DNA of 64,000 bases from a bacterium UBP13_UBA5359 (GCA_002410925.1 DHPR01000012.1:208643-272642), one strand, 5' to 3'; counted from the stretch's first letter, positions 1-64,000 are shown. The notes: a model not told the origin generated them from the sequence alone. Program-made: numbers and translations.

Positions 1-441
1 CGACTGATAGTTGGCGCCCAGATCGGTTAAAGTTACTGTTATCAAGCATTGGCAGCGATTCAGCTCCTCTGCCAGCGGCCCGAGCACGTCTGCATGAATA
101 GGATAAGCGTTTCTGGCCGGCTGAAGATGAACGGCACGAATATCTTCCTGCTTCATCAGATTGATAATACACCGAGGCTCAGGGAAATCACCATATTGGT
201 GCGGAAGAAGAGTCCAGCATGGGTACAGGCGGTCGCGGTACGGAGCTATCTCTTTCGTTAATCTGTCATTGCAATACATGGCATCGTAATAGATACTCTG
301 TTCGTGCCGGACCAGTGCCCGGGCTATACCGTAAAACTCCATATCCTCCAGCAGATGGTCCAACCGCCAGCGTTCGGCCTCATCTTTACCGGGGTGAGGA
401 CCGTAGGATGTCCAGCAATCGAATATCAACGGATCGGGCAT
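1..441 (-). CDS. Amidohydrolase-family (TIM-barrel metallohydrolase-like) protein, 5' part; runs off window start
   Basis: Manual translation from ATG 441 (RBS AAGGAGGT): MPDPLIFDCWTSYGPHPGKDEAERWRLDHLLEDMEFYGIARALVRH...NDRLTKEIAPYRDRLYPCWTLLP; open to window edge; pattern resembles amidohydrolase_2 N-termini. Confidence 0.65.
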   Translation of the reverse strand, partial: MPDPLIFDCWTSYGPHPGKDEAERWRLDHLLEDMEFYGIARALVRHEQSIYYDAMYCNDRLTKEIAPYRDRLYPCWTLLPHQYGDFPEPRCIINLMKQEDIRAVHLQPARNAYPIHADVLGPLAEELNRCQCLITVTLTDLGANYQS

Positions 442-502
442 AAATGGTACCTCCTTCAACATGAAATAGCTGCTTTATCCTACCCTTTGCTGTCTGCACT
501 AT

Positions 503-1750
503 TTACTTGCAGCCGTTCATGAACCATCGGGCAACACGATAGATTGCTTCTGCTGTTTCCTCCAGGTCGATATCGGTAAAGGCTTCGCTGACAGGCAAAA
601 CCACTCCTGTTTCCAGCACTTCTTCTGCTATCGGACACAACCCGGCATGATAATCGTATCGTTCATAGGGATGCCCGCCCCGCTCAAAGGCACTGTGCCT
701 GGTGAAGACGAGATACTCATAGACACAGCGCCCTATATAATGAGGTGTGGCTCTTAGACCCTCGGCTTTAAGGGCTGCGGCATACTCATCGGCATCGCAT
801 CCCAGCACCCTGGGCTTGATACGCAGCATGTAAAACCACCAAGTAGGATCACAACCGGAAGCAGGCTTAGGGAGTGTTATCCCTTCCAAATCCTGCAGCC
901 TGCTGCTCAGCTCTCTGCCCCACCAACGACGCCGCTCTACTATTCCGGCAAGTTTATCCAGCTGAGCCGATGCCACAGCGGCTTGAAGTTCAGTCATGCG
1001 GTAGTTGTTGGCCAGAAAAGAGGGATCACGAAAAGCAACGCCGGGCTCACGGTCATAACATTTATCCGTAGCCAGCCTCAAACGCCTGGCTATTCCCTCA
1101 TCACTGGTAACAGCCACTCCTCCCTCGCCGCAGGAGATATGTTTGAATTCATTGAGACTGAAGCAGCCGATGTCGCCGACAGAACCGACAAAAGCTCCCT
1201 TGTAAGTACACCCCCATGCTTGAGCACAATCTTCAATAAGGTAGAGGTTATGACGAAGGCATATATCTTTCAAGGCCGTTAAATCGCAGGCGTTGCCCCA
1301 CAGATGAATCGCCAGCACTGCCCGAGTCCTCTCCGTGATATGTTCCTCAACCGACTGCGGCGACAGTGTGTATGAGTGTGGGCAAACATCCGCAAAGACG
1401 GGAACGGCGCCCTGATATAGAATAGGTATCAGTGACCCCATATCGGTAATGGGGGCGGTGATAATTTCATCACCGGGAGAAATTCCCAGCGCTATCATAG
1501 CAGCATGAATACTTGCCGTGCCACTGCTGGCTGCTACAGCGTATTCAGCACCGGTCAATCCGGCAATCCTTCGCTCCATCTCTTTGACTTTATTGCCGGA
1601 AGCATAGAACAACACTCCCTTATCGATTGCTTCCTTCAGTTGCTTTGACTCTTCTTCTCCATAGCGGATCTGCGAACCGTAAGGTACCGTCTTAGCCGGC
1701 TTTCCACCTGCAATAGCAGGTAATTCTTGAGAAGTCTTCTTCACCTTCAT
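503..1750 (-). CDS. DegT/DnrJ/EryC1/StrS PLP-dependent aminotransferase
   Basis: Motifs SSGTASIH, IEDCAQA, FSLNEFKHISCGEGG, NYRMTELQAAV. Confidence 0.93.
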   Translation of the reverse strand: MKVKKTSQELPAIAGGKPAKTVPYGSQIRYGEEESKQLKEAIDKGVLFYASGNKVKEMERRIAGLTGAEYAVAASSGTASIHAAMIALGISPGDEIITAPITDMGSLIPILYQGAVPVFADVCPHSYTLSPQSVEEHITERTRAVLAIHLWGNACDLTALKDICLRHNLYLIEDCAQAWGCTYKGAFVGSVGDIGCFSLNEFKHISCGEGGVAVTSDEGIARRLRLATDKCYDREPGVAFRDPSFLANNYRMTELQAAVASAQLDKLAGIVERRRWWGRELSSRLQDLEGITLPKPASGCDPTWWFYMLRIKPRVLGCDADEYAAALKAEGLRATPHYIGRCVYEYLVFTRHSAFERGGHPYERYDYHAGLCPIAEEVLETGVVLPVSEAFTDIDLEETAEAIYRVARWFMNGCK

Positions 1751-1896
1751 ACCTCCGCCACGTTGGTAGATCCCCGGTAAAAAAATAGAAAGAGATCTGT
1801 TTCTTTACCAAGGAAAAACCAAACTAATACTATTACTTACAATTACCTTAACTTTATTATTATGTGATTAAAATGGATAAATTTAAGATCGATGGA

Positions 1897-2814
1897 TTAT
1901 TTTGATATCTGCTTCAACGCATTCCTGTAATGCAAAGGAGAGAGCCCTTCCAGCTTTTTAAAAATACGGCTGAAATAGTAGGTATCCTCAAAACCGACTC
2001 TTTCTGCGACCTCCTTTATATGAAGCCTGGGATCATTAAGCAGCTCTTTTGCCTTCTCGACCCGGACACGATTTATGTAGCTTACCACGCTGATGCCGGT
2101 TATTCTTTTAAACACAGAGGATAGATACGACGGACTCAGAGAGATAAAGGCCGCTAGATCATCAAGAGCAATACGCTCTACATATCTCTCCTCGACATAT
2201 TTCATTACATCCTTGACCACCATCTTGGACCATCTATCCTGCTCTTCTGTCAGCGACTTCACATTGCGCAGCAAGCTTATGAAAAATTGGGCCATCAGCT
2301 TACCTACGGCCTGCTTATATAGATGCTCTTTACTCTGCAATTCCTCCGTTACCCTCTCCAGCAAATACTTTGCCTCCCTGCTTCCGGATAAATCAAGACC
2401 AAAGAGAACGACCGGCCCCTTGTTCGGTAAGAATTCCGACATATGGATACGGCAGTAAAGTACATCTATAGAAGCCCACAGCATCTGAAACGGAGCGCCT
2501 TTGACAGGGCTTACTTCATGGAGTTGATGTGGCTGCAGAATGACCATACTCTTCTCCGTAGCATAAATCTTCCTGCCCTCGATATCGATGTAGCATTTTC
2601 CTTTCGGCACGTAATAAAAACAGAAGCAGCTATGATAATGGGGAGTATATCTTATCCTTTCCTTGTGGTCCATATACATATTCGTTTTATTATGTGCTGC
2701 ACTGCTCTGCCCGCACAATGCCATAAGCGGGAATACAGAAGGCGCTTCAACGGTATCAAGCATCTCTTTGAGAATATTTAAAAAGAATCGTTTCTTTGCG
2801 CTAAAACTCTTCAT
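1897..2814 (-). CDS. AraC-family transcriptional regulator (cupin sensor + HTH)
   Basis: PHYH cupin motif; C-terminal SPSYLSSVFKR...VAERVGFEDTYYFSRIFKK. Confidence 0.93.
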   Translation of the reverse strand: MKSFSAKKRFFLNILKEMLDTVEAPSVFPLMALCGQSSAAHNKTNMYMDHKERIRYTPHYHSCFCFYYVPKGKCYIDIEGRKIYATEKSMVILQPHQLHEVSPVKGAPFQMLWASIDVLYCRIHMSEFLPNKGPVVLFGLDLSGSREAKYLLERVTEELQSKEHLYKQAVGKLMAQFFISLLRNVKSLTEEQDRWSKMVVKDVMKYVEERYVERIALDDLAAFISLSPSYLSSVFKRITGISVVSYINRVRVEKAKELLNDPRLHIKEVAERVGFEDTYYFSRIFKKLEGLSPLHYRNALKQISK

Positions 2815-2820
2815 ATCTAA

Positions 2821-2829
2821 AGTATACCA
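2821..2829 (-). promoter_or_regulatory. Extended -10 element (TGG-TATACT) 6 nt upstream of AraC start; probable leaderless transcript
   Basis: Minus strand reads tggTATACTttagatATG; no Shine-Dalgarno visible. Confidence 0.5.
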
Positions 2830-2848
2830 GATATTTAATATTTACATT

Positions 2849-3946
2849 TTAAAATGATCTTACGATAATGCCTCCGCCCAACACCGTATCGCCATGATAA
2901 AAGACGGCCGACTGGCCTGGAGTAACGGCACGCTGCGGCTGTGCGAAGGTTACTAATACCTGTCCGCCTTCTACAAGCTCTATCACTGCCAGAGCAGGCT
3001 GCATGCGATAGCGCAGAGACACCTCCGCTTCACGGCAATTTTCCAGGCCGGGCAGCGCCACCCAATTGATATCCGTCACTGTCAGCCGGCAACGAAAAAG
3101 CTCTTCCTCTGAGCCTATTATCACGCGGTTATTTTCAGCATCTATATCCACTACGTAAAAAGGACGGCCTGAGGCGATGCCCAGGCCTCTTCTCTGGCCT
3201 ACGGTATAACAAACGATGCCCCGGTGCTGCCCCAGCACTCTTCCCGCCGTATCCACGATATCTCCCGGCATAGCGGCAGCAGGATTCCTTTGAGCAACGA
3301 AGGCGGCATAATCGTTATCCGGTATAAAGCAGATCTCCTGGCTCTCGGCCTTGGTAGCTACAGGCAAACCGTAATAAGCGGCCAGTTCTCGCGTCCGCTC
3401 CTTGGTCAGACCGCCCAACGGCATCAAAGTACGAGCGATCTGCTCCTGGGTCATGGCGTAGAGAAAGTAAGATTGATCCTTGCGTTCGTCCAGGCCGCGC
3501 CTGATAATATATCTGGCTCGAGCCCGGTCAAACTCCAGGCGAGCGTAGTGACCGGTAGCCAGGTAATCGGCATCCATCTCTTCCACCCGGCGTAACAGAG
3601 CCTCAAACTTGACCTTCTGGTTACATCTGACGCAGGGGTTGGGAGTGCGCCCGCGTACATATTCACAGCAGAAATTATCGATAACCTCGGCCTCAAATAT
3701 ATCTCTGAAGTTGAGCAGATAATGCGAAATCCCCAGATGTGCCGCTACGCGGCGGGCATCCTCCACGGCTGACAGAGAGCAACAGGCAGCCGTATCGCCT
3801 GGGCGCTCGTATTCTTCAGCTCTGGGCCAGAGCTGCATGGTGATGCCGATGACCTCATAGCCCTGCTCAAGCAACAAGGCGGCGGCCACGGAGGAATCCA
3901 CTCCTCCGCTCATGGCTATGGCTACTCTAGGCTTGAGAACGTTCAT
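2849..3946 (-). CDS. mnmA: tRNA 2-thiouridine(34) synthase MnmA
   Basis: AMSGGVDSS, TPNPCVRCN, ATGHYA, KDQSYFL, ESQEICF, TVGQRRGLG, AVTPGQSAVFY. Confidence 0.98.
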   Translation of the reverse strand: MNVLKPRVAIAMSGGVDSSVAAALLLEQGYEVIGITMQLWPRAEEYERPGDTAACCSLSAVEDARRVAAHLGISHYLLNFRDIFEAEVIDNFCCEYVRGRTPNPCVRCNQKVKFEALLRRVEEMDADYLATGHYARLEFDRARARYIIRRGLDERKDQSYFLYAMTQEQIARTLMPLGGLTKERTRELAAYYGLPVATKAESQEICFIPDNDYAAFVAQRNPAAAMPGDIVDTAGRVLGQHRGIVCYTVGQRRGLGIASGRPFYVVDIDAENNRVIIGSEEELFRCRLTVTDINWVALPGLENCREAEVSLRYRMQPALAVIELVEGGQVLVTFAQPQRAVTPGQSAVFYHGDTVLGGGIIVRSF

Positions 3947-4044
3947 TTGGTTTCTAAATTTACTTCTCTAAGCCACACATTCATCGCTTCGGCTTCAATA
4001 GTACGAAAATCCTTTAAAGCAGCATATCCGGGCATCTGTTCCAT
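3943..4044 (-). CDS. Putative 33-aa small protein translationally coupled to mnmA
   Basis: MEQMPGYAALKDFRTIEAEAMNVWLREVNLETK; G-rich RBS (AAGGGGGGT); stop overlaps mnmA start as ATGA. Confidence 0.45.
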   Translation of the reverse strand: MEQMPGYAALKDFRTIEAEAMNVWLREVNLETK

Positions 4045-4247
4045 GGGGAACCCCCCTTTAAGTAATTTCTCTTTCAGGCTGAATAATCTTGTCCTCTTTC
4101 TGCTTCTGCTGATTGAAGCCCTCTTTCCTTAACTCCCAAAGCTGGCGTAGATTACACCTTTTCAGAGGTCTTCTCCCTGCCTATTGTATATCCTGCAAGC
4201 AGTCTTATCAATAACAGATGAAACTGTCCTGGAGGCGTATTCTAAGC

Positions 4248-5255
4248 TCACGGGCGCAGGCCAGTGAGGAGGATGCGCCTGAGGCATGGCGCCATGGCTT
4301 TAGCCATAAAGTAGAACCCCAGAGAATTGCAATGCACCCCATCCACCAATCCAAAAGCATTATCAGCCGAGATTCCCTTAAGAGCATTGAATAAATAAAT
4401 GTTCTTATCCCCCTGGCGATTCATAGCCCGGACAAAAGCACGAGCTGCCTTACGCTGTTTTACTGAAATGGTCTCCCCTGTGTTCTCTGCACAGAAATAA
4501 AATGGGCTGACTACTACTATCGGTGTGTTCTTATGAATACGGCGTAATTCTTCTGTAAAGATGGGTAAATTCTCTTCCCATCCCAACTTTATATTGGCCC
4601 AGTAATCCAGAACGATGCAGGAGGCATCTATCTCATTGATGGCACGGGCCAGCTCCAGCTCGCCCATGCCGTTGCCGGAGAAACCTAAATTAATAAAATC
4701 CGCATTCAGCCAGCGAGAGATAAAGGACTGGTAGGTAGTTCCCGGGGTTGAGGCACATCCGCCCTGGGTAATGCTGGATCCATAAAAAACTATTGGTTTA
4801 TCCACAGCAAACGGAGTAGAAGGCTCGACGATCGCTGCTTCATCCAGGCCGATGTAATTTATCTTCGTTGTCTGATATAACGGCATATTAATAGTTATTT
4901 CCCGCACAGCCCGGTTTTCGGCGATATGCCATTCTGCCTTGATCGCACCCTTTTCATCTGGAGAGGTACTGCCCATAAAGATATCATTCACATAAATATC
5001 AAAGCCGCTCTGTCCTATGCGAGTTATATGATTCATAACCAAATTATCCGGGCATTTGGCTTTAATGCCTACATGCAATGAATCGGTTTTGAACCTTATG
5101 CGCCCTCCGGCAGGGATCTGGGCAAGATCCCAGACAGGCTGCCGAAAGCCTTTCTTCAAACGCCGCGGCAAACGTCTAAGAGAGGGTTTCTCTTCCTCAA
5201 ACCATGCTAAGCCGTTAACAGCAAACCTCTTATCCGGAAACTTAAACCATTCCAT
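4248..5255 (-). CDS. SGNH/GDSL hydrolase with N-terminal GxDxY domain (putative carbohydrate esterase)
   Basis: GFDIY, FYGSSITQG, NLGFSGNG, DGVH. Confidence 0.9.
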   Translation of the reverse strand: MEWFKFPDKRFAVNGLAWFEEEKPSLRRLPRRLKKGFRQPVWDLAQIPAGGRIRFKTDSLHVGIKAKCPDNLVMNHITRIGQSGFDIYVNDIFMGSTSPDEKGAIKAEWHIAENRAVREITINMPLYQTTKINYIGLDEAAIVEPSTPFAVDKPIVFYGSSITQGGCASTPGTTYQSFISRWLNADFINLGFSGNGMGELELARAINEIDASCIVLDYWANIKLGWEENLPIFTEELRRIHKNTPIVVVSPFYFCAENTGETISVKQRKAARAFVRAMNRQGDKNIYLFNALKGISADNAFGLVDGVHCNSLGFYFMAKAMAPCLRRILLTGLRP

Positions 5256-5287
5256 ATATCATTACTCCTTCAACTTATCCGTTCTTA

Positions 5288-6394
5288 TTATTTATTCTGA
5301 AAAGAGATCTTCGGGTAACCGGAATAATCAACGATATACCTGCCGTTTGAAGTCGGATACTCTATCTTGCCTTTTCTGGCAAAATCGTTGGGTACATTCA
5401 ACCGTTTGGCAAAGGCTCCGTCTTCCTTCAGATAAACATCAGCATACTTGATCACAACCTGTTCACGGTTCCCAACTGAATGCCCCGTGCCTTTAACGGC
5501 AACGCCATCTATATCAAACTCCGTTAAAAAATGGGCATCTACGCTTATGCCGGCGGCCAGCATATTCCTGTATTGAAGAATTTTTGCCGATATGGGACAG
5601 GAGGTATCCGCCACGCCGTGAACTATAACTATCTTCAGTTGAGGGTTGGCGGCATGCAGGATTTTGCAATGTTCCGGATGGCCAAAATCTCGGATTTCCT
5701 GCATATCCTTGCTTAAAAAGGCAGGGCTTTGAGGATCACGTGAATACCCGGCATTCAGGTCTGTTCCCTCCCCGGTGCCGAAGGCAATAGCATCAATAAG
5801 ACCAGGCATGCCGCAGATATCTACACCGCAGGCAAAGGTATAAGGGGCCAATTTCATGGCCATCTGAGTGACGTTGCCGCCGCCGCTCACTCCCATGGAG
5901 TAAATTCTGTTTTCGTTAAACGTAATAGCCTGCGCTTGGAGCTGTGTCCGGATTGTATAGAGTGCGCCGATAACATCCATAGCCTGTAGAAATCCATGGT
6001 CATACGGCAAAGCCTCTTTCCTCCATTCCGGCCCGCTCTGAAGATAATTCACGGAAACGGCAATAACATTAAACCTGACGGCAAAGGTCTTGCACCATTG
6101 AATATATTCAGAAGAATTGTAAACCCCACCCCAGTTATGGAGCACCAGCATCAATCCAGTGTTCTTGTTTATGCCGGCAGGAGGCTCTTCCACCCACATT
6201 TTAACCATTCGTTTTTCGGGTTTCTGCGGCCACTCCTGAGCTTCAAACTCCTGCTCCCTGGCCAAAATCCCGGTGGTGGATTTGGCGGATTGAACTGTCT
6301 GCGGCACTGCCGCCACCTCACTTTCTAAAGCCAGCAATAAAGCCGGCAAAATTATCCCTGCCTGAGCAAAGGAAAACTTTATCTTCCTGGGCAA
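5288..6394 (-). CDS. Secreted alpha/beta-hydrolase-fold protein (DUF2920-like)
   Basis: Signal-peptide-like N-terminus; LVLHNWGG, AVSVNY, nucleophile elbow GVSGGG, HGVAD. Confidence 0.7.
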   Translation of the reverse strand: MPRKIKFSFAQAGIILPALLLALESEVAAVPQTVQSAKSTTGILAREQEFEAQEWPQKPEKRMVKMWVEEPPAGINKNTGLMLVLHNWGGVYNSSEYIQWCKTFAVRFNVIAVSVNYLQSGPEWRKEALPYDHGFLQAMDVIGALYTIRTQLQAQAITFNENRIYSMGVSGGGNVTQMAMKLAPYTFACGVDICGMPGLIDAIAFGTGEGTDLNAGYSRDPQSPAFLSKDMQEIRDFGHPEHCKILHAANPQLKIVIVHGVADTSCPISAKILQYRNMLAAGISVDAHFLTEFDIDGVAVKGTGHSVGNREQVVIKYADVYLKEDGAFAKRLNVPNDFARKGKIEYPTSNGRYIVDYSGYPKISFQNK

Positions 6395-6546
6395 ATTTTG
6401 ATAAGTAACTTACATTTTGGGCTTGGGAACGTTCGTTTTGATCTCCGCTACCCTTTTACCCCTTGGAATATACCTTTCATAACCGGGCTATCGCTTCAAA
6501 CTTTTCAGTCACAACCATTTTCCGAGGATATAATAGCAAAAGCGGG

Positions 6547-7266
6547 CTATCCAGGCAAACCGCTTTGCCAGCTATCCTGGCTCAACATCTTCTCCTCATG
6601 CCGCACTTCTTCCCGCCAATCGGAACGGCTGAACCGCTGCAGCAGCCGGTAATGCAAAAATGACCAGGCCCGATGCAGCAGATTGCCGATGAACAAAGCT
6701 GTGACTATAACAGCCAGAGAAAACAGCCAAAAAGATACGTCAGAGGATACACCTTCACCCGGTCTTTTCAAGCTGTAGAGGCTGTCATTGGAAGTGAAGA
6801 AGCTCCAGTCCAACCTTTGTCGCAAGAGAATAAAGACCGCCACATAGCCCAATAATATCAATGAGCCGCACCAGGCGATATAATCGCAGCTCAACTCCAG
6901 CAGTCCACCGGACAGCAAAACGTTTTTGTTCCGCCGGCATCCCTCCCGCTTGGCTAAAGCGGCCAGGGCGCCAATCACGCCGCAGATCAGCATCGGCAGA
7001 ATGAAGAAAGCCGCCGGGAAAGATGCCCGAGCGCTCGTTCCGGCTGCAAGACCGCTCTCCGTTTTCGCGAGAGCTTGCAAATAACCTGTTCCGTGCATGG
7101 CTAACGATTGCACCCCGCTGCCTATAAACGAGAGCAGCAGCAACAGCCCCAAGCAGGCATAGATAAGCACTATCATCAACACTCCGGCAGCAAAGCCGGT
7201 TTGCAACGTGGTTCGCATATCTGTGCCCCTGGAGATGATATCGTATATGTGGCTATGCTCCAGCAT
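6547..7266 (-). CDS. Hypothetical membrane protein (about 4 TM segments)
   Basis: 239-aa ORF with several hydrophobic stretches; no recognised motif. Confidence 0.65.
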   Translation of the reverse strand: MLEHSHIYDIISRGTDMRTTLQTGFAAGVLMIVLIYACLGLLLLLSFIGSGVQSLAMHGTGYLQALAKTESGLAAGTSARASFPAAFFILPMLICGVIGALAALAKREGCRRNKNVLLSGGLLELSCDYIAWCGSLILLGYVAVFILLRQRLDWSFFTSNDSLYSLKRPGEGVSSDVSFWLFSLAVIVTALFIGNLLHRAWSFLHYRLLQRFSRSDWREEVRHEEKMLSQDSWQSGLPG

Positions 7267-7354
7267 GTTCGTACCTCAAACAGCATAATGATCGGAATTT
7301 TAATATTGCTGTTTGTTATTATACTCCCTTTGCAGCCAGGCAACAAAGTATGAA

Positions 7355-7391
7355 AGCTTGGGGTCAGTCTGTAACCTCCTGACCCCAAGCT
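7355..7391. repeat. REP-like palindrome, copy 1
   Basis: agcttggggtcag-N11-ctgaccccaagct; 3' arm matches the reverse complement of 26790-26810 at 20/21 nt. Confidence 0.7.
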
Positions 7392-7418
7392 CCGGGCACA
7401 AAAGCTCCATAGTTTTTC

Positions 7419-8630
7419 TTAATTGGTTGGGTTCTTATACCACCTACCGCCGCATATTATATCTATATCACCATCGTTATCTACATCGCCTACAGCATAG
7501 TAGCTGCCCAGGGAATTAGTGGTAATCTGTTTTTTAACCCAGGAAGAGCCACTGCCGTTGTTCTTATACCAGAGACTGGCTGCACTATCTTTCCTGTAGC
7601 AGATTACATCATTGTAGCCATCAAGGTCTACATCCACAACCACCGGCAATTGCCCCTCAAGGCCGATCGTTGAGAGAGTATCCATTAGAATCCTGCTGCT
7701 CCAGGATGTGCCGTTGCTTTTGTTCTTATACCAGCTGAGGTAGGATTTAACAAACGGCTTTCTTATACCTACTATCACATCCATATCGCCATCCCCATCC
7801 AGGTCGCCGACAGATATGGTCTCCATACAACTGTAAATGCTGGTATCCAGTGTGTAGCAAGGCCAGTTGCCGGTATTGCTCTTGGGGTTCAGCAGCACAA
7901 ACGTTGCGCCTGAGCCACCCAAAGAAGCACAGCTGGTTGCAGCTATATCAAGGTAACCATCGCTGTTGAAATCTGTCAACGCCATACCCTCTATATCGCA
8001 ATAGGTGTTGGTGTAAAGGGTATAGTAGGACCAGTTGTTGCTCATGCTCCCGGGGTTAACATACCAGCGCACCTGATGGTTCTCTCCGCCTGCTATTATA
8101 TCCGGGTAGCCGTCGTTGTTCATATCACCTATCTCTATGGCCTCAACTCCATCCTCCGTGGCAGGCGTCAGGGTCCCTATATAGTAGAAACTCCACGTCC
8201 CCTGCGTGCCGGGGTTTATGGCAACGTATATAGAATCTCTCATGTTGGTAGGAACTTTCACTGCCGGATCCCAGCCTATGGTTCCTATTACCATATCCGG
8301 CAGGCCATCTCCATTGACGTCTCCTACTCTCTGCCCGTCTATAAAGGCTGCTATGTTGGCATGTCCTACCTGATAGCCGCCGTTCCAGACTTCCTGGTTC
8401 CAGCCGGTAGATATTGCCTGCCAGCTGCCCGCGCCTGTCCCGGGGTTTTTGTACCAGTAGTTTACAGAAAGGGAATCTACGTAGCCGTCGCTGTCTACAT
8501 CCATCAGGACGCGCTTCATGCTGCCGCCGCCTATGCTTACGCTGGCCCAGTCTGCGCAGACCGCTCCCGCAAGAAGCGCCATGAAAACTAGTGACAAAGC
8601 AACTCTAAAGCAGAACTCTCTTGCTTTCAT
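7419..8630 (-). CDS. Secreted FG-GAP/VCBS-repeat (Ca-binding beta-propeller) protein
   Basis: Signal peptide; about 7 repeats of D-x-D/N-x-DGxxD (GDVNGDGLPD, GDMNNDGYPD, GDLDGDGDMD, GDVDNDGDID) with WYKN. Confidence 0.88.
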   Translation of the reverse strand: MKAREFCFRVALSLVFMALLAGAVCADWASVSIGGGSMKRVLMDVDSDGYVDSLSVNYWYKNPGTGAGSWQAISTGWNQEVWNGGYQVGHANIAAFIDGQRVGDVNGDGLPDMVIGTIGWDPAVKVPTNMRDSIYVAINPGTQGTWSFYYIGTLTPATEDGVEAIEIGDMNNDGYPDIIAGGENHQVRWYVNPGSMSNNWSYYTLYTNTYCDIEGMALTDFNSDGYLDIAATSCASLGGSGATFVLLNPKSNTGNWPCYTLDTSIYSCMETISVGDLDGDGDMDVIVGIRKPFVKSYLSWYKNKSNGTSWSSRILMDTLSTIGLEGQLPVVVDVDLDGYNDVICYRKDSAASLWYKNNGSGSSWVKKQITTNSLGSYYAVGDVDNDGDIDIICGGRWYKNPTN

Positions 8631-9045
8631 AACTGTTCCCTCCTTGTATTTTTTTGTTCTACTATAATACTTTATTTAGCGTATGTTCTTCAGCCTGCTG
8701 AAGGCATATCTCTTTGCTCTATTTTATACCCTCTATTGGCAGATTATTAACCTTTTTGATACCCTGTAAAATTACGCAAAAAGTTAAATATCAAAAGTAG
8801 TCAGAGGGTGCAAACTCTGGTCAGGAACGGAATCCTTACGCTTGTGCCAGACAGCCATCTCAAGAGCCTGAGAAGCTTTGTAGAGGGTACGTGATGCCTC
8901 ATTAAAAAATCTATTCAAGAGAGGGTACGATACCTCACGTAAAAATCTACTCGAAGGGTATGGCGGATTCCTCCTTTCCGGGGTTGTATTTATGGGCAGA
9001 TATCTGCCATAGTCTTCGCAGCATAGCGTTTACATCTCGACGTAA

Positions 9046-9537
9046 TTGGGCCGGCTTCAGAGCATCCCAGTTCCTGCGTTGCCATTTTGCAAGATAGTAT
9101 TGAAAGCTCCAAGACCCATTGTTAAAATCTATTCCCAAGCCTATCTCAAGCAGCTAAATACTATCGGCGATCACATACGGAAGAAACGGTTAGATATGGG
9201 GCTTTCCCTTCGCCAAGTAGCTAAACAAATCGGCGTCAATAAATATACTATTATCGGTTGGGAAAAACACGGCTGGGTTCCCTACCTGCACCGCATACCA
9301 AAGATCATCGAATTCTTAGGCTATATACCTCCCACCATTACCAAAGATATGAGCTTGGGCGGAAAGATCATGGCCTACCGCAAAATTACCGGAACATTGC
9401 AATCGCAACTTGCCAGACAGCTTGGGGTCGATGCCAGCGTCTTACGTAAGTGGGAAAGGAATAAGAGTGTTCTGCAGCAGAAGCGATTTCAAGAGGCCAT
9501 AGATTCATTGCTTAGAAATGGCAACATGTCAACGTGA
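9046..9537 (+). CDS. XRE-family regulator with two HTH domains (transposon cargo)
   Basis: GDHIRKKRLDMGLSLRQVAKQIGVNKYTIIGWE and second HTH QSQLARQLGVDASVLRKWE; start uncertain. Confidence 0.8.
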   Translation: MGRLQSIPVPALPFCKIVLKAPRPIVKIYSQAYLKQLNTIGDHIRKKRLDMGLSLRQVAKQIGVNKYTIIGWEKHGWVPYLHRIPKIIEFLGYIPPTITKDMSLGGKIMAYRKITGTLQSQLARQLGVDASVLRKWERNKSVLQQKRFQEAIDSLLRNGNMST

Positions 9538-10089
9538 AAGATACCCACCTACAATAGTATAACCTCCAGGCAAAATGGCATTTCCTCTATTAGAGGCATT
9601 ATTAGAGTACTTATTTGAATATATTATTGATATTCCTATAAGTAGAACAAAAATAACAGTGGAAAATATAGCTCTCTTAAAATACGCCTGAGCCATATTT
9701 AAATAATCAACTTTAAGATTGGTAGTCTTGAAATTATACAGAGTACGATTAACTAAAGTGGTAATAACCTTTTTCTTATAAGAAGTATTCGAGGTATTCT
9801 TTGTTATAAAATCTTGAAGGCTCGGTTGATAATAATTTCTAACCTCAATAGCTTTAATCATAAACCATAACTGCTGTAGAGAGATACAACATAATAATCA
9901 CTAATACTATCACCAAAAACACCAACATGAAAAATAGCCCTGACCGCATATAATCGTCACTTAGAACATCCTTACTAATCCTTAAGATAACTGCAGCCAT
10001 AGCGCTTATAAATCCGATCAATATTGTTGATTTATTTTCAACGGCTTTCTTTCGATCTCGCTCACTATTATAAAAATCGAAAGCCATGT
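9529..10089 (-). pseudogene. AT-rich membrane-protein gene, frameshifted near 9855 and 5'-truncated by the IS21 end
   Basis: Two overlapping ORFs (MAFDFYNSERDRKKAVENKSTILIGF... and ...IKAIEVRNYYQP...) read as one hydrophobic protein; sequence beyond 10089 is IS end. Confidence 0.55.
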
Positions 10090-10480
10090 TGTTTAGTGCA
10101 AAATAAAAAGGGACAAAGTTACAAAGAGAATTCCCCACTTTTGCAACGATAAAATCCTCACAAATGCAAAAGCCATTGCAGGCACCAGAATTAATCACTA
10201 TCCTTGTAGTTGAAAGACTTCAGGAGGTGAAAAAGGAGAATGCTTACAATGGCATAAGCTTGATCTGCTTATCTGCGATGAGTGGGGCTATATTCCATTG
10301 AAGAGAGACGGTTCCCAACTGCTGTTTGAGGTAATCTCAGACTGCTATGAAAGACATAGCGTCATCATTACCACCAACCTGGAGTTCAGCAAATGGGTCA
10401 ACATCTTCTATGATGCCCAGATGACCGCCGCCCTGATTGACAGGCTGGTGCATCACAGCCATCTGCTGACATTCCACTAA
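10090..10480 (+). mobile_element. istB: Internally deleted IS21-family element (left end + istA start + istB 3' remnant)
   Basis: TGTTTAGTGCAA start with reiterated subterminal motifs; RBS + MLTMA* at 10240; then KLDLLICDEWGYIP...SVIITTNLEFSKW...AALIDRLVHHSH (IstB Walker B region and C-terminus). Confidence 0.85.
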
Positions 10481-10515
10481 GGCCGTATCTCGCTCCCCAA
10501 GCGAGATACGGCCTT
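10479..10515. repeat. Perfect 16-bp-stem hairpin at the istB truncation point
   Basis: aaggccgtatctcgct-cccca-agcgagatacggcctt. Confidence 0.8.
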
Positions 10516-10608
10516 GCTTCCCTTCGCTTTCCTGCCAAAGTCATGTTTTTAGGGGTGCTTGCAATGGAGTTTCCCTTTTTATGCAGGGTTTTTTAAGTTC
10601 CGGAACGC

Positions 10609-10969
10609 TAGGTTTTCATTGTACCAAAAACAACCAACTCACCGTCCTTTTCAAGTTTAGGGACGATAGTAGGCATAAAAGGAGCCAGGCACTTACCGCA
10701 GCAGTAGCCACAGACAGCCCAGACCTTGCGCAGTAGATCGATGATATCGGGGTATATACTCTGGGCTTGGTCTTTCTGCGAATAGCAGAGGATCTCTTGC
10801 GAGCAGATTTAGGATCTTTACGAAGGACGTAAGCAGCATAGGAACGATTATATCCTGTGAGATGGATAAAGCCGTCCAGAATAGCCTTCTTATCCCTTTC
10901 GGAGGCACGCTTGTATTCAGCTCTGGTTTCTCTGGTAACGGCTTTACGTTCTTTCATGGTAAATGCCAT
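10609..10969 (-). pseudogene. Transposase N-terminal remnant (rve/integrase-core DDE type), frameshifted and truncated
   Basis: TMKERKAVTRE...YKRAS..KKAILDGF...TGYNRSYA; after a frameshift near 10752 continues DLLRKVWAVCGYCCGKCLAPFMP...LEKDGEL; catalytic core absent. Confidence 0.8.
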
Positions 10970-11262
10970 AGCTAACCTCCAGATTGCAGATTGTTCTACT
11001 TTACTTATACTAAGTAAGCCCTCGATCCGGAGAGTATTTCAAGTAGATTTTTCATATGAGGCGATGCTATTTCGAGTAGATTTTTAATGAGGCAATTCGC
11101 TCCTTCATAACCGGCCATACTGCTTACCTCTATTTTAGCTGCTCTTCGTTACTTTCAATTCCTCTGCGAAAGATTTTTGTTAGCTGAGAGGAAAAAAAGA
11201 GATTATGGAGAATATTACAAGGGAGGCTCTGGTCTGACCATAAGACCAAAGGAGTAAAGAAT

Positions 11263-12327
11263 ATGAAGCTGCAAATTCTAACTATCAGGAAGGCTACAGT
11301 GGAATACCCCAGACATTCAGAAGCTTCCATAGTAGAGCTACCAAATGGCAGACTGCTTATGGCTTGGCAGGAGTATACCAAAAGTGAGCTTGGTGGAGCA
11401 GATCAGGCTCCCAATCGTATTGCAGCCATGGTATCAACAGATGGGGGCTTGAGTTGGAGAGAGCATAGAGTTTTGGTGGAGCCAGAAAGTGGAGATGTGA
11501 ACGTCTATAGCCCTAGTTTCCTGTATTTGCCCAATGGCGAATTATTGCTTTTCACTTTTCGCTATCAGGTTTTAGAGTTAGGTAAACAGCCCCAAACAAC
11601 AGCTACTATCAGAAGATCAATCGATCATGGACAAACTTTCGCACAACCTCAGTTTGTCTGGATAAACAAGCCCTATGGCTGTGCCAGTTCCGTGCTGAAG
11701 TTGCTTTCGGGAGGCAGAATTATCATTCCTGTCACCAAACAGACAGGGGCCACTAGGAGCAAGACGGACCATGGCCTTGCAGGCAGTATCTATAGTGATG
11801 ATAGGGGAGCAACCTGGCATGAATGTGAAACTTGGGCAGATCTTCCCCTGCGGGGTGCCATGGAGCCCCATCTTGAAGAGCTTGTGGATGGCAAGCTCTT
11901 GATGGTGATGCGCACCCAGCTAGGCTCTATTTTTAAATCGTATTCTCAAGATCAGGGAGCTACCTGGTCTTTGGCGCAAACTACAGGACTCATGTCACCA
12001 GAATCATGCCCAGAGCTTGTGCGCATACCGCAAACTAGGGAGTTGATGATTGTCTGGAATAATAGTCCCTATAATCCTAGTTGGGCAAGCCACTATGGGA
12101 AAAGAACCCCTTTGAGTATAGCTAGATCCCAAGATGAGGGGGAAACCTGGATTGATTTTCGGAAGATTGAGAATCACCCGTCTTTGGCCTATAGTAATCC
12201 TGCGTGCACTTTCCTTGAGAGTGGAAAAGGCATTTTAACATATTGGGTAGCACGTTATAAGGAAAGCGGCTATATGGATAATAGCTTATTAGATCTGAAG
12301 GCAGCGATTTTTGGGCCAAAATGGTAG
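11263..12327 (+). CDS. BNR/Asp-box (sialidase-like, GH33-related) protein, no signal peptide
   Basis: Asp boxes STDGGLSW, SIDHGQTF, SDDRGATW, SQDQGATW, SQDEGETW; RHSEA, GAMEP, RTPL motifs. Confidence 0.88.
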   Translation: MKLQILTIRKATVEYPRHSEASIVELPNGRLLMAWQEYTKSELGGADQAPNRIAAMVSTDGGLSWREHRVLVEPESGDVNVYSPSFLYLPNGELLLFTFRYQVLELGKQPQTTATIRRSIDHGQTFAQPQFVWINKPYGCASSVLKLLSGGRIIIPVTKQTGATRSKTDHGLAGSIYSDDRGATWHECETWADLPLRGAMEPHLEELVDGKLLMVMRTQLGSIFKSYSQDQGATWSLAQTTGLMSPESCPELVRIPQTRELMIVWNNSPYNPSWASHYGKRTPLSIARSQDEGETWIDFRKIENHPSLAYSNPACTFLESGKGILTYWVARYKESGYMDNSLLDLKAAIFGPKW

Positions 12328-12343
12328 CGAGGAGACAAGAGAA

Positions 12344-12682
12344 ATGAAATTTCCCAAGGTTGTGTTGGAACTCAATCCTACCGAACAAAATCCCAGAAAG
12401 TCTGAAGGTAACATGATTGAGCTTGAGAACGGGCGGCTGTTGTTTGCCTACAGTCACTTCTACGGTGGCGCTGCTGATGGACGTTTAATAATAGTGTGCG
12501 ATCAGATTTTCAGAAAAGAAGGTCAAGAATATCGAATCGAAAGAAACTTTCTTTGGTTCAGTTCAGATGAGGGCACAACTGATGAGGAAGTTAAAGGGAT
12601 AAGCCACTTAATTTCACGCCTTGAAGAAATAGAACCTGGCAGGTTCAACTCTCCTGGGAGGGAATTGATTTGGCGGAGATGA
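12344..12682 (+). pseudogene. Truncated/chimeric BNR sialidase-like gene
   Basis: N-terminus NPRKSEGNMIELENGRLLFAYSHFYGG parallels the 17077-18216 protein (NPRNSEGSFVALADERILFAYTHYY), then diverges; one Asp-box remnant SSDEGTT; only ~112 aa. Confidence 0.65.
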
Positions 12683-12691
12683 GATTCACAG

Positions 12692-12723
12692 ATGTTTATA
12701 GGTTGGAGGTGGCATTTGAAAAA
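12692..12723 (+). repeat. Direct repeat copy A flanking aldolase cassette
   Basis: atgtttatag-N7-gtggcatttgaaaaa; recurs at 15236-15271. Confidence 0.65.
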
Positions 12724-12755
12724 TCTCGACTGTTTGATTTTAGAGCCTAAAGGAG

Positions 12756-13205
12756 GTGGAAGCTTTGATCTCCTGCACAGAGTTTATCCTCGCGTACAAT
12801 GAACTTTTCAACTACTTATATGAGAAAGATGGGATGGCTGCCCTAGAGGAATTTTGGCGTACCATCTCTGACCAATATCTGGCCGGTTTAGATCAATTGG
12901 TAAGGGAGAAGGGAATAAGGGGTATGGAGGAATATTGGGGTAGGACACTGGAGGAAGAAGCTGCAGGCTATACCATAACATCAAGCGAATCTAGATTCAC
13001 GATCAATATGTACAAGTGTCCTTCTGTGGGATTGCTCAATAGAAAAGGAGTGGAAAAGTGCCCTCATTACTGTGATCATTGTGATGCATTATATAGACCT
13101 ATTATGGAAAGATACGGTTTCAGCTATAAAATTGAATACATAGATCGGAGCAGGGGAAGCTGTCGGGTAACGATTGAACCTGAGGAGGATAGAACTAATG
13201 TTTAA
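12756..13205 (+). CDS. Small Cys/His-motif protein (V4R/ATC-hydrolase-like fold suspected); paralog of 14799-15224
   Basis: EEYWGR, KCPS, YCDHC, GSCR; RBS AAGGAGGT suggests TTG 12765 as the true start. Confidence 0.75.
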   Translation: MEALISCTEFILAYNELFNYLYEKDGMAALEEFWRTISDQYLAGLDQLVREKGIRGMEEYWGRTLEEEAAGYTITSSESRFTINMYKCPSVGLLNRKGVEKCPHYCDHCDALYRPIMERYGFSYKIEYIDRSRGSCRVTIEPEEDRTNV

Positions 13206-14112
13206 ACTTGAAGGGATAATTCCACCTATGGTCACCCCTCTAGACAGCCACAGGAAGGTTGACGAAAACTCCACTCGCAGGTTAGTTAATTTTATGCTAG
13301 AGTCAGGTGTAGAAGGATTATTTCTTCTGGGCACCATGGGAGAAGGACTGGCCTTGGCAACAGAAGAGAAGTTTCGACTAGTGGAAATTGTGATCGCTGA
13401 GGTTAGGGGCAGATGCCCTGTGATCGCTGGGGCCAGCGATCCATCCTTGGAGCAAACTTTGGCCAATGCCAGGCAGTTGGAACGCCTGGGCGTGGACGCA
13501 CTGGTTATCTTGCAGCCACCTTTTTTCAGGCTTCTTTCTGGACAGGATATTGAGCAATTTTTTCTTGCGATTGCAGACTTCACCACAAAGCCTATGGTGA
13601 TCTATAACAACCCCTGTCTTACTGGCAACAGAATCCCTTTGGAAATCATGGAAAAGTTAATGGCTAATCCCAAGTTTGCCGGAGTTAAGGATTCATCAGG
13701 CGATTTTGATTACTTAACGTCTCTGCTAGCGCTTAAGAATAAAATAAGAAAAGACTTCGGCCTCATGCAGGGCAACGAAACAGCATTAGCCCCTGCTCTT
13801 TTGGTGGGCGCTGACGGGATAGTGCCCGGTATCGGATCATTGGCAACGAGATTTGTGAAAAGGCTTTATACTGCCGCTCGAGCAGGGGAGAGAGAGCAGG
13901 CATTGGCTCTTCAGCTAGAATTGAATCAGTTGTTTGGCGGTATCTACGGCCCTAATGTTTCAGACTGGCTCAGTGGCCATAAGGAGGCGCTTGCTTATTT
14001 GGGAATAGTGGATAATCCAGCCACTGTCTATTATCAGCCTCTATCAGAGGAGAAAAGAGCCAGGGTGCATTTTGCAGTTGAACGATGGCGAAGTTATTTA
14101 TTGGAGGTGTGA
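13198..14112 (+). CDS. Dihydrodipicolinate synthase/N-acetylneuraminate lyase family class I aldolase
   Basis: GIIPPMVTP, LGTMGE, IYNNP, GVKDSSGD (Schiff-base Lys), GADG; RBS GAGGAGG before ATG 13198. Confidence 0.92.
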   Translation: MFKLEGIIPPMVTPLDSHRKVDENSTRRLVNFMLESGVEGLFLLGTMGEGLALATEEKFRLVEIVIAEVRGRCPVIAGASDPSLEQTLANARQLERLGVDALVILQPPFFRLLSGQDIEQFFLAIADFTTKPMVIYNNPCLTGNRIPLEIMEKLMANPKFAGVKDSSGDFDYLTSLLALKNKIRKDFGLMQGNETALAPALLVGADGIVPGIGSLATRFVKRLYTAARAGEREQALALQLELNQLFGGIYGPNVSDWLSGHKEALAYLGIVDNPATVYYQPLSEEKRARVHFAVERWRSYLLEV

Positions 14113-14115
14113 GGG

Positions 14116-14802
14116 TTGAGGCAATTGAAACATGCCAACTTATATGAACAAATTGCAGATGAGATCCGCAATTATATCATCCAGAATCAGATCAAGCCCG
14201 GAGAGCGGCTGCCTACAGAACGAGAGCTAGCGCAGATGCTAGGTGTGAGTAGAACCTCTGTGCGGGAGGGGATCAGGCTTTTGGAGACATTTCAATTTCT
14301 TGAGGTCAGGTCCAAGCGTGGGATCACAGTGAAGAAGCTGGAGCTGAGTCCTCTTATAGAGCAGATTTCCCATCGTATTCTTCTTGAGAAAAACAGGTTT
14401 AGAGATTTAGTTGAGACCAGGCGCTGTATTGAGCTGGAAATGGTGAAGTTGGCAGCTTGTCGCGCTACAGAAGAAGATCTTGAGAAACTAGAGCAAATCA
14501 TATTGCTGATGGAACAGAAAGCAGCAAAGGGTGAAAACTTCAAGGAGGAAGATTTGCGCTTTCATAGAATTATCTTTGCTGCTGCAAAAAATAGCGTCTT
14601 ACATGGCTTTCAAACAGCTCTAGTGGAGTTTTTCAATGCTATCCAAGAGAAGAAGAGGCCTGTTGAACTGAAAAGTAAGACTCTAAGAGAACATAAATTG
14701 ATCTATCAGGCTATCCACGCGCACGATCCCCAGGCTGCATATGAGGTAATGGTCAAGCACTTGGAACCATACGATAGCTATCTAGAGGAGAAGGATAGAT
14801 GA
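14116..14802 (+). CDS. FadR-subfamily GntR regulator
   Basis: LPTERELAQMLGVSRTSVRE; FCD domain DLRFH...AAKN, EHKLIYQAI. Confidence 0.93.
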   Translation: MRQLKHANLYEQIADEIRNYIIQNQIKPGERLPTERELAQMLGVSRTSVREGIRLLETFQFLEVRSKRGITVKKLELSPLIEQISHRILLEKNRFRDLVETRRCIELEMVKLAACRATEEDLEKLEQIILLMEQKAAKGENFKEEDLRFHRIIFAAAKNSVLHGFQTALVEFFNAIQEKKRPVELKSKTLREHKLIYQAIHAHDPQAAYEVMVKHLEPYDSYLEEKDR

Positions 14803-15224
14803 GAGCGTATTTGCATCGAGACTTTCATGGAGCGTTAAGTATTGGTTTTCAGTATGTAAAAGAAAGATACGGTCTTGAAGCTCTTTATGAATATTGGCGC
14901 AGGATAGCTATCAATTGTTATGAACCATTAATAGATAAGCTTAGCAATCAAGGTTTAGAGGCTCTAGAAGAGCATTGGGGAAGAGTTTTTGGCCTTGAAG
15001 GTGGAGAGTATAAGTTATTCTACAGAGGAGATACATTAATTTTGGAAGTAGGCAGATGTCCTGCAATTGCACATCTGCAAAGAAAGGGATTTCCTATTGC
15101 AGAGGACTTTTGTGAGCATACTGTATTTATCAATAGAGAGCTTTGCAGGCAGGCTGGATTTGAAACTCACTGTACTTTTGAACAAGCCAAGGGTATATGT
15201 AGACAAGAGTTTTGGGCGATATAG
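14799..15224 (+). CDS. Small Cys/His-motif protein; paralog of 12756-13205
   Basis: EEHWGR, RCPA, FCEH, GICR; ATGA overlap with the GntR gene. Confidence 0.75.
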   Translation: MRAYLHRDFHGALSIGFQYVKERYGLEALYEYWRRIAINCYEPLIDKLSNQGLEALEEHWGRVFGLEGGEYKLFYRGDTLILEVGRCPAIAHLQRKGFPIAEDFCEHTVFINRELCRQAGFETHCTFEQAKGICRQEFWAI

Positions 15225-15235
15225 GCTTAAACTAC

Positions 15236-15271
15236 ATGTTTATAGTATTTGAAAAAGTGGCATTTGAAAAA
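15236..15271 (+). repeat. Direct repeat copy B flanking aldolase cassette
   Basis: atgtttatag-N11-gtggcatttgaaaaa. Confidence 0.65.
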
Positions 15272-15869
15272 GTAAATATGCGTTTGCATGAGTAAATGCA
15301 TCCCAAGTTTGGTTTATGCCGGCAATATAGCAAAACTAGGGAATTTGGGCTTGCAAAAAACAATTTTTCCGATAACGGCTCCTCGGGCAGTGTTGCCGGC
15401 AGTAGCTTGTTCCCTGCTCCCTGCTCTCTTCGGTGCCGTCGATATCTCCATCGTTATCGGCATCTGTATTGTTCCTGGCCACATAAATGGCCGGACTATG
15501 GGTGACTTCTCCAGGGGATTGACGCCCTATATGCAAAATATAAACTACTGGCCTCATTTCATTAGATACGGTCATTTAGCATAGTCAATTTGCGAGCAAA
15601 CGGTCATATCATCTGAGCAGTTTCAGGCCGTTCTTGGATGGCACAAACAGTTGGCGGCGCTGATAGAATGCTTTGTCAGCGGATTTTTTCGGTCAAAGTG
15701 ACAGAGAAAATTATCCGCCGTTTTTTGGGGTTTTTGCTTGGCGAAATACACTATAATTAAGAGTGGCCTGCCCATGTCATTGCAGGCATGGCACCTCTAT
15801 GATTGCATCCCCAAACCGTACCAGCATGGCATCATATTTTGATATAAACCTATGGTATAACGCTGTCTC

Positions 15870-16982
15870 TTAGAGCGTTACCTGCAACCTATGTAGAAGG
15901 ATGCGGCCCTGTCCGTCCTCTATGCTCCAATGCGTCAATAAAAATTCAGATTCCGATAATCGCAACAGGGATGGTTGTCCAAATTTTAGAGTCTTAAATA
16001 CTGATGAAAGTCTTCCTGCTACATCCGAGCTATCGCCACCCCATACCTTTTTTTCATATATTACCTGCCATTTCTCGTAGCTCAGATCTACCAATCTCAC
16101 AAAAAGGCCGGTATCTGCTTCTCCACGATGGGCATGGACTGTAAGTAATTGACTGCCGCCAAGCCAAATCAGGTTTGATGCCTGTGCTTCAATATGAGTA
16201 TCGATGGGCTGCGACCATGTATATCCATTGTCATGGGAAATGGTGAAGTGGTTGTTTAGGCTGATCCCCTTGTATTGATTATATGCCCAGGCAAGTGCAA
16301 CTATATTGCCATCACTCATCTCGCAAAGCCTTGATTCAAACGGCGTAACGGATCTATCTATGGTTTCAAAGAATGAAACGCTGTCGTCCCAACTACGGCC
16401 TCCATCTGCGCTTCGCAAGAGTATGCCGAGTTGCCCGGATGGCAGCGTTCCATCCCACATTGAGAATAATCCGCCCGATGCAAGTAAATCTCCGTTTTTC
16501 AACTGTATACATGGCCCGGATACTTCTATAAGCTCTGCGCGCGTCCGGGGTACCACGCCAGGTACGCTCCATGTTCTTCCGTCATCATTAGAGAACGATG
16601 TTATTATGTCTCCAGATAAAATACCGTTTGTTTCTGGATTACCAATTGCATATTCAGGATTGATTCTATAGAATATGTATCCCATAGCAATTATTTTCCC
16701 ATCGTTGAGCACCGTAGGTTTTAGAAATATTGATACGGGAGAATCAAATGCATCTCTACTGCATAACGGCCCCTGCAACTGCCAGGTCTTTCCATTGTCT
16801 ATTGAACGGGAAATATATGTAGTAAGATCAACAGATTCAAATGCTTCTCCTATAGCAAAAAGTGCTATTAACTCCTTGTTTTGCAGTTGCTCTATTCCCG
16901 GAAAATAACCATGGCGGCTACGAAGATGTTGTATTGGATTATCAAAGACTATACTTCTATTTAGAACATCTATTTTAGGCAT
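15870..16982 (-). CDS. BNR/Asp-box sialidase-like protein, no signal peptide
   Basis: SIDNGKTW, SNDDGRTW, SADGGRSW, SHDNGYTW. Confidence 0.85.
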   Translation of the reverse strand: MPKIDVLNRSIVFDNPIQHLRSRHGYFPGIEQLQNKELIALFAIGEAFESVDLTTYISRSIDNGKTWQLQGPLCSRDAFDSPVSIFLKPTVLNDGKIIAMGYIFYRINPEYAIGNPETNGILSGDIITSFSNDDGRTWSVPGVVPRTRAELIEVSGPCIQLKNGDLLASGGLFSMWDGTLPSGQLGILLRSADGGRSWDDSVSFFETIDRSVTPFESRLCEMSDGNIVALAWAYNQYKGISLNNHFTISHDNGYTWSQPIDTHIEAQASNLIWLGGSQLLTVHAHRGEADTGLFVRLVDLSYEKWQVIYEKKVWGGDSSDVAGRLSSVFKTLKFGQPSLLRLSESEFLLTHWSIEDGQGRILLHRLQVTL

Positions 16983-17076
16983 TTCGATTCACCAATCATA
17001 TCGTCGAATTAATCCCCACTGCTGTAAAATTCCGGTAGCAGAGAGCCTTTTCATATGAGAACAGGTAAGCTGTGTT

Positions 17077-18216
17077 TTAGTCGCCATACAGCCATTGCAG
17101 CTCAATTCGTCGGATACACATATCCTGCAGAACACAAACATCTTTGCCGCCGCCGCAACAGTAGGCCAGCAGCACCGCATCTTCTACAAAATGTATTGTC
17201 GTGTAGCAGAATCCGCGCTCTGGGTCTGTTTCAATAAGCTTGCCATGCGCCCATGTGGCACCTTCATCCTCGCTTATGGCGGCTACCAGCGGTGTTCTGC
17301 CCCAGGTAGGTACATCCATTCGCAAGGATGCCGGCGCCAGCTTTCCGCTCCAGTCGTTCCAGACTGCCAGCAGGTGCCCGGTAGAGGGCATGCGTTTGAT
17401 GCTGAGTGGCGAGCAAGGAGATATGAATCCCGATGGAGACGGTGGAGTCCAGGTATCTCCGCCATCACTGGAATACAGCTCATACTGGCACCCATTACTG
17501 GTACGGCAGTATGCATAGAGTTGCCCATTCTTCAATTCCACTACGCCCGGCTCCTGCAGACCGGAATCGCTACGTACCGGCATAGCCCACCAATCACGTG
17601 ATTCCCGCCACGTGACTCCGCCATCATCCGAGATGAAGAAGATGGCTATGCCACGCCCATCCACGGCCAAGTATGGGTTCTGTTTACACTCGGCAAGAGG
17701 TAACTTGCTACGGTGATAGGCTGCCGGAATTACCAGCCGCCCGCCGGATAGTTGAATAACACGATCATTATTTACAACAAAATATCCCGGCGCAGGGATA
17801 CATAACCGGGGCTGGCTCCAGGAACCTCCTTCGTCATCAGAGGTCCGCATCCAAAGGTTGCAATCTGAGAGGCTGTTCTTTTTTAAATACCATAGGCCTA
17901 TGCGCCCGTCCTGTAATCGCAAGAGTGATACGCTCATGACATTACAGCCGCCATCATTCTTCACTAATACCTCATCATCCGTCCAGGTGTGCCCCCCATC
18001 CGAAGAGTATCGAGCGCAGATGTGTGCTGGAGCTGTATCATCCCAATTATCTCCATCATAATAATGGGTATATGCAAAGAGGATTCGCTCATCGGCCAGT
18101 GCAACAAATGAGCCCTCCGAATTACGCGGATTGTTTTTTCTATGCATAAACGACAGAACGATTCCATTGTCCCCTTTATTGTTAATGTTGCACTGTGCCG
18201 CTTGATCCATCGCCAT
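17077..18216 (-). CDS. BNR/Asp-box sialidase-like protein, no signal peptide
   Basis: RNSEG, SSDGGHTW, SDDEGGSW, SDDGGVTW, GLQEPG, SSDGGDTW, RTPL, SEDEGATW. Confidence 0.9.
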   Translation of the reverse strand: MAMDQAAQCNINNKGDNGIVLSFMHRKNNPRNSEGSFVALADERILFAYTHYYDGDNWDDTAPAHICARYSSDGGHTWTDDEVLVKNDGGCNVMSVSLLRLQDGRIGLWYLKKNSLSDCNLWMRTSDDEGGSWSQPRLCIPAPGYFVVNNDRVIQLSGGRLVIPAAYHRSKLPLAECKQNPYLAVDGRGIAIFFISDDGGVTWRESRDWWAMPVRSDSGLQEPGVVELKNGQLYAYCRTSNGCQYELYSSDGGDTWTPPSPSGFISPCSPLSIKRMPSTGHLLAVWNDWSGKLAPASLRMDVPTWGRTPLVAAISEDEGATWAHGKLIETDPERGFCYTTIHFVEDAVLLAYCCGGGKDVCVLQDMCIRRIELQWLYGD

Positions 18217-18266
18217 TATCTTTATCCTTTCCGTAACCTTTTATGGAATATTAAATATCCCTGATC

Positions 18267-20417
18267 TTATCTTTGCTGTCCAATCTCTGCTGCGGCAAAT
18301 TCTTTGATGGATGGTATAATAAACTCCACGCTCTGGTTTGTAATTGTGCCGGAGAGTTTTTGGGGGACGCTGCCAGGCTGGTAAAGCTCCAGACCTGCAC
18401 GTTTGATACTTTTGTCCAGAGCGACTCTTACTTTGGTGTTTTGCACCGGCCGGCCGCTGTGGTTGAGGAAATAGAGCAGCGTGCCGCCGCCTTTTGCTTT
18501 ACGGCGCATGGCTACTTCCATTGCAGGAGCAGTCTTTACTTCCAGCAGACGGTCTTTGCTCAGAGCCTCCTGCATGATGGTTCCAAAGAGTTTCATGCAC
18601 CAGGCTTCGCGAGAGGTTTTATTCACCGGCTCTTCCAGAGAATCCGTAACCTCTCCCTGAAAAAGTGTGACGTCATTTGGGCCGATGTAATATACTTTGC
18701 CCTTGCCGTAATTATTTACAGTTATGGCCGATGCTCCATCTTCATAGGCTGCCAGCGTTAAGGCGCCCTTTCCCGGAAGGATTGCTGCGCTCACGGGCTT
18801 GGGCAGCCTCTCTGAGAAGAATAGATCATAGCCATTGAATTTCATCTCCTTGCACTTTGCCTTCAACCATTCCGGGTGGCGATTTGCCATGCGGTAGAAA
18901 AGGGTGGCATCGTTACAGTCAGCCGCTATGGATAATCCTCTTAGTTCTTTGGGGAGGATTTTGCTGCTTAGCTTTAACGTTGTATGCTCTTTGGCCTGCA
19001 CGGGTTTGCCTTGAGTAAGACTTAAGAGCGCCGGATTGGAATGGGGTTTGCCGTATTCATTATAGAAGGCGGTCTCTCCAGTAATAATAAGCGTGCCACC
19101 GTTCTTTACATACCCGGCAAAAGAATCCGCCTCATATTTGCTCATACATTTAACGTCCGGCAGTACTATTACAGAGTAGCCTTTCAACTTCTCCGGCAGG
19201 CTGCTCTCTTGGCAGAAGGGCACGGAGATTATATCCGCTGGTACCTGCATGTGGGAGAGGGCGTAATAGGTGTACTCCGTCTGGAAGGATGCGCCGTAAA
19301 GCCCGGTCATTCTGCTCCAGGGGCCCCACATATCCTTCATGCGGAAGGTGTTTTCAGAGAAATAGATACCCACCTGGCTGACGGGATGCGTATCCTGCCA
19401 CAGATGCTTGTTCTCCCTGGCAAAATCGAGCGCCCTTCCCAGAGCTTCAATATTTTCCGTCCTCTTTTGCGAGAATGCAGCCATAACGAACACAGTTAAA
19501 TTTGATGCGCCATTCATCAGATATTCGAACGGCTGCCGGTAGACATCATCCGGGTTCAGGTCCATATAGCCTTCAGCCGGCCAGCCGGTATCGCGATGTG
19601 AATCATAAAACTGGATCACCCCGCCCAAGGAGCGCGCATCCATAGCCGCTCTATGCCATCGAATCATGAACCCCGACCATTGCAGCGGTCTTCTAAAAGC
19701 TTGAAAATAAGGATCGGTTATTAGCCGGCAAGAAGCAGGGAAACTCTTGAAGCGGTTGATGTCAACACCCATCTGTGATCCGGACTCATACGTGGTGGGC
19801 GTCAAACAGATCATTAAACTTTTGCTGGGAAACGCTGTCCTATACCCTTCTACAATGTTTGCCAGCCTGTCCGTAAAGACTTTTTGCCTGAACCACACGG
19901 TGTTACGCCAGCCATTGGAATCATTAAGACGATCCCGGCTGAGCGTTGGCCAGCAGCCGAACTGCTTGTAATATTCGTTCCGCAGATCTATATCTTTCTC
20001 TAACTCCGGTATACTTTGCAGCTTCCAATCGCCGTAGCCCCAGCTAGGTTCATCTATTTCAAAAGCACTTACTCCGCTCAAATATTCAGAACCGATATTC
20101 TGTGTACACCATGCCTTCAACTGTTCAGATATCTTTTCCGGCGCCGAGGTAGCCCAAAAATTCTTCCACGGCATCCAGCCGCAAACTACGGGAAGCTTGT
20201 TTTCTTTATAGGCCATTCCCTCACCCTTGGCAACGTAATTATGATGCATCGTAGCCTCTTCTATCCCATATTTTTTACAAAATTCCAGGCACTGAGGAGT
20301 ATACTCGGCATTAGGATAGAGATAGACGCTGATAAATTTCTCTGCTGCTATGGCACCCGATATCAGATTATGCAGCAACAGCAACATAAAAATTAAGCTT
20401 ATTTTTGCGCCTCTCAT
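18267..20417 (-). CDS. Secreted glycoside-hydrolase-like protein with beta-galactosidase trimerisation-like domain (GH42-related architecture)
   Basis: Signal peptide; IDEP; VGIYFS; YSVIVLPDVKCMS...YVKNGGTLIITG; NNYGKGKVYY. Confidence 0.7.
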   Translation of the reverse strand: MRGAKISLIFMLLLLHNLISGAIAAEKFISVYLYPNAEYTPQCLEFCKKYGIEEATMHHNYVAKGEGMAYKENKLPVVCGWMPWKNFWATSAPEKISEQLKAWCTQNIGSEYLSGVSAFEIDEPSWGYGDWKLQSIPELEKDIDLRNEYYKQFGCWPTLSRDRLNDSNGWRNTVWFRQKVFTDRLANIVEGYRTAFPSKSLMICLTPTTYESGSQMGVDINRFKSFPASCRLITDPYFQAFRRPLQWSGFMIRWHRAAMDARSLGGVIQFYDSHRDTGWPAEGYMDLNPDDVYRQPFEYLMNGASNLTVFVMAAFSQKRTENIEALGRALDFARENKHLWQDTHPVSQVGIYFSENTFRMKDMWGPWSRMTGLYGASFQTEYTYYALSHMQVPADIISVPFCQESSLPEKLKGYSVIVLPDVKCMSKYEADSFAGYVKNGGTLIITGETAFYNEYGKPHSNPALLSLTQGKPVQAKEHTTLKLSSKILPKELRGLSIAADCNDATLFYRMANRHPEWLKAKCKEMKFNGYDLFFSERLPKPVSAAILPGKGALTLAAYEDGASAITVNNYGKGKVYYIGPNDVTLFQGEVTDSLEEPVNKTSREAWCMKLFGTIMQEALSKDRLLEVKTAPAMEVAMRRKAKGGGTLLYFLNHSGRPVQNTKVRVALDKSIKRAGLELYQPGSVPQKLSGTITNQSVEFIIPSIKEFAAAEIGQQR

Positions 20418-21886
20418 TTAGATAGTCCTCCTGTATCAAGCTCAACCTCTTGCTGCAGCGGGCGGCAAGCGGGGTGGTAAACCGTCAACCTTATCTTGCC
20501 GTCTGCAGGCCTGGCTGTTTTTATGCGGTATACTCCGCCCTGCCCCAGCCCTTCAGTGCCGTCGCCATTAACTGTCTTTTCACTGCCGTTTATATTAATC
20601 ACTACCCGGCACTTGTCAGCGGGCTTGTTCAGGTAAGGAGCTACCGCCTCGCCCAGATCCTCCAGGTATTTATCCCAACCATAAGGGCGATTCCATGGTC
20701 CCCTTATGGGGTTCAAGTAACTCCAGATCAGAATGCCGTCCACCCCGCGAGAGAAAGCTTCTCTGACAGCGATCTGAATCTCTCCCGGCTTTAGCGGCCC
20801 GGAGTTATCCCCGCAATCGTACCCCTGCAGCCAGTAATAACAGGAAAAGCCCCTCTTTTGCGCTGTGTCGACAAATTTGCGGGCGACACTTTCATCCCCC
20901 GCCGTCAGCGGCGACGCTTTGCCCACAGCCCAGTAGATGGCTGTTTGAATGCCGTCAAGGTGCCCAATATTCATAACGCCGTTCCAGAAATCCAACCCGT
21001 AGTAAGGGTGGATATCGGTCAAAGTGGTAACCTGGCAAGAGATTTGGGGGAAGCAGCGGCGCATAAGCTTAAAGATATCTTCAATCCGCTCCGTAACCGG
21101 CTCGCAGTAAAACTCCGCCATCTTGCTCCAGGCAGCCCGGTCGCTCTCTTGCATATATTTTGCCTTGGGCATACCGGCAGGCCAATCCACCGGTATGCTG
21201 CTTTTAGTTGCTTCTTCCAGGTTTACCGGCTTAGGCATTGCAAGGCCGTACTTCTGCTGAAAATGCTTGCTGCAGTGCCGGCAGTAGCAGAACTCACCGG
21301 CAGTCTGGCCGGGTTCGTTCATTATCACGCCGTCCAGGCGAACGCCGTGTTTTGCCATTGTTGCTACGCATTCAAGCATGGCTTTGTTAAAGGCCTCTTT
21401 TACCTGGGGATTTCTATAGCAGTGTCTGTTATTTATTTTTCTGTCTTTCCAGTCTATTTTAAAGAGCTCCTCCTTTGTAGATAAAAAGCGTTCGTAGGAT
21501 ACGGGGTTCAGGCCGCTCAGCCAAAAGACTGTAAAGCCTTTATCTTTAAGCATATCGGTAACGCGTTTAGCCTCTTTGATATCGCTCTCTTTAAGTAACC
21601 CTAAAGGCAATCTCAAAGAAACCGTGTTAATCCCTCGTTTTTTTAAGGCTTGCAACTCCCTACCAGTAACCTGATCCGGGTTCATTTGCATGGCGATAAC
21701 AGGTTCACGCTGCACCTTAATGGTTAATTCTCCGCCGCTCCCGGTTGCAGCATATTGAACATCTGCGCCTAACACTCCTCTTATGGTAGTGCTGTCAGCC
21801 GCCTGGGCATGACAGCTTCCGGCGCAGGCGGCAACCAGGAATAGCATTGCACATACAGCAACTTTGCTTGCAAGCGGTGGTTTCAT
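20414..21886 (-). CDS. Secreted putative TIM-barrel glycoside hydrolase
   Basis: Signal peptide; DGVIMNEP, FCYCRHC, YWLQG, GVDGILIWSY. Confidence 0.55.
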   Translation of the reverse strand: MKPPLASKVAVCAMLFLVAACAGSCHAQAADSTTIRGVLGADVQYAATGSGGELTIKVQREPVIAMQMNPDQVTGRELQALKKRGINTVSLRLPLGLLKESDIKEAKRVTDMLKDKGFTVFWLSGLNPVSYERFLSTKEELFKIDWKDRKINNRHCYRNPQVKEAFNKAMLECVATMAKHGVRLDGVIMNEPGQTAGEFCYCRHCSKHFQQKYGLAMPKPVNLEEATKSSIPVDWPAGMPKAKYMQESDRAAWSKMAEFYCEPVTERIEDIFKLMRRCFPQISCQVTTLTDIHPYYGLDFWNGVMNIGHLDGIQTAIYWAVGKASPLTAGDESVARKFVDTAQKRGFSCYYWLQGYDCGDNSGPLKPGEIQIAVREAFSRGVDGILIWSYLNPIRGPWNRPYGWDKYLEDLGEAVAPYLNKPADKCRVVININGSEKTVNGDGTEGLGQGGVYRIKTARPADGKIRLTVYHPACRPLQQEVELDTGGLSK

Positions 21887-23034
21887 GGGATAGCAATCTC
21901 CTTCTCTTGCGAAAGTCCGGTTTTGCTCAAGCTCTTATCCAGCGCCAGCACGCGGTAGTAATAAGTGACCCCTTTTCCCAATAACACCTTGCCATCCTCA
22001 TTCTTTGCCGGGTCCAGATAAGAAGTCTGATCTCCCTTTACCCTGGCAATAAACTGCGTAGCCCGGCCCAGCATCTTCCCGGATTCAGTAAAACGGTAAA
22101 TCCTGTACTCCGCTGCAGAAGAAGAAGGCTTCCAGGTTAGCATAACGCCGTTTTCATCGGCAGCGGCCTTGATATCCGTAGCGGGCTCTATGGCGAGGAG
22201 CTCATAAGTAAAAGGATACTCAAAGTTCTGCCAGCTTCCGCTCTCTCCCTTTATCTGGACTATAAGCTTGTAGCTGAGTTTTCCCAGGTTATATACGGGC
22301 AGCGTCAAAGTGCCTAGATAAAAGGTGTTGTCATCGCCATAGCTGGTCTTGGCTTTTATAATGCCGGAGGGCCCGCTGAGCATAGCCCTGATATTCGCAG
22401 GCTCAACCTTGCCGGAGAGCTGGATCTCCAGAATCTCCGGCAACCCATCCATTGACTTCTCCTGCCCCTTGCTTATCTCCACCGGATAATAGGTGGTGAA
22501 ATTAAAATCACAGCTGCCCCATCGGGCGCCATTGATGGTAAAGTCACCATCGGGGTATAAATCGCCTCCATATTGGTACCAGTAGTAGTAGCATTTTTCA
22601 GGGGCCAGGGGAACGGAGAACTCAAAATAATACGGCGTGCCGGGCTTTGTATTTACATTCATGGGAAAATAAAAGTTATCTGCAAAGGCCGGCTTCTTTT
22701 CATCGGTAATGAAGAGCAGCGGCTGCGAATTTTTGGTGGCTGCATAGTTTTCTTTGCACTCCCAGAGCCTGATCTCCAGGTTCGCATCGCCGGTATATGC
22801 GCCATCATCTTTCCTTCTGTAAACCACCGCTCTAAGAATACTCAACTTATCTTTAGAAGGGGTAAAACTCTGGCCAACAACTCCTTCGCCAAACAGCCAT
22901 TTAGGGTCATTTGAGAAGCAGTTGCCCTGATCCTGATAGTGGGCAATCACCTTGTTTGGCACCACATCTGCCCCGGCCTGGCTGGCCGCAGCAATACCGA
23001 TCAAACATAGAACAACCGTCATCCATTTTTTCAT
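21883..23034 (-). CDS. Secreted protein with C-terminal fibronectin type III domain
   Basis: Signal peptide ending AGA; LTWKPS...YRIYR...SYLD...YYYRVLALD. Confidence 0.7.
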   Translation of the reverse strand: MKKWMTVVLCLIGIAAASQAGADVVPNKVIAHYQDQGNCFSNDPKWLFGEGVVGQSFTPSKDKLSILRAVVYRRKDDGAYTGDANLEIRLWECKENYAATKNSQPLLFITDEKKPAFADNFYFPMNVNTKPGTPYYFEFSVPLAPEKCYYYWYQYGGDLYPDGDFTINGARWGSCDFNFTTYYPVEISKGQEKSMDGLPEILEIQLSGKVEPANIRAMLSGPSGIIKAKTSYGDDNTFYLGTLTLPVYNLGKLSYKLIVQIKGESGSWQNFEYPFTYELLAIEPATDIKAAADENGVMLTWKPSSSAAEYRIYRFTESGKMLGRATQFIARVKGDQTSYLDPAKNEDGKVLLGKGVTYYYRVLALDKSLSKTGLSQEKEIAIP

Positions 23035-23114
23035 TTCATACCTCCATTTTGTTAGACTCTATTGAAACAACTGGAATTGACTTCATAAAGCTCCTGTTAA
23101 ATCCACACACCGAA

Positions 23115-23786
23115 TCACCAATTTTCAACCACTGCGCCATCCATCACGCAGTATTGCACATTCATTGATCTCAGTTCCGTAGTGCCTATAACGGCAACAT
23201 GCCCATCGGCAAAGAAAGCGTTGGCTTTACCATTATGGCGCAGATGAAAAAATCTCTGGGTACTTATCCAACCGTATATGTAATAACATTGGGGCGAACC
23301 CTGGGACGAACTGCTTACTGAATCCGCCAGCACTATCTGCCAGGCAGGGCCTTTGGCTGTATAAGGCACCCCGCCTACCCCTTTATAATCATCGCCCCAG
23401 AGCCGTTGCGCCCAGCCATGCTCATACACCCATAAGCCATATACCGCTGAGTAGCTACCACTGAATTTCGCCGGGGCGCAGCTTGGGCAGACTAAACAGG
23501 CCGGGTCGCCAAGGTATTTACCTTCTACCAAACGCTGCGCCCAGGTCTTTCCCATTGCGTTTGAATACGCCGACGGAGTCCAACCATCATTGTCTTCCGC
23601 ATAAAGCATCAAGGCCATGCCGCACTGCTTCAAATTATTGGTGCACGCCGTCTGCCGCGCCTTTTCTCTGGCCTGGGAGAAGACAGGAAAAAGAATAGCA
23701 GTAAGGATTGCAATTATAGCAATAACAACGAGTAATTCTATAAGAGTAAAGCCCTTCTCCTGTTTTCCAATATAATGCTTCCTCAT
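23115..23786 (-). CDS. Prepilin-type N-terminal cleavage/methylation protein with H-X9-DG motif (DUF1559-like), copy 1
   Basis: [47 protein letters not shown]. Confidence 0.93.
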
Positions 23787-23862
23787 AAGCCACGCCTCCT
23801 AAAAGTCATCTCTCTTTCGTAAGGCTGCCGCTCATATCTATTCATCAGCCGAATTTTCCTCC

Positions 23863-24990
23863 TTATGCCACCGGCAGCCTCCTTTTCGGCATAAGGCTGG
23901 TCTTGCGTACTTTCAATTCCACCGGCAAAACAATTTGTCGCCCGCCTGATTTACCTTTCTCAATGGCCTGCAGGAGCACCTCCATAGCCTTCTCTCCCAT
24001 TTCGGCGGCGGGATGCCTTACGGTTGTCAGATCTATACCCCACTGACCGGCCAGATCTATGTCGTCAAAGCCGCAAAGGGCAATATCCTGCGGCACTTTT
24101 ACGCCCTTTTCCCTCAATCCTCTCATCAGACCTATGGCCATAGAGTCTCCAACGGAAAAGACCGCCAGGGGGCGCTCCGTTATGGAGGCACTTCTATCGG
24201 CCATCCGGTAGCCATCCTTTTCATATCCGTGCAACGGGTCCGTGCTTGTGGCTTCCAGGATAGATCTCTCGTCAAAGGAAAGCCCTGCATCCTCAATGGC
24301 CTTCCTGTAGCCGGCAAACCTGTCCTGTATTTCCGGCTGCATATGCAGCCCCTCAACCGTCATGAAGAATATTTTCCTGTAACCGCCCTCTAGCAGGTGA
24401 TTGGTAAGCGCATACCCTCCCTGGTAATCGTCCGGAATGACAAAATCAATATCGGCGGCAACTTTATGCGAAGGAAGCCTGGAAACCAGAACAAAGGGTT
24501 TCTCCTTCTGCAAAAGAAACCTCACTCCGGGAGACAACTCTCCCTGCATATAGCTGGGCGAGATCAGAAAGCCGTCCACTTCGGAAAGCAATCCCCTTAT
24601 ATACGATTCTTCCTTGAGAATATCTCCCTCGCTATTGCATAGGACTATGTAAAACCCGTTTCTCTCGGCATAATTCTCAATACCGCGAATAATCCTGGAG
24701 TAGTAAGGGTTGTCGGAGTGGTAAACGATCACTCCTATCCTATTCTTTCTTCTTGCTCTTGCAGGAGAAACAAAACTGCCCATTCCCTGTTTACGGCAAA
24801 TCATTTCCTCGTTAATCAATTCATTTAAAGCCTTGATGACGGTATGCCTGCTTACGCTGAATTGCTGAGCCAATTCATTCTCAGAGGGTATCTTCTCTCC
24901 TTCGGCATACTGACCAGCTGATATTCTATGCCTAAGAATATCTTTTATTTGCTTATATTTCGGTTTTATTCCCGAAAGCTTCTCTTCCAT
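23863..24990 (-). CDS. GntR-HTH + LacI-type sensor regulator (AraR-like)
   Basis: IPSENELAQQFSVSRHTV, QGMGSFV; sensor GFDD...LTTVRHP; RBS GAGGAG before ATG 24990. Confidence 0.92.
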   Translation of the reverse strand: MEEKLSGIKPKYKQIKDILRHRISAGQYAEGEKIPSENELAQQFSVSRHTVIKALNELINEEMICRKQGMGSFVSPARARRKNRIGVIVYHSDNPYYSRIIRGIENYAERNGFYIVLCNSEGDILKEESYIRGLLSEVDGFLISPSYMQGELSPGVRFLLQKEKPFVLVSRLPSHKVAADIDFVIPDDYQGGYALTNHLLEGGYRKIFFMTVEGLHMQPEIQDRFAGYRKAIEDAGLSFDERSILEATSTDPLHGYEKDGYRMADRSASITERPLAVFSVGDSMAIGLMRGLREKGVKVPQDIALCGFDDIDLAGQWGIDLTTVRHPAAEMGEKAMEVLLQAIEKGKSGGRQIVLPVELKVRKTSLMPKRRLPVA

Positions 24991-25033
24991 ATTGCTCCTC
25001 GATAAACTCTCTGCAATCAACAGGTTGTCCGTG

Positions 25034-25047
25034 CTTGACCGTACAAG
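25034..25047. promoter_or_regulatory. Candidate AraR/GntR-type operator
   Basis: Near-palindrome CTTGACCGTACAAG just downstream of the leftward promoter. Confidence 0.5.
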
Positions 25048-25055
25048 ATAACCAT

Positions 25056-25084
25056 ATGTTACTGCCTATGTATACTTTTGTCAA
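25056..25084 (-). promoter_or_regulatory. Sigma70-type promoter for the regulator-prepilin operon
   Basis: TTGACA-17bp-TAACAT. Confidence 0.65.
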
Positions 25085-25108
25085 TAGTAATTTTAATATG
25101 AGGCATGG

Positions 25109-25137
25109 TTGACAAGAATATGTTCATCGGTTAGCAT
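25109..25137 (+). promoter_or_regulatory. Divergent sigma70-type promoter for the DUF4091 gene
   Basis: TTGACA-17bp-TAGCAT. Confidence 0.55.
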
Positions 25138-25194
25138 GTCAAGCATATTTAGCAAGCTTGTATCAAAATCCGTTATTGCACGGGGCGTATCGTT

Positions 25195-26814
25195 ATGAAA
25201 GACTGCTTTAAAGCATGGCTGGCTGACTCACTACACAGAATTTATCCTCTCGCCTCCTCCGGAGACGGCTCTTCTCCTCAATTGGCAGGAGCCAGGGGCG
25301 AGCGTCTCTCCTTCCAGATTGGCTGCCGGACAGGTGCTCTATCCGGCGACCTCAGGGCCGAAATAGAAGCTGAAGATGGATTGCTGGTTACTATACGCCG
25401 CGTAGGCTTCGTGCCGCTGCCGCACCTTACACCGGATACTCCGGCAGAGGAACTGGAAACCGGCGGAGCCGTGCCCGGCATGGTTCCTGATCCTTTGCTG
25501 CCGAAGAATGAAACAGCAACAGGCTGCTTTGAAACGGCCGTTTTCTGGGTGACGGTCAAAATAACTTCGGAAGCTCCGGCAGGCAGGCATAAAATAGAAA
25601 TTCGGTTAAAGCTGAGCGGAGAAATAGTAGCCCTGCTGGAGACAGAGATTGCCGTTTATCCCTGTTTGCTACCTAAAAGAGTGAATTTCCCGGTAACCAA
25701 CTGGTTTTATGCCGATGCCCTGCTGGATTGGTACGGACTGCGGCCTTTTGAGGAAAATTTTTGGAGTATCCTAAGATCTTATCTGGCCGACCTGGTTGAG
25801 CACGGACAGGATACCATATACACTCCGGTATTTACCCCGCCCCTTGATGGCGTGAAAAGACCTGCTCAATTGCTGCAGGTGGCTAGAAATGATAACGGCT
25901 ATGTTTTTGATTGGAGTCTGGTAAAGCGTTGGGTGGATACTGCCCGATCCTGCGGGATAAAAAATTTTGAATGGACGCACCTGTTTACGCAATGGGGCGC
26001 TGCCAACGCCATTCGCATTTACGAGGGACATGGGCTGAAAGAGCAACTGCTTTGGCCTCCGGGCACAGGAGCGGTATCGGATGTCTACAGAGCCTTTCTT
26101 TCTCAATACCTGCCGCAACTCCATCGTTTCCTGGATAAGGAGCGCTTGCTGGAAAAGAGTTTTTTTCATCTCTCTGATGAGCCACATGGTGAAGAGCATC
26201 TGGCCAATTACCGTTCTGCCAGGAATATGCTGCGGGAGCTGGCTCCCTGGATGAAAATTATGGATGCGCTGAGTGAGATCTCCTTTGCCAGAGAAGGGTT
26301 GACGGATATCCCCATTCCCATGATAAATAACGCCCCGGAATTCATTGCAGAGGGTTTTCCGGCCTGGGCTTACTTCTGCTGCGGCCCACGTGGAAAATAC
26401 TTGAATCGCTTTCTGGATACACCTCTTTTAAAGATAAGAATGACCGGCTGGCTTCTTTATCGCAATAGAGCCAACGGCTTTCTGCATTGGGGCGGCAATT
26501 ATTGGTATAGGGGCGGAACAGAAGAGCTGATCAATCCCTTTCACGTAACCGATGCCGAAAGGTGGCCTGATTGGGCTTCCGGTGATCCCTTTGTTATATA
26601 TCCAGGTCCTGACGGCCCGATAGATTCTCTACGCTGGGAAATCTTTGCCGAAAGTCTGCAGGATTATGCCCTGCTGCAAGCCTGCGGCATAGATCCTGAT
26701 GATATCCTGCTGCAGGATATTCATGATTATGCCGATTTCCCCAGGGACACGGAATGGATAAAAAGGCGCCGGCTGGAATTGCTGGGAGCCTTGGGGTCAG
26801 GAGTTTACAGGTAG
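25195..26814 (+). CDS. DUF4091-domain protein (GH123-related putative hexosaminidase), cytoplasmic
   Basis: PDPLLP, SDEP, WAYFCCGP, NRFLD, GFLHWG.NYW, SGDPFVIYP, SLRWE...QDY. Confidence 0.82.
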   Translation: MKDCFKAWLADSLHRIYPLASSGDGSSPQLAGARGERLSFQIGCRTGALSGDLRAEIEAEDGLLVTIRRVGFVPLPHLTPDTPAEELETGGAVPGMVPDPLLPKNETATGCFETAVFWVTVKITSEAPAGRHKIEIRLKLSGEIVALLETEIAVYPCLLPKRVNFPVTNWFYADALLDWYGLRPFEENFWSILRSYLADLVEHGQDTIYTPVFTPPLDGVKRPAQLLQVARNDNGYVFDWSLVKRWVDTARSCGIKNFEWTHLFTQWGAANAIRIYEGHGLKEQLLWPPGTGAVSDVYRAFLSQYLPQLHRFLDKERLLEKSFFHLSDEPHGEEHLANYRSARNMLRELAPWMKIMDALSEISFAREGLTDIPIPMINNAPEFIAEGFPAWAYFCCGPRGKYLNRFLDTPLLKIRMTGWLLYRNRANGFLHWGGNYWYRGGTEELINPFHVTDAERWPDWASGDPFVIYPGPDGPIDSLRWEIFAESLQDYALLQACGIDPDDILLQDIHDYADFPRDTEWIKRRRLELLGALGSGVYR

Positions 26815-26850
26815 CATGCACACGTGCTGCATGCTACCTCCTGACCCCAA
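26791..26850. repeat. REP-like compound palindrome, copy 2, between convergent genes (may act as terminator)
   Basis: ttggggtcagg...aggtagcatgca-cacgtgc-tgcatgctacct-cctgaccccaa. Confidence 0.75.
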
Positions 26851-26865
26851 TAACTTACAACAACA

Positions 26866-28143
26866 TTACTTTTGCATGGCTCCGGCTATACGGCTTTCCA
26901 TCACCTTGAGCGTCTTGTCCAGATCCTGATTCAAAAGGACATATTTGTCCATCTCTTCTCCCACGGCCTGGTCGAATTGGTCGGGCACCACCCGGCTGCT
27001 ATACATGCTGCTATGGGGAATTATATACTCCATACCCTTGCGGATATTCTCAGCTACATCTTTGGGATGGGTGGAGTTGTTCAGCAAAAACTCCATCTCT
27101 TCTCCCACGGGACGCACCGGCACGGAATCTCCCATCCCTATCAGGAATTTGATGCTCTCCGGCTGGCACATAAACTTGGCCAGCTCAAAGGCCAACTCCT
27201 TGTTCTTGCTCTTACTGTTGACGCCCAGGATGTTGCCTCCTGCCAGATAGGCGCGCTCGCCACCTTTGGGCACCGGCGCCATCACGCAACCGTAGTTCAA
27301 ATTTTGCGCACTTCTGTTCTGTATCTTGAAGGTAGCTATCTCCCAGGAGCTGCCCAGATACATAGCCGCTCTGCCGCCGATGAACTGCTCCCTGTTTCCC
27401 ATATCCTTGGATTCCTGAGGATAGGGTGCTATCTTATAAGTGGCATAGACATCCTTGGTAAACCTTATCCCCTTTTTAAAGGGCTCGCTATTGATATTGC
27501 ACTTGCTGCCCTCCTTGCTCCAGAGCTGCCCGCCATAGAGTATTCCCAGCTGCTGCCAGCTCATACCATTTATCAGGCCAAATTGCCTGGCTTTGCCGTT
27601 GGGGTCTCTTATGGTCATCTTTTTGGCTTGCTCCACCATTTCTTCCAGGGTCATATCATTGGTAGGATAGGGCATCTTCATCTTATCGAAGATATCCTTA
27701 TTGTAATAGAGAAGAGGTATGGAACAATTGCTCACCAGCCCATATATCTTTCCTTTATAGCTCACATCGGCAACCAGCGCTGGATAATACTGTTTAAGAA
27801 ACTCTCTATCCTTATCCAGATATGGGGTCATATCCATCAGAATGCCCCGCTTGATGAAATCCCAGTACATGTTGGGCGGCACAAAGAAGACATCCGGGGC
27901 TGTGCCTGCAGCCAGCTGAGTCATGATCTTGCCGGCAAAGTTGCCGCCGATCGGTTCATACTTTATCCTTACTTCCGGATGCAGCTTCTCAAAGGCTGCC
28001 GATTCATCATACCTGAATTTGTCGTAGGCCGGAAAGGCATATCCCGACCATCTCAACTCTGTTTTGTCGCTTTTCTGCTGCCCGCAACCAAGCAGCAATG
28101 CCGACAGCAGCAGGCAGATAGTCCAAAGCATCGTTCTTTTCAT
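26866..28143 (-). CDS. Sugar ABC transporter substrate-binding lipoprotein
   Basis: Lipobox LLLGC; AGTAPDVF, LYYNKDIFDK, FIGGRAAM, SKNKELAFE. Confidence 0.92.
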   Translation of the reverse strand: MKRTMLWTICLLLSALLLGCGQQKSDKTELRWSGYAFPAYDKFRYDESAAFEKLHPEVRIKYEPIGGNFAGKIMTQLAAGTAPDVFFVPPNMYWDFIKRGILMDMTPYLDKDREFLKQYYPALVADVSYKGKIYGLVSNCSIPLLYYNKDIFDKMKMPYPTNDMTLEEMVEQAKKMTIRDPNGKARQFGLINGMSWQQLGILYGGQLWSKEGSKCNINSEPFKKGIRFTKDVYATYKIAPYPQESKDMGNREQFIGGRAAMYLGSSWEIATFKIQNRSAQNLNYGCVMAPVPKGGERAYLAGGNILGVNSKSKNKELAFELAKFMCQPESIKFLIGMGDSVPVRPVGEEMEFLLNNSTHPKDVAENIRKGMEYIIPHSSMYSSRVVPDQFDQAVGEEMDKYVLLNQDLDKTLKVMESRIAGAMQK

Positions 28144-28296
28144 TTACCGAGCCTCCTCATATTAATAGCACCTTAAAAAAGCATCTACATGATATAATAG
28201 TTCTTTTCAACAATAAATCAATAGCGCCTTGCTCTTGCAGGACAAAACCACCCGGTCACGAACTTATATACAGTAACTATATATTCTGGTGAGATC

Positions 28297-29565
28297 ATGA
28301 GCTTTATCAGCAAAAGACATATCATAATCGTTGCAATTGTTGGGTTTCTTCTGGCAGCCTTGCCCGCTGAAGCAAGTTACGGCCATAAAGATTGGAGCCG
28401 CTATGCAGATGTGGATGCCGGCAATAAGAGTACCGGCGGCTTTCGGCGCCTGATTCTATCGCCTCCCGTTCTCGGTAGATCGGCACCCGATTTAAGCGAC
28501 CTGCGTCTGGTAACACGCTTTGGACATGAAGTTCCTTACATCTTGCTGCCTTCCCGGCCCAATGGAGTACATCCGGCCATTCTGACAGCCCGAGTAACAA
28601 GCATCTCCAGCCATCCTGAAAACAATACCGTCTTCACCGTAGATACCGGCCGGGATAAGCACTCTCATGGTTCCATTACGTTGAATACAGGTATTACAAG
28701 CTTCTTCAGGCCGGCGACGGTTGAAGGAAGTGACGATGCTCTTACCTGGAAGCTTTTGAAAAAGAACAGCTTTATCTTTTCTTTGCCGGAAAAGAGAGAG
28801 CTTGCCTGGAAAACGGTGGAGTACCCTCCCAGCAATTGCCGCTATTTGAGGATCAGTATAGCAAACGGCCAGGATAAGCCGCTGGGAATAGATGGTATCA
28901 CTGTCAATAAAGCTCTCTATCTCGACACGCCCCTGTCGGGTATACCCATAAAGCACTTCAAGATAGTCGAAGTACCGGAAGATCATCTGACCAAGGTAAA
29001 ACTGGATTTAGGTTATTCTCATATCCCTCTGGCCGGATTATCGATGCATATAACCGATCCCTCCTTTATCCGTGAGGTCATGGTACTGGGAAGCCAGGAT
29101 ACCAAACGCTGGCGCAGATTCTCCGGCGCTGTGATCTTCAGAAGCAGCCTGAGCGGTATAATTCAGCAAAAAACAAGGCTGCAATTGCCCGCTGGAACGA
29201 CATATCGTTATTTGATGCTGGTCATACGCAATGACAAGGAAAAGCCTCTGCATATAAAAAGGGTTACTGCTTACGGCCCGCAGGTAAGCCTGGTATTCAG
29301 AGCGGATGCCGGCAGACAATACAGATTATTCTTCGGTAAACAGGATACAAAGGCGCCTGTCTATGATATTCAACACCTCCAGGCATGTTTCCCGAATACC
29401 GGATTACCGGCAGCATGTTTGGGTCAGATAAAGACCAGGGACTTTGCTGCCTCTCCGTTGCGAGGCAGCAAAAAGAATTTGCTGCCCGCTACGATTTCTA
29501 TGCTGGTTATCTTTGTCCTTCTGCTATTTCGGCTGCGGCGATCGACAAAAAGGCAGCCAAAATAA
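28297..29565 (+). CDS. Exported protein with C-terminal membrane anchor (DUF3999-like)
   Basis: Signal peptide; DLSDLRL...EVPY, VEGSDD..TW, RYLRI.I.N.D.PL repeated, APVYD, C-terminal TM + basic tail. Confidence 0.65.
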   Translation: MSFISKRHIIIVAIVGFLLAALPAEASYGHKDWSRYADVDAGNKSTGGFRRLILSPPVLGRSAPDLSDLRLVTRFGHEVPYILLPSRPNGVHPAILTARVTSISSHPENNTVFTVDTGRDKHSHGSITLNTGITSFFRPATVEGSDDALTWKLLKKNSFIFSLPEKRELAWKTVEYPPSNCRYLRISIANGQDKPLGIDGITVNKALYLDTPLSGIPIKHFKIVEVPEDHLTKVKLDLGYSHIPLAGLSMHITDPSFIREVMVLGSQDTKRWRRFSGAVIFRSSLSGIIQQKTRLQLPAGTTYRYLMLVIRNDKEKPLHIKRVTAYGPQVSLVFRADAGRQYRLFFGKQDTKAPVYDIQHLQACFPNTGLPAACLGQIKTRDFAASPLRGSKKNLLPATISMLVIFVLLLFRLRRSTKRQPK

Positions 29566-29602
29566 AACCCAGCGGCCGATTTACAGCCTGCCGGGTTTTA
29601 TT
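29561..29602. terminator. Bidirectional intrinsic terminator between convergent genes
   Basis: aataaaaccc...gggttttatt imperfect stem flanked by A/T tracts. Confidence 0.65.
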
Positions 29603-29623
29603 AACGATTTCACACCGTTTGGA

Positions 29624-29893
29624 TTACTTTACCGCTTTGCGCAGCTCAGTGCCGGGTTTGAAGAAGGGAACTTTGGAGGCGGCGATATTTATCTTTTCGC
29701 CGGTCTGCGGATTGATACCCGTACGAGCGGCTCTCTCCTTGACACCAAAGGTACCGAAGCCCACCAGAGTGATCTTCTCCTCTTTCATTGTATCTTTAAT
29801 TACGTTGATGACGGCGTCTACAGCTGCCTCTGCTTCCTTCTTGTTCAACTTGGCTCTCTGAGCCACTGCGGCAACGAGTTCTCCCTTGTTCAT
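29624..29893 (-). CDS. hup: DNA-binding protein HU
   Basis: MNKGELV...GFGTF...ARTGINPQTGE...PFFKPG. Confidence 0.97.
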   Translation of the reverse strand: MNKGELVAAVAQRAKLNKKEAEAAVDAVINVIKDTMKEEKITLVGFGTFGVKERAARTGINPQTGEKINIAASKVPFFKPGTELRKAVK

Positions 29894-29964
29894 AACTTTC
29901 CTCCTTTTTCTTCTTTGCCGATCTGTGCCGGCGATTGTTTTATCAGTTGCGCTAAAAACCTGTC

Positions 29965-31434
29965 TTACCTGTTTTCAGACTTTGCCTCATTCCAAAAGAT
30001 ATCCAGCTCATCCAGGACATAGCTCTCCCAGGAACGCCCGGACTCCTTCACCCTTGCCTCTACAAAATTAAACCGCCTGATGAACTTATCCGTTGCTCGA
30101 CGTAATGCCTCTTCTGCATCCAGGCCCAACCGTCTGGCCAGGTTAACCAGTGCAAAGAAGAGATCTCCCAATTCATCCAGAGCTTCCGCACGATGTTCCT
30201 GCTGTATCTCTCGGGTTAGCTCCATCACCTCCTCGCAAACCTTCTTCAGCACACCTTTGGTATCAGGCCAATCAAGGCCTGCTCTGGCGGCTTTCTCTTG
30301 AATTTTTTGTGCTCTACTCAGAGCCGGCAATGTCCGGGGAATCCCCTGCATTATTTCAGATTCTTCCCCCCGGGCTTCCTTCTCTTCCAGCTTTATGGCT
30401 TCCCAGTTACGCAGAACCTCTCCGGCGTCACTGGCAGTCGCTTCCCCAAAAACATGTGGATGACGACGGCGCAGCTTACGACAAATGCCGGATACCACAT
30501 CACTGAAATCAAAGGTTCCCTCTTCCGAGGCTACCTGAGCGTGAAAAACCACCTGCAGAAGTAAATCGCCCAGTTCCTCGCAAAAATCTTCTATGCTCTC
30601 CCTGTCAAGGGCATCTAAAACCTCATATGCCTCTTCCAAAAGATAAGGACGCAGGCTGGCATGATCCTGCTGCGCATCCCAGGGACAGCCTCCGGGGCCG
30701 CGCAGCCTGCGCATTATATTCAAAAGCGTCGCTACCCTGCCATCCGCCTTTGCCGGTAAAGGCGGAAGGTAGAGAATGGTCAAATGATCTGCCCGATGCT
30801 CCCTGTCTATTTTATAGAGGGGCAGCCTGCTGATGCTCTCCTGCTGCGTTCCGACGGCTTGAAGCAATATGCTGGCGTAATCATCAGGATAGAACTCCAT
30901 CAGCCTCAACTTGACAGCTGAAGCAACAACAGCATTATATAGCTGCAGCACCATTAACGGCCGGCTGGGATCTACATCCAGCGTTTCAATCTCCAAAGCA
31001 TCTGCCAGAACTATCCCCTCCAGCGGATCAATACCCAGAGCGGCATACGCGGCCTCTACGGAGCTGAGCCCCGGCAGGACACATACTTCCACCTCTCTGC
31101 CGGGAGCAAGCTCCAGAAGGCGATGGACGGAAGCTTCCGCTACCAGTGGATGTCCGGGAACTGCATATACCAGTTTGCATCCCTGCCTGGCCCTGGCCAA
31201 CAGGCTAACAGCGATCTCTTCATAAACTCGCTCGAAGGTTTCGGCTGTTTCATAAAGATAATCGAAGCTGAAAAAACTGATGCCTCTGGCCGTCAATGCA
31301 GCTGCTATGGGATGGGAGGAGGTCCGCAAGCAGACCTCCTCCGCCTCCTCCATGGCTCTTAAAGCTCCGCAGGTAAGATTGTCAAAGGACCCCGGCCCTA
31401 AGCCGATTACTGTTATGTATGCAGATGTTGCCAA
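29965..31434 (-). CDS. mazG: Tetrapyrrole-methylase/MazG pyrophosphohydrolase fusion (YabN-type)
   Basis: VIGLGPG, YAVPGHPLVAE; LRGPGGCPWD, EEAYEV, EELGDLLLQVVFH, RRHPHVF, ELGDLFF. Confidence 0.95.
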   Translation of the reverse strand: MATSAYITVIGLGPGSFDNLTCGALRAMEEAEEVCLRTSSHPIAAALTARGISFFSFDYLYETAETFERVYEEIAVSLLARARQGCKLVYAVPGHPLVAEASVHRLLELAPGREVEVCVLPGLSSVEAAYAALGIDPLEGIVLADALEIETLDVDPSRPLMVLQLYNAVVASAVKLRLMEFYPDDYASILLQAVGTQQESISRLPLYKIDREHRADHLTILYLPPLPAKADGRVATLLNIMRRLRGPGGCPWDAQQDHASLRPYLLEEAYEVLDALDRESIEDFCEELGDLLLQVVFHAQVASEEGTFDFSDVVSGICRKLRRRHPHVFGEATASDAGEVLRNWEAIKLEEKEARGEESEIMQGIPRTLPALSRAQKIQEKAARAGLDWPDTKGVLKKVCEEVMELTREIQQEHRAEALDELGDLFFALVNLARRLGLDAEEALRRATDKFIRRFNFVEARVKESGRSWESYVLDELDIFWNEAKSENR

Positions 31435-32319
31435 TTATTTAGAAGGCGTTGCCGGAGCTGTCGTCTGCTCCTGCTGCTTATCTCCGCCGGCCTTAATATT
31501 ATCGACAAGATCCTTGTATATCTCTCTCTTTATATCTATCTTGGCGTTCTGACGCAACTTGGCTATCCAGGTATCGACCGGCTCTGCCTTCTCCCTTTTA
31601 ATGGCTTCTTCGGCCTCCTGGCGATCGGGCTTGTCGCATTTGATGATATGGTAGCCATAGGGCGTCTTGACAATGGAACTGGTCTCTCCCTCTTTCAAAG
31701 CAAAAGCCGCCTTTTCGAATTCCGGCACCATCTCGCCCTTCTTGACAAACCCCAGCAATCCGCCACGGGTCTTGCTGCCCGGATCGGTAGAGCGCTGCTT
31801 GGCCAGTTGGGCAAAATCACCGCCATCTTTTAACAGCGTTTGAATCGCCGTAGCTTCGCTCTGATCCTTTACAAGAATGTGTCTCAGATAACGCCGCTCT
31901 CCCAGAAACTTATCCAGATCGGCATCACTGACTTTAACTCCCGACGTGCGCACCTTATTAGCCAGCTTATCGAGCTTGATTCGCTGCTTAAGCATATCTA
32001 CCGACATGCCGTAATACTGCTTTACGGCATTAATAAACTCCTGCTCGGTGGGAAACATGCCTTTGATACGAGCCAGCTCTTCATCAACCTCTTCATCGGT
32101 TACCGTAATCTTCTTCCCGGCAGCTTCCTGCAGAACAATTTTTTCAGTAATCATCCTCTCCAGCACTTCACGCCCGTGCTGCTTCTCCAGTTCTGCATAG
32201 AACTCCTTCTCCGTGACTTTGGCCCCGTTTACGGTGGCCACTGTGCTCCAACTGCATCCTGCCGCTATAGCCAGCAAAACTATCACAGCCAAAGCCGGCA
32301 TCCATTTTACATTCCTCAT
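31435..32319 (-). CDS. prsA: Foldase PrsA (parvulin PPIase lipoprotein)
   Basis: Lipobox AAGC; RHILV, FAQLAK..S.D.GS..GG.LG, MVPEFEKAAF, TPYGYHII; RBS before ATG 32319. Confidence 0.9.
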   Translation of the reverse strand: MRNVKWMPALAVIVLLAIAAGCSWSTVATVNGAKVTEKEFYAELEKQHGREVLERMITEKIVLQEAAGKKITVTDEEVDEELARIKGMFPTEQEFINAVKQYYGMSVDMLKQRIKLDKLANKVRTSGVKVSDADLDKFLGERRYLRHILVKDQSEATAIQTLLKDGGDFAQLAKQRSTDPGSKTRGGLLGFVKKGEMVPEFEKAAFALKEGETSSIVKTPYGYHIIKCDKPDRQEAEEAIKREKAEPVDTWIAKLRQNAKIDIKREIYKDLVDNIKAGGDKQQEQTTAPATPSK

Positions 32320-32387
32320 AATCTGTCTCCCTTCGATATTTAGGATTATTCTACGAAAAAGCCGTAGAATCCTTCTTATGCTGCCTT

Positions 32388-35300
32388 TCAAGCGCAAAGT
32401 TCCCTCCTGGCAAAGGTATCCAGAGCCGCTTCAAGCAGCATAGTCCACTCTCTTTGGGTTAAACCATCGGTGTTTATCACCAAACGATCCGGCATCAGCA
32501 ACAGGTGATTCCTGTATTTGGCTATGATGCCGCCTCTTCCTCTCAGCATGTTTCTAGACGGCAGGCTGCCATTGATCTTTATTTGCCCGCTCTCGGTATA
32601 GATAGTACGAATATCGCGCTGTGCTGCCAGAAGCTTGATTCTGACCACGAAGATAAGATTATTGGCTTCCCTGGGGCGCCGTCCAAACCGATCGGCCAGC
32701 TCTGTAGCAATGCGCTCCACAGTCATCTCGTCTTCAGCGCCGGCCAGCCGGCGGTAGAACTCCATGCGCAACCGCTCATCGTTGATATAGCTTCTGGGAA
32801 TGAAAGCATCCAGCGGGATATCAATAGTAGCCTGCGGCTTCTCTTCTCGCACCTGCCCTTTCAGCTCCTCCACGGATTCCGCCAACAGCTGACAATAAAG
32901 CTCTAAGCCTACTGCCTGAATAAAGCCGTGCTGCTCCGCTCCCAGAATATTGCCGGCGCCTCTTATTTGAAGATCCCGCATGGCCACCTTGAGTCCTGAC
33001 CCCAATTCAGAAAAATCGCGTATGGCGGATAGCCGCTTCTCAGCCAGCTGCGAGATAGCATGCTCGTTTCTATAAAGAAGATAAGCATATGCCTGATGCT
33101 GCCCTCTGCCTACTCGTCCTCTCAGCTGATACATCTGCGCCAACCCCAGATGATCGGCATCATTCATGATTATGGTGTTGGCATTAGGGATATCAACCCC
33201 ATTCTCTATAATCGTCGTACAAACCAGGATATCATACTCTCCCCGGTAGAATTCCAGCATGATCTTTTCCAGCTTGGCCTCAGACATCTGGCCGTGGGCA
33301 ATCGCTATTCTAGCATAGGGTATTAACTGCTGCAAGCGCAAAGCGTAGGATTCTATTCCCTCTATACGATTGCTGACAAAGTAGACCTGCCCGCCTCTGT
33401 CGAGCTCATGCTCGGCAGCCTGGCGGATAAGGTTATCATCATACTGTGTCACCAGAGTTTTAACCGGCATCTTACCTTCAGGAGGAGTATCTATAACGCT
33501 CATATCCCTTAGCCCGGACAGAGCCATGTGCAGCGTCCGGGGAATGGGTGTCGCCGTCAAAGTCAGAACATCCACCGTCAGGCGCATCTCCTTAAGCCGC
33601 TCCTTGTGTGTTACCCCAAAACGCTGTTCCTCATCGATTATCAGCAAGCCGAGATTCTTGAAAGCAACATCCTTCTGAACCAGGCGGTGCGTGCCGATAA
33701 CGATATCAAGCTCTCCAAGAGCCAGACGTTCCAGAATATCGCGCTGCTCTTTAGCGGAACGAAAACGGCTCAGCATCTCTATCTTTACAGGATAAGCCCC
33801 CAGGCGCTGACAAAAGGTGTTATAATGCTGCAAAGCCAAAACGGTAGTGGGAACTAATACAGCCACTTGCCTGCCATCCTGAATAGCCTTGAAGGCAGCC
33901 CTTACCGCCACTTCGGTCTTGCCGTAACCAACATCCCCGCAAATCAGCCGATCCATAGGTAATTCGGATTCCATATCACGCTTGGTTTCCTGTATGGTCC
34001 GAAGCTGATCCGGAGTTTCCGTATACGGAAAAGAACTCTCCATCTCTCTCTGCCAGGGAGTATCGACGCTGAAAGCAATCCCCTTGCTTTGTTCTCTGCG
34101 GGCATAAAGATTAAGAAGTTCATAGGCCATATCCCTGGCGGCTTCCTTGACTTTACGCTTGATCCTGTTCCATTCGTTGCTATCGAGACGATGCAACCTG
34201 GGCGCTTCATCACCGGCCGCTACGAACTTCTGTAATCTGTCGATCTGGTCAGAGGGAACATAGAGCTTATCGTTTCCAGCATACTGTATATGCAGATATT
34301 CCCTGGATATGCCATCACTCTCCAACTTAACCAGACCCTTATAAAGGCCTATGCCGTGTTGAACATGAACGACATAATCTCCCGCTTGCGCCTCCAACAG
34401 CGATAACCGCTCACCATCACTGAAATAGAAAGAGCTCTTGCGTGTCCGGCTCTTACGCCAGCCGAAGATTTCCTTATCGGTAAGAACGGCCAACCCTATC
34501 TCCGGCAGACGAAAACCGTGATAGATATTCTCTCTTAGAGCAATAACAGCTCCGCTGAGGGACTCTACCCTGCCACCGGCAACAAGATCGTATTCCGCTA
34601 AAAGCTCCGCCAGTCGAAAGGCTTGATCGCTTACCAGTATTACCAGGTAATCATCGGCTCGCCACGATTTAACAGCCTCCACAGCATCAGGCAATCGTCC
34701 CCCAAAGCTCTCCTGGCCGGCCGCTTCGAGGTGCAGGGTCTCTCCGTAATCCTCCATGGCCAGTAGCGATAAGCTTAACACTTGCTGTGTCTTCCAGCGA
34801 TGTTGCGCCTCCTCCAGCGGCAGGATATGCTGATGGTTCTGTTTTATCCTTCTATAATGCGCTTCAAGGCGATGTGGCTCTTCCAGAACGACTATAGTAT
34901 CGGACGGAAGATACTCTATCAATGTTGATATTTCCGTCTTGGCAGATGAGACCGTTTCTGCAGCAGGAGAAACGGTTACCTGCTCTACGATAGCTCGTGA
35001 AAGCTGACTGCGGGGATCAAAAAGACGAATGGAATTCACCGTCTCGCCCCAAAGTTCAAGACGAAAGGGTAAATCGGACGCCGGGGGAAAGATATCCAGC
35101 ACCCCGCCGCGCAGACTGAATTGTCCGGGTTGGCTGGTAAGAGTTTCCCGCTCATATCCCATTTCCAGCAAACGAGAAGAGACCGCTTCCGTTGAAATAT
35201 CCTGGTCGGAACGTATCTTAAAGCAGGCATTTCTCCAATCGGAAGGCAGGTGCAATGGTTCAAGGGCGCTTCTCAATCCGCTGACCACCACAGCTGCCTG

Positions 35301-35636
35301 TCCGGCCTCCATCCGCTGCAACAGCGACAAGCGCAGCCGAGTTACCTCCGGCGCATCTCCGGCCAAAGCAGGAAAGAAGGAGACCTCCCGATTCACACCA
35401 TTATCATCAAGAAAAGCATGCAGTTCTTCCGAGATACGCTCTGCATTACGATCATCAACAGTAATCAACAGCAACGGCCTGCCGGAATACCGACGCACCG
35501 CTGCCGTCAAATAGGATACCGCTGAACCGGATAAACCCTCTATATTAAGGCTCTTGTTGCCGGCCAAGAGTTTTTCCATAAGCAGATTAAAAGATGCAGA
35601 TCGCTTCCATAGCTGTACTAGCGACCCAAGCGACAC
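32388..35636 (-). CDS. mfd: Transcription-repair coupling factor
   Basis: RGGVLDIFP, GDYVVHVQHGIG, CGDVGYGKTEVA, DEEQRFGV, TATPIPRTL, QLRGRVGR, TRCF domain. Confidence 0.98.
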   Translation of the reverse strand: MSLGSLVQLWKRSASFNLLMEKLLAGNKSLNIEGLSGSAVSYLTAAVRRYSGRPLLLITVDDRNAERISEELHAFLDDNGVNREVSFFPALAGDAPEVTRLRLSLLQRMEAGQAAVVVSGLRSALEPLHLPSDWRNACFKIRSDQDISTEAVSSRLLEMGYERETLTSQPGQFSLRGGVLDIFPPASDLPFRLELWGETVNSIRLFDPRSQLSRAIVEQVTVSPAAETVSSAKTEISTLIEYLPSDTIVVLEEPHRLEAHYRRIKQNHQHILPLEEAQHRWKTQQVLSLSLLAMEDYGETLHLEAAGQESFGGRLPDAVEAVKSWRADDYLVILVSDQAFRLAELLAEYDLVAGGRVESLSGAVIALRENIYHGFRLPEIGLAVLTDKEIFGWRKSRTRKSSFYFSDGERLSLLEAQAGDYVVHVQHGIGLYKGLVKLESDGISREYLHIQYAGNDKLYVPSDQIDRLQKFVAAGDEAPRLHRLDSNEWNRIKRKVKEAARDMAYELLNLYARREQSKGIAFSVDTPWQREMESSFPYTETPDQLRTIQETKRDMESELPMDRLICGDVGYGKTEVAVRAAFKAIQDGRQVAVLVPTTVLALQHYNTFCQRLGAYPVKIEMLSRFRSAKEQRDILERLALGELDIVIGTHRLVQKDVAFKNLGLLIIDEEQRFGVTHKERLKEMRLTVDVLTLTATPIPRTLHMALSGLRDMSVIDTPPEGKMPVKTLVTQYDDNLIRQAAEHELDRGGQVYFVSNRIEGIESYALRLQQLIPYARIAIAHGQMSEAKLEKIMLEFYRGEYDILVCTTIIENGVDIPNANTIIMNDADHLGLAQMYQLRGRVGRGQHQAYAYLLYRNEHAISQLAEKRLSAIRDFSELGSGLKVAMRDLQIRGAGNILGAEQHGFIQAVGLELYCQLLAESVEELKGQVREEKPQATIDIPLDAFIPRSYINDERLRMEFYRRLAGAEDEMTVERIATELADRFGRRPREANNLIFVVRIKLLAAQRDIRTIYTESGQIKINGSLPSRNMLRGRGGIIAKYRNHLLLMPDRLVINTDGLTQREWTMLLEAALDTFARRELCA

Positions 35637-35787
35637 GGAGCCTTCCCCCTTCCGGAATCCTCACAACCCATCCCCGGTTTCTCGCAGCTCCTTCCAAGCT
35701 TTACATTGCTTGTTTCCGGCTCCTTATTTCTCGTTTTATGTCCAAGTTTCCAGCTTGATAACGAGGAATCCGTCCGGCTCTGAACTG

Positions 35788-36372
35788 CTATCTTCCTTCT
35801 TCCGCCTTCTCTCTCTTCACAATATTATACTTATTCATCGCTGCTTCGAAGCCTTGCTTCAGAATCGATTCCACAGCATCAGCGGCTTGAGCTATCATCA
35901 GTTCCACTGCAGAGCGCTCTCCAGATGAAAACCGCCCCAAAACATATTCCACCGCAACGCCTGCCGGTGCACCTATACCTATACGCAAACGCCGTATATC
36001 CTGTCTGCCGAGACAGGATATGATAGACCTCATACCGTTGTGCCCACCGGCTGATCCGGTTGTGCGCAACCGCAACTGCCCCAGCGGCAGATCCAGGTCG
36101 TCATATATTACAAGCAGCCGGTCCATGGGAACCTTATACCAGCTAAGCAGAGCAGCCACCGCTTCTCCGCTCTTGTTCATAAAGGTTTGCGGCTTGGCCA
36201 GAGCCACTCGCTCTCCGCATAGACGTTCCTCAGCCACCAGGGATCGGCAATGACGACGATAATTGCTTCCTCCCCATCGATGAAGCAACTCATCTATAAC
36301 CATAAAACCGACATTATGCCGGGTGTCGGCATACTTGGTACCGGGATTGCCCAGCCCCACCAACAGATGCAT
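35788..36372 (-). CDS. pth: Peptidyl-tRNA hydrolase
   Basis: GLGNPG..Y..TRHNVGF, KPQTFMN.SG, GGHNG. Confidence 0.98.
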   Translation of the reverse strand: MHLLVGLGNPGTKYADTRHNVGFMVIDELLHRWGGSNYRRHCRSLVAEERLCGERVALAKPQTFMNKSGEAVAALLSWYKVPMDRLLVIYDDLDLPLGQLRLRTTGSAGGHNGMRSIISCLGRQDIRRLRIGIGAPAGVAVEYVLGRFSSGERSAVELMIAQAADAVESILKQGFEAAMNKYNIVKREKAEEGR

Positions 36373-36375
36373 CCG

Positions 36376-37020
36376 TTAGGCCTCCGGTGCTGCAGCCTCC
36401 TGACCGGGGGCAGCTTCCTCTCCGGGAGCAGCTTCCTCCAGCGCAGCGGTTACCTCCGGCTCTATATGTGGCGCCACTACCGAAATGATCACTGTTTCCG
36501 AATCGGTCAGGATTGTTACTCTCTCCGGCAACGCCAGATCCTTTACCAGCAGCACGCCGCCCATATCTAAGCCGGAAACATCGGCTTCAATTACCTCCGG
36601 CAGCTCCTGAGGCAAGGCCTCGACCTCCATCTCCCAGAGAGATTGCTGTACAATACCGCCAACTTCGGTGCCCGGAGCCTCTCCAGTCACGCGAACAGGC
36701 ACCATAGCCTTGATCGGCTCATCCATATATACTCGCTGAAAATCTATATGCAATAGATTTCTTCTGACTCTATCGGTTTCCACAAATTTGACAATCGTAT
36801 TGTAAACCTCTTTATCCCCGGAAATTTGCAAGCTGATAATAGCATTGCTTCCACCTTTGGAACGGGCTTCCTGAAAAGCCCTGCCATTGACGGAGAGCAG
36901 CTTGGACGCCTCTCCTCGCCCGTAAAGAACCGCCGGCAACTGCCCGGCTGCTCTTAATTTCCTGGCTTCGCCCTTACCGACCTTGCTGCGACTTTCCGCT
37001 TCGAGAACGATCTTTTCCAT
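36376..37020 (-). CDS. rplY: 50S ribosomal protein L25/CTC
   Basis: PAVLYG, LLHIDF, C-terminal CTC domain and acidic tail. Confidence 0.96.
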   Translation of the reverse strand: MEKIVLEAESRSKVGKGEARKLRAAGQLPAVLYGRGEASKLLSVNGRAFQEARSKGGSNAIISLQISGDKEVYNTIVKFVETDRVRRNLLHIDFQRVYMDEPIKAMVPVRVTGEAPGTEVGGIVQQSLWEMEVEALPQELPEVIEADVSGLDMGGVLLVKDLALPERVTILTDSETVIISVVAPHIEPEVTAALEEAAPGEEAAPGQEAAAPEA

Positions 37021-37130
37021 GTTTTCTCCCTCTTTTTCCGGCGTTCAGGCTTTGCCTTTAGTAATTCAAAATAAATGCAAAGTTTCGAACGCCTATTCTC
37101 TGCTTATATATCTTTGACCTATCCCTGTTT

Positions 37131-38096
37131 CTACGTTCCTGACCAGTAAAAGCCGAACATTTCACTGATGGAAACGTTCTTGTAAATCCGTCGGATTGCC
37201 TCGCCCAGCATCGGCGCTACCGTCAGCACTTTTATTTTATCCAGCATCATCTCCGGAGGAACAGGAATAGTATCGGTAACCAGCACTTCCTTTATTGATG
37301 CCTTCTTAAGACGCTCCATGGCAGGCCCTGACAACACGGCATGCGTAGCGCAGGTGTAGATGGACTTGGCACCGCAATCCACCAGGGCTTGAGCACCACT
37401 AACCAAAGTTCCGGCAGTATCTATCATATCGTCGGCCATAATACAGTTCTTTCCGGCTACCTGACCGATAATTTCGCTGACTTCAGCTTCACCAGGCTGC
37501 GGCCGACGCTTGACCAGAATAGCTAGTGAAGCGCCCAGCCTTTCCGCCATAGTTCGGGAAAGTTTAACCCTTCCTACATCGGGGGAAACAACGCAGAGAT
37601 CGGGTATACTTTTCTTGGAAAAGTAATCTACCAGCACCGGCATAGCGGTTAGGTGATCCACGTTAATATCAAAAAAGCCCTGTATCTGGCTGGAGTGCAG
37701 GTCCATGGTCAGTATCCTGTCTGCACCCGCTACCGTGATGAGATTAGCCACCAGCTTGGCTGTTATAGGCTCTCTCCCTGTAGCCTTGCGATCCTGTCTG
37801 GCATAGCCGTAATACGGAATTACGGCCGTGATATGGCGGGCAGAAGCGCGCTTAAGGGCATCTGTCATAACCAAAAGCTCCATTAAGCTATGGTTAACGG
37901 GTCTGGATGTGGGTTGTACAACAAACACATCGCATCCGCGCACGCTTTCTTCCAGCTTTATTCGAACCTCTCCATTGTTGAAAGTCGTCACCAACGCTTT
38001 ACCCAGCGGTAGGTTCAAATAATCGGCGATATTCTCTGCCAGCCTGGGATTGGCGTTCCCCGTAAAAATCTTTACTTCTTTGCTGTCAACCTGCAT
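37131..38096 (-). CDS. prs: Ribose-phosphate pyrophosphokinase
   Basis: PYYGYARQDRK, DLHSSQIQGFF, VSPDVG, DDMIDTAGT; start at MQVDSK overlapping the glmU end. Confidence 0.98.
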   Translation of the reverse strand: MQVDSKEVKIFTGNANPRLAENIADYLNLPLGKALVTTFNNGEVRIKLEESVRGCDVFVVQPTSRPVNHSLMELLVMTDALKRASARHITAVIPYYGYARQDRKATGREPITAKLVANLITVAGADRILTMDLHSSQIQGFFDINVDHLTAMPVLVDYFSKKSIPDLCVVSPDVGRVKLSRTMAERLGASLAILVKRRPQPGEAEVSEIIGQVAGKNCIMADDMIDTAGTLVSGAQALVDCGAKSIYTCATHAVLSGPAMERLKKASIKEVLVTDTIPVPPEMMLDKIKVLTVAPMLGEAIRRIYKNVSISEMFGFYWSGT

Positions 38097-39459
38097 TGTT
38101 TCCCTTCCCCCAATCCCTCGTTTTAATAACCCTGGCCGGCATACCGACGGCCACTTTCCAGGGCGGCACATCTTTATTCACCACCGCTCCGGCACCTGTT
38201 ACCGCACCATCACCTACCGTAACGGGAGCTATGAGCTTGGTATCGCTGCCAATAAATGCCTCATCGCCGACAACCGTATGATGCTTCTCCCGGCCATCAT
38301 AGTTGCAGGTAATGGTCCCGGCCCCTATATTGACGTTCTCTCCCAAGCTAGCATCGCCAATATAGCTGAGATGCGGCACTGCGCTGCCTTTACCTATCTG
38401 AGAGTTTTTGATCTCTACAAAGCTTCCTGCTTTAGATCCCTCTGCCAGTCTGTTTCCCGGCCGGATATAGGCGTATGGACCAATGACTACACTATCATCA
38501 AGATCGCTGTCCTGGACGGTACTGTTCCGTATACGGACATCTTTACCCAAACGAACATTAGTGAGATGAGCGCCGGGACCTATGCTACAGCCCCTTCCGA
38601 TGGATGTCTCTCCCTCTATGATGGTAAAAGGATGTATTACGGTATCCTGCCCAATACTGACGGAATCTTCTATGAATGTGGAGTCGGGATCTATAATGGT
38701 GATGCCTTCAAGCATCCAGGATTCAAGAATGCGGCTGCGCATGATCTTATCCGCTTGCGATAAATAAAGACGATCGTTTATACCCATAACCTCATTGGAA
38801 TCGTCGGTTATCAGCGCTTCCACCCTATTCTCATCCGCCAGCATAGCCACAACATCAGTCAGATAATACTCTCTCTGGGCATTATCACATCCTATTCTGC
38901 CCAGACAATTCAGCAGAAGCTCCGTATCAAAGGCGTAGACCGCCGCATTTATCTCCTTTATCTTTCGCTCTTCGATACTTGCATCCTTGGTTTCGACTAT
39001 AGCTTTGACCTCTCCGCCTTTTCCTCGCACAACCCGTCCGTAGCTACCTGGATCATCAAGAAGAGCTGACAACATGGCCACGCCGGCTCCCTTTTCACGC
39101 TGAAGCCGACAAAGACTATCTATGGTCGCAGCTCTGAGCAAAGGGGTATCTCCCGGCAGAATCAGCGTAGTGCCGTCATAGCCTTTTAGCAGGGGAGAGG
39201 CCATCATGGCAGCATGACCGGTGCCCAACTGTTCTGTTTGCAACGCAATTTCTGCCCGGCCGCGGCAAAGAGCCGATACCTGTTCAGCCCCGTAGCCGGC
39301 GATGACTATGATGCGCTCCGCTCCCGCTGCATTCAGTATATTTAGAATATGCTCCAGAATTGGCCGTCCACAGACCTTATGCAAAACCTTGGGCAAGGAG
39401 GATTTCATTCTAGTTCCCTTGCCGGCGGCTAGAACCACAGCCGTTATGGAAGTGCTCAT
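38086..39459 (-). CDS. glmU: Bifunctional UDP-GlcNAc diphosphorylase/GlcN-1-P acetyltransferase
   Basis: LAAGKGTRMKS..PKVLH, EQLGTGHA, EYYLTD, HLSYIGDA, TCNYDG. Confidence 0.98.
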   Translation of the reverse strand: MSTSITAVVLAAGKGTRMKSSLPKVLHKVCGRPILEHILNILNAAGAERIIVIAGYGAEQVSALCRGRAEIALQTEQLGTGHAAMMASPLLKGYDGTTLILPGDTPLLRAATIDSLCRLQREKGAGVAMLSALLDDPGSYGRVVRGKGGEVKAIVETKDASIEERKIKEINAAVYAFDTELLLNCLGRIGCDNAQREYYLTDVVAMLADENRVEALITDDSNEVMGINDRLYLSQADKIMRSRILESWMLEGITIIDPDSTFIEDSVSIGQDTVIHPFTIIEGETSIGRGCSIGPGAHLTNVRLGKDVRIRNSTVQDSDLDDSVVIGPYAYIRPGNRLAEGSKAGSFVEIKNSQIGKGSAVPHLSYIGDASLGENVNIGAGTITCNYDGREKHHTVVGDEAFIGSDTKLIAPVTVGDGAVTGAGAVVNKDVPPWKVAVGMPARVIKTRDWGKGNNAG

Positions 39460-39484
39460 CAGGAACTCCTCCCAACACCAATAG

Positions 39485-39512
39485 CCGAAGGACGCTTCCT
39501 TCGGTCTTTTTT
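39485..39512. terminator. Hairpin between tRNA-Gln and glmU
   Basis: ccgaagga-cgct-tccttcgg with T-run on the plus strand; directionality uncertain. Confidence 0.45.
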
Positions 39513-39526
39513 AAGCGCAAAGAGCC

Positions 39527-39600
39527 TGGCTTCGGGGCCAGGATTCGAACCTGGAACCTCGGCTCCAAAGGCCGGTGTGATACCTTTTCACCACCCCGAA
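39527..39600 (-). tRNA. tRNA-Gln (anticodon TTG)
   Basis: TTCGGGG acceptor pairs with CCCCGAA; anticodon loop CT-TTG-GA; T-loop GGTTCGAATCC; encoded 3' CCA. Confidence 0.96.
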
Positions 39601-39644
39601 ATATCCTTGCACACCATGCATGCCTACACGGCAGACACGGCTAG

Positions 39645-39673
39645 ATTATACTTAATTCGGAGAAGAGTGTCAA
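39645..39673 (-). promoter_or_regulatory. Consensus sigma70 promoter for tRNA-Gln/glmU
   Basis: TTGACA-17bp-TATAAT. Confidence 0.85.
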
Positions 39674-39802
39674 TTTAAAAAAAGTAGAAAAAGAGATATA
39701 AAGGATACCCTCAAGTCATCCAGCACAGACCATAAAGCACCCTTCTACGTTAATGGCTTTAACGAAGCTAACAGGGTTGCACGGTTAAGAATCGAGTTCT
39801 TC

Positions 39803-40054
39803 TCAGGCCTTGTTGTAAGCGTCCAGCACCGCCGCCTGAATCATCTCCCGAGCCTCTGTCGTGATAGGGTGAGCAATATCCTTATACTCTCCCTCTACCG
39901 TTTTGCGGCTGGGCATGGCTACAAAGAGACCGTTTTGCCCTTCGATAACCTTGAGATCATGAACTACGAAAACTTCATCAATAGTTATCGAGACAAAAGC
40001 TCTGGTTCGCCCTTCGGACTCGATTTTGCGCACACGAACATCAGTAATATTCAT
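39803..40054 (-). CDS. spoVG: SpoVG nucleic-acid-binding regulator
   Basis: [10 protein letters not shown]...[23 protein letters not shown]...DIAHPI. Confidence 0.97.
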
Positions 40055-40075
40055 GCATTACCTCCTGATATATCC

Positions 40076-40104
40076 ATTATAAGAGTGCCCGTTATTTTTT
40101 GCAA
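40076..40104 (-). promoter_or_regulatory. Sigma70-type promoter for spoVG
   Basis: TTGCAA-17bp-TATAAT then RBS AGGAGG. Confidence 0.7.
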
Positions 40105-40170
40105 GCAAACTGAACTCTTCCAAAAAACCCGTTTCCTTCTTCGTCGCGGCACCGCTACGCCACGACGGAC

Positions 40171-42639
40171 TTAATGGTGATAATTAAATATCTGCATATC
40201 GTCTGCATTCAATGCTTTGGCAGCTTTGATCAACCTCTTCTCTCCGGGCAGAAGATCGAAGTAATTATCATCAAGAACAAGCTTGGGATCGGGATGGAAA
40301 AGGTAAACCCCCTTGGCGAATATATCACTGCTGACAGCCAGAGCTGTATCGCTTACCTGCCGAAGTTCTATACGGGGCTGCGGCAGGCGCATATGCTTGG
40401 GGCGAGAAAGGGTATAGCGATTCTCCGTCCTCTGTCCATCATCCCATGTCAAAGTGAACACGGCTATGCAATCAAAACGCCGCTGCTCATATTCGGATAG
40501 CATTATCTCTCCCAGGCTGACAGCTCCTCTGCCATTCATAATCACAGGATATACCCTCCTTTCAAGCTCTTCTCCATCTATGCGGATAATCCTCAGCTCT
40601 GCCTGCCCGCGCTTGCGTCCATCTCTTTCGGAGATGACATGCAGCTCTCCACGGCCATCTGCCGTGGCTGAGAAATCTATAGAGCTTCCCTGCTGAAAGG
40701 TGATCATATCAGAAGCGAAGGCTCTTTTCATATAGTAATGACAAGCTTTGGGAATCAGGTTGTAATCTACAGCCGCCCAGGAAATGGCAGGCCAGCAATC
40801 ATTAAGCTGCCATATCAGCAGGCCGCCACAATCATAGGCCTGTGCCCGCCATCTTTCTATGGCGGCTTTAAGATATTCAGCATGCGCTAAATTGGAAAGG
40901 ATAACTGCTTTATCAAAGCCTTCGCTTATCCGGAAAAGTGCTGCGGTAAACTTGAGCAACCGTTCATTCTTGGACGGACTTTCAAAGTGGTTTCTGGTAT
41001 CGAAGACAAAGGATTGGATATGCCTGTCCTCCGCCTCGCCGATAGTCAGAGCAGTCCTTAGATCAGGCAGAGATTGGATTCCCGTTTCGCTGGCGAAACT
41101 GGGCCGATAAGCGGCATAATAGGTATAATCCTGGGTATGAGTATGCAGATCCCAGAGATGACAATCACCATATCTTTCATCGTTGGCTCTGATGCCGGGT
41201 TCACCCGCATACGGCGAGCCGTTCCAGTAGAGACGGTCGGGGTCCATCTGAGCAATCAAATCGGGAAAGAGCTTATCATATATAGCTGTGCCATAAAAGT
41301 GCTTGCTTCTTTTCTTCCAGCCCCACTCTTCATATCCCCAGTGGCATTCGTTCTCTCCGCACCACAACACCAGGGAGGTATAGTTGCGCAGGCGCTTGAT
41401 ATTGTATTTCAGCTCTTCCTCGACCTGTTTCATGAAACAGGGGTCGGTATCAGGATAGGAAGAGCAGACAAAGCAGCCGTCCTGCCAAACCATAATGCCT
41501 CTCTCGTCGCACATTTTGTAAAACTCATCATCTTCGTAGTAGCCTCCGCCCCAAACCCGCAGCATATTGACATGCCCTTCTGCGGCTAAATCCAGGTTTC
41601 CTCTGTAAAGATCGTAATAGCCCCTGGGTATGGAGCTATCCACAGGAACCCAGTTGTAGCCCCGGCAGAAGATCTCCCGGCCGTTGACCCTGAACAAAAA
41701 ACGATCTCCTGTACCGTCTTTACGGGCATCTCTAACAAGCTCCACGGTTCTGAATCCGATCCGGTGCTGCCGGCTATCCAGAACAATATCTTTATCCTTA
41801 AGCATTATTTCCATATCGTAAAGATAGGGCTCTCCTTCGCCATTGGGATACCAGAGCCGGACATCATTTATGGCAAAGGATACCTCTGCCGTGCCGTTGC
41901 AGACAACAGCGGAATATTCCTTCCCGGCTATCTTCAGTTCGGCACTCTTGCCGGATGCATCACCAGCTGTTTCCATTGTTATGATGCCGGATACATCGCC
42001 GCTATTAATAGTATAACGGATATGAAAGTTGCTTATGGCTGCCTCATCGCAGGCTTCCAGGTAAACAGTGCGATAGATGCCGCTGACGGGCATCTGCGGC
42101 CCCCAATCCCAAAAGAAGGAGTAGGCAGGCTTCCTTATGAACGCAAATTGATAATTCAGATGAGGAGGAGCAAACTCCTCTTTGAAAGCGCTTTTTCTCT
42201 TTTCCGTTTCCAGCACCGGAGAGCGAAAGATAAGACAGAGCTCATTCTTACCGCGGTTCAATCTTCCGGCTACATCAAATCTATAGCCGATATAGGCATT
42301 CTCTACAGCTGCCGCTTTTTGGCCGTTGAGAAATATTTCACAAATAGTATCCAGACCGTCGAAGCAGAGAAAGAGATGCTTGCAACCGGCAGCTTCTTCT
42401 CCTCGAAACGCGGCTCTGTAAATGAAATCCTGATATTTATACGGCGCAAAGGAGGCCTCATATGAAGCGGAAGTCTCCCTCTCCACCAATCCTGCTGCCT
42501 GCAGATCGGTTAGATTGGTGCCAGGCACTGTGGCCGGATGAAAGATTAAAGAGCTGCAATCACAGGGGGATAATATCGCACCGTGATCTGCACAGGCAAA
42601 CTCCCAGCTATTATTTATGCTGATTTTCATAACGCCCAT
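40171..42639 (-). CDS. GH2 beta-mannosidase-like glycoside hydrolase, cytoplasmic
   Basis: FDGLDT, RK..YSF.WDWGP, NMLRVWGGGYYE, WCGENE, WQLNDCWP. Confidence 0.92.
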   Translation of the reverse strand: MGVMKISINNSWEFACADHGAILSPCDCSSLIFHPATVPGTNLTDLQAAGLVERETSASYEASFAPYKYQDFIYRAAFRGEEAAGCKHLFLCFDGLDTICEIFLNGQKAAAVENAYIGYRFDVAGRLNRGKNELCLIFRSPVLETEKRKSAFKEEFAPPHLNYQFAFIRKPAYSFFWDWGPQMPVSGIYRTVYLEACDEAAISNFHIRYTINSGDVSGIITMETAGDASGKSAELKIAGKEYSAVVCNGTAEVSFAINDVRLWYPNGEGEPYLYDMEIMLKDKDIVLDSRQHRIGFRTVELVRDARKDGTGDRFLFRVNGREIFCRGYNWVPVDSSIPRGYYDLYRGNLDLAAEGHVNMLRVWGGGYYEDDEFYKMCDERGIMVWQDGCFVCSSYPDTDPCFMKQVEEELKYNIKRLRNYTSLVLWCGENECHWGYEEWGWKKRSKHFYGTAIYDKLFPDLIAQMDPDRLYWNGSPYAGEPGIRANDERYGDCHLWDLHTHTQDYTYYAAYRPSFASETGIQSLPDLRTALTIGEAEDRHIQSFVFDTRNHFESPSKNERLLKFTAALFRISEGFDKAVILSNLAHAEYLKAAIERWRAQAYDCGGLLIWQLNDCWPAISWAAVDYNLIPKACHYYMKRAFASDMITFQQGSSIDFSATADGRGELHVISERDGRKRGQAELRIIRIDGEELERRVYPVIMNGRGAVSLGEIMLSEYEQRRFDCIAVFTLTWDDGQRTENRYTLSRPKHMRLPQPRIELRQVSDTALAVSSDIFAKGVYLFHPDPKLVLDDNYFDLLPGEKRLIKAAKALNADDMQIFNYHH

Positions 42640-42734
42640 TATGAACCCTCCATGAAAGCGAAGAAGAGCGCACTTTATGTTACGCTGGATGATCCTTTGC
42701 TGCCGGAGAAAATAAGTTCTCTTTGATGATATAT

Positions 42735-42791
42735 TTACCTCCGTTCTTCAGCTTCCCATCGCATCCAGGCAGGCGTGTCCAGCAGCAGCAT
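42735..42791 (-). pseudogene. VapC/PIN toxin N-terminal remnant
   Basis: MLLLDTPAWMRW... resembles PIN-toxin start (LLDTHxxxW); directly follows the antitoxin remnant; only 18 aa. Confidence 0.55.
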
Positions 42792-42795
42792 CCTG

Positions 42796-42966
42796 TCATT
42801 CCTTTTGTCCATCCGCCTCCCGCGCTTCTCCGGCCGGCTTTGCCGTATCCCCATAAATAGCTACGCTGTCTTTGAGCAAACCGAAAATCGGGCGAACAGG
42901 CTTTTCACCAGCGGGCACAAGCTTTGCAACCGGTCTTCCGTATTTGGTAATGATTATCTCCTTTCC
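42796..42966 (-). pseudogene. Phd/YefM antitoxin remnant lacking N-terminus
   Basis: Manual translation GKEIIITKYGRPVAKLVPAGEKPVRPIFGLLKDSVAIYGD...; no in-frame start. Confidence 0.75.
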
Positions 42967-42984
42967 ATATGACCATGGTCATAT
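42967..42984. promoter_or_regulatory. Perfect 18-bp palindrome, probable TA operator
   Basis: ATATGACCATGGTCATAT abutting the antitoxin remnant. Confidence 0.6.
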
Positions 42985-43112
42985 CGCGATATCAATAAGA
43001 AATTAATGCAACGCTGAAATTAATTGCCGTTTCGTTTATTTACAGCCTGTCAATACACAAAAAACCCTCTCCGTTATCCGCGAGCAGATCCGCTATGACA
43101 AAAGTATCCCGT

Positions 43113-44402
43113 CTATTTTAATAAATCCAGATAATGTTCGCTTTGATCCAGAAAACAGCCGCTGCGGGCATAAAAATCATCGTTCAGTTTGAATAATCCT
43201 CTATCGATCTGTGCCCAATCAGCATTCCGGCAGGGATGATAAGAGCGCATCTTGCCCCAGTGACGGTAATTTTGATGGCCGTTGGTCTCCAGTACGCCTA
43301 TCTTCATTCCGGGCAGCGGCGCCAGCCGGGCCGCCACGTTCTTGTTCCAGTCTACCAGAATGGGGTTGACGGTCAGATCGGCGCAGAAGCAGGGGATATT
43401 ACGGTCGTGAGCTATCTTGGCTATCTTCAGGCTCATACTCATGGTTTTGGCGATGGGCTTCAGGGCGATGGCGCCGTAGCCCATCTCTATCCGCTCCAGG
43501 GCATCCCTGTCGGAATGGGCGCTCTCATCGGCCGCCAGTCTGGCCGGGATATCGCTCACGTCCACTCTGTAATCCTCGGGGAACGGCTCTTCCACGATCA
43601 TGATGCGCTCCAGAGCACCTATCTTGGCAGCGTGATCAAGCAGCCGGAACAGAGTGTCCTTGTCCTGGTAGCGGCCGTTGGCATCGAGGTAATATGGTAT
43701 ATGGCCATCTTCGGTGTAAGGTATCTCTCGATCACGGGCCACGGCATGAATAGCGGTTAATCGCTCTTTATCCCATTGTAACATCTTCTCTTGATCGCCA
43801 TCTTTTTCAGGATCGGAGCCTATCTTTATCTTGAGAAAGAAATAGCCGTCATCCATCGCTTCGGCAATATCCTTCAACGGCACACCATAGCTCATTAAAG
43901 GTATGCCGGCCAGCTCGGTATGCCGGCAGGACAGCGCCGGTCTCAATTTCTCCGGCACCATTTCATCAAAACTGCAAATATCATTCTCCCGGCAGTAGAG
44001 CTGCCAGGCAGCGTTATCCAGCGCCACCAGGGAGTTCAAAGCAAATGTCAGGCGCAAATTCCTATTGCCGGTTATCCGCTGCCCGTATTTATAAGTAGCC
44101 GGCAGCAATCGCTCCAGCAATTCTATGGGATTAAGAAAGGGTGCCTCCTGTGCTTTACGCAGAGCATAAGCGGTCATCAGATACATCAGGCTGTTGCCGG
44201 CCGCTTCATCATTGCTCAGAAACACCTGCGCATCAGACCAAAGAGTACTCTGAGTGCCCAGCCCCAGCCCCGTATGACCGGAAGAGCTCTCCATAATGAC
44301 AATACTCTGCCAGAGCTCACTCAGATAGCCGCCTTTAAAACCGAAAGGAGAGGCCATCGGCTCGCGCTCAAAATTACTCCTGATCTTGCTTACACGTATC
44401 AT
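43113..44402 (-). CDS. Enolase-superfamily enzyme (racemase/epimerase/dehydratase-like)
   Basis: KIKIG, YLDANG, EEP, ADES, ALKP metal-ligand and catalytic motifs. Confidence 0.85.
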   Translation of the reverse strand: MIRVSKIRSNFEREPMASPFGFKGGYLSELWQSIVIMESSSGHTGLGLGTQSTLWSDAQVFLSNDEAAGNSLMYLMTAYALRKAQEAPFLNPIELLERLLPATYKYGQRITGNRNLRLTFALNSLVALDNAAWQLYCRENDICSFDEMVPEKLRPALSCRHTELAGIPLMSYGVPLKDIAEAMDDGYFFLKIKIGSDPEKDGDQEKMLQWDKERLTAIHAVARDREIPYTEDGHIPYYLDANGRYQDKDTLFRLLDHAAKIGALERIMIVEEPFPEDYRVDVSDIPARLAADESAHSDRDALERIEMGYGAIALKPIAKTMSMSLKIAKIAHDRNIPCFCADLTVNPILVDWNKNVAARLAPLPGMKIGVLETNGHQNYRHWGKMRSYHPCRNADWAQIDRGLFKLNDDFYARSGCFLDQSEHYLDLLK

Positions 44403-44581
44403 CGATCTTCACCTCAGCCGAAATCATTGCACCGTATAAACCTTCTGCATTAATACGGAATATCCTGCCTTCCCGTGTCAGCCGAAAAGACCGGCGATTT
44501 CAGCTACCGGTGTGACTCCGGGCGCAATCCGGATGGCACAAATCTCTATACCGCCAGTAGGGAAATACTCACAAAGCTTCT

Positions 44582-45004
44582 TTATACCCGGGCTACCACT
44601 TCTATCTCCACCAGCGCCCCCTTGGGCAGGGCCGCCACGCCTACCGTAGACCGGGCCGGGGCAGCCTGGCCGAAAAACCGGCCGTAGATCTCGTTTACTG
44701 TCGGAAACAAAGCCATATCCGTTAGATAGATAGTAGTCTTGACCACTGCTTCCGTTCCCAGGCCGGCCGCTTCCAGCACAGCCGTTAGATTTTGGCAAAC
44801 TTGTGTGGTTTGCTCAGCTATGCCGCCGGGAACCATCTCTCCCGTAGCCGGGTCCAGAGCTATCTGGCCTGAAGCCCAGAGAAAGCCTCCTGCATTGACT
44901 GCTTGAGAATAAGGCCCGATAGGAGCCGGGGCATTGACGGTAAAGATGCTCTTCGAGCACGTTGTTAGTTGCTCCTTGTTAGTTGCTGGTTTCAAGATTC
45001 CCAT
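44582..45004 (-). CDS. ridA: RidA (YjgF/YER057c/UK114) family deaminase
   Basis: APAPIGPYSQAV, SGQI, VVKTTIYL, PARSTV.VAALPKGALVEIE. Confidence 0.95.
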   Translation of the reverse strand: MGILKPATNKEQLTTCSKSIFTVNAPAPIGPYSQAVNAGGFLWASGQIALDPATGEMVPGGIAEQTTQVCQNLTAVLEAAGLGTEAVVKTTIYLTDMALFPTVNEIYGRFFGQAAPARSTVGVAALPKGALVEIEVVARV

Positions 45005-45033
45005 GCAAGCCCTCCAAATCCGCTCTTCTTTAT

Positions 45034-45789
45034 TTATCCGACACGGCCGCCATGTTTGAAGAATTCTACTCTTACCGCCTCCAGATCGGCCGGTTTATCC
45101 ACATCGAAAGCCACTTCAGGGAAGGTTGTTATCACAGCCTTGGCCCGGCCGCGTATAAGCCGCCCGGCTGCCCGCTCAACCTCCGACAAACTCACCAGAC
45201 CCAAACAGAGACGCAAAACCAAAGAGAAGCCTAACATGCCGGCCAATTTCAACGGCTGCTTGCGCATAGCGTAAACCTGCTCTATCAGGACTTGCTGTTG
45301 CCGGATAAACCGGCTACGCAGCAGCATGATGTTTCCGCCGGTGAAGATGCCTTCCTTCAAACGCACACAGGTTCTCTTCTGCCCGGGAAAACGATTTTCA
45401 CATTCTTCCCGACTGGCAATAGGATAGACGATATCCGCCTCCATGCCCTGAGCCCGACTGATGAAATCATCTACCGCCCGGGGTGTGAGCAAAGGAATAT
45501 CCGCCGTGACCATAAGCAGATATTCGTCATTTGGAAAAGCTGCCAGGCCCTGATTGACATTCTCTAACAGCGTCGGCTTATCCGGAAGCACAATATCGGC
45601 CCCCACATCATCCATACCGGCTGGACCGATCAGCGCCACTCGTTCAACCTGTTCACTGCGCTTAAGTGCGCTGACTATATATTCCGACATAGGCCTGTCG
45701 GCCACCTTTATCATGGCCTTATTGGCAACACCGGTAGCTTCATAAAGGGAACCCTTATTCTGCCCGCCGGCCAGAATGACAGCATTCAT
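45034..45789 (-). CDS. MobA-like NTP-transferase family protein
   Basis: AVILAGG, NKAMI, TADIPL, FTGGN, FDVDKP; RBS GAAGGAG before ATG 45789. Confidence 0.85.
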   Translation of the reverse strand: MNAVILAGGQNKGSLYEATGVANKAMIKVADRPMSEYIVSALKRSEQVERVALIGPAGMDDVGADIVLPDKPTLLENVNQGLAAFPNDEYLLMVTADIPLLTPRAVDDFISRAQGMEADIVYPIASREECENRFPGQKRTCVRLKEGIFTGGNIMLLRSRFIRQQQVLIEQVYAMRKQPLKLAGMLGFSLVLRLCLGLVSLSEVERAAGRLIRGRAKAVITTFPEVAFDVDKPADLEAVRVEFFKHGGRVG

Positions 45790-45791
45790 AA

Positions 45792-46697
45792 CTATCGCTC
45801 CTTCAATAGCTTCACGCCATGGTGAACGGTTCGGCAAGGATAGACTTCATAATTCTTGCGGAGCATTTCATATCCTCGCCGAGCCGCTTCGCTATTTGCC
45901 ATTATACCAAAAACGGTCGGCCCGCTACCAGACATAGAGGCTCCCAAAGCTCCTGCTCTCAATAATGTCTCCACAGCCGCTGCTATCTTCGGATAGCCGG
46001 AGATGACCGCCGGAGCCAAATCATTGGAGAGATTACGAGCTACACCTTCCAGATCACCGGCAGACCAGTATTGCAGCAGACGCCGCGTCCCTCCGGCCGT
46101 TGCCGCTCCAGAAGCATCATAAGCACTATAAGCCCAGGCAGTGGAAACGGATACGGGCGGTTTAAGAAGCAGCAGATAAAAATCGAGCGGCGGCAGGGGT
46201 TCCAGAGTCTCCCCTCTGCCAGAGGCCAAAGCCGCTCCACCGTTAAGGCAGAAGGGTATATCGGAACCGACTTCTGCCCCTATCCGGCTCAACCTGCCAG
46301 AAGAGATATCAAGCTTCCATAATCGGGCAGCGGCAACCAGCGCGGCCGCTCCGTCTGCACTGCCGCCGGCCAAGCCGGCGGCTATGGGAATACGCTTCTG
46401 CAGCATGATTTTTGCTCCTGCTGTTGTTCCTGTTGCCTGCTGCAGCCGCCGCAGGCATTTGAGAACAATGTTATTCTCGCCGGCCGGCAGATCCGAACGG
46501 TCAACGTTCAACGATAGACGATCTGCCGCCTGTAGGCAGAGCTCATCAGCCAGCGAAACAGACTGCATCAAGCTCCGTAGCTCATGATACCCGTCCGGAC
46601 GCAAGCCCAGAATATCCAGGGAAAGATTTATTTTAGCGTAGGCTTTGATTTTCAAAGGAATCTCCTTCGGGGCCTCCCCAACGTTATTACTTGCCAT
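45792..46697 (-). CDS. ispE: 4-diphosphocytidyl-2-C-methyl-D-erythritol kinase
   Basis: AYAKINLSL, DGYHEL, KRIPIAAGLAGGSAD, GSDIPF, MSGSGPTVF. Confidence 0.97.
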   Translation of the reverse strand: MASNNVGEAPKEIPLKIKAYAKINLSLDILGLRPDGYHELRSLMQSVSLADELCLQAADRLSLNVDRSDLPAGENNIVLKCLRRLQQATGTTAGAKIMLQKRIPIAAGLAGGSADGAAALVAAARLWKLDISSGRLSRIGAEVGSDIPFCLNGGAALASGRGETLEPLPPLDFYLLLLKPPVSVSTAWAYSAYDASGAATAGGTRRLLQYWSAGDLEGVARNLSNDLAPAVISGYPKIAAAVETLLRAGALGASMSGSGPTVFGIMANSEAARRGYEMLRKNYEVYPCRTVHHGVKLLKER

Positions 46698-46868
46698 GCC
46701 GGCATACGACCGGTAGCCGGACAGTAACCATATTCCATGCAGAAACTTTAAAATCCTCTATTTTACAAACATTTGTTTGCAAACCCGGCTTCGCTCGTGC
46801 GCTGGGCAGACAAATACCATTGTTGCCGCTCTGAGGAATTCATGTACAGGATTAAAAAGTATCAAGGG

Positions 46869-47672
46869 CTATTCCAAGCGGTTAACAAACTCCAGCATAT
46901 CGGCAAAGGCCTCCCTTTGCTGCCGGCGCTTCACATCATAAAAGAAGCCGTGCTCTGCTTTGGTATAGACCTTATACTCGGCATGGCTCCCGCAGGACTT
47001 TGCCTTATCGATAAATGCCTGTGTCTGCTCCAGCGGGAACATATGCTCGTTCTCTGCTTGCAGTAGCAGAATAGGGGGGGTCTGCTCGGAAATATAATTA
47101 ATTGGCGATACTTTATAATAGAGGTCTGGTCGTCGTGTATAAGGAGCCCCGATAATTTTTTGCATATCATGCCAGATTATCGGAAAGATATCTTCCCAGG
47201 GTTCAAAGGTTACCGGCATCGATTGAAATGCCGCTCCAACAGGCTTTACCCATTTATTTTGTCGGGCATAATCGCCAAATTCCGCCGCCTCGCCGCATTC
47301 GCCCGGTTCGGCCAGCGTCAAAAGTGACGCCAGGTGTGCACCCGCGGATCCGCCATATACGAATATCCTGACTGAACGGCCCTCTGCAGCCATTATGCCG
47401 GTAAAGATATCATATCCATGGCGTATATCGGTAATCTGATCGAAAATCGTTACGTCGCTCAGCCGGTAATCAGTCGAAGCGCAGATAAAGCCATATTCGT
47501 TGAACGCTTTCATAATTTTGTGATAGCTTGCTCTACCTCCGGAGTGCCATCCTCCGCCGTGCACAAAGAACAGAGCTGTATTCTGCCTTACTCTCTCCGG
47601 CTTAAAGATATCGATGGCGCGTCCTTCAATTATATCTTTGTCAAAGTAAATAGATAGGAACCGGTATGACAT
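46869..47672 (-). CDS. Alpha/beta hydrolase (esterase/lipase-like)
   Basis: HGGGW, DYRL, GGSAGAHLA, SPI, HGF. Confidence 0.9.
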   Translation of the reverse strand: MSYRFLSIYFDKDIIEGRAIDIFKPERVRQNTALFFVHGGGWHSGGRASYHKIMKAFNEYGFICASTDYRLSDVTIFDQITDIRHGYDIFTGIMAAEGRSVRIFVYGGSAGAHLASLLTLAEPGECGEAAEFGDYARQNKWVKPVGAAFQSMPVTFEPWEDIFPIIWHDMQKIIGAPYTRRPDLYYKVSPINYISEQTPPILLLQAENEHMFPLEQTQAFIDKAKSCGSHAEYKVYTKAEHGFFYDVKRRQQREAFADMLEFVNRLE

Positions 47673-47692
47673 CGTTATTTACATCCTTCCAA

Positions 47693-50600
47693 TTACCTGC
47701 TTGCCAACCTTACTCTTGCAGATAACGGCTTATCGTTTGCATCCAGTATCCTGATAGAAAAGCCGGTAGGGCCGCCGCTGTTATAGACTTTATAGAGTAT
47801 GCGGTTAAATCCCTTATTCCCTTTAAAGGTATATGTCTCTGTTTGGCAAGGATATTTGCTCTCCCCATACTCATGATTGAAAGAGATTTTCCCCCAATCA
47901 TCAGCGTAACATTTAAGCGACAGCTCCATATCCTGACTCAACTCAAGATAAAGCATCACATAGTAAACTGCCTGGTCGGAAGAGGGTAGGTTTATATCGG
48001 CTCCGTAATGGCAATTTGATAAGAGATGAAAGCTCTTCCACTCATATTGATTTTGATCCGTTTTTATAATGCCGGTATTAATAATCGTTTCCGGTGTTAC
48101 TGCCGCTTCGCCGCCCGAAGGAAGTAAAAAATCTTCAATTTGGGAAAAACCCTTATACTGCGACCTGGTTAAGTTAGGCTTAAATGGTCCCATTACGAGA
48201 AAATCTTTAACAAAACCGTTATCTAAATGCATAACAGCTTTATCGCTCCTTTTTGGGGAGGGATTTTCTTCGCTCGCTTCCTTCCCTTCAAGGGTATTTC
48301 TTTTGTTGACACGCTTCAACTTCTCTGCTGCAAATTCTTTTTTCGCTTCTTCCCAAATGGAACTAAACTTTCGTTTGTTCCCATAATAAAACATGTATGT
48401 GGTTTTCTCGCCGGCATTAAATACCAATGAATTCTTATTATTAAGAACCCATTTTTCACTCCATAAATCATAAACATCCACATCCTCAGGGAATATTATC
48501 GTTTTGGTTCCTGGTCTGGATGTATGGATCGTCAAAAAACGATCATTGGCATATATTACGTCATCAACTTCGGCATAAACATGTACCCCGGCATATTTAG
48601 CCAGAGCACGTAGTATTGAGGGTGAAACAAGCGTAGAAGAAATATACATTGACTTATACCCCGGCATATTACAAATAGCGGCACCGCATAAATTATCGGA
48701 AGAAACTGCCAGGCATGTTTCCGGGTTCTCCACGCCAAAGAAGGTATTATATCGGGGATCTGCTGTATTTTCATACAGAGATTCCTCAGCTTTTATGGCA
48801 AACATCTTTGCACAAGCCTCGGTAGCCATCAATTTACTTTTAGACGGCAAAGAAATAAATTGAAAGCCTGTCAACTCCTTCATATATTCCCTATTCATAG
48901 CCGGCTGCCTATCCGTGTTGAGCAAACCTGGAACGCCAAGCCAGATCACTAACGGATTCCCCTGAAAGACTTTACTTTTCAATAATTCCCTTTCACTTGT
49001 GGTTAAAGCCTGGGCTTGTAGAAATATATACACCTTATATCTTGGTATACGCCCATTTAACAGATCATCCAACTCATACAAGTCATAAGAAGCACCCATT
49101 CTGGATAAAGCATTGAACCTTAGATCACCGGCGGTATGCTTAAATGTATTAGCGTAGAACAGGCTTTCCTCATCGTAAATAACAGCTATCTCCGCATTAC
49201 TCTTACTGCCCGTCATAAAAACGGCTTTACTGATGTTCTGCATTCTTTCCATAGCGCTAAGAATGGAAGAATCATCATACCAATCATGCCCAAAAGTAAG
49301 GTAATAGGCATTAAGCCCTAATATATATATTTGACTGAAAGACCGCTTTAGCACCTCTATCGATTCTGCCAGATTTCCGGGCTCTTCTTTCATACCGGAA
49401 TTAGAAAGAGACGTGCGCATGTCACTCTCATTAAACCATATCTTATTATGCAGTTTCATAGTGGAGTAAGCACATCTTATTACATCATGGCCGCCTGGTT
49501 CGCGGTTTTTGTATTCAAAAGGCGCCGATAGGAAATCTACATATGGAGAGGTGTAAATAGGCTTTATGTTAAGCTTTCCATTTCTAGCATATCCATGTGG
49601 ACCGAATTCAATCTCAAATCCCGTTAGAAAGCTGTTTTCAGAAGCCTCCTTAATTACTCTTGCAAAATATAGCACTTTATCGGTAAGAACTTCATTATAG
49701 CAACGGAGAAAATCGATTACCGGCTGCATTTTTTGCGGGTTGAAACAATCTCCATCCTGATAAATATACCTACTTGTCTCCAGCGGTATTGCAATATTAT
49801 TAAAATCAGCTTCCGGATCGTTCCATGCCTTTTTAAGATTGCGGGCATCATTATATTTCTTGCGAAGAAAACCTTCGAAGGCTTGCGACATTGCATCACT
49901 ATGGTCTATCGATCTCTTGTTAATCTCTGGGCTGGCCCACCACCACCACTCTAATGTTTCTCCCATACACAACTGTATTCCGGCAACTTTATCTCCATAT
50001 GATGCAAGCCTCAAATGGTTTACCAGCCTTATCAGCGCCAGTGATATATAGTTTTTCCATGCCTCGGAAGCAAAGGAGTATACCGGCCTATGTCCTTTAA
50101 ACACAGGATCTTTTTCATAAAAATAGCAGATATCTCCGGGATGCTTTTTATAAAAATCGCTGTAACCTTTATCCGACATACCGCTTACCCGTATAATTAC
50201 TTTACCGTCCGGAATAGCAGATAACACTTTTTCAATCCTAAAATCAAGCTCTCTGAAGCTTGCTTTAAGATCATCCAAAGCCGGAAGAGGATATTGAACT
50301 AACTGAAGAACCAATCCGCAATCTCCAAGTTTTTTCAATATAGGTTTATATCCCGGCTCAGGGTCGGCATAGGCCATCGGACAATAAGACCTATTACCCA
50401 TAAAGATTGCCGGAGTATCATTTACTCTTTTGATAGTTGCTTCAGTTAGCTTTGTCCGGTCAATGCCCGAATGCACTAACGGCTTAGAATCTACAGAATC
50501 GCCAAGACCATCTTCATCAGTATCACTTGCAAAGGGCGAGGATAGTTTTATCATCTCGACGATATCGTTCAAACCATCGCCATCGGTATCCGTATCAGCT

Positions 50601-51370
50601 TTTGGATTATAAGCTGCTGGAAGTTTCCGTATCTTTCCTTCCGGGGATATGTCATTATATAGCGTCCTTATCTCGCTATTAGAGAGAACTCTTTTATAAA
50701 CTGCGTATTCATCGATCGCTGTGTCAGCTTTACCACTCACATGGTCCCACGGTGTCATTGGGCCAATTGAGAAGAACTCGCCTTGCTTGGTATTAAAAAT
50801 GGTTGCCGGCACATTGCTTTCTCTGCCTGCTTCTTCTCCATCGAAGAAGAGAGCGATTTCCCCTTTTTCCTTACTCCAGGTAACCGCCAGGTGATGCCAT
50901 TCGCCAGATTTCCATGTTGGACGAAAGCTTACACGCTTGCTCACCACTTGCTTGGCCTCTTTATCCCAGCCCCTGTAATACCAGTAAAGATCCCTGCCTT
51001 GTCCCTGGAAAAAGAAATATAGAATTCCCTTCCCTTGGGTAAAGATATGGTTATAGCCGTCACCGCTTTCCCAACCTACCGCTCTCACCCACAAACCAAC
51101 CGTGCCCTCGTCATTATAGACATTGTTCTCCGTCTCATAGTAGAGGAAAGCATCGGGATAATTGATCAGCACTCCCTTTCCCCTGATACCTTCGACAAGC
51201 GTGAAGACCTTATCGCCTTTAATGGTAGGAGCTCTGCTCCCTTGAGCCATATCAGCCTTAAGATCGTTATCGAAGGAAGCATAGAAAAGCAAATCCTTTT
51301 TAACGTCTGTGAATCCCGATGAAACGAGCAACATGACTATCATTACCGTCATTACACCTGTTCTTTTCAT
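47693..51370 (-). CDS. Large secreted multidomain glycoside-hydrolase-like protein (LamG-like + Ca-binding repeats + GH42-related core + C-terminal beta domain)
   Basis: Signal peptide; GTVGLWV...WHHLAVTW...IDEYAVY (LamG); DTDGDGLND/DTDEDGLGD; GETLEW, VDFLSAP, NESD.RT, EIAVIYD, AKYAGVHVY. Confidence 0.72.
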   Translation of the reverse strand: MKRTGVMTVMIVMLLVSSGFTDVKKDLLFYASFDNDLKADMAQGSRAPTIKGDKVFTLVEGIRGKGVLINYPDAFLYYETENNVYNDEGTVGLWVRAVGWESGDGYNHIFTQGKGILYFFFQGQGRDLYWYYRGWDKEAKQVVSKRVSFRPTWKSGEWHHLAVTWSKEKGEIALFFDGEEAGRESNVPATIFNTKQGEFFSIGPMTPWDHVSGKADTAIDEYAVYKRVLSNSEIRTLYNDISPEGKIRKLPAAYNPKADTDTDGDGLNDIVEMIKLSSPFASDTDEDGLGDSVDSKPLVHSGIDRTKLTEATIKRVNDTPAIFMGNRSYCPMAYADPEPGYKPILKKLGDCGLVLQLVQYPLPALDDLKASFRELDFRIEKVLSAIPDGKVIIRVSGMSDKGYSDFYKKHPGDICYFYEKDPVFKGHRPVYSFASEAWKNYISLALIRLVNHLRLASYGDKVAGIQLCMGETLEWWWWASPEINKRSIDHSDAMSQAFEGFLRKKYNDARNLKKAWNDPEADFNNIAIPLETSRYIYQDGDCFNPQKMQPVIDFLRCYNEVLTDKVLYFARVIKEASENSFLTGFEIEFGPHGYARNGKLNIKPIYTSPYVDFLSAPFEYKNREPGGHDVIRCAYSTMKLHNKIWFNESDMRTSLSNSGMKEEPGNLAESIEVLKRSFSQIYILGLNAYYLTFGHDWYDDSSILSAMERMQNISKAVFMTGSKSNAEIAVIYDEESLFYANTFKHTAGDLRFNALSRMGASYDLYELDDLLNGRIPRYKVYIFLQAQALTTSERELLKSKVFQGNPLVIWLGVPGLLNTDRQPAMNREYMKELTGFQFISLPSKSKLMATEACAKMFAIKAEESLYENTADPRYNTFFGVENPETCLAVSSDNLCGAAICNMPGYKSMYISSTLVSPSILRALAKYAGVHVYAEVDDVIYANDRFLTIHTSRPGTKTIIFPEDVDVYDLWSEKWVLNNKNSLVFNAGEKTTYMFYYGNKRKFSSIWEEAKKEFAAEKLKRVNKRNTLEGKEASEENPSPKRSDKAVMHLDNGFVKDFLVMGPFKPNLTRSQYKGFSQIEDFLLPSGGEAAVTPETIINTGIIKTDQNQYEWKSFHLLSNCHYGADINLPSSDQAVYYVMLYLELSQDMELSLKCYADDWGKISFNHEYGESKYPCQTETYTFKGNKGFNRILYKVYNSGGPTGFSIRILDANDKPLSARVRLASR

Positions 51371-51400
51371 TTTACTTTCCTCCATTCAGCAAAATGGCTT

Positions 51401-52135
51401 TTAATTTATTTTCCACAGGTTCTTCGGTGATATCGTGTGAGACCAAGGCATCCATTGAACATGCCCATCACAGAAAGCCCAGTTGTTTCCACCGGAATGA
51501 TAACCCGCTTTGCCGGCATCGTTACTCAGGGTGCCGTTTTGAACCGTGTACTCGTATGAATAGCCCGCATTATAACATTTTCCACTCTGCGCTCCCACGC
51601 CGACACAATTATTGCTGTGATGATGTTCGATTAGTAATATAGTTGAAGTTGCATCGGCAATCTCCGCCATTGACCGGCCGCCTTTTTTACTGTCGACATT
51701 AGCGTCGTCACTGGATTTATCTATTACGGCTATGTTAACAGCATAGCTATTACGAGCATAATTGCTGGGATATACCCAGTCTGCCATAATCTTACTGTCT
51801 GACGGACATAAAAAAACCGAATTATCTTTCCACCCACTCAGCTTAAAGCCAACATAGGGAGCGATCAGCATTTGCCAGGTCGGCCTCTCATTATTGTTCA
51901 GATAAAGCCACCAAGGAAATTTTTCATCGTAATCTTGTACATACATTAACAGCCCTGCACTCAACTGTTTCATATTATTCGCACAGGTAGTTTGCCTGGC
52001 TTTTTCCCTGGCTTTTCCAAAAACGGGAAATAGAATGGATGCTAATAATGATATTATGGCAATCACCACTAATAATTCAATAAGCGTAAATCCTTCCTTC
52101 TTGCACACACCGGTTTTAGCTTTACAGATCATCAT
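51401..52135 (-). CDS. Prepilin-type H-X9-DG (DUF1559-like) protein, copy 2
   Basis: [64 protein letters not shown] before ATG 52135. Confidence 0.93.
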   Translation of the reverse strand: MMICKAKTGVCKKEGFTLIELLVVIAIISLLASILFPVFGKAREKARQTTCANNMKQLSAGLLMYVQDYDEKFPWWLYLNNNERPTWQMLIAPYVGFKLSGWKDNSVFLCPSDSKIMADWVYPSNYARNSYAVNIAVIDKSSDDANVDSKKGGRSMAEIADATSTILLIEHHHSNNCVGVGAQSGKCYNAGYSYEYTVQNGTLSNDAGKAGYHSGGNNWAFCDGHVQWMPWSHTISPKNLWKIN

Positions 52136-52256
52136 TACTAACGCCTCCCTGCTCTGCATTTATTAATCAGATATTAAACAAATATCGGATATTCGCTAAT
52201 AGATATTAAAACGGACACTGCTATACGCTGCTCTATCCCTTTCAAAATAAGATCTT

Positions 52257-53282
52257 CTACCGCTGGGAACTCTCTCTGATCACCAGCGATATAGGCACTT
52301 CGACCTGGACAGTTTCATTAATGGAGCCCTCTATAATCTTCCGAATCATTTTAATAGCTGTTTTAGCTATTAAAGCATTATTTAAATCTATACTGGATAA
52401 TTGTGGATAAGTACATCCGCAAATTTCAATATTATCACAGCCTATCACGGCCACATCATCAGGAACCTTGATTCCATTCCTCGATAATTCCGCAAGTAAA
52501 ATAGCAGCCTGGCTGTCATTATAGGCCAGAACGCCTTCGGGAATACTACCTGATCGAATAAATTTCCGAGCAAGCTCTACTTTCTGCTCAATATTAGGAA
52601 GTGGAGATTTACTGAAAAACACCTGCGGTTCCGCCTGATTGCATGCCCTCAGATAATCGGTAAAACCTTTTACAGCAGGCAATTCATTATAGCCGCCCAG
52701 AAAACCGAAGCTTCGACACCCTATATCCACCAGATGGCGAGCTGCTAATCTGCCTACCTTTATGCTGTTATGAGAAATCGAATGCAATTCACTATGCAGC
52801 CTTCCTCCGTAATGTAACAATTTAAGGTTATAAGGCGGATTGGAGTATTTGCGATATCTTTCTATGCTGCCGTCAATAGAGGCGAGAGTGATAGCAGCAT
52901 CTACCCGGCCATCCCGCATAAGATCGAGATAATACTCTTCCATCGCGGGATCACCGTTTGTGATGTACGGCGTGATTTCCAGGTTATTACTACGAGCTTC
53001 CCGTATCAGATCTCTAACTAACGGCAGGATAAAGGGGGCCAATATATGTACAACTAAACCGATACTATCACTTTTACCAAAGAAAAGATCCTTTGCCTTC
53101 TTCTGTGGAACATAACCTAATTCTTCCGCCACTTGCATTATTTTCAGTTGTGTAGCCGGGCGAATACCTACATCGTCTGCTTTACCGGAGAGAACCATCG
53201 ATACTGTTGATGCGGCAAAGCCGCTTGCTTTGGCGACTTTATGCAAGGTGGGCCTGTTTATCTGAACCGTTTTAGATTTCAT
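52257..53282 (-). CDS. LacI-family transcriptional regulator
   Basis: TLHKVAKASGFAASTVSMVL, LGYVP, VPDDVAVIGCD, PQLSSI, LVIRES. Confidence 0.94.
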   Translation of the reverse strand: MKSKTVQINRPTLHKVAKASGFAASTVSMVLSGKADDVGIRPATQLKIMQVAEELGYVPQKKAKDLFFGKSDSIGLVVHILAPFILPLVRDLIREARSNNLEITPYITNGDPAMEEYYLDLMRDGRVDAAITLASIDGSIERYRKYSNPPYNLKLLHYGGRLHSELHSISHNSIKVGRLAARHLVDIGCRSFGFLGGYNELPAVKGFTDYLRACNQAEPQVFFSKSPLPNIEQKVELARKFIRSGSIPEGVLAYNDSQAAILLAELSRNGIKVPDDVAVIGCDNIEICGCTYPQLSSIDLNNALIAKTAIKMIRKIIEGSINETVQVEVPISLVIRESSQR

Positions 53283-53288
53283 GTTTGC

Positions 53289-53317
53289 ATTGTATCATTA
53301 CAACCAAGCGCTGTCAA
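53289..53317 (-). promoter_or_regulatory. Sigma70 promoter 6 nt before LacI start (leaderless); AGCGCT LacI-like core next to the -35
   Basis: TTGACA-gcgcttggttgtaatga(17)-TACAAT-gcaaac-ATG. Confidence 0.72.
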
Positions 53318-53467
53318 CGCTGTGAATTGCCTTGCAAAAAGCCTACTTGAAATGACCCTTGAAATAGATTTTTAATGATACTTTCTACGCTATGCTCTGG
53401 GGAGATTTAAGAGGATATACCTAAAATCATCTCTTGGGGTTATTATCTTAGCAATTAATGACTGTCA

Positions 53468-54223
53468 TTATGCATTCAGTCCTATTTCAGAAGCGGCTTC
53501 GAGAATCCGTTCTATCGCCTGGTCCTCCTGTAAAGAGCCCTTGCTGCCGGCCGCTTTAGAAAACGACAAGCCTATCGCCGCTACGAAACTGTTCTTATTA
53601 TTAAAGATTGGAGCAGACACTGAAAAAACAGCACTCTTTTCAACATGAAGGCTGGCATAACCCCGGCGCCTGATGGAACCGATAGCCTGCTCCAGTTGCG
53701 CTTCATCTTTCCACAAGGGTAATCCGAATTCCCATAACGGATAACGCCTCATGTAAGCCGCTCTGGCATGATCTGACCAGAATGCGAGAAATATCAGGCT
53801 GATAGATGTCCTGAACGGAGCCACAACACGGTTGTTATGCTGAATGTTTCCCGGACGGTCAGGGCTCAACCGTAACGCAGCGATGATTTCACCGCCTATA
53901 TCTTCAGCCAGCGTTATAGTAGCTTCCGGCATATCTTGTGAAAGCTGCTGCATCTTTTCCGAGGCAATCTTAAGCAGCGTACGTTTATATTGCATATTTA
54001 TCAATTCCTGCAAAGAGAAACCAAGCCTGTATTTTACAGGCCCGGTTGATTTAGACAGATACCCCTTTGCCAGCAGTGTTCTGGCCAGATTATGAGCAGT
54101 AGAAGCCTGTAGGCCCAATTGATCGGATAATTGCTGTAACGTCAGGCCGTCCTCAGAACGAGCAACCACTTCCAAAATATCCAAACTTCTTACTACCGAT
54201 TGTATAAGATCGCTGTTAGCCAC
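53468..54223 (-). CDS. IclR-family transcriptional regulator
   Basis: IQSVVRSLDILE, LGLQASTAHNLARTL...GYL, YRLG, RRRGYA, VSAPIF. Confidence 0.9.
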   Translation of the reverse strand: MANSDLIQSVVRSLDILEVVARSEDGLTLQQLSDQLGLQASTAHNLARTLLAKGYLSKSTGPVKYRLGFSLQELINMQYKRTLLKIASEKMQQLSQDMPEATITLAEDIGGEIIAALRLSPDRPGNIQHNNRVVAPFRTSISLIFLAFWSDHARAAYMRRYPLWEFGLPLWKDEAQLEQAIGSIRRRGYASLHVEKSAVFSVSAPIFNNKNSFVAAIGLSFSKAAGSKGSLQEDQAIERILEAASEIGLNA

Positions 54224-54270
54224 ACTTAATCACCTTATATATACTTATTATATACTAACTATACTATTAT

Positions 54271-54294
54271 ATTATCTATAGCAAGTCCAGTGCC
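54271..54294 (+). repeat. 24-bp direct repeat copy A (duplicate of the 3' end of hydrolase gene 62145-63137)
   Basis: attatctatagcaagtccagtgcc vs 62140-62163 attatctatagcaagtccaatgcc (23/24). Confidence 0.85.
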
Positions 54295-54324
54295 CTCCAT
54301 TCGAAGGTAGATACGGCAACGCAA

Positions 54325-54790
54325 TCAGAGAAATGAAGCTGGCTCACCAGCAGCCTCTGTTTCTACCTCAAGGATACAAAATTCTATTTTCACCCACTCT
54401 ATTCGCACCAGATGCCCCGGCGCTGTTGCTTCATAGCCATACATCTGCTCGCGTCTCAATTCCTTCACCATTTTCATCTTTTCCTGATGAATCGCTCTTA
54501 TCCGCTGCATCCGCTCCTGATACCACCGAAAATTCTCCAGCAATGGCTCCAGCCACTCTACATAGCCAAGTTTTACTCATCGCCATACCGGCTTTCCCTC
54601 TACCGTTCGTATCAACGCAGGATACTTGTGCTCTTTGCTCTTGCCCTGCCTATGCCAAATCATTTTGCCTCCTACCATCTTAGGCAGTTTCATCATTCCT
54701 TCCAGCAGAGCTTCCTCTTCTTCTCTTAACCAATGCAAACGCTACTTGATCCGTGCATATTCCGACTTTTTCGCTTGTTCCTTAGCCTTT
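54325..54790 (-). pseudogene. Degraded ORF with two in-frame stops, possibly an IS-associated accessory protein (DUF6788-like)
   Basis: One frame reads ...RIK*RLHWLREEEEALL...KYPALIRTVEGKPVWR*VKLGYVEWLEPLLENFRWYQERMQRIRAIH...; TAG at 54742-54744, TGA at 54577-54579. Confidence 0.5.
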
Positions 54791-54999
54791 TATGCTTGGT
54801 GAATAGCCAAATAACTATCATTATGCCAATACCTTTTCCCTATAAACTTTTACCCCCTCTTGACAGAGGGAGCAAAATGCCCAAACCCTTTTATTTGCAG
54901 CTTCTCTCTTCCCCTTCGCTTCTATTTCCTGTTTCAGAGAGTTCGCGCTGCCCGGGCAAGGATGCCATACCGATATGTGCTGCCCGTCTTAAACGGTCC

Positions 55000-57834
55000 C
55001 TACTCCTTTTCCCGAAGCTTTACACCGGTAAACCACTCCAGAACACCACGAGCAAGGAGGGCGTTGAAACCGGTGAGCGGAGCTTCCTTATCTCCGCTGT
55101 CTATATTTATATTGCCGTCGAAGAGCACTTTGCCGCTGCCGGCCAGGCCTAGCACAACTACCGAATTGCCATCTTTATCGGCAACCACCGTTACCCCTTG
55201 CGGTCCCGGAGAAAGAAGGAGGTGATCATAGTACATATGCTCCATACCTTTGCCGGCCGGCAAGCCGCCGACTGCAGAATGTGCGGCCCGTATCACCAAC
55301 TCTCTATCATCCTTGCGACCGAGGGCATCGACGCATATTTCAGGGAACGGAGTTGTTCTCCCGAATGGTGACCTCTCGAAACCACAAAGGTCATGCTGCA
55401 GTACTAACCCTCGGCCGCCTTCGATTACGTAACGGCGCAGATTCTTAAGGTAATCATCCCTGGAAATAGATTTGCTCTGAAAGACAAAGACGCAGTCGTA
55501 CTTGTCGAGCGCCGACAGGGAGAGAGAATCGATAATTTCAGCCTTTACATTGGCAAAACCGTCCAGATACTCTTTGGTGCCCACGGCCCCCAGTCCATTA
55601 TAGAGGCCTACCCTAATCGTCTCCTTTACAACTCTGGGCTTGAGGCTTACCTTTAATGACAGTCTTCTCTCCCGCAGCATCTTCCTGATCTCTTCAGGAG
55701 AGATCCTGATATCCCCCTTTTTGCCGATCGGGCTGCCGGCAACGATATCAGGTTCGTTTGCAGAAGCTTTGAGCACTTTTTCGGCATGCCCCCAATCACG
55801 CTCAAACTCTGCCGCCGCTTCGTCGATCAGATCTGCGGCTTCCTTTGCTTTGCCCTTATCCGCCAGAGCCCCGGCCGCATAAACTGCGTAACGGGCTTCA
55901 GCGATCATATGCCACAAAGGCATGCGCTTATAGTAGTATATGAATGTCTTTCGTCTGTACTTATCCAGCGTGCCTATATACGGATAGGCTGCGTCCAATG
56001 CCGCCATGGCGGTTGAAGTGGCTTTGACCTGCGCAGCCATACGCTCGGGTCCGTCAATGAGGTCGGGGTATTTCTGAAAGGCTATATCCTTGGGGGCCGT
56101 ATTATCCGGGTCAACATCGGCCAGCGGAGTGCGCCTGTATTTGTTGGCCAGAAACATGCCTCTACCCGGATCGGTAATATAGAGATTCAGCACTCCCGAC
56201 GAGAAGACAGGGACTATTCTGCTGCCGACCTCCTGCCCGAAGAATGCCTTGCAGGCCCGTGGCAGCCATTCCTCCATAATCACCCGCGGTTCCCTGTGAT
56301 CACGCTCGGCATCATAGTACCATCCTTTGAAGGTTTCGCTGCCGGGAGCGGATGTATTCCAGGTATATTCAGCCGAACAGATGGCGCTCATCCATGCTTC
56401 GTAAAGGTCATATCCGCCTTCGAGGAGAAATATATCACCGGTATTGCCATCGAAATTACTGCCGTTAAGCCTGTGCCAGGTACCGAAATATCCAAGGGGC
56501 ACAAAACTGTGAGCATAGACGGTCATGGCACGACCGGAGAAGTAATGGCGATATTCCCGCGCTTCTCCCGGCAAGGCCATCCAGGTCATGGGCATTAAAC
56601 CGCTGTCCGCCCCCTTATGGACGTTGTGCCAGTAATCCAAAGAATTCTTTCTCCAAATGCTTTCGCTGATTCCTGTAAACCGGCTGAAATCCGTATAACG
56701 GGCATTATATGGATAGATACATGAAGTGATCGTTACTTCGGAAGCCTTGGCAGCGAAGATCTCGGACCAGAGATTGAACTGATGCACACTGCCTTTCCAG
56801 CGATCGTTGCCGAAGCTCTGCCGGCAGAGCCTGCAGCGTGTGCTCCAGCTCTCCGGATCTGCGGCCCCTCCTCCATCAACGGGATGCAGAAACATCATCT
56901 TGAAATGGCATTCGCGGAAGAAATCAGCCGTCCTGCCTATCTTTTCTCTGGCCAGGTCGTCACGGGACCAGCAGTAGTAACAGCCGCCGTCCCCACTCTT
57001 GTAGACGCAATCCCAGTCTTTGAATTCCGGCCTCTCCTTGTCCAGGACACCCCAGCCCAGGTAGGTACTCTCCCACTTGGCCGGGTATATGCCCCTTTCG
57101 ATGGCATAATCATTTATTCTTCTGATAAACGCTCTCTCCCCGGGAGGGATCTTTCTGACATCTCCTCCCCAGGCATCAAAGAGGACATTCATCTTAAAAC
57201 GAAGGGTCCAGTCAATGGCAGCTTTGTAGGCCGCCTCCCTGGCGAACGAGGTCTCTCCCTGCGCCCAATTTCCCAGCCTCCTTACAAGCGGAGCATTGGA
57301 GCGGTAACGATAGTCAGGTTTATCATAGACCCTGGCTGCCTGCAGAACTACATCCTTCCCGTTTTGCTGAAGCATCTGCCTTAGCGTCATGGCGCCGTAG
57401 AGGGTGCCGATATTATCGCTGCCGATGATGGCCAGACGCTTTCCAGCAATATCGGTATCCATAACATAACCCTGGGGGCCGGGGTCTTTTTCCGTAACCT
57501 TCAGAGAAATGCTCTTTATCAAAGCGTTAACACGACTGTTTTGCACAGGAAGAATGTAAATGCCGGGTTTGCTTGTATTTTCAGCCCTTTCAATTGGAAG
57601 TTCCTTTCCACTCAATTCGTGTATGCGCTTGTTAATCTCTTCAGCGGCAAGACGGCATTGGGGATTGCCCATATCGGTGAATATGCGGCAATCTGCCGTA
57701 TCAAAGACGACTCCAAGGCTCTTGTACAGCTTGGGCATGGGTACTAAGTTCGGTGTTCCGGCGTCAGCCCCGGATCCGAAGAAGATAATAGCCATCAACA
57801 AAACGGCCATCATATGAAAATAACAGGTTTTCAT
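55000..57834 (-). CDS. Secreted protein with GH20-type N-terminal (zincin-like) domain, GH84/GH20-like barrel and C-terminal GATase-like domain
   Basis: Signal peptide; LVPMPK, PQGYVM, IIGSDNIGTLYGAMTLRQM, VYDKPDYRYR; AEYTWN; LDKYDCVFV...YVIEGG...GSGKVLF. Confidence 0.72.
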   Translation of the reverse strand: MKTCYFHMMAVLLMAIIFFGSGADAGTPNLVPMPKLYKSLGVVFDTADCRIFTDMGNPQCRLAAEEINKRIHELSGKELPIERAENTSKPGIYILPVQNSRVNALIKSISLKVTEKDPGPQGYVMDTDIAGKRLAIIGSDNIGTLYGAMTLRQMLQQNGKDVVLQAARVYDKPDYRYRSNAPLVRRLGNWAQGETSFAREAAYKAAIDWTLRFKMNVLFDAWGGDVRKIPPGERAFIRRINDYAIERGIYPAKWESTYLGWGVLDKERPEFKDWDCVYKSGDGGCYYCWSRDDLAREKIGRTADFFRECHFKMMFLHPVDGGGAADPESWSTRCRLCRQSFGNDRWKGSVHQFNLWSEIFAAKASEVTITSCIYPYNARYTDFSRFTGISESIWRKNSLDYWHNVHKGADSGLMPMTWMALPGEAREYRHYFSGRAMTVYAHSFVPLGYFGTWHRLNGSNFDGNTGDIFLLEGGYDLYEAWMSAICSAEYTWNTSAPGSETFKGWYYDAERDHREPRVIMEEWLPRACKAFFGQEVGSRIVPVFSSGVLNLYITDPGRGMFLANKYRRTPLADVDPDNTAPKDIAFQKYPDLIDGPERMAAQVKATSTAMAALDAAYPYIGTLDKYRRKTFIYYYKRMPLWHMIAEARYAVYAAGALADKGKAKEAADLIDEAAAEFERDWGHAEKVLKASANEPDIVAGSPIGKKGDIRISPEEIRKMLRERRLSLKVSLKPRVVKETIRVGLYNGLGAVGTKEYLDGFANVKAEIIDSLSLSALDKYDCVFVFQSKSISRDDYLKNLRRYVIEGGRGLVLQHDLCGFERSPFGRTTPFPEICVDALGRKDDRELVIRAAHSAVGGLPAGKGMEHMYYDHLLLSPGPQGVTVVADKDGNSVVVLGLAGSGKVLFDGNINIDSGDKEAPLTGFNALLARGVLEWFTGVKLREKE

Positions 57835-57898
57835 GATAATCCCAACCTCCTTGCACCGTCACTGTCAAAAACGGCTCTCTCTAATTTACCGAGGCATA

Positions 57899-58753
57899 TC
57901 ACTTGCCGGACGTCTGTTTTATCCATTCCGCCAGGTTCCAGAAGAAGGTCCTGTAGATATCCGTGGAGACCATGCCCGATATCACCGTCAGCTTGATCCC
58001 TATGGACAGACAGAAACCCTTTCCGAGCCTGTTCAAGGAGATTACAGGGCAAGTTCCTTCAAGGAGTTCGGCCTTGTCCATGAAGCTCTTTCCTTTGATC
58101 TGCATTACAGAGGCATCGGCTATCGCTTCAGCCCCGTGCAGATCATAGTAAACGGTGAATCTGGAGGCCTTGTCATCCTCTGGAAGATCAACATCGCTTA
58201 AGCTTCCGGGCAAATCCTTTGACAGCAGGGGAACGAAGGATGAAAAGCGTATGCCTTTGATAATGTTTATGTCCTGTGAGGCTATAACAATGCCGGCGAC
58301 ACGCTTCCAGTAATCCCTCATTTCCTGAAGATATTCCCTGGTTATCAGGCCCCTGTCCAGCAGGCCGTTACCCTTTATGTCAGGCATGTAAGCGCCGTTT
58401 ACGCACCGGATAAGTATCCCTCCGCTGCACACATATTCCTCGACTGCCCGCATACCTTCACGGCTGAGAACACTCCTGTCCTCGGATATGATAACGGCTT
58501 TGTACCCCGATAGCAGATCGGCGGAGGCGATATCCTCCTCCCTGAGAACGCTTACATTGAGCGATTTATCTCTGGACAAGAGATAGTGCCATTTCTTCTG
58601 CGCACCGCCGGCAGCGATCTTTCCGGTGGAAGCATCCACTCTTGGAGAAGGCATAAGGGCTATTTTTACAGGGTCGTCTGCTCTGGCTACCGATAATCCA
58701 CAGATAAGAGAGAGCAGAAACAAAATAAAGGGGATATGGATTCTATTACACAT
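57899..58753 (-). CDS. Secreted protein with class I GATase/trimerisation-like domain
   Basis: Signal peptide; LSGYKAVII...EEYVCSGGIL...NRLGKG. Confidence 0.6.
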   Translation of the reverse strand: MCNRIHIPFILFLLSLICGLSVARADDPVKIALMPSPRVDASTGKIAAGGAQKKWHYLLSRDKSLNVSVLREEDIASADLLSGYKAVIISEDRSVLSREGMRAVEEYVCSGGILIRCVNGAYMPDIKGNGLLDRGLITREYLQEMRDYWKRVAGIVIASQDINIIKGIRFSSFVPLLSKDLPGSLSDVDLPEDDKASRFTVYYDLHGAEAIADASVMQIKGKSFMDKAELLEGTCPVISLNRLGKGFCLSIGIKLTVISGMVSTDIYRTFFWNLAEWIKQTSGK

Positions 58754-58779
58754 ACATCTTTACCTCCATGTCGGCAGAG

Positions 58780-59892
58780 CTAATCTTCAAACATATCGGC
58801 CATCGTAACGGGAAGCCCGCTGTTCAGGGATTGCAGGGCATTCAAGCCCATTATGGTCGACAGCGCTCCGCTCTTTTCATCTGTTTCTACAGGCAAATCA
58901 TGCGCAATACAGCGTCTGAAGTGCTCCAGAGCTCCGTAATGGCCCTTATCCACACTGGGAAAGCTGCGATAATACATCGCCCGCTCGATCTCCTCCCGCG
59001 TCACTTCCGCTCTCCACTTGGACTGAAGCTGTCGCAGCTTGGCCACAGAGATACGGTTGTTGCCTTCGGGACTGAACGCCAGATCGAAATTCTTATCCTG
59101 CTCTCCATCAATCGAGGTGCACTGCAGCTCCACAAAATTATCCATGACCAGCGCGCTGAAGCCGGAGAATATTTCCATTCTCTCCTTGGGATAGCCTGCC
59201 GTGCCGCACCCGCCGGATATGATAGTGGCCGCTGTCCTGTCCGGATAGGCAAGAGTAACGATATTATCGTCCGACCTGCCTCCGATGGCATAGATGGATA
59301 CCGGTCTGCTGTCGGTAATCCAGTTGAGCAGGTCGAAGACATGCGTCAGCTCATGTATCATTGTCGATTCACCGGCAAGCACCTGTTCCTGATGGAATTT
59401 GGGCCAAAGCCTCGATTCCCCGACAATGCGATAACAGATCAGCGCTTTGTCCTGCTTCATCTTGTGAAATATCCTTTTTACCTCCCTCATAATGGGACTG
59501 TAAGAGCGATTGAAACCCACCTGCAGCTTGATGCCCGTGCGCCTGATTATATCCACAATTTCCGCTGAGTCCTCATACCCCATGCTCATCGGTTTTTCTA
59601 CATAGATATGCTTGCCTGCCTCCGCCAATACCCTGATGGGTTCGACGCGGAATTTGGGGCCGGTGCCCAAAATAGCCATATCTATCTCAGGGTCATCAGC
59701 TATGTCTCTGTAATCGGTTGTCATATAGCAGGAATTGTATTCGCCTGTAAGAGAATCGAGTATGCCTCTATCGACATCGCAAAGTGCATGCAATCTCAAT
59801 TTCGGGTTGGCCACCGTATGCGGCAGATGCTTGCCCTGAACAAACCTGCCGCAACCGACTATACCAACATTTAAAATTCCTTCTTTATCCAT
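58780..59892 (-). CDS. Gfo/Idh/MocA oxidoreductase
   Basis: VGIVGCG, AGKHIYVEKP, QVGFNRSY, HELTHVFD. Confidence 0.93.
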   Translation of the reverse strand: MDKEGILNVGIVGCGRFVQGKHLPHTVANPKLRLHALCDVDRGILDSLTGEYNSCYMTTDYRDIADDPEIDMAILGTGPKFRVEPIRVLAEAGKHIYVEKPMSMGYEDSAEIVDIIRRTGIKLQVGFNRSYSPIMREVKRIFHKMKQDKALICYRIVGESRLWPKFHQEQVLAGESTMIHELTHVFDLLNWITDSRPVSIYAIGGRSDDNIVTLAYPDRTAATIISGGCGTAGYPKERMEIFSGFSALVMDNFVELQCTSIDGEQDKNFDLAFSPEGNNRISVAKLRQLQSKWRAEVTREEIERAMYYRSFPSVDKGHYGALEHFRRCIAHDLPVETDEKSGALSTIMGLNALQSLNSGLPVTMADMFED

Positions 59893-59958
59893 TCAAAATA
59901 TCCCTCATTTTTCGGTATTTGCCTAGGCCCTTCCCGAGTCTTCACAAAAGACCCTTTG

Positions 59959-60621
59959 CTAAAAATCATTGAGCATAGTCAGTTGCAATTGGTTTTCCTT
60001 CATTACTCCCACATGCCCATCTACAAAAAGAGTGTTGGCAGTCCTGTTGTGCCAGTACTTTACATACTGCGCAGTGCTCAGCGACAGCAGCCATTTGTCA
60101 AATGCGGAACTGGCATCAACGCAATAGATTATCTGGCTGATCTTCCTGATATCCGTAACCGCCATCGGCTCATGCTGCGTACCTGTAACCTTTCCTCTGA
60201 GATAAAAATTAATCATATAGGTAGTGGCCATCCTATCCTCTATACCGTCCTTGCGCACGTACCAACCATCACGCGCACCTCTTCCTGCGGGTGCGGACGG
60301 ACATCCCCATATGCCCCAACCGGAAGGCCATTTATTGCCGTTCTCGGCATATCCAATGACGTTGTTGCCGGTATATGGCAGGAGCCTCGTGAACCAATTC
60401 TCCCTGTCCCACGCGCTCCAGCATATAAAGGGCAGCATCTCATCGTAGTCCTGAATGTACATCTGCAGGGCCATCCCCACCTGTTTGAGATTGCTGGCAC
60501 AGGCAGCCTGCCGAGCCTTCTCCCTGGCCCGGGCAAAGACCGGGAAAAGTATGGCAGTCAGCAGTGCTATTATAGCGATAACAACTAATAGTTCGATCAA
60601 TGTAAACCCTTTTCTCTTCAC
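59959..60621 (-). CDS. Prepilin-type H-X9-DG (DUF1559-like) protein, copy 3
   Basis: [57 protein letters not shown]. Confidence 0.93.
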
Positions 60622-60637
60622 CTCAAAAACCTCCTTT

Positions 60638-61732
60638 TTAGCTTTTCAGCGCTTGGTGATTAAGATTGCATTTTGCTACCGGCACGGTTCCCCCTATCAT
60701 ATTCATCAGCTTGCCGGCTGCATTCCTGTTCACCTCCCGTTGGGAACGCTCTACCAGGATATCCACAGTCTCCGCGGGAACGGCGCAGTTATCTTCATCG
60801 ACGTAAGCAGCCAACGCCGTACGTTTCCCCGGACATGCTTTCTGCAGGAATTCTCTTACTTCGCAGGTGAGATCACTGCCGGCCGCGATTACAGCGGTTG
60901 CCTGCAGCAGCATTTTCCTCTGCTCGTTATCCATGTCCACTATGCTCGGCCCGGCTTTATCCGAGCCGAAATTGACAATAATTTCTCTGCCCGACAGACC
61001 ATGCTCCCTGACGGCGGATCTGTAACCGCGCAGCATCCTGCCGGCGCCTCTCTCGATAGTTCTGTCCAGAGGCAAACGTTGGCTGCAGACAAGAGCAATA
61101 TCGGTATGCCCCTCGGCAATCATTTTGGATGTCAGATTATAAGCAATTGAGCAATCGTCGCTCAATACTGTCGGCACATCGAGATTCAAATAATCGTTGC
61201 CAACTACAACGAAGGGGCAACCGCTCATCATCAGGGAATATACATCACCCTCGATTACAGGGCTAAGCAGTATCAAACCGGCAATATCCCTCTTCTTTAT
61301 GCTGTTGTCAAGCAGATTATTTATCCCGAAGATCCTTCTGTCCCGAGTTGTAAAGATGTTTAAGCCATAGCCCGCTTCATCGGCAATATCCTTTATTACG
61401 ATTAGACTGCCGGCTACATACCGATTATAGGTGGAAAAGATCTCATCGAATACTATGCCTATATCCCTGGAAGACGAAAACACCCCGGGAGATGGCACTT
61501 TGTCGGATACCACCGTTCCTTTGCGCGGTCGGCGCGATATATATCCATCGCGCATCAGATCGGCATAGGCATCCCTGAGAGTTACCGTGCTGACGCCAAG
61601 CATTTTGCTCATCTCCATGTCCGGCGGAAGCTTGACGCCCGCAGCCAGTTCTCCCGACAGGATCTTCTCCCTTAAGGCATCTCTAATCTGCTTATATATC
61701 GGTTTTCCTTCCTGCAACTCAATGGTTAGCAT
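60638..61732 (-). CDS. GntR-HTH + LacI-type sensor regulator
   Basis: PIYKQI...LPP...LGVSTVTLR...RRPRKGTVV followed by periplasmic-binding-protein-like domain. Confidence 0.88.
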
Positions 61733-61768
61733 AATTAACAATCACCAAAATAAACTAATTTATTATAA

Positions 61769-61963
61769 TTATTCGACAAAGATAATAAATATCCTTTTCT
61801 TTCTTGAATTACTTTTATCGCGGTTGAATATCAGATACTTCTCGGAAGTAACCCCGAGATCGGTGCTGACTATGGCCAGAACATCGCCATCCCTTAAGTT
61901 ATGCCTCTCCATTGGCAGGCGCATGGTCAGGCAAGGGCACTGCGGCCTGCAGGCATCCGCCAC
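61769..61963 (-). pseudogene. Degenerate TusA/SirA-like sulfur-carrier domain remnant
   Basis: VADACRPQCPCLTMRL...LRDGDVLAIVSTDLG resembles DACGLQCPGP...L..GD.L.I..TDPG. Confidence 0.45.
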
Positions 61964-62139
61964 TCTGGTTACAGCAGCCGCTTCCGGACAACCTGCTGCA
62001 CAGTTCCTGCCGACGACACCCGGTATGCTGCCGCCGGCAGGACAGATAATTTATATAGCAATTTTATATTATAAAGGAGAGCCTTTATTGTTCCTAGTTT
62101 GACAGGGAGATAAAGGAGCTTGGCGCTGTTAAAATCAGG

Positions 62140-62163
62140 ATTATCTATAGCAAGTCCAATGCC
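62140..62163 (+). repeat. 24-bp direct repeat copy B overlapping the hydrolase stop codon
   Basis: Encodes ALDLL* on the minus strand; matches 54271-54294. Confidence 0.85.
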
Positions 62164-63137
62164 ACGCCACTCAACATCTCATGACCACCCTCAAAAATGA
62201 CTATCTGTATATTTTCATACGTTTTTCTATAATGAATAGCCCGTCCGCCGATACTGTCCAACATATCTGTTTTCAGCGGTGATCTTCTGGTTTCCAGCAT
62301 ATATAGCATCTCTTCTAATGATACAAACGCTGCCTTATCTTTGCAGCCTAAATCGCCGATAACTTTATTGTAGAATTTCAAAGATTGCGTTATCGGGATT
62401 GCGCCGGTATATCCGTCGTGTATGCCGGCATATATCCGTAGAGCAGTATTATTCTTTCTATCCATCGGCGTCTTCCAGTAATACGGAGAACGATCTCTGG
62501 CCTGCCGTAAATCCAATGTTTTCGTAGAGCCGATACATTGCAGGATGTCCTTATAATATTGTAAGCCCCTTCCCCTAGTTTCTTCATACATAGCCGCCAG
62601 GTTGCTGATCGGGACCCAGGCTTCTATAGACCGGATTCTATGCCTGGATTTCATAAATACACCCAAAGCAGCCATTCCTCCCCCACTAGCTCCGATCACG
62701 TATACCTGCTCTGGGTCTACTGCCGCGTTTTTCATTGCATAATCGATAGCATCATCTATATCAGTCAGAACAAGATTGCTAAGACATGCTTCCGATCTCT
62801 TGTTCGGACCCCGAAAATCCGGATGAATATAGTTCCAGTTCCTGCTTTTGGCTTGGGCTGCAAGCGGGCACTTCTGCTTGTAATCGCCGCTCCAGGTATG
62901 TAAGCTGACAAGCAACGGTTGCTTCTCTACAGTCTGAGACTTGAAGAAATATGCCCGTTGCATCATGCCGTCCCCGGAAGAATTTATCTCTACCTCCTTG
63001 AATTCCCGTCCCCAGAAGGCAGGCCGATTATCATCCCATTCATTTGCTGAAGGCTCCTCCGCCTCTGCAGCAGAGCAAGCAAGCGTACTCAGAGTAAGAA
63101 GTCTTCCACATAACAGAAACAGCTTTCCAAACTTCAT
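62145..63137 (-). CDS. Secreted alpha/beta hydrolase (prolyl-oligopeptidase-like/esterase)
   Basis: Signal peptide; PLLVSLHTWS, PDFRGPN, GASGGG, FEGGHE. Confidence 0.85.
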   Translation of the reverse strand: MKFGKLFLLCGRLLTLSTLACSAAEAEEPSANEWDDNRPAFWGREFKEVEINSSGDGMMQRAYFFKSQTVEKQPLLVSLHTWSGDYKQKCPLAAQAKSRNWNYIHPDFRGPNKRSEACLSNLVLTDIDDAIDYAMKNAAVDPEQVYVIGASGGGMAALGVFMKSRHRIRSIEAWVPISNLAAMYEETRGRGLQYYKDILQCIGSTKTLDLRQARDRSPYYWKTPMDRKNNTALRIYAGIHDGYTGAIPITQSLKFYNKVIGDLGCKDKAAFVSLEEMLYMLETRRSPLKTDMLDSIGGRAIHYRKTYENIQIVIFEGGHEMLSGVALDLL

Positions 63138-63249
63138 CTTGCAATACCTTCTTCCTTATATCGATCAATATATTGCTTCGCCGTCAATACTCTTTGCAGA
63201 TTCGATTATCACACTAAGATATCCGCTGCCATCAGCTTTACTTTTGGCA

Positions 63250-64000
63250 TTATTTTAAAACCACCACCGTGGCGGTGCTGTGTTCAGGTATGGTTAGAAG
63301 CAAACCATCCTTTTCTTTCACCAAAAGGACTTCTCTCTTATTCCGATAATGCGTTCCTAGAGTGTAGACACTTCCTACCTCCGGCCAGCCGGCAAAACAA
63401 ACTTTCAGACTCAGCGACCGCTTGATGCTGTCTCTTTCCGATATACTGCGGCGACCGCCGATCAAAGATATCACTACCTCGCCGTTGCCGACCCGGAAGA
63501 TGTTTCCTCGGCAATCTCCAGGCAGCTTGATGGGGTGGAGTTCAAGTATCCATTTTCTCCCTTTCAGCTTGCTCAGAAGTGGCAGATAAGCTTCAAAGAT
63601 CTTTTTTATCTCTTCGGAAGGATGCGGCATTACCGAGTATGAGGCTCCATAAAGGACACATTGCTGTAGCATGTCTTCTACCGCTCCAGCATCTTTGTAA
63701 TAGGTATGAAAGAGTAGCGGCTTGGCGATACAAAGGTATTTAAGCCATCGGCCACCCAGGAGGGAGGAGCCTTCGGCCATATGGCCATCAACATCCTTTT
63801 GCACCTCAATGTTGACAGGGCTGTTGCTGAAGATCAATTTGCCCTGATGATGAATCTTCTCGGTCAGCTTGCTTACAGGTGCTTCGTAACAATGCCGGAG
63901 CATATAAGCCGCTTTGTTACGATACATGGTTACTCCATCGTCGTGGACAGTGTCTACAGCATCGTAACACAACTGGTCAAGAAATATACCGTCTATCTCC
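63250..64000 (-). CDS. 3' part of a putative glycoside-hydrolase-like protein; runs off window end
   Basis: Frame open to window edge (EIDGIFLDQLCY...); DGIFLD resembles TIM-barrel GH nucleophile motifs. Confidence 0.55.
   Translation of the reverse strand, partial: EIDGIFLDQLCYDAVDTVHDDGVTMYRNKAAYMLRHCYEAPVSKLTEKIHHQGKLIFSNSPVNIEVQKDVDGHMAEGSSLLGGRWLKYLCIAKPLLFHTYYKDAGAVEDMLQQCVLYGASYSVMPHPSEEIKKIFEAYLPLLSKLKGRKWILELHPIKLPGDCRGNIFRVGNGEVVISLIGGRRSISERDSIKRSLSLKVCFAGWPEVGSVYTLGTHYRNKREVLLVKEKDGLLLTIPEHSTATVVVLK

Follow-up and report, generated by a model that had tools for sequence, protein, structure and literature searches.

A recurring gene order, in which a sugar-type regulator gene is followed by a DUF1559/H-X9-DG pilin-like gene and then by genes for exported glycan-active proteins, ties the DUF1559 family to sugar use in the genome of the bacterium UBP13_UBA5359. 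Three such modules, all on the minus strand, were found in the window, the stretch of 64,000 nucleotides that was analysed (GCA_002410925.1 DHPR01000012.1:208643-272642), and across the genome the gene-order association lies far above chance. About two thirds of the DUF1559 copies here are placed in predicted sugar-regulated glycan operons, with one copy per operon. Few uncharacterised paralogous families in Planctomycetota, Verrucomicrobiota, Lentisphaerota, and Armatimonadota are as large as that of the DUF1559/H-X9-DG proteins, whose copies number from tens to over 100 in a genome; our literature search found no paper giving a function for DUF1559 or describing the regulator-pilin-enzyme arrangement. 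Such a clean context in a small genome turns the function of the family into a question addressable on defined glycans. It would also bear on the annotation of CAZyme clusters in DUF1559-rich phyla; a comparative study of such clusters leaves pilins unmentioned (PMC11131199).

Pfam and NCBIfam profile scans of the 33 window proteins bore out the three-module layout proposed in an earlier, sequence-only reading. Module 1 opens with a regulator that joins a GntR helix-turn-helix to a LacI-type Peripla_BP sensor (23863-25020; PF00392 74 bits, PF13377 114 bits); its start codon is ambiguous, and the longest open reading frame begins with TTG at 25020. It is followed by a pilin-like protein of 223 aa (23115-23786), two exported proteins without a family, each with a signal-peptide-like N-terminus and no Pfam match (21883-23034 and 20414-21886), a GH42M-like protein of 716 aa that also has a signal-peptide-like N-terminus (18267-20417), and two BNR_2 sialidase-like proteins (17077-18216 and 15870-16982). 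The protein at 21883-23034 had been described as an FN3 protein, a label that was dropped, as it matches no Pfam or NCBIfam family. The flank of this module contains genes for a GH123 protein (25195-26814, plus strand), an orphan ABC solute-binding protein (SBP; 26866-28143, minus strand), and a DUF3999/F5_F8_C protein (28297-29565, plus strand).

Module 2 comprises a LacI-family regulator (52257-53282; PF00356, PF13377), a pilin-like protein of 252 aa counted from the longest start (51401-52159), an exported protein of 1230 aa with an N-terminal LamG domain, a GH42-like region, and a signal-peptide-like N-terminus (47693-51385), and a BD-FAE/alpha-beta-hydrolase esterase (46869-47672). Module 3 comprises a regulator with a GntR helix-turn-helix and a LacI-type sensor domain (60638-61741; PF00392 63 bits, PF00532, PF13377), a pilin-like protein of 220 aa (59959-60621), a GFO_IDH_MocA oxidoreductase (58780-59892), an exported protein without a family in the Pfam scan (57899-58753), and an exported GH20b/GH67N-like protein of 944 aa (55000-57834), the last two with signal-peptide-like N-termini. 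The span 15870-61732 had been presented as one locus; it does hold the three modules, but it also encloses, at about 29965-46697, a block of housekeeping genes unrelated to them (mfd, pth, L25, prs, glmU, and others recognised by Pfam). As previously stated, the modules themselves contain, by the Pfam scan, neither an ABC permease nor a TonB/SusC or pilus-assembly gene; the orphan SBP gene adjoins module 1.

A neighbourhood enrichment test over the whole genome was strongly positive. A regulator with the LacI-type sensor PF13377 was the immediate upstream co-oriented gene of 15 of the 35 assignable DUF1559 genes, whereas 20,000 permutation runs gave a mean of 0.54 and a maximum of 5; the underlying ORF map came from a crude ORF caller. 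By raw distance, such a regulator lay within 600 nt of 17 of the 39. A tally over the domain scans placed a sugar-type regulator beside 24 of 39 pilin genes, co-oriented in the case of 18 LacI/GntR-PBP, 3 AraC, 1 GntR-UTRA, and 1 DeoR regulators and divergent for 1 further AraC regulator. On the downstream side, a CAZyme, CBM, or LamG gene was found within three co-oriented genes of 26 of 39 pilin genes (at the first position in 18), and the first downstream gene nearly always encodes a signal-peptide-like N-terminus. Of the 21 LamG-like proteins, 18 are encoded no more than six genes away from a pilin, against about 5 expected from the 23% of ORFs that fall in pilin neighbourhoods. The same tally assigned 13 of the 39 family members to a context that is non-glycan, cut, or unassigned.

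The rule extends to two congeners, with 8/29 in G001 and 18/51 in G002. The orthologue of the module 1 pilin in G001 shows 75.6% identity and a dN/dS of 0.29, and the gene order of the first three enzyme genes of the module is kept there. Among 15 modules, the distances of regulators, pilins, and enzymes do not co-vary (Mantel r 0.12, 0.04, and 0.10; p 0.17-0.39), so the pilin shows no sign of tracking its enzyme.

The regulator stop and the pilin start are mostly separated by 16-111 nt that include a GGAGG; in module 3 the pilin starts 16 nt past the regulator stop, with AGGAGG in the gap. The spacing survey found no terminator-like site between regulator and pilin gene. The best promoter-like sites sit upstream of the regulators, in module 1 just upstream at 25142-25115 and 25084-25056 and in module 2 at 53317-53289, the best of that region (11/12 matches, with TG), the counts of promoter-like and terminator-like sites being not above those of shuffled sequence. 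We infer that the modules are co-transcribed.

The window pilins of modules 1, 2, and 3 match PF07963 at 37.5, 33.9, and 35.1 bits (cut-off 21.2) and PF07596 at 34, 53.9, and 43.4 bits (gathering score 23.3), the latter only over profile positions 2-39, 2-60, and 2-62 of 268; TIGR04294 is above its cut-off of 19 for the first two (25.2 and 24.5 bits) and unlisted for the third. All three share the prepilin site G/FTLIE (G-1, F+1, E+5; the motif of PF07963/TIGR02532), which reads KG/FTLIE in module 1; the module 2 pilin contains HSGGNNWAFCDG, and each of the three has an exact H-X9-DG motif about 30-40 residues from its C-terminus. The variable middle part differs between modules, as had been noted, and overall identity is 34-43%. 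In these proteins of 220-252 aa, the Pfam scan detected no extra domain and no lectin module. The whole genome contains 39 family genes, the 3 in the window and 36 others, which encode proteins of about 180-315 aa that have in common the prepilin site, a conserved stretch following the helix, and the C-terminal H-X9-DG; of the 268 positions of the Pfam profile, only the first 30-80 are matched. A pattern search found the prepilin site in 35 and the exact H-X9-DG in 29.

Among paralogues, mature residues 1-30 are 79% identical and the globular part 22%; within residues 1-30, identical codons are used at only 37% of the conserved residues. Between orthologues, dN/dS is 0.02-0.08 for the helix and 0.06-0.33 for the globular part. 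Judged by these substitution patterns, the N-terminal helix is held by purifying selection. The orthologue comparison gave no signature of diversifying selection on an exposed surface; the globular dN/dS is ordinary and similar to that of the enzymes (0.14-0.23). An AF2 model of the module 1 pilin (pLDDT 72.8, variable loops below 50) predicts a helix at 15-65 and four strands. In the VIA structure comparison, its best 20 matches were all pilins or pseudopilins, with a best Z of only 5.7, and the best Foldseek E was 0.15.

Prepilin peptidases and full type IV pilus, type II secretion, and Tad machinery, on which the earlier proposal of a shared machine depended, were found elsewhere in the genome: two A24 peptidases, three PilB/GspE-type ATPases, several of PilT type, platform proteins, and four secretins. 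One contig (C1) carries a PilB-PilT-PilC-PilD-pilin-PilM...secretin cluster whose pilin belongs to the same DUF1559 family, bears H-X9-DG, and shares 64-65% identity with the paralogue consensus, compared with 40-48% for GspG. The type II secretion system is complete, with its own GspG/H/I/J/K; the true GspG (151 bits, L031:13844-14287) lies between gspF and gspH. The window pilins were rejected as the major pseudopilin GspG (TIGR01710), with 37-40 bits against a cut-off of 88.85 and a match at the N-terminus only. The likeness is confined to N-terminal 55-65 residues that align and to a superposition of the AF2 model on EpsG/PulG (Z 5.2/4.2); GspG, unlike the window pilins, lacks the DUF1559 family signature.

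The reading we prefer, tentatively and at somewhat short of an even chance, is that each pilin-like protein serves its own operon as an accessory pilin, assembled by a type IV filament machine common to all, and that these pilins capture glycans or tether enzymes. Each module would be a sugar-controlled operon, encoding a LacI/GntR-type repressor, a DUF1559 pilin, and Sec-exported proteins that bind or cleave glycans and often bear LamG or CBM domains; many modules elsewhere in the genome add an orphan solute-binding lipoprotein. Because all paralogues keep a nearly identical prepilin signal and assembly helix, a common peptidase and filament machine could process every one of them, most likely the C1 machine with its own pilin of this family. 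At the cell envelope, the variable globular part would bring a function specific to the substrate: most likely, it would capture the cognate glycan or hold the co-expressed LamG-bearing enzymes on a possibly retractile filament, and oligosaccharides would enter through the binding protein of the operon and one of three shared ABC permeases. Incorporation into a filament, the choice of machine, and the binding of glycans or enzymes by the pilins are all things that we infer from sequence.

A more far-reaching version, conceivable but doubtful, is pilus-based polysaccharide utilisation: a single retractile type IV pilus would receive from every operon a sugar-induced pilin that works as a "fishing" or enzyme-carrying subunit for a particular substrate, and the three shared permeases would be fed by binding lipoproteins specific to each operon. 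If true, it would be a functional SusC/D counterpart built from type IV filament parts in a lineage essentially without TonB-dependent import, and the very large DUF1559/H-X9-DG family would gain its first function. Polysaccharide-induced "filamentous phage-like" structures have reportedly been seen around cells of cultured Lentisphaerae, and they could then partly be such pili. Should the pilins capture glycans or carry enzymes at all, polysaccharide use outside Bacteroidota would gain a new architecture.

Thirteen SBP loci, including the one beside module 1, were found genome-wide, none near an ABC permease and 11 of them no more than eight genes from a pilin; the genome has three permease pairs for them to share. 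The SBP_bac_1 proteins have lipoprotein-type signals, with a lipobox in 10 of 13 by pattern search. Pfam found no TonB-receptor family among the 33 window proteins and a single PF00593 match in the genome, on another contig. Uptake probably runs via operon-encoded orphan solute-binding lipoproteins that share the three ABC permease pairs, and the pilin by itself therefore does not fill the SusCD slot. The analogy that had been drawn with that slot stands as regards the single TonB receptor and the absence of a SusC-type gene from the modules, but not as regards a pilin filling it alone, and the sequence-only interpretation as a whole is partly supported. The modules resemble the polysaccharide utilisation loci of Bacteroidota (SusC/SusD) and those of Gram-positive type, built of a regulator, an ABC binding protein, and hydrolases, in being substrate-specific cassettes with a sugar regulator, surface or exported glycan-binding and glycan-cleaving proteins, and an uptake component. 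They differ in having no SusC-type TonB receptor, in leaving the ABC permeases outside the cassettes, and in including only orphan binding lipoproteins. Their constant extra member is the pilin-like protein.

Longer relatives offer a parallel for glycan binding by pilins. Among the 120 listed, a precomputed Pfam column gives LamG in 15 and F5_F8_C (discoidin) in 8, and in the 7 that were scanned a complete pilin module is followed on its C-terminal side by the lectin module (for example LamG in P0012, P0022, and P0036; F5_F8_C in P0025, P0028, and P0041). PilC of S. sanguinis, a glycan-binding pilin with a ConA-like lectin module (PMC9934059), likewise joins a ConA-like/LamG module to a pilin module that has a class III signal peptide. 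In the window, however, LamG is on the neighbouring enzyme and not in the pilin; in place of one tip complex encoded in a pilus operon, the genome has dozens of paralogues with a sugar regulator for each; and PilC is known to bind glycans, whereas these pilins are candidate glycan binders. In Planctomycetes, dextran was bound to fibres (PMC5394234), and the membrane-associated N_methyl+SBP_bac_10 proteins of Tuwongella (PMC8567305) are a further precedent.

It is unlikely, though worth weighing, that the pilins are instead cargo-specific export adaptors of type II secretion, seated in the pseudopilus or its tip and recruiting co-expressed Sec-exported periplasmic enzymes for passage through the secretin. 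The signal-peptide-like N-termini of the first downstream genes suit this idea, and the complete type II system, with four secretins in the genome, could equally be the pilin partner. GspG is the NCBIfam model against which the pilin N-termini score best, relatives go by the name "DUF1559 family PulG-like putative transporter" in one source, and in cultured Lentisphaerae the transcripts of secretion systems went up in response to laminarin (PMC11361711). However, the GspG scores fall far under the cut-off, the system already has its five pseudopilins, the paralogue helix is closer to the pilin of the pilus cluster, and the lectin modules fused in relatives suit extracellular ligand binding better than a periplasmic piston. 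No example of cargo-specific pseudopilin paralogues is known to us. Pilins acting in this way would be relevant to cargo recognition by type II secretion, an open question.

A similarly low probability attaches to a role as non-filament membrane anchors: kept in the inner membrane by the hydrophobic helix, the cleaved pilins would serve as periplasmic scaffolds or binding proteins and hold enzymes, oligosaccharides, or orphan SBPs near ABC permeases in the manner of the archaeal bindosome. The sharing of three permease pairs by SBP loci that mostly lie near pilins is in line with it. Proteins of Tuwongella with N_methyl and SBP_bac_10 were detected in membrane fractions, their genes often flanked by signal-peptide genes (PMC8567305), and sugar-binding proteins of Sulfolobus carry class III signal peptides and are served by an assembly system dedicated to them (PMC3047682). 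PF07596 bears the Pfam name SBP_bac_10, and PMC2754498 terms the family solute-binding proteins; beyond that name, the Pfam and NCBIfam scans found no SBP family match in the prepilin-signal proteins. Against this, mere anchoring would not call for purifying selection to keep 30 residues, E5 among them, 79% identical, a family member sits within the pilus machine cluster, and the SBPs here bear lipoprotein and not prepilin signals. The archaeal bindosome is similar in its many substrate-specific prepilin-signal proteins, one assembly system, and link to sugar uptake (PMC3047682), but its proteins are true ABC binding proteins, whereas the prepilin-signal proteins here have a predicted small pilin fold and not that of a periplasmic binding protein. 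The window pilins were rejected as a component of an archaeal-type bindosome, the SBPs here lacking the class III signal peptide.

Least probable by far is that the pilins are envelope sensors or co-regulators that report extracellular glycan or pilus state to the operon regulator: the tight, conserved linkage to the regulator gene, the pilin-based signal of Caulobacter PilA (PMC7196804), and three database proteins that read as regulator-pilin fusions (P0006, P0019, and P0091) point that way, but the regulators, soluble and of LacI/GntR type, have a sugar-binding domain themselves and lack any membrane segment, AraC, DeoR, and UTRA regulators occupy the same position, which argues against a specific protein-protein partnership, and the "fusions" would most simply be merged gene calls, with the prepilin site internal in P0006 (residue 341) and none found by pattern in P0019 and P0091.

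Across other phyla, a sugar regulator lies upstream in only 3 of the 69 DUF1559 loci sampled. The module rule thus stands for this genome and its two congeners but not for the family at large; it is lineage-dependent and no general DUF1559 property. In Paludisphaera soli, 121 family matches were found, and the proteins match PF07596 over its full length.

All three regulator–pilin–enzyme modules proposed by the sequence-only reading were recovered from the window (G000:C40:208643-272642 of the UBP13_UBA5359 genome, G000) through open reading frames and Pfam and NCBIfam matches, and all lie on the minus strand. In module 1, a GntR+Peripla_BP regulator (23863-25020) is followed by a pilin-like gene with N_methyl and DUF1559 domains (23115-23786), two exported proteins of 383 and 490 aa (21883-23034 and 20414-21886), a GH42M-like protein (18267-20417) and two BNR_2 proteins (17077-18216 and 15870-16982), these assignments being by Pfam. 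Neither exported protein matches a Pfam or NCBIfam family, so the label of FN3 protein formerly given to the first of them falls away; both are 77-82% conserved in the congener G001. Module 2 comprises a LacI regulator (52257-53282), a pilin-like gene (51401-52159), a LamG/GH42-like protein of 1230 aa (47693-51385) and a BD-FAE esterase (46869-47672), while module 3 runs from a GntR+Peripla_BP regulator (60638-61741) through a pilin-like gene (59959-60621), a GFO/IDH/MocA protein (58780-59892) and an exported 284-aa protein with no Pfam or NCBIfam match (57899-58753) to a GH20b/GH67N-like protein of 944 aa (55000-57834). Here too the families were assigned by Pfam. As had been described, the three pilin-like proteins share a 14-residue stretch and an exact H-X9-DG motif around a divergent middle. 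The span assigned to the locus holds for the modules themselves, but a housekeeping block at about 29965-46697 sits inside it and outside every module.

A sialic-acid-type catabolic cluster (11263-14802, plus strand) adjoins module 1 and encodes a BNR_2 sialidase-like protein, a DHDPS-family (N-acetylneuraminate-lyase-like) protein and a GntR-FCD regulator. Because of this neighbor and the two BNR_2 genes that end the module, the target of module 1 is probably sialylated host-type glycans, predicted to contain GalNAc as well. Pilin genes mostly start 16-111 nt after the stop codon of the regulator (16, 76 and 97 nt in the window), and this gap ends in a GGAGG-type ribosome-binding site; in none of the three window modules does a terminator-like site separate the two genes, and the highest-scoring promoter-like sites immediately precede regulators 1 and 2. 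These gap lengths and consensus scans lend weak support to a single transcript, since totals of promoter- and terminator-like sites were not above those in shuffled sequence.

The arrangement recurs throughout the genome, which encodes 39 distinct PF07596 genes and 36 regulators with the LacI-type sensor domain PF13377. For 17 of the 39 pilin genes, this domain is encoded no more than 600 nt upstream in the same orientation. On a crude home-made map of 2030 ORFs, a PF13377 regulator was the immediate upstream co-oriented gene in 15 of 35 assignable cases, against a mean of 0.54 and a maximum of 5 in 20,000 permutations; the neighborhood enrichment expected by the sequence-only reading is thus borne out. 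A hand tally of Pfam results for the window and all remaining pilin loci places a sugar-type regulator upstream in 24/39, namely LacI/GntR-PBP (18), co-oriented AraC (3), GntR-UTRA (1), DeoR (1) and divergent AraC (1). Downstream, the next co-oriented gene encodes a CAZyme, CBM or LamG protein in 18/39, and such a gene occurs within three genes in 26/39. The other 13 pilin genes are at contig ends (2), lack a co-oriented downstream gene (5), precede family-less exported proteins (2) or the regulator of the next module (1), stand in unrelated contexts (2) or belong to the pilus machine cluster (1). By a simple hydrophobicity score, signal-peptide-like N-termini occur in most first-downstream proteins and in 63 of the 108 downstream genes that were examined. 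Few LamG-like proteins are encoded away from pilin neighborhoods: 18 of 21 lie within six genes of a pilin, seven of them directly next to it downstream, compared with about 5 of 21 expected. Two paralogous proteins of ~350 aa with similar N-termini and no Pfam match (G000:C3:42106-43158 and G000:C19:93078-94136; L020:7610-8662 and L021:7349-8407) belong to different pilin modules, in both of which they come after a giant GH123/CBM9 protein.

The genome itself (2.25 Mb, 40 contigs, rated 98% complete) belongs to a GTDB phylum of only three species, all of one genus. Its Mfd protein is 94, 86 and 63% identical to those within the genus, and no protein outside it exceeds 45% identity; matches from Armatimonadota, Clostridia, Bacilli and Chloroflexota reach 42-45%. 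On these identities and the three-species phylum, the lineage is isolated, apparently Terrabacteria-like and no PVC member; its secretins and its SurA-like and YbgF-like genes point to an outer membrane. The two congeners follow the same regulator–pilin rule (G001, 8/29; G002, 18/51).

Beyond the genus, the order is far less regular. A pattern scan of species-representative genomes yielded 78 named loci from Armatimonadota, Verrucomicrobiota, Planctomycetota, Lentisphaerota, Kiritimatiellia, Omnitrophota, WS1 and others; an upstream ORF could be called for 69 of them, and it was a sugar-type regulator in only three (L045, L050, which is divergent, and L102) and a T2SSF platform gene in one. 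A universal family rule is therefore rejected. In a Lentisphaeria genome with 62 PF13377 regulators, 3 of 20 DUF1559 genes among the matches listed lie directly behind one, with up to 28 further DUF1559 matches outside that listing. Paludisphaera soli has 121 DUF1559 matches and seven regulators, with no co-oriented arrangement and, judged from coordinates only, a divergent DUF1559 neighbor at 3/7 regulators. Among the matches listed for a Kiritimatiellae and a Verrucomicrobiota genome, no regulator–pilin arrangement appeared, and an Armatimonadia genome gave no PF13377 match. From the sampled loci and these genome-wide checks, the tight regulator-then-pilin order is a lineage trait. It is very strong in this genus and less so in one Lentisphaeria genome; elsewhere the association is looser.

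Longer database relatives add a further architecture. For 120 of them as listed, the Pfam column names LamG (15), F5_F8_C (8), a GH63-like enzyme (2) and a LacI/GntR regulator (3). Seven modular relatives that were scanned consist of a complete small pilin module, with the prepilin site near residue 5-35 and H-X9-DG near 137-162, followed by a lectin-type module. Proteins joining a regulator or GH63 enzyme to a pilin were rejected as true fusions because the prepilin motif is internal; they are read as merged gene calls, informative on gene order only.

Within the genome, the family combines a nearly constant N-terminus with a variable remainder. The G|F(T/S)L.E site is found in 35/39 pilin-like proteins and an exact H-X9-DG in 29/39, and paralogue identity falls from 79% over mature residues 1-30 to an average of 22% over the rest. 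Conserved residues in the first 30 share a codon in only 37% of cases, which argues for purifying selection and excludes recent gene conversion as the source of identical N-termini. Two DUF1559 genes are cut down to 84-85 aa (G000:C17:1136-1393, still behind an AraC regulator, and G000:C40:56190-56444); they retain signal and helix only and are probably decayed copies.

An AlphaFold2 model built on a 37-paralogue alignment (overall pLDDT 72.8; variable loops 122-138 and 160-177 of low confidence) shows a helix of 50 residues and a small sheet, with H-X9-DG on the last strands. Foldseek gave no PDB match at E <= 0.001, and sequence search of solved structures matched the N-terminal helix only. 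All top 20 rows of a fold search independent of Foldseek were pilins or pseudopilins, at modest scores (Z of 5.7 for Thermus PilA4, 5.2 for EpsG and 4.2 for PulG).

Synteny with G001 was found for five modules, including module 1. For modules 2 and 3 none was found in the congeners; in this region G001 matches only the flanking housekeeping genes and the 3' portion of the gene for the 1230-aa protein, as far as a contig end. Orthologues were therefore compared for module 1 and a further four. In each of these five, pilin identity (75.6-91.5%) is below that of the regulator (83.4-95.4%) and close to that of the exported enzymes. The pilin's dN/dS is 0.06-0.29 overall, 0.02-0.08 in the helix and 0.06-0.33 in the globular part, with no domain-wide sign of diversifying selection between G000 and G001. 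Orthologue conservation and dN/dS together argue that the pilin-like genes are functional and under constraint. No co-divergence of regulator, pilin and enzyme was detected. Complex prediction for the globular part of pilin 2 with the LamG region of the next gene product (score 0.00, mark 0.32) spoke neither for nor against binding.

The pilus machinery supposed to lie outside the modules is present. Contig C1 carries a T4P-type cluster of PilB, PilT, PilC, PilD, a pilin, a second pilin-like gene, PilM, three small genes and a secretin, and the pilin directly after pilD carries H-X9-DG. This pilin agrees with the paralogue consensus at 64-65%, and the agreement takes in the segment that follows the helix; GspG shares 40-48% and lacks that segment; the dispersed genes thus look like paralogues of the T4P-cluster pilin, and their products may use the C1 machine. 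Our preferred reading, held tentatively and at somewhat less than even confidence, is that the pilins would be operon-specific accessory subunits on one shared type IV filament, serving in glycan capture or enzyme tethering. It draws on the conserved helix, the prepilin site, the family member in the T4P cluster, the variable globular part, the occurrence of just one such gene in each sugar operon, the restriction of LamG proteins to these operons and the lectin-bearing relatives; against it stand the missing pilin–enzyme co-variation, the ordinary dN/dS and the absence of a lectin module from the window's pilins.

A complete T2SS on contig C13 possesses its own GspG (151 bits), GspH/I/J/K, L/M/C-like proteins and GspD/E/F, so DUF1559 genes as stand-ins for a missing major pseudopilin were rejected. 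A role as cargo adaptors of this system, for which exported enzymes lie at hand and to whose GspG the pilins are less close in consensus, is a less likely alternative. Further machinery includes a Tad-type set, an extra PilB/GspE-type ATPase, three PilT-like ATPases and a fourth secretin.

Transport genes are few: a single TonB-dependent receptor and three ABC permease pairs. All 13 solute-binding-protein loci lie more than 3 kb from any permease pair; 11 have a pilin gene no more than eight genes away, and our own pattern detects a lipobox in 10. This is a many-to-few "orphan SBP" layout in which most binding proteins are lipoproteins inside pilin modules. Pfam places one such protein in the window at 26866-28143 (minus strand); overlapping long ORFs of 425 aa (minus) and 434 aa (plus) occupy 26866-28176, and the family match (SBP_bac_1) is in the minus-strand frame only. 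A non-filament membrane-anchor or bindosome-like role, with these neighbors on one side and the pilin-type fold matches on the other, is about as likely as the adaptor role. A signaling role seems unlikely.

In the literature, no link of DUF1559 genes to sugar regulators or CAZyme operons was found, and supplementary tables might list such genes. A planctomycete CAZyme-cluster comparison does not mention pilin, prepilin or type II secretion (PMC11131199), and papers on PVC polysaccharide degraders leave pilin, pilus, pili, prepilin, type II secretion and pseudopilin unmentioned (PMC13526803, PMC10880615). R. baltica is reported to have 74 DUF1559 genes, called a solute-binding protein family, some stress-responsive (PMC2754498). 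For Tuwongella, 25 of 91 N_methyl+SBP_bac_10 proteins are reported as detected, mostly in membrane fractions, and their genes as often adjoining signal-peptide genes (PMC8567305). Cultured Lentisphaerae given laminarin or starch are reported to form abundant 0.4-8 um filaments around cells, which the authors read as phages, and to raise secretion-system transcripts (PMC11361711). Given the sugar-regulated pilin genes in that phylum, these filaments might partly be pili.
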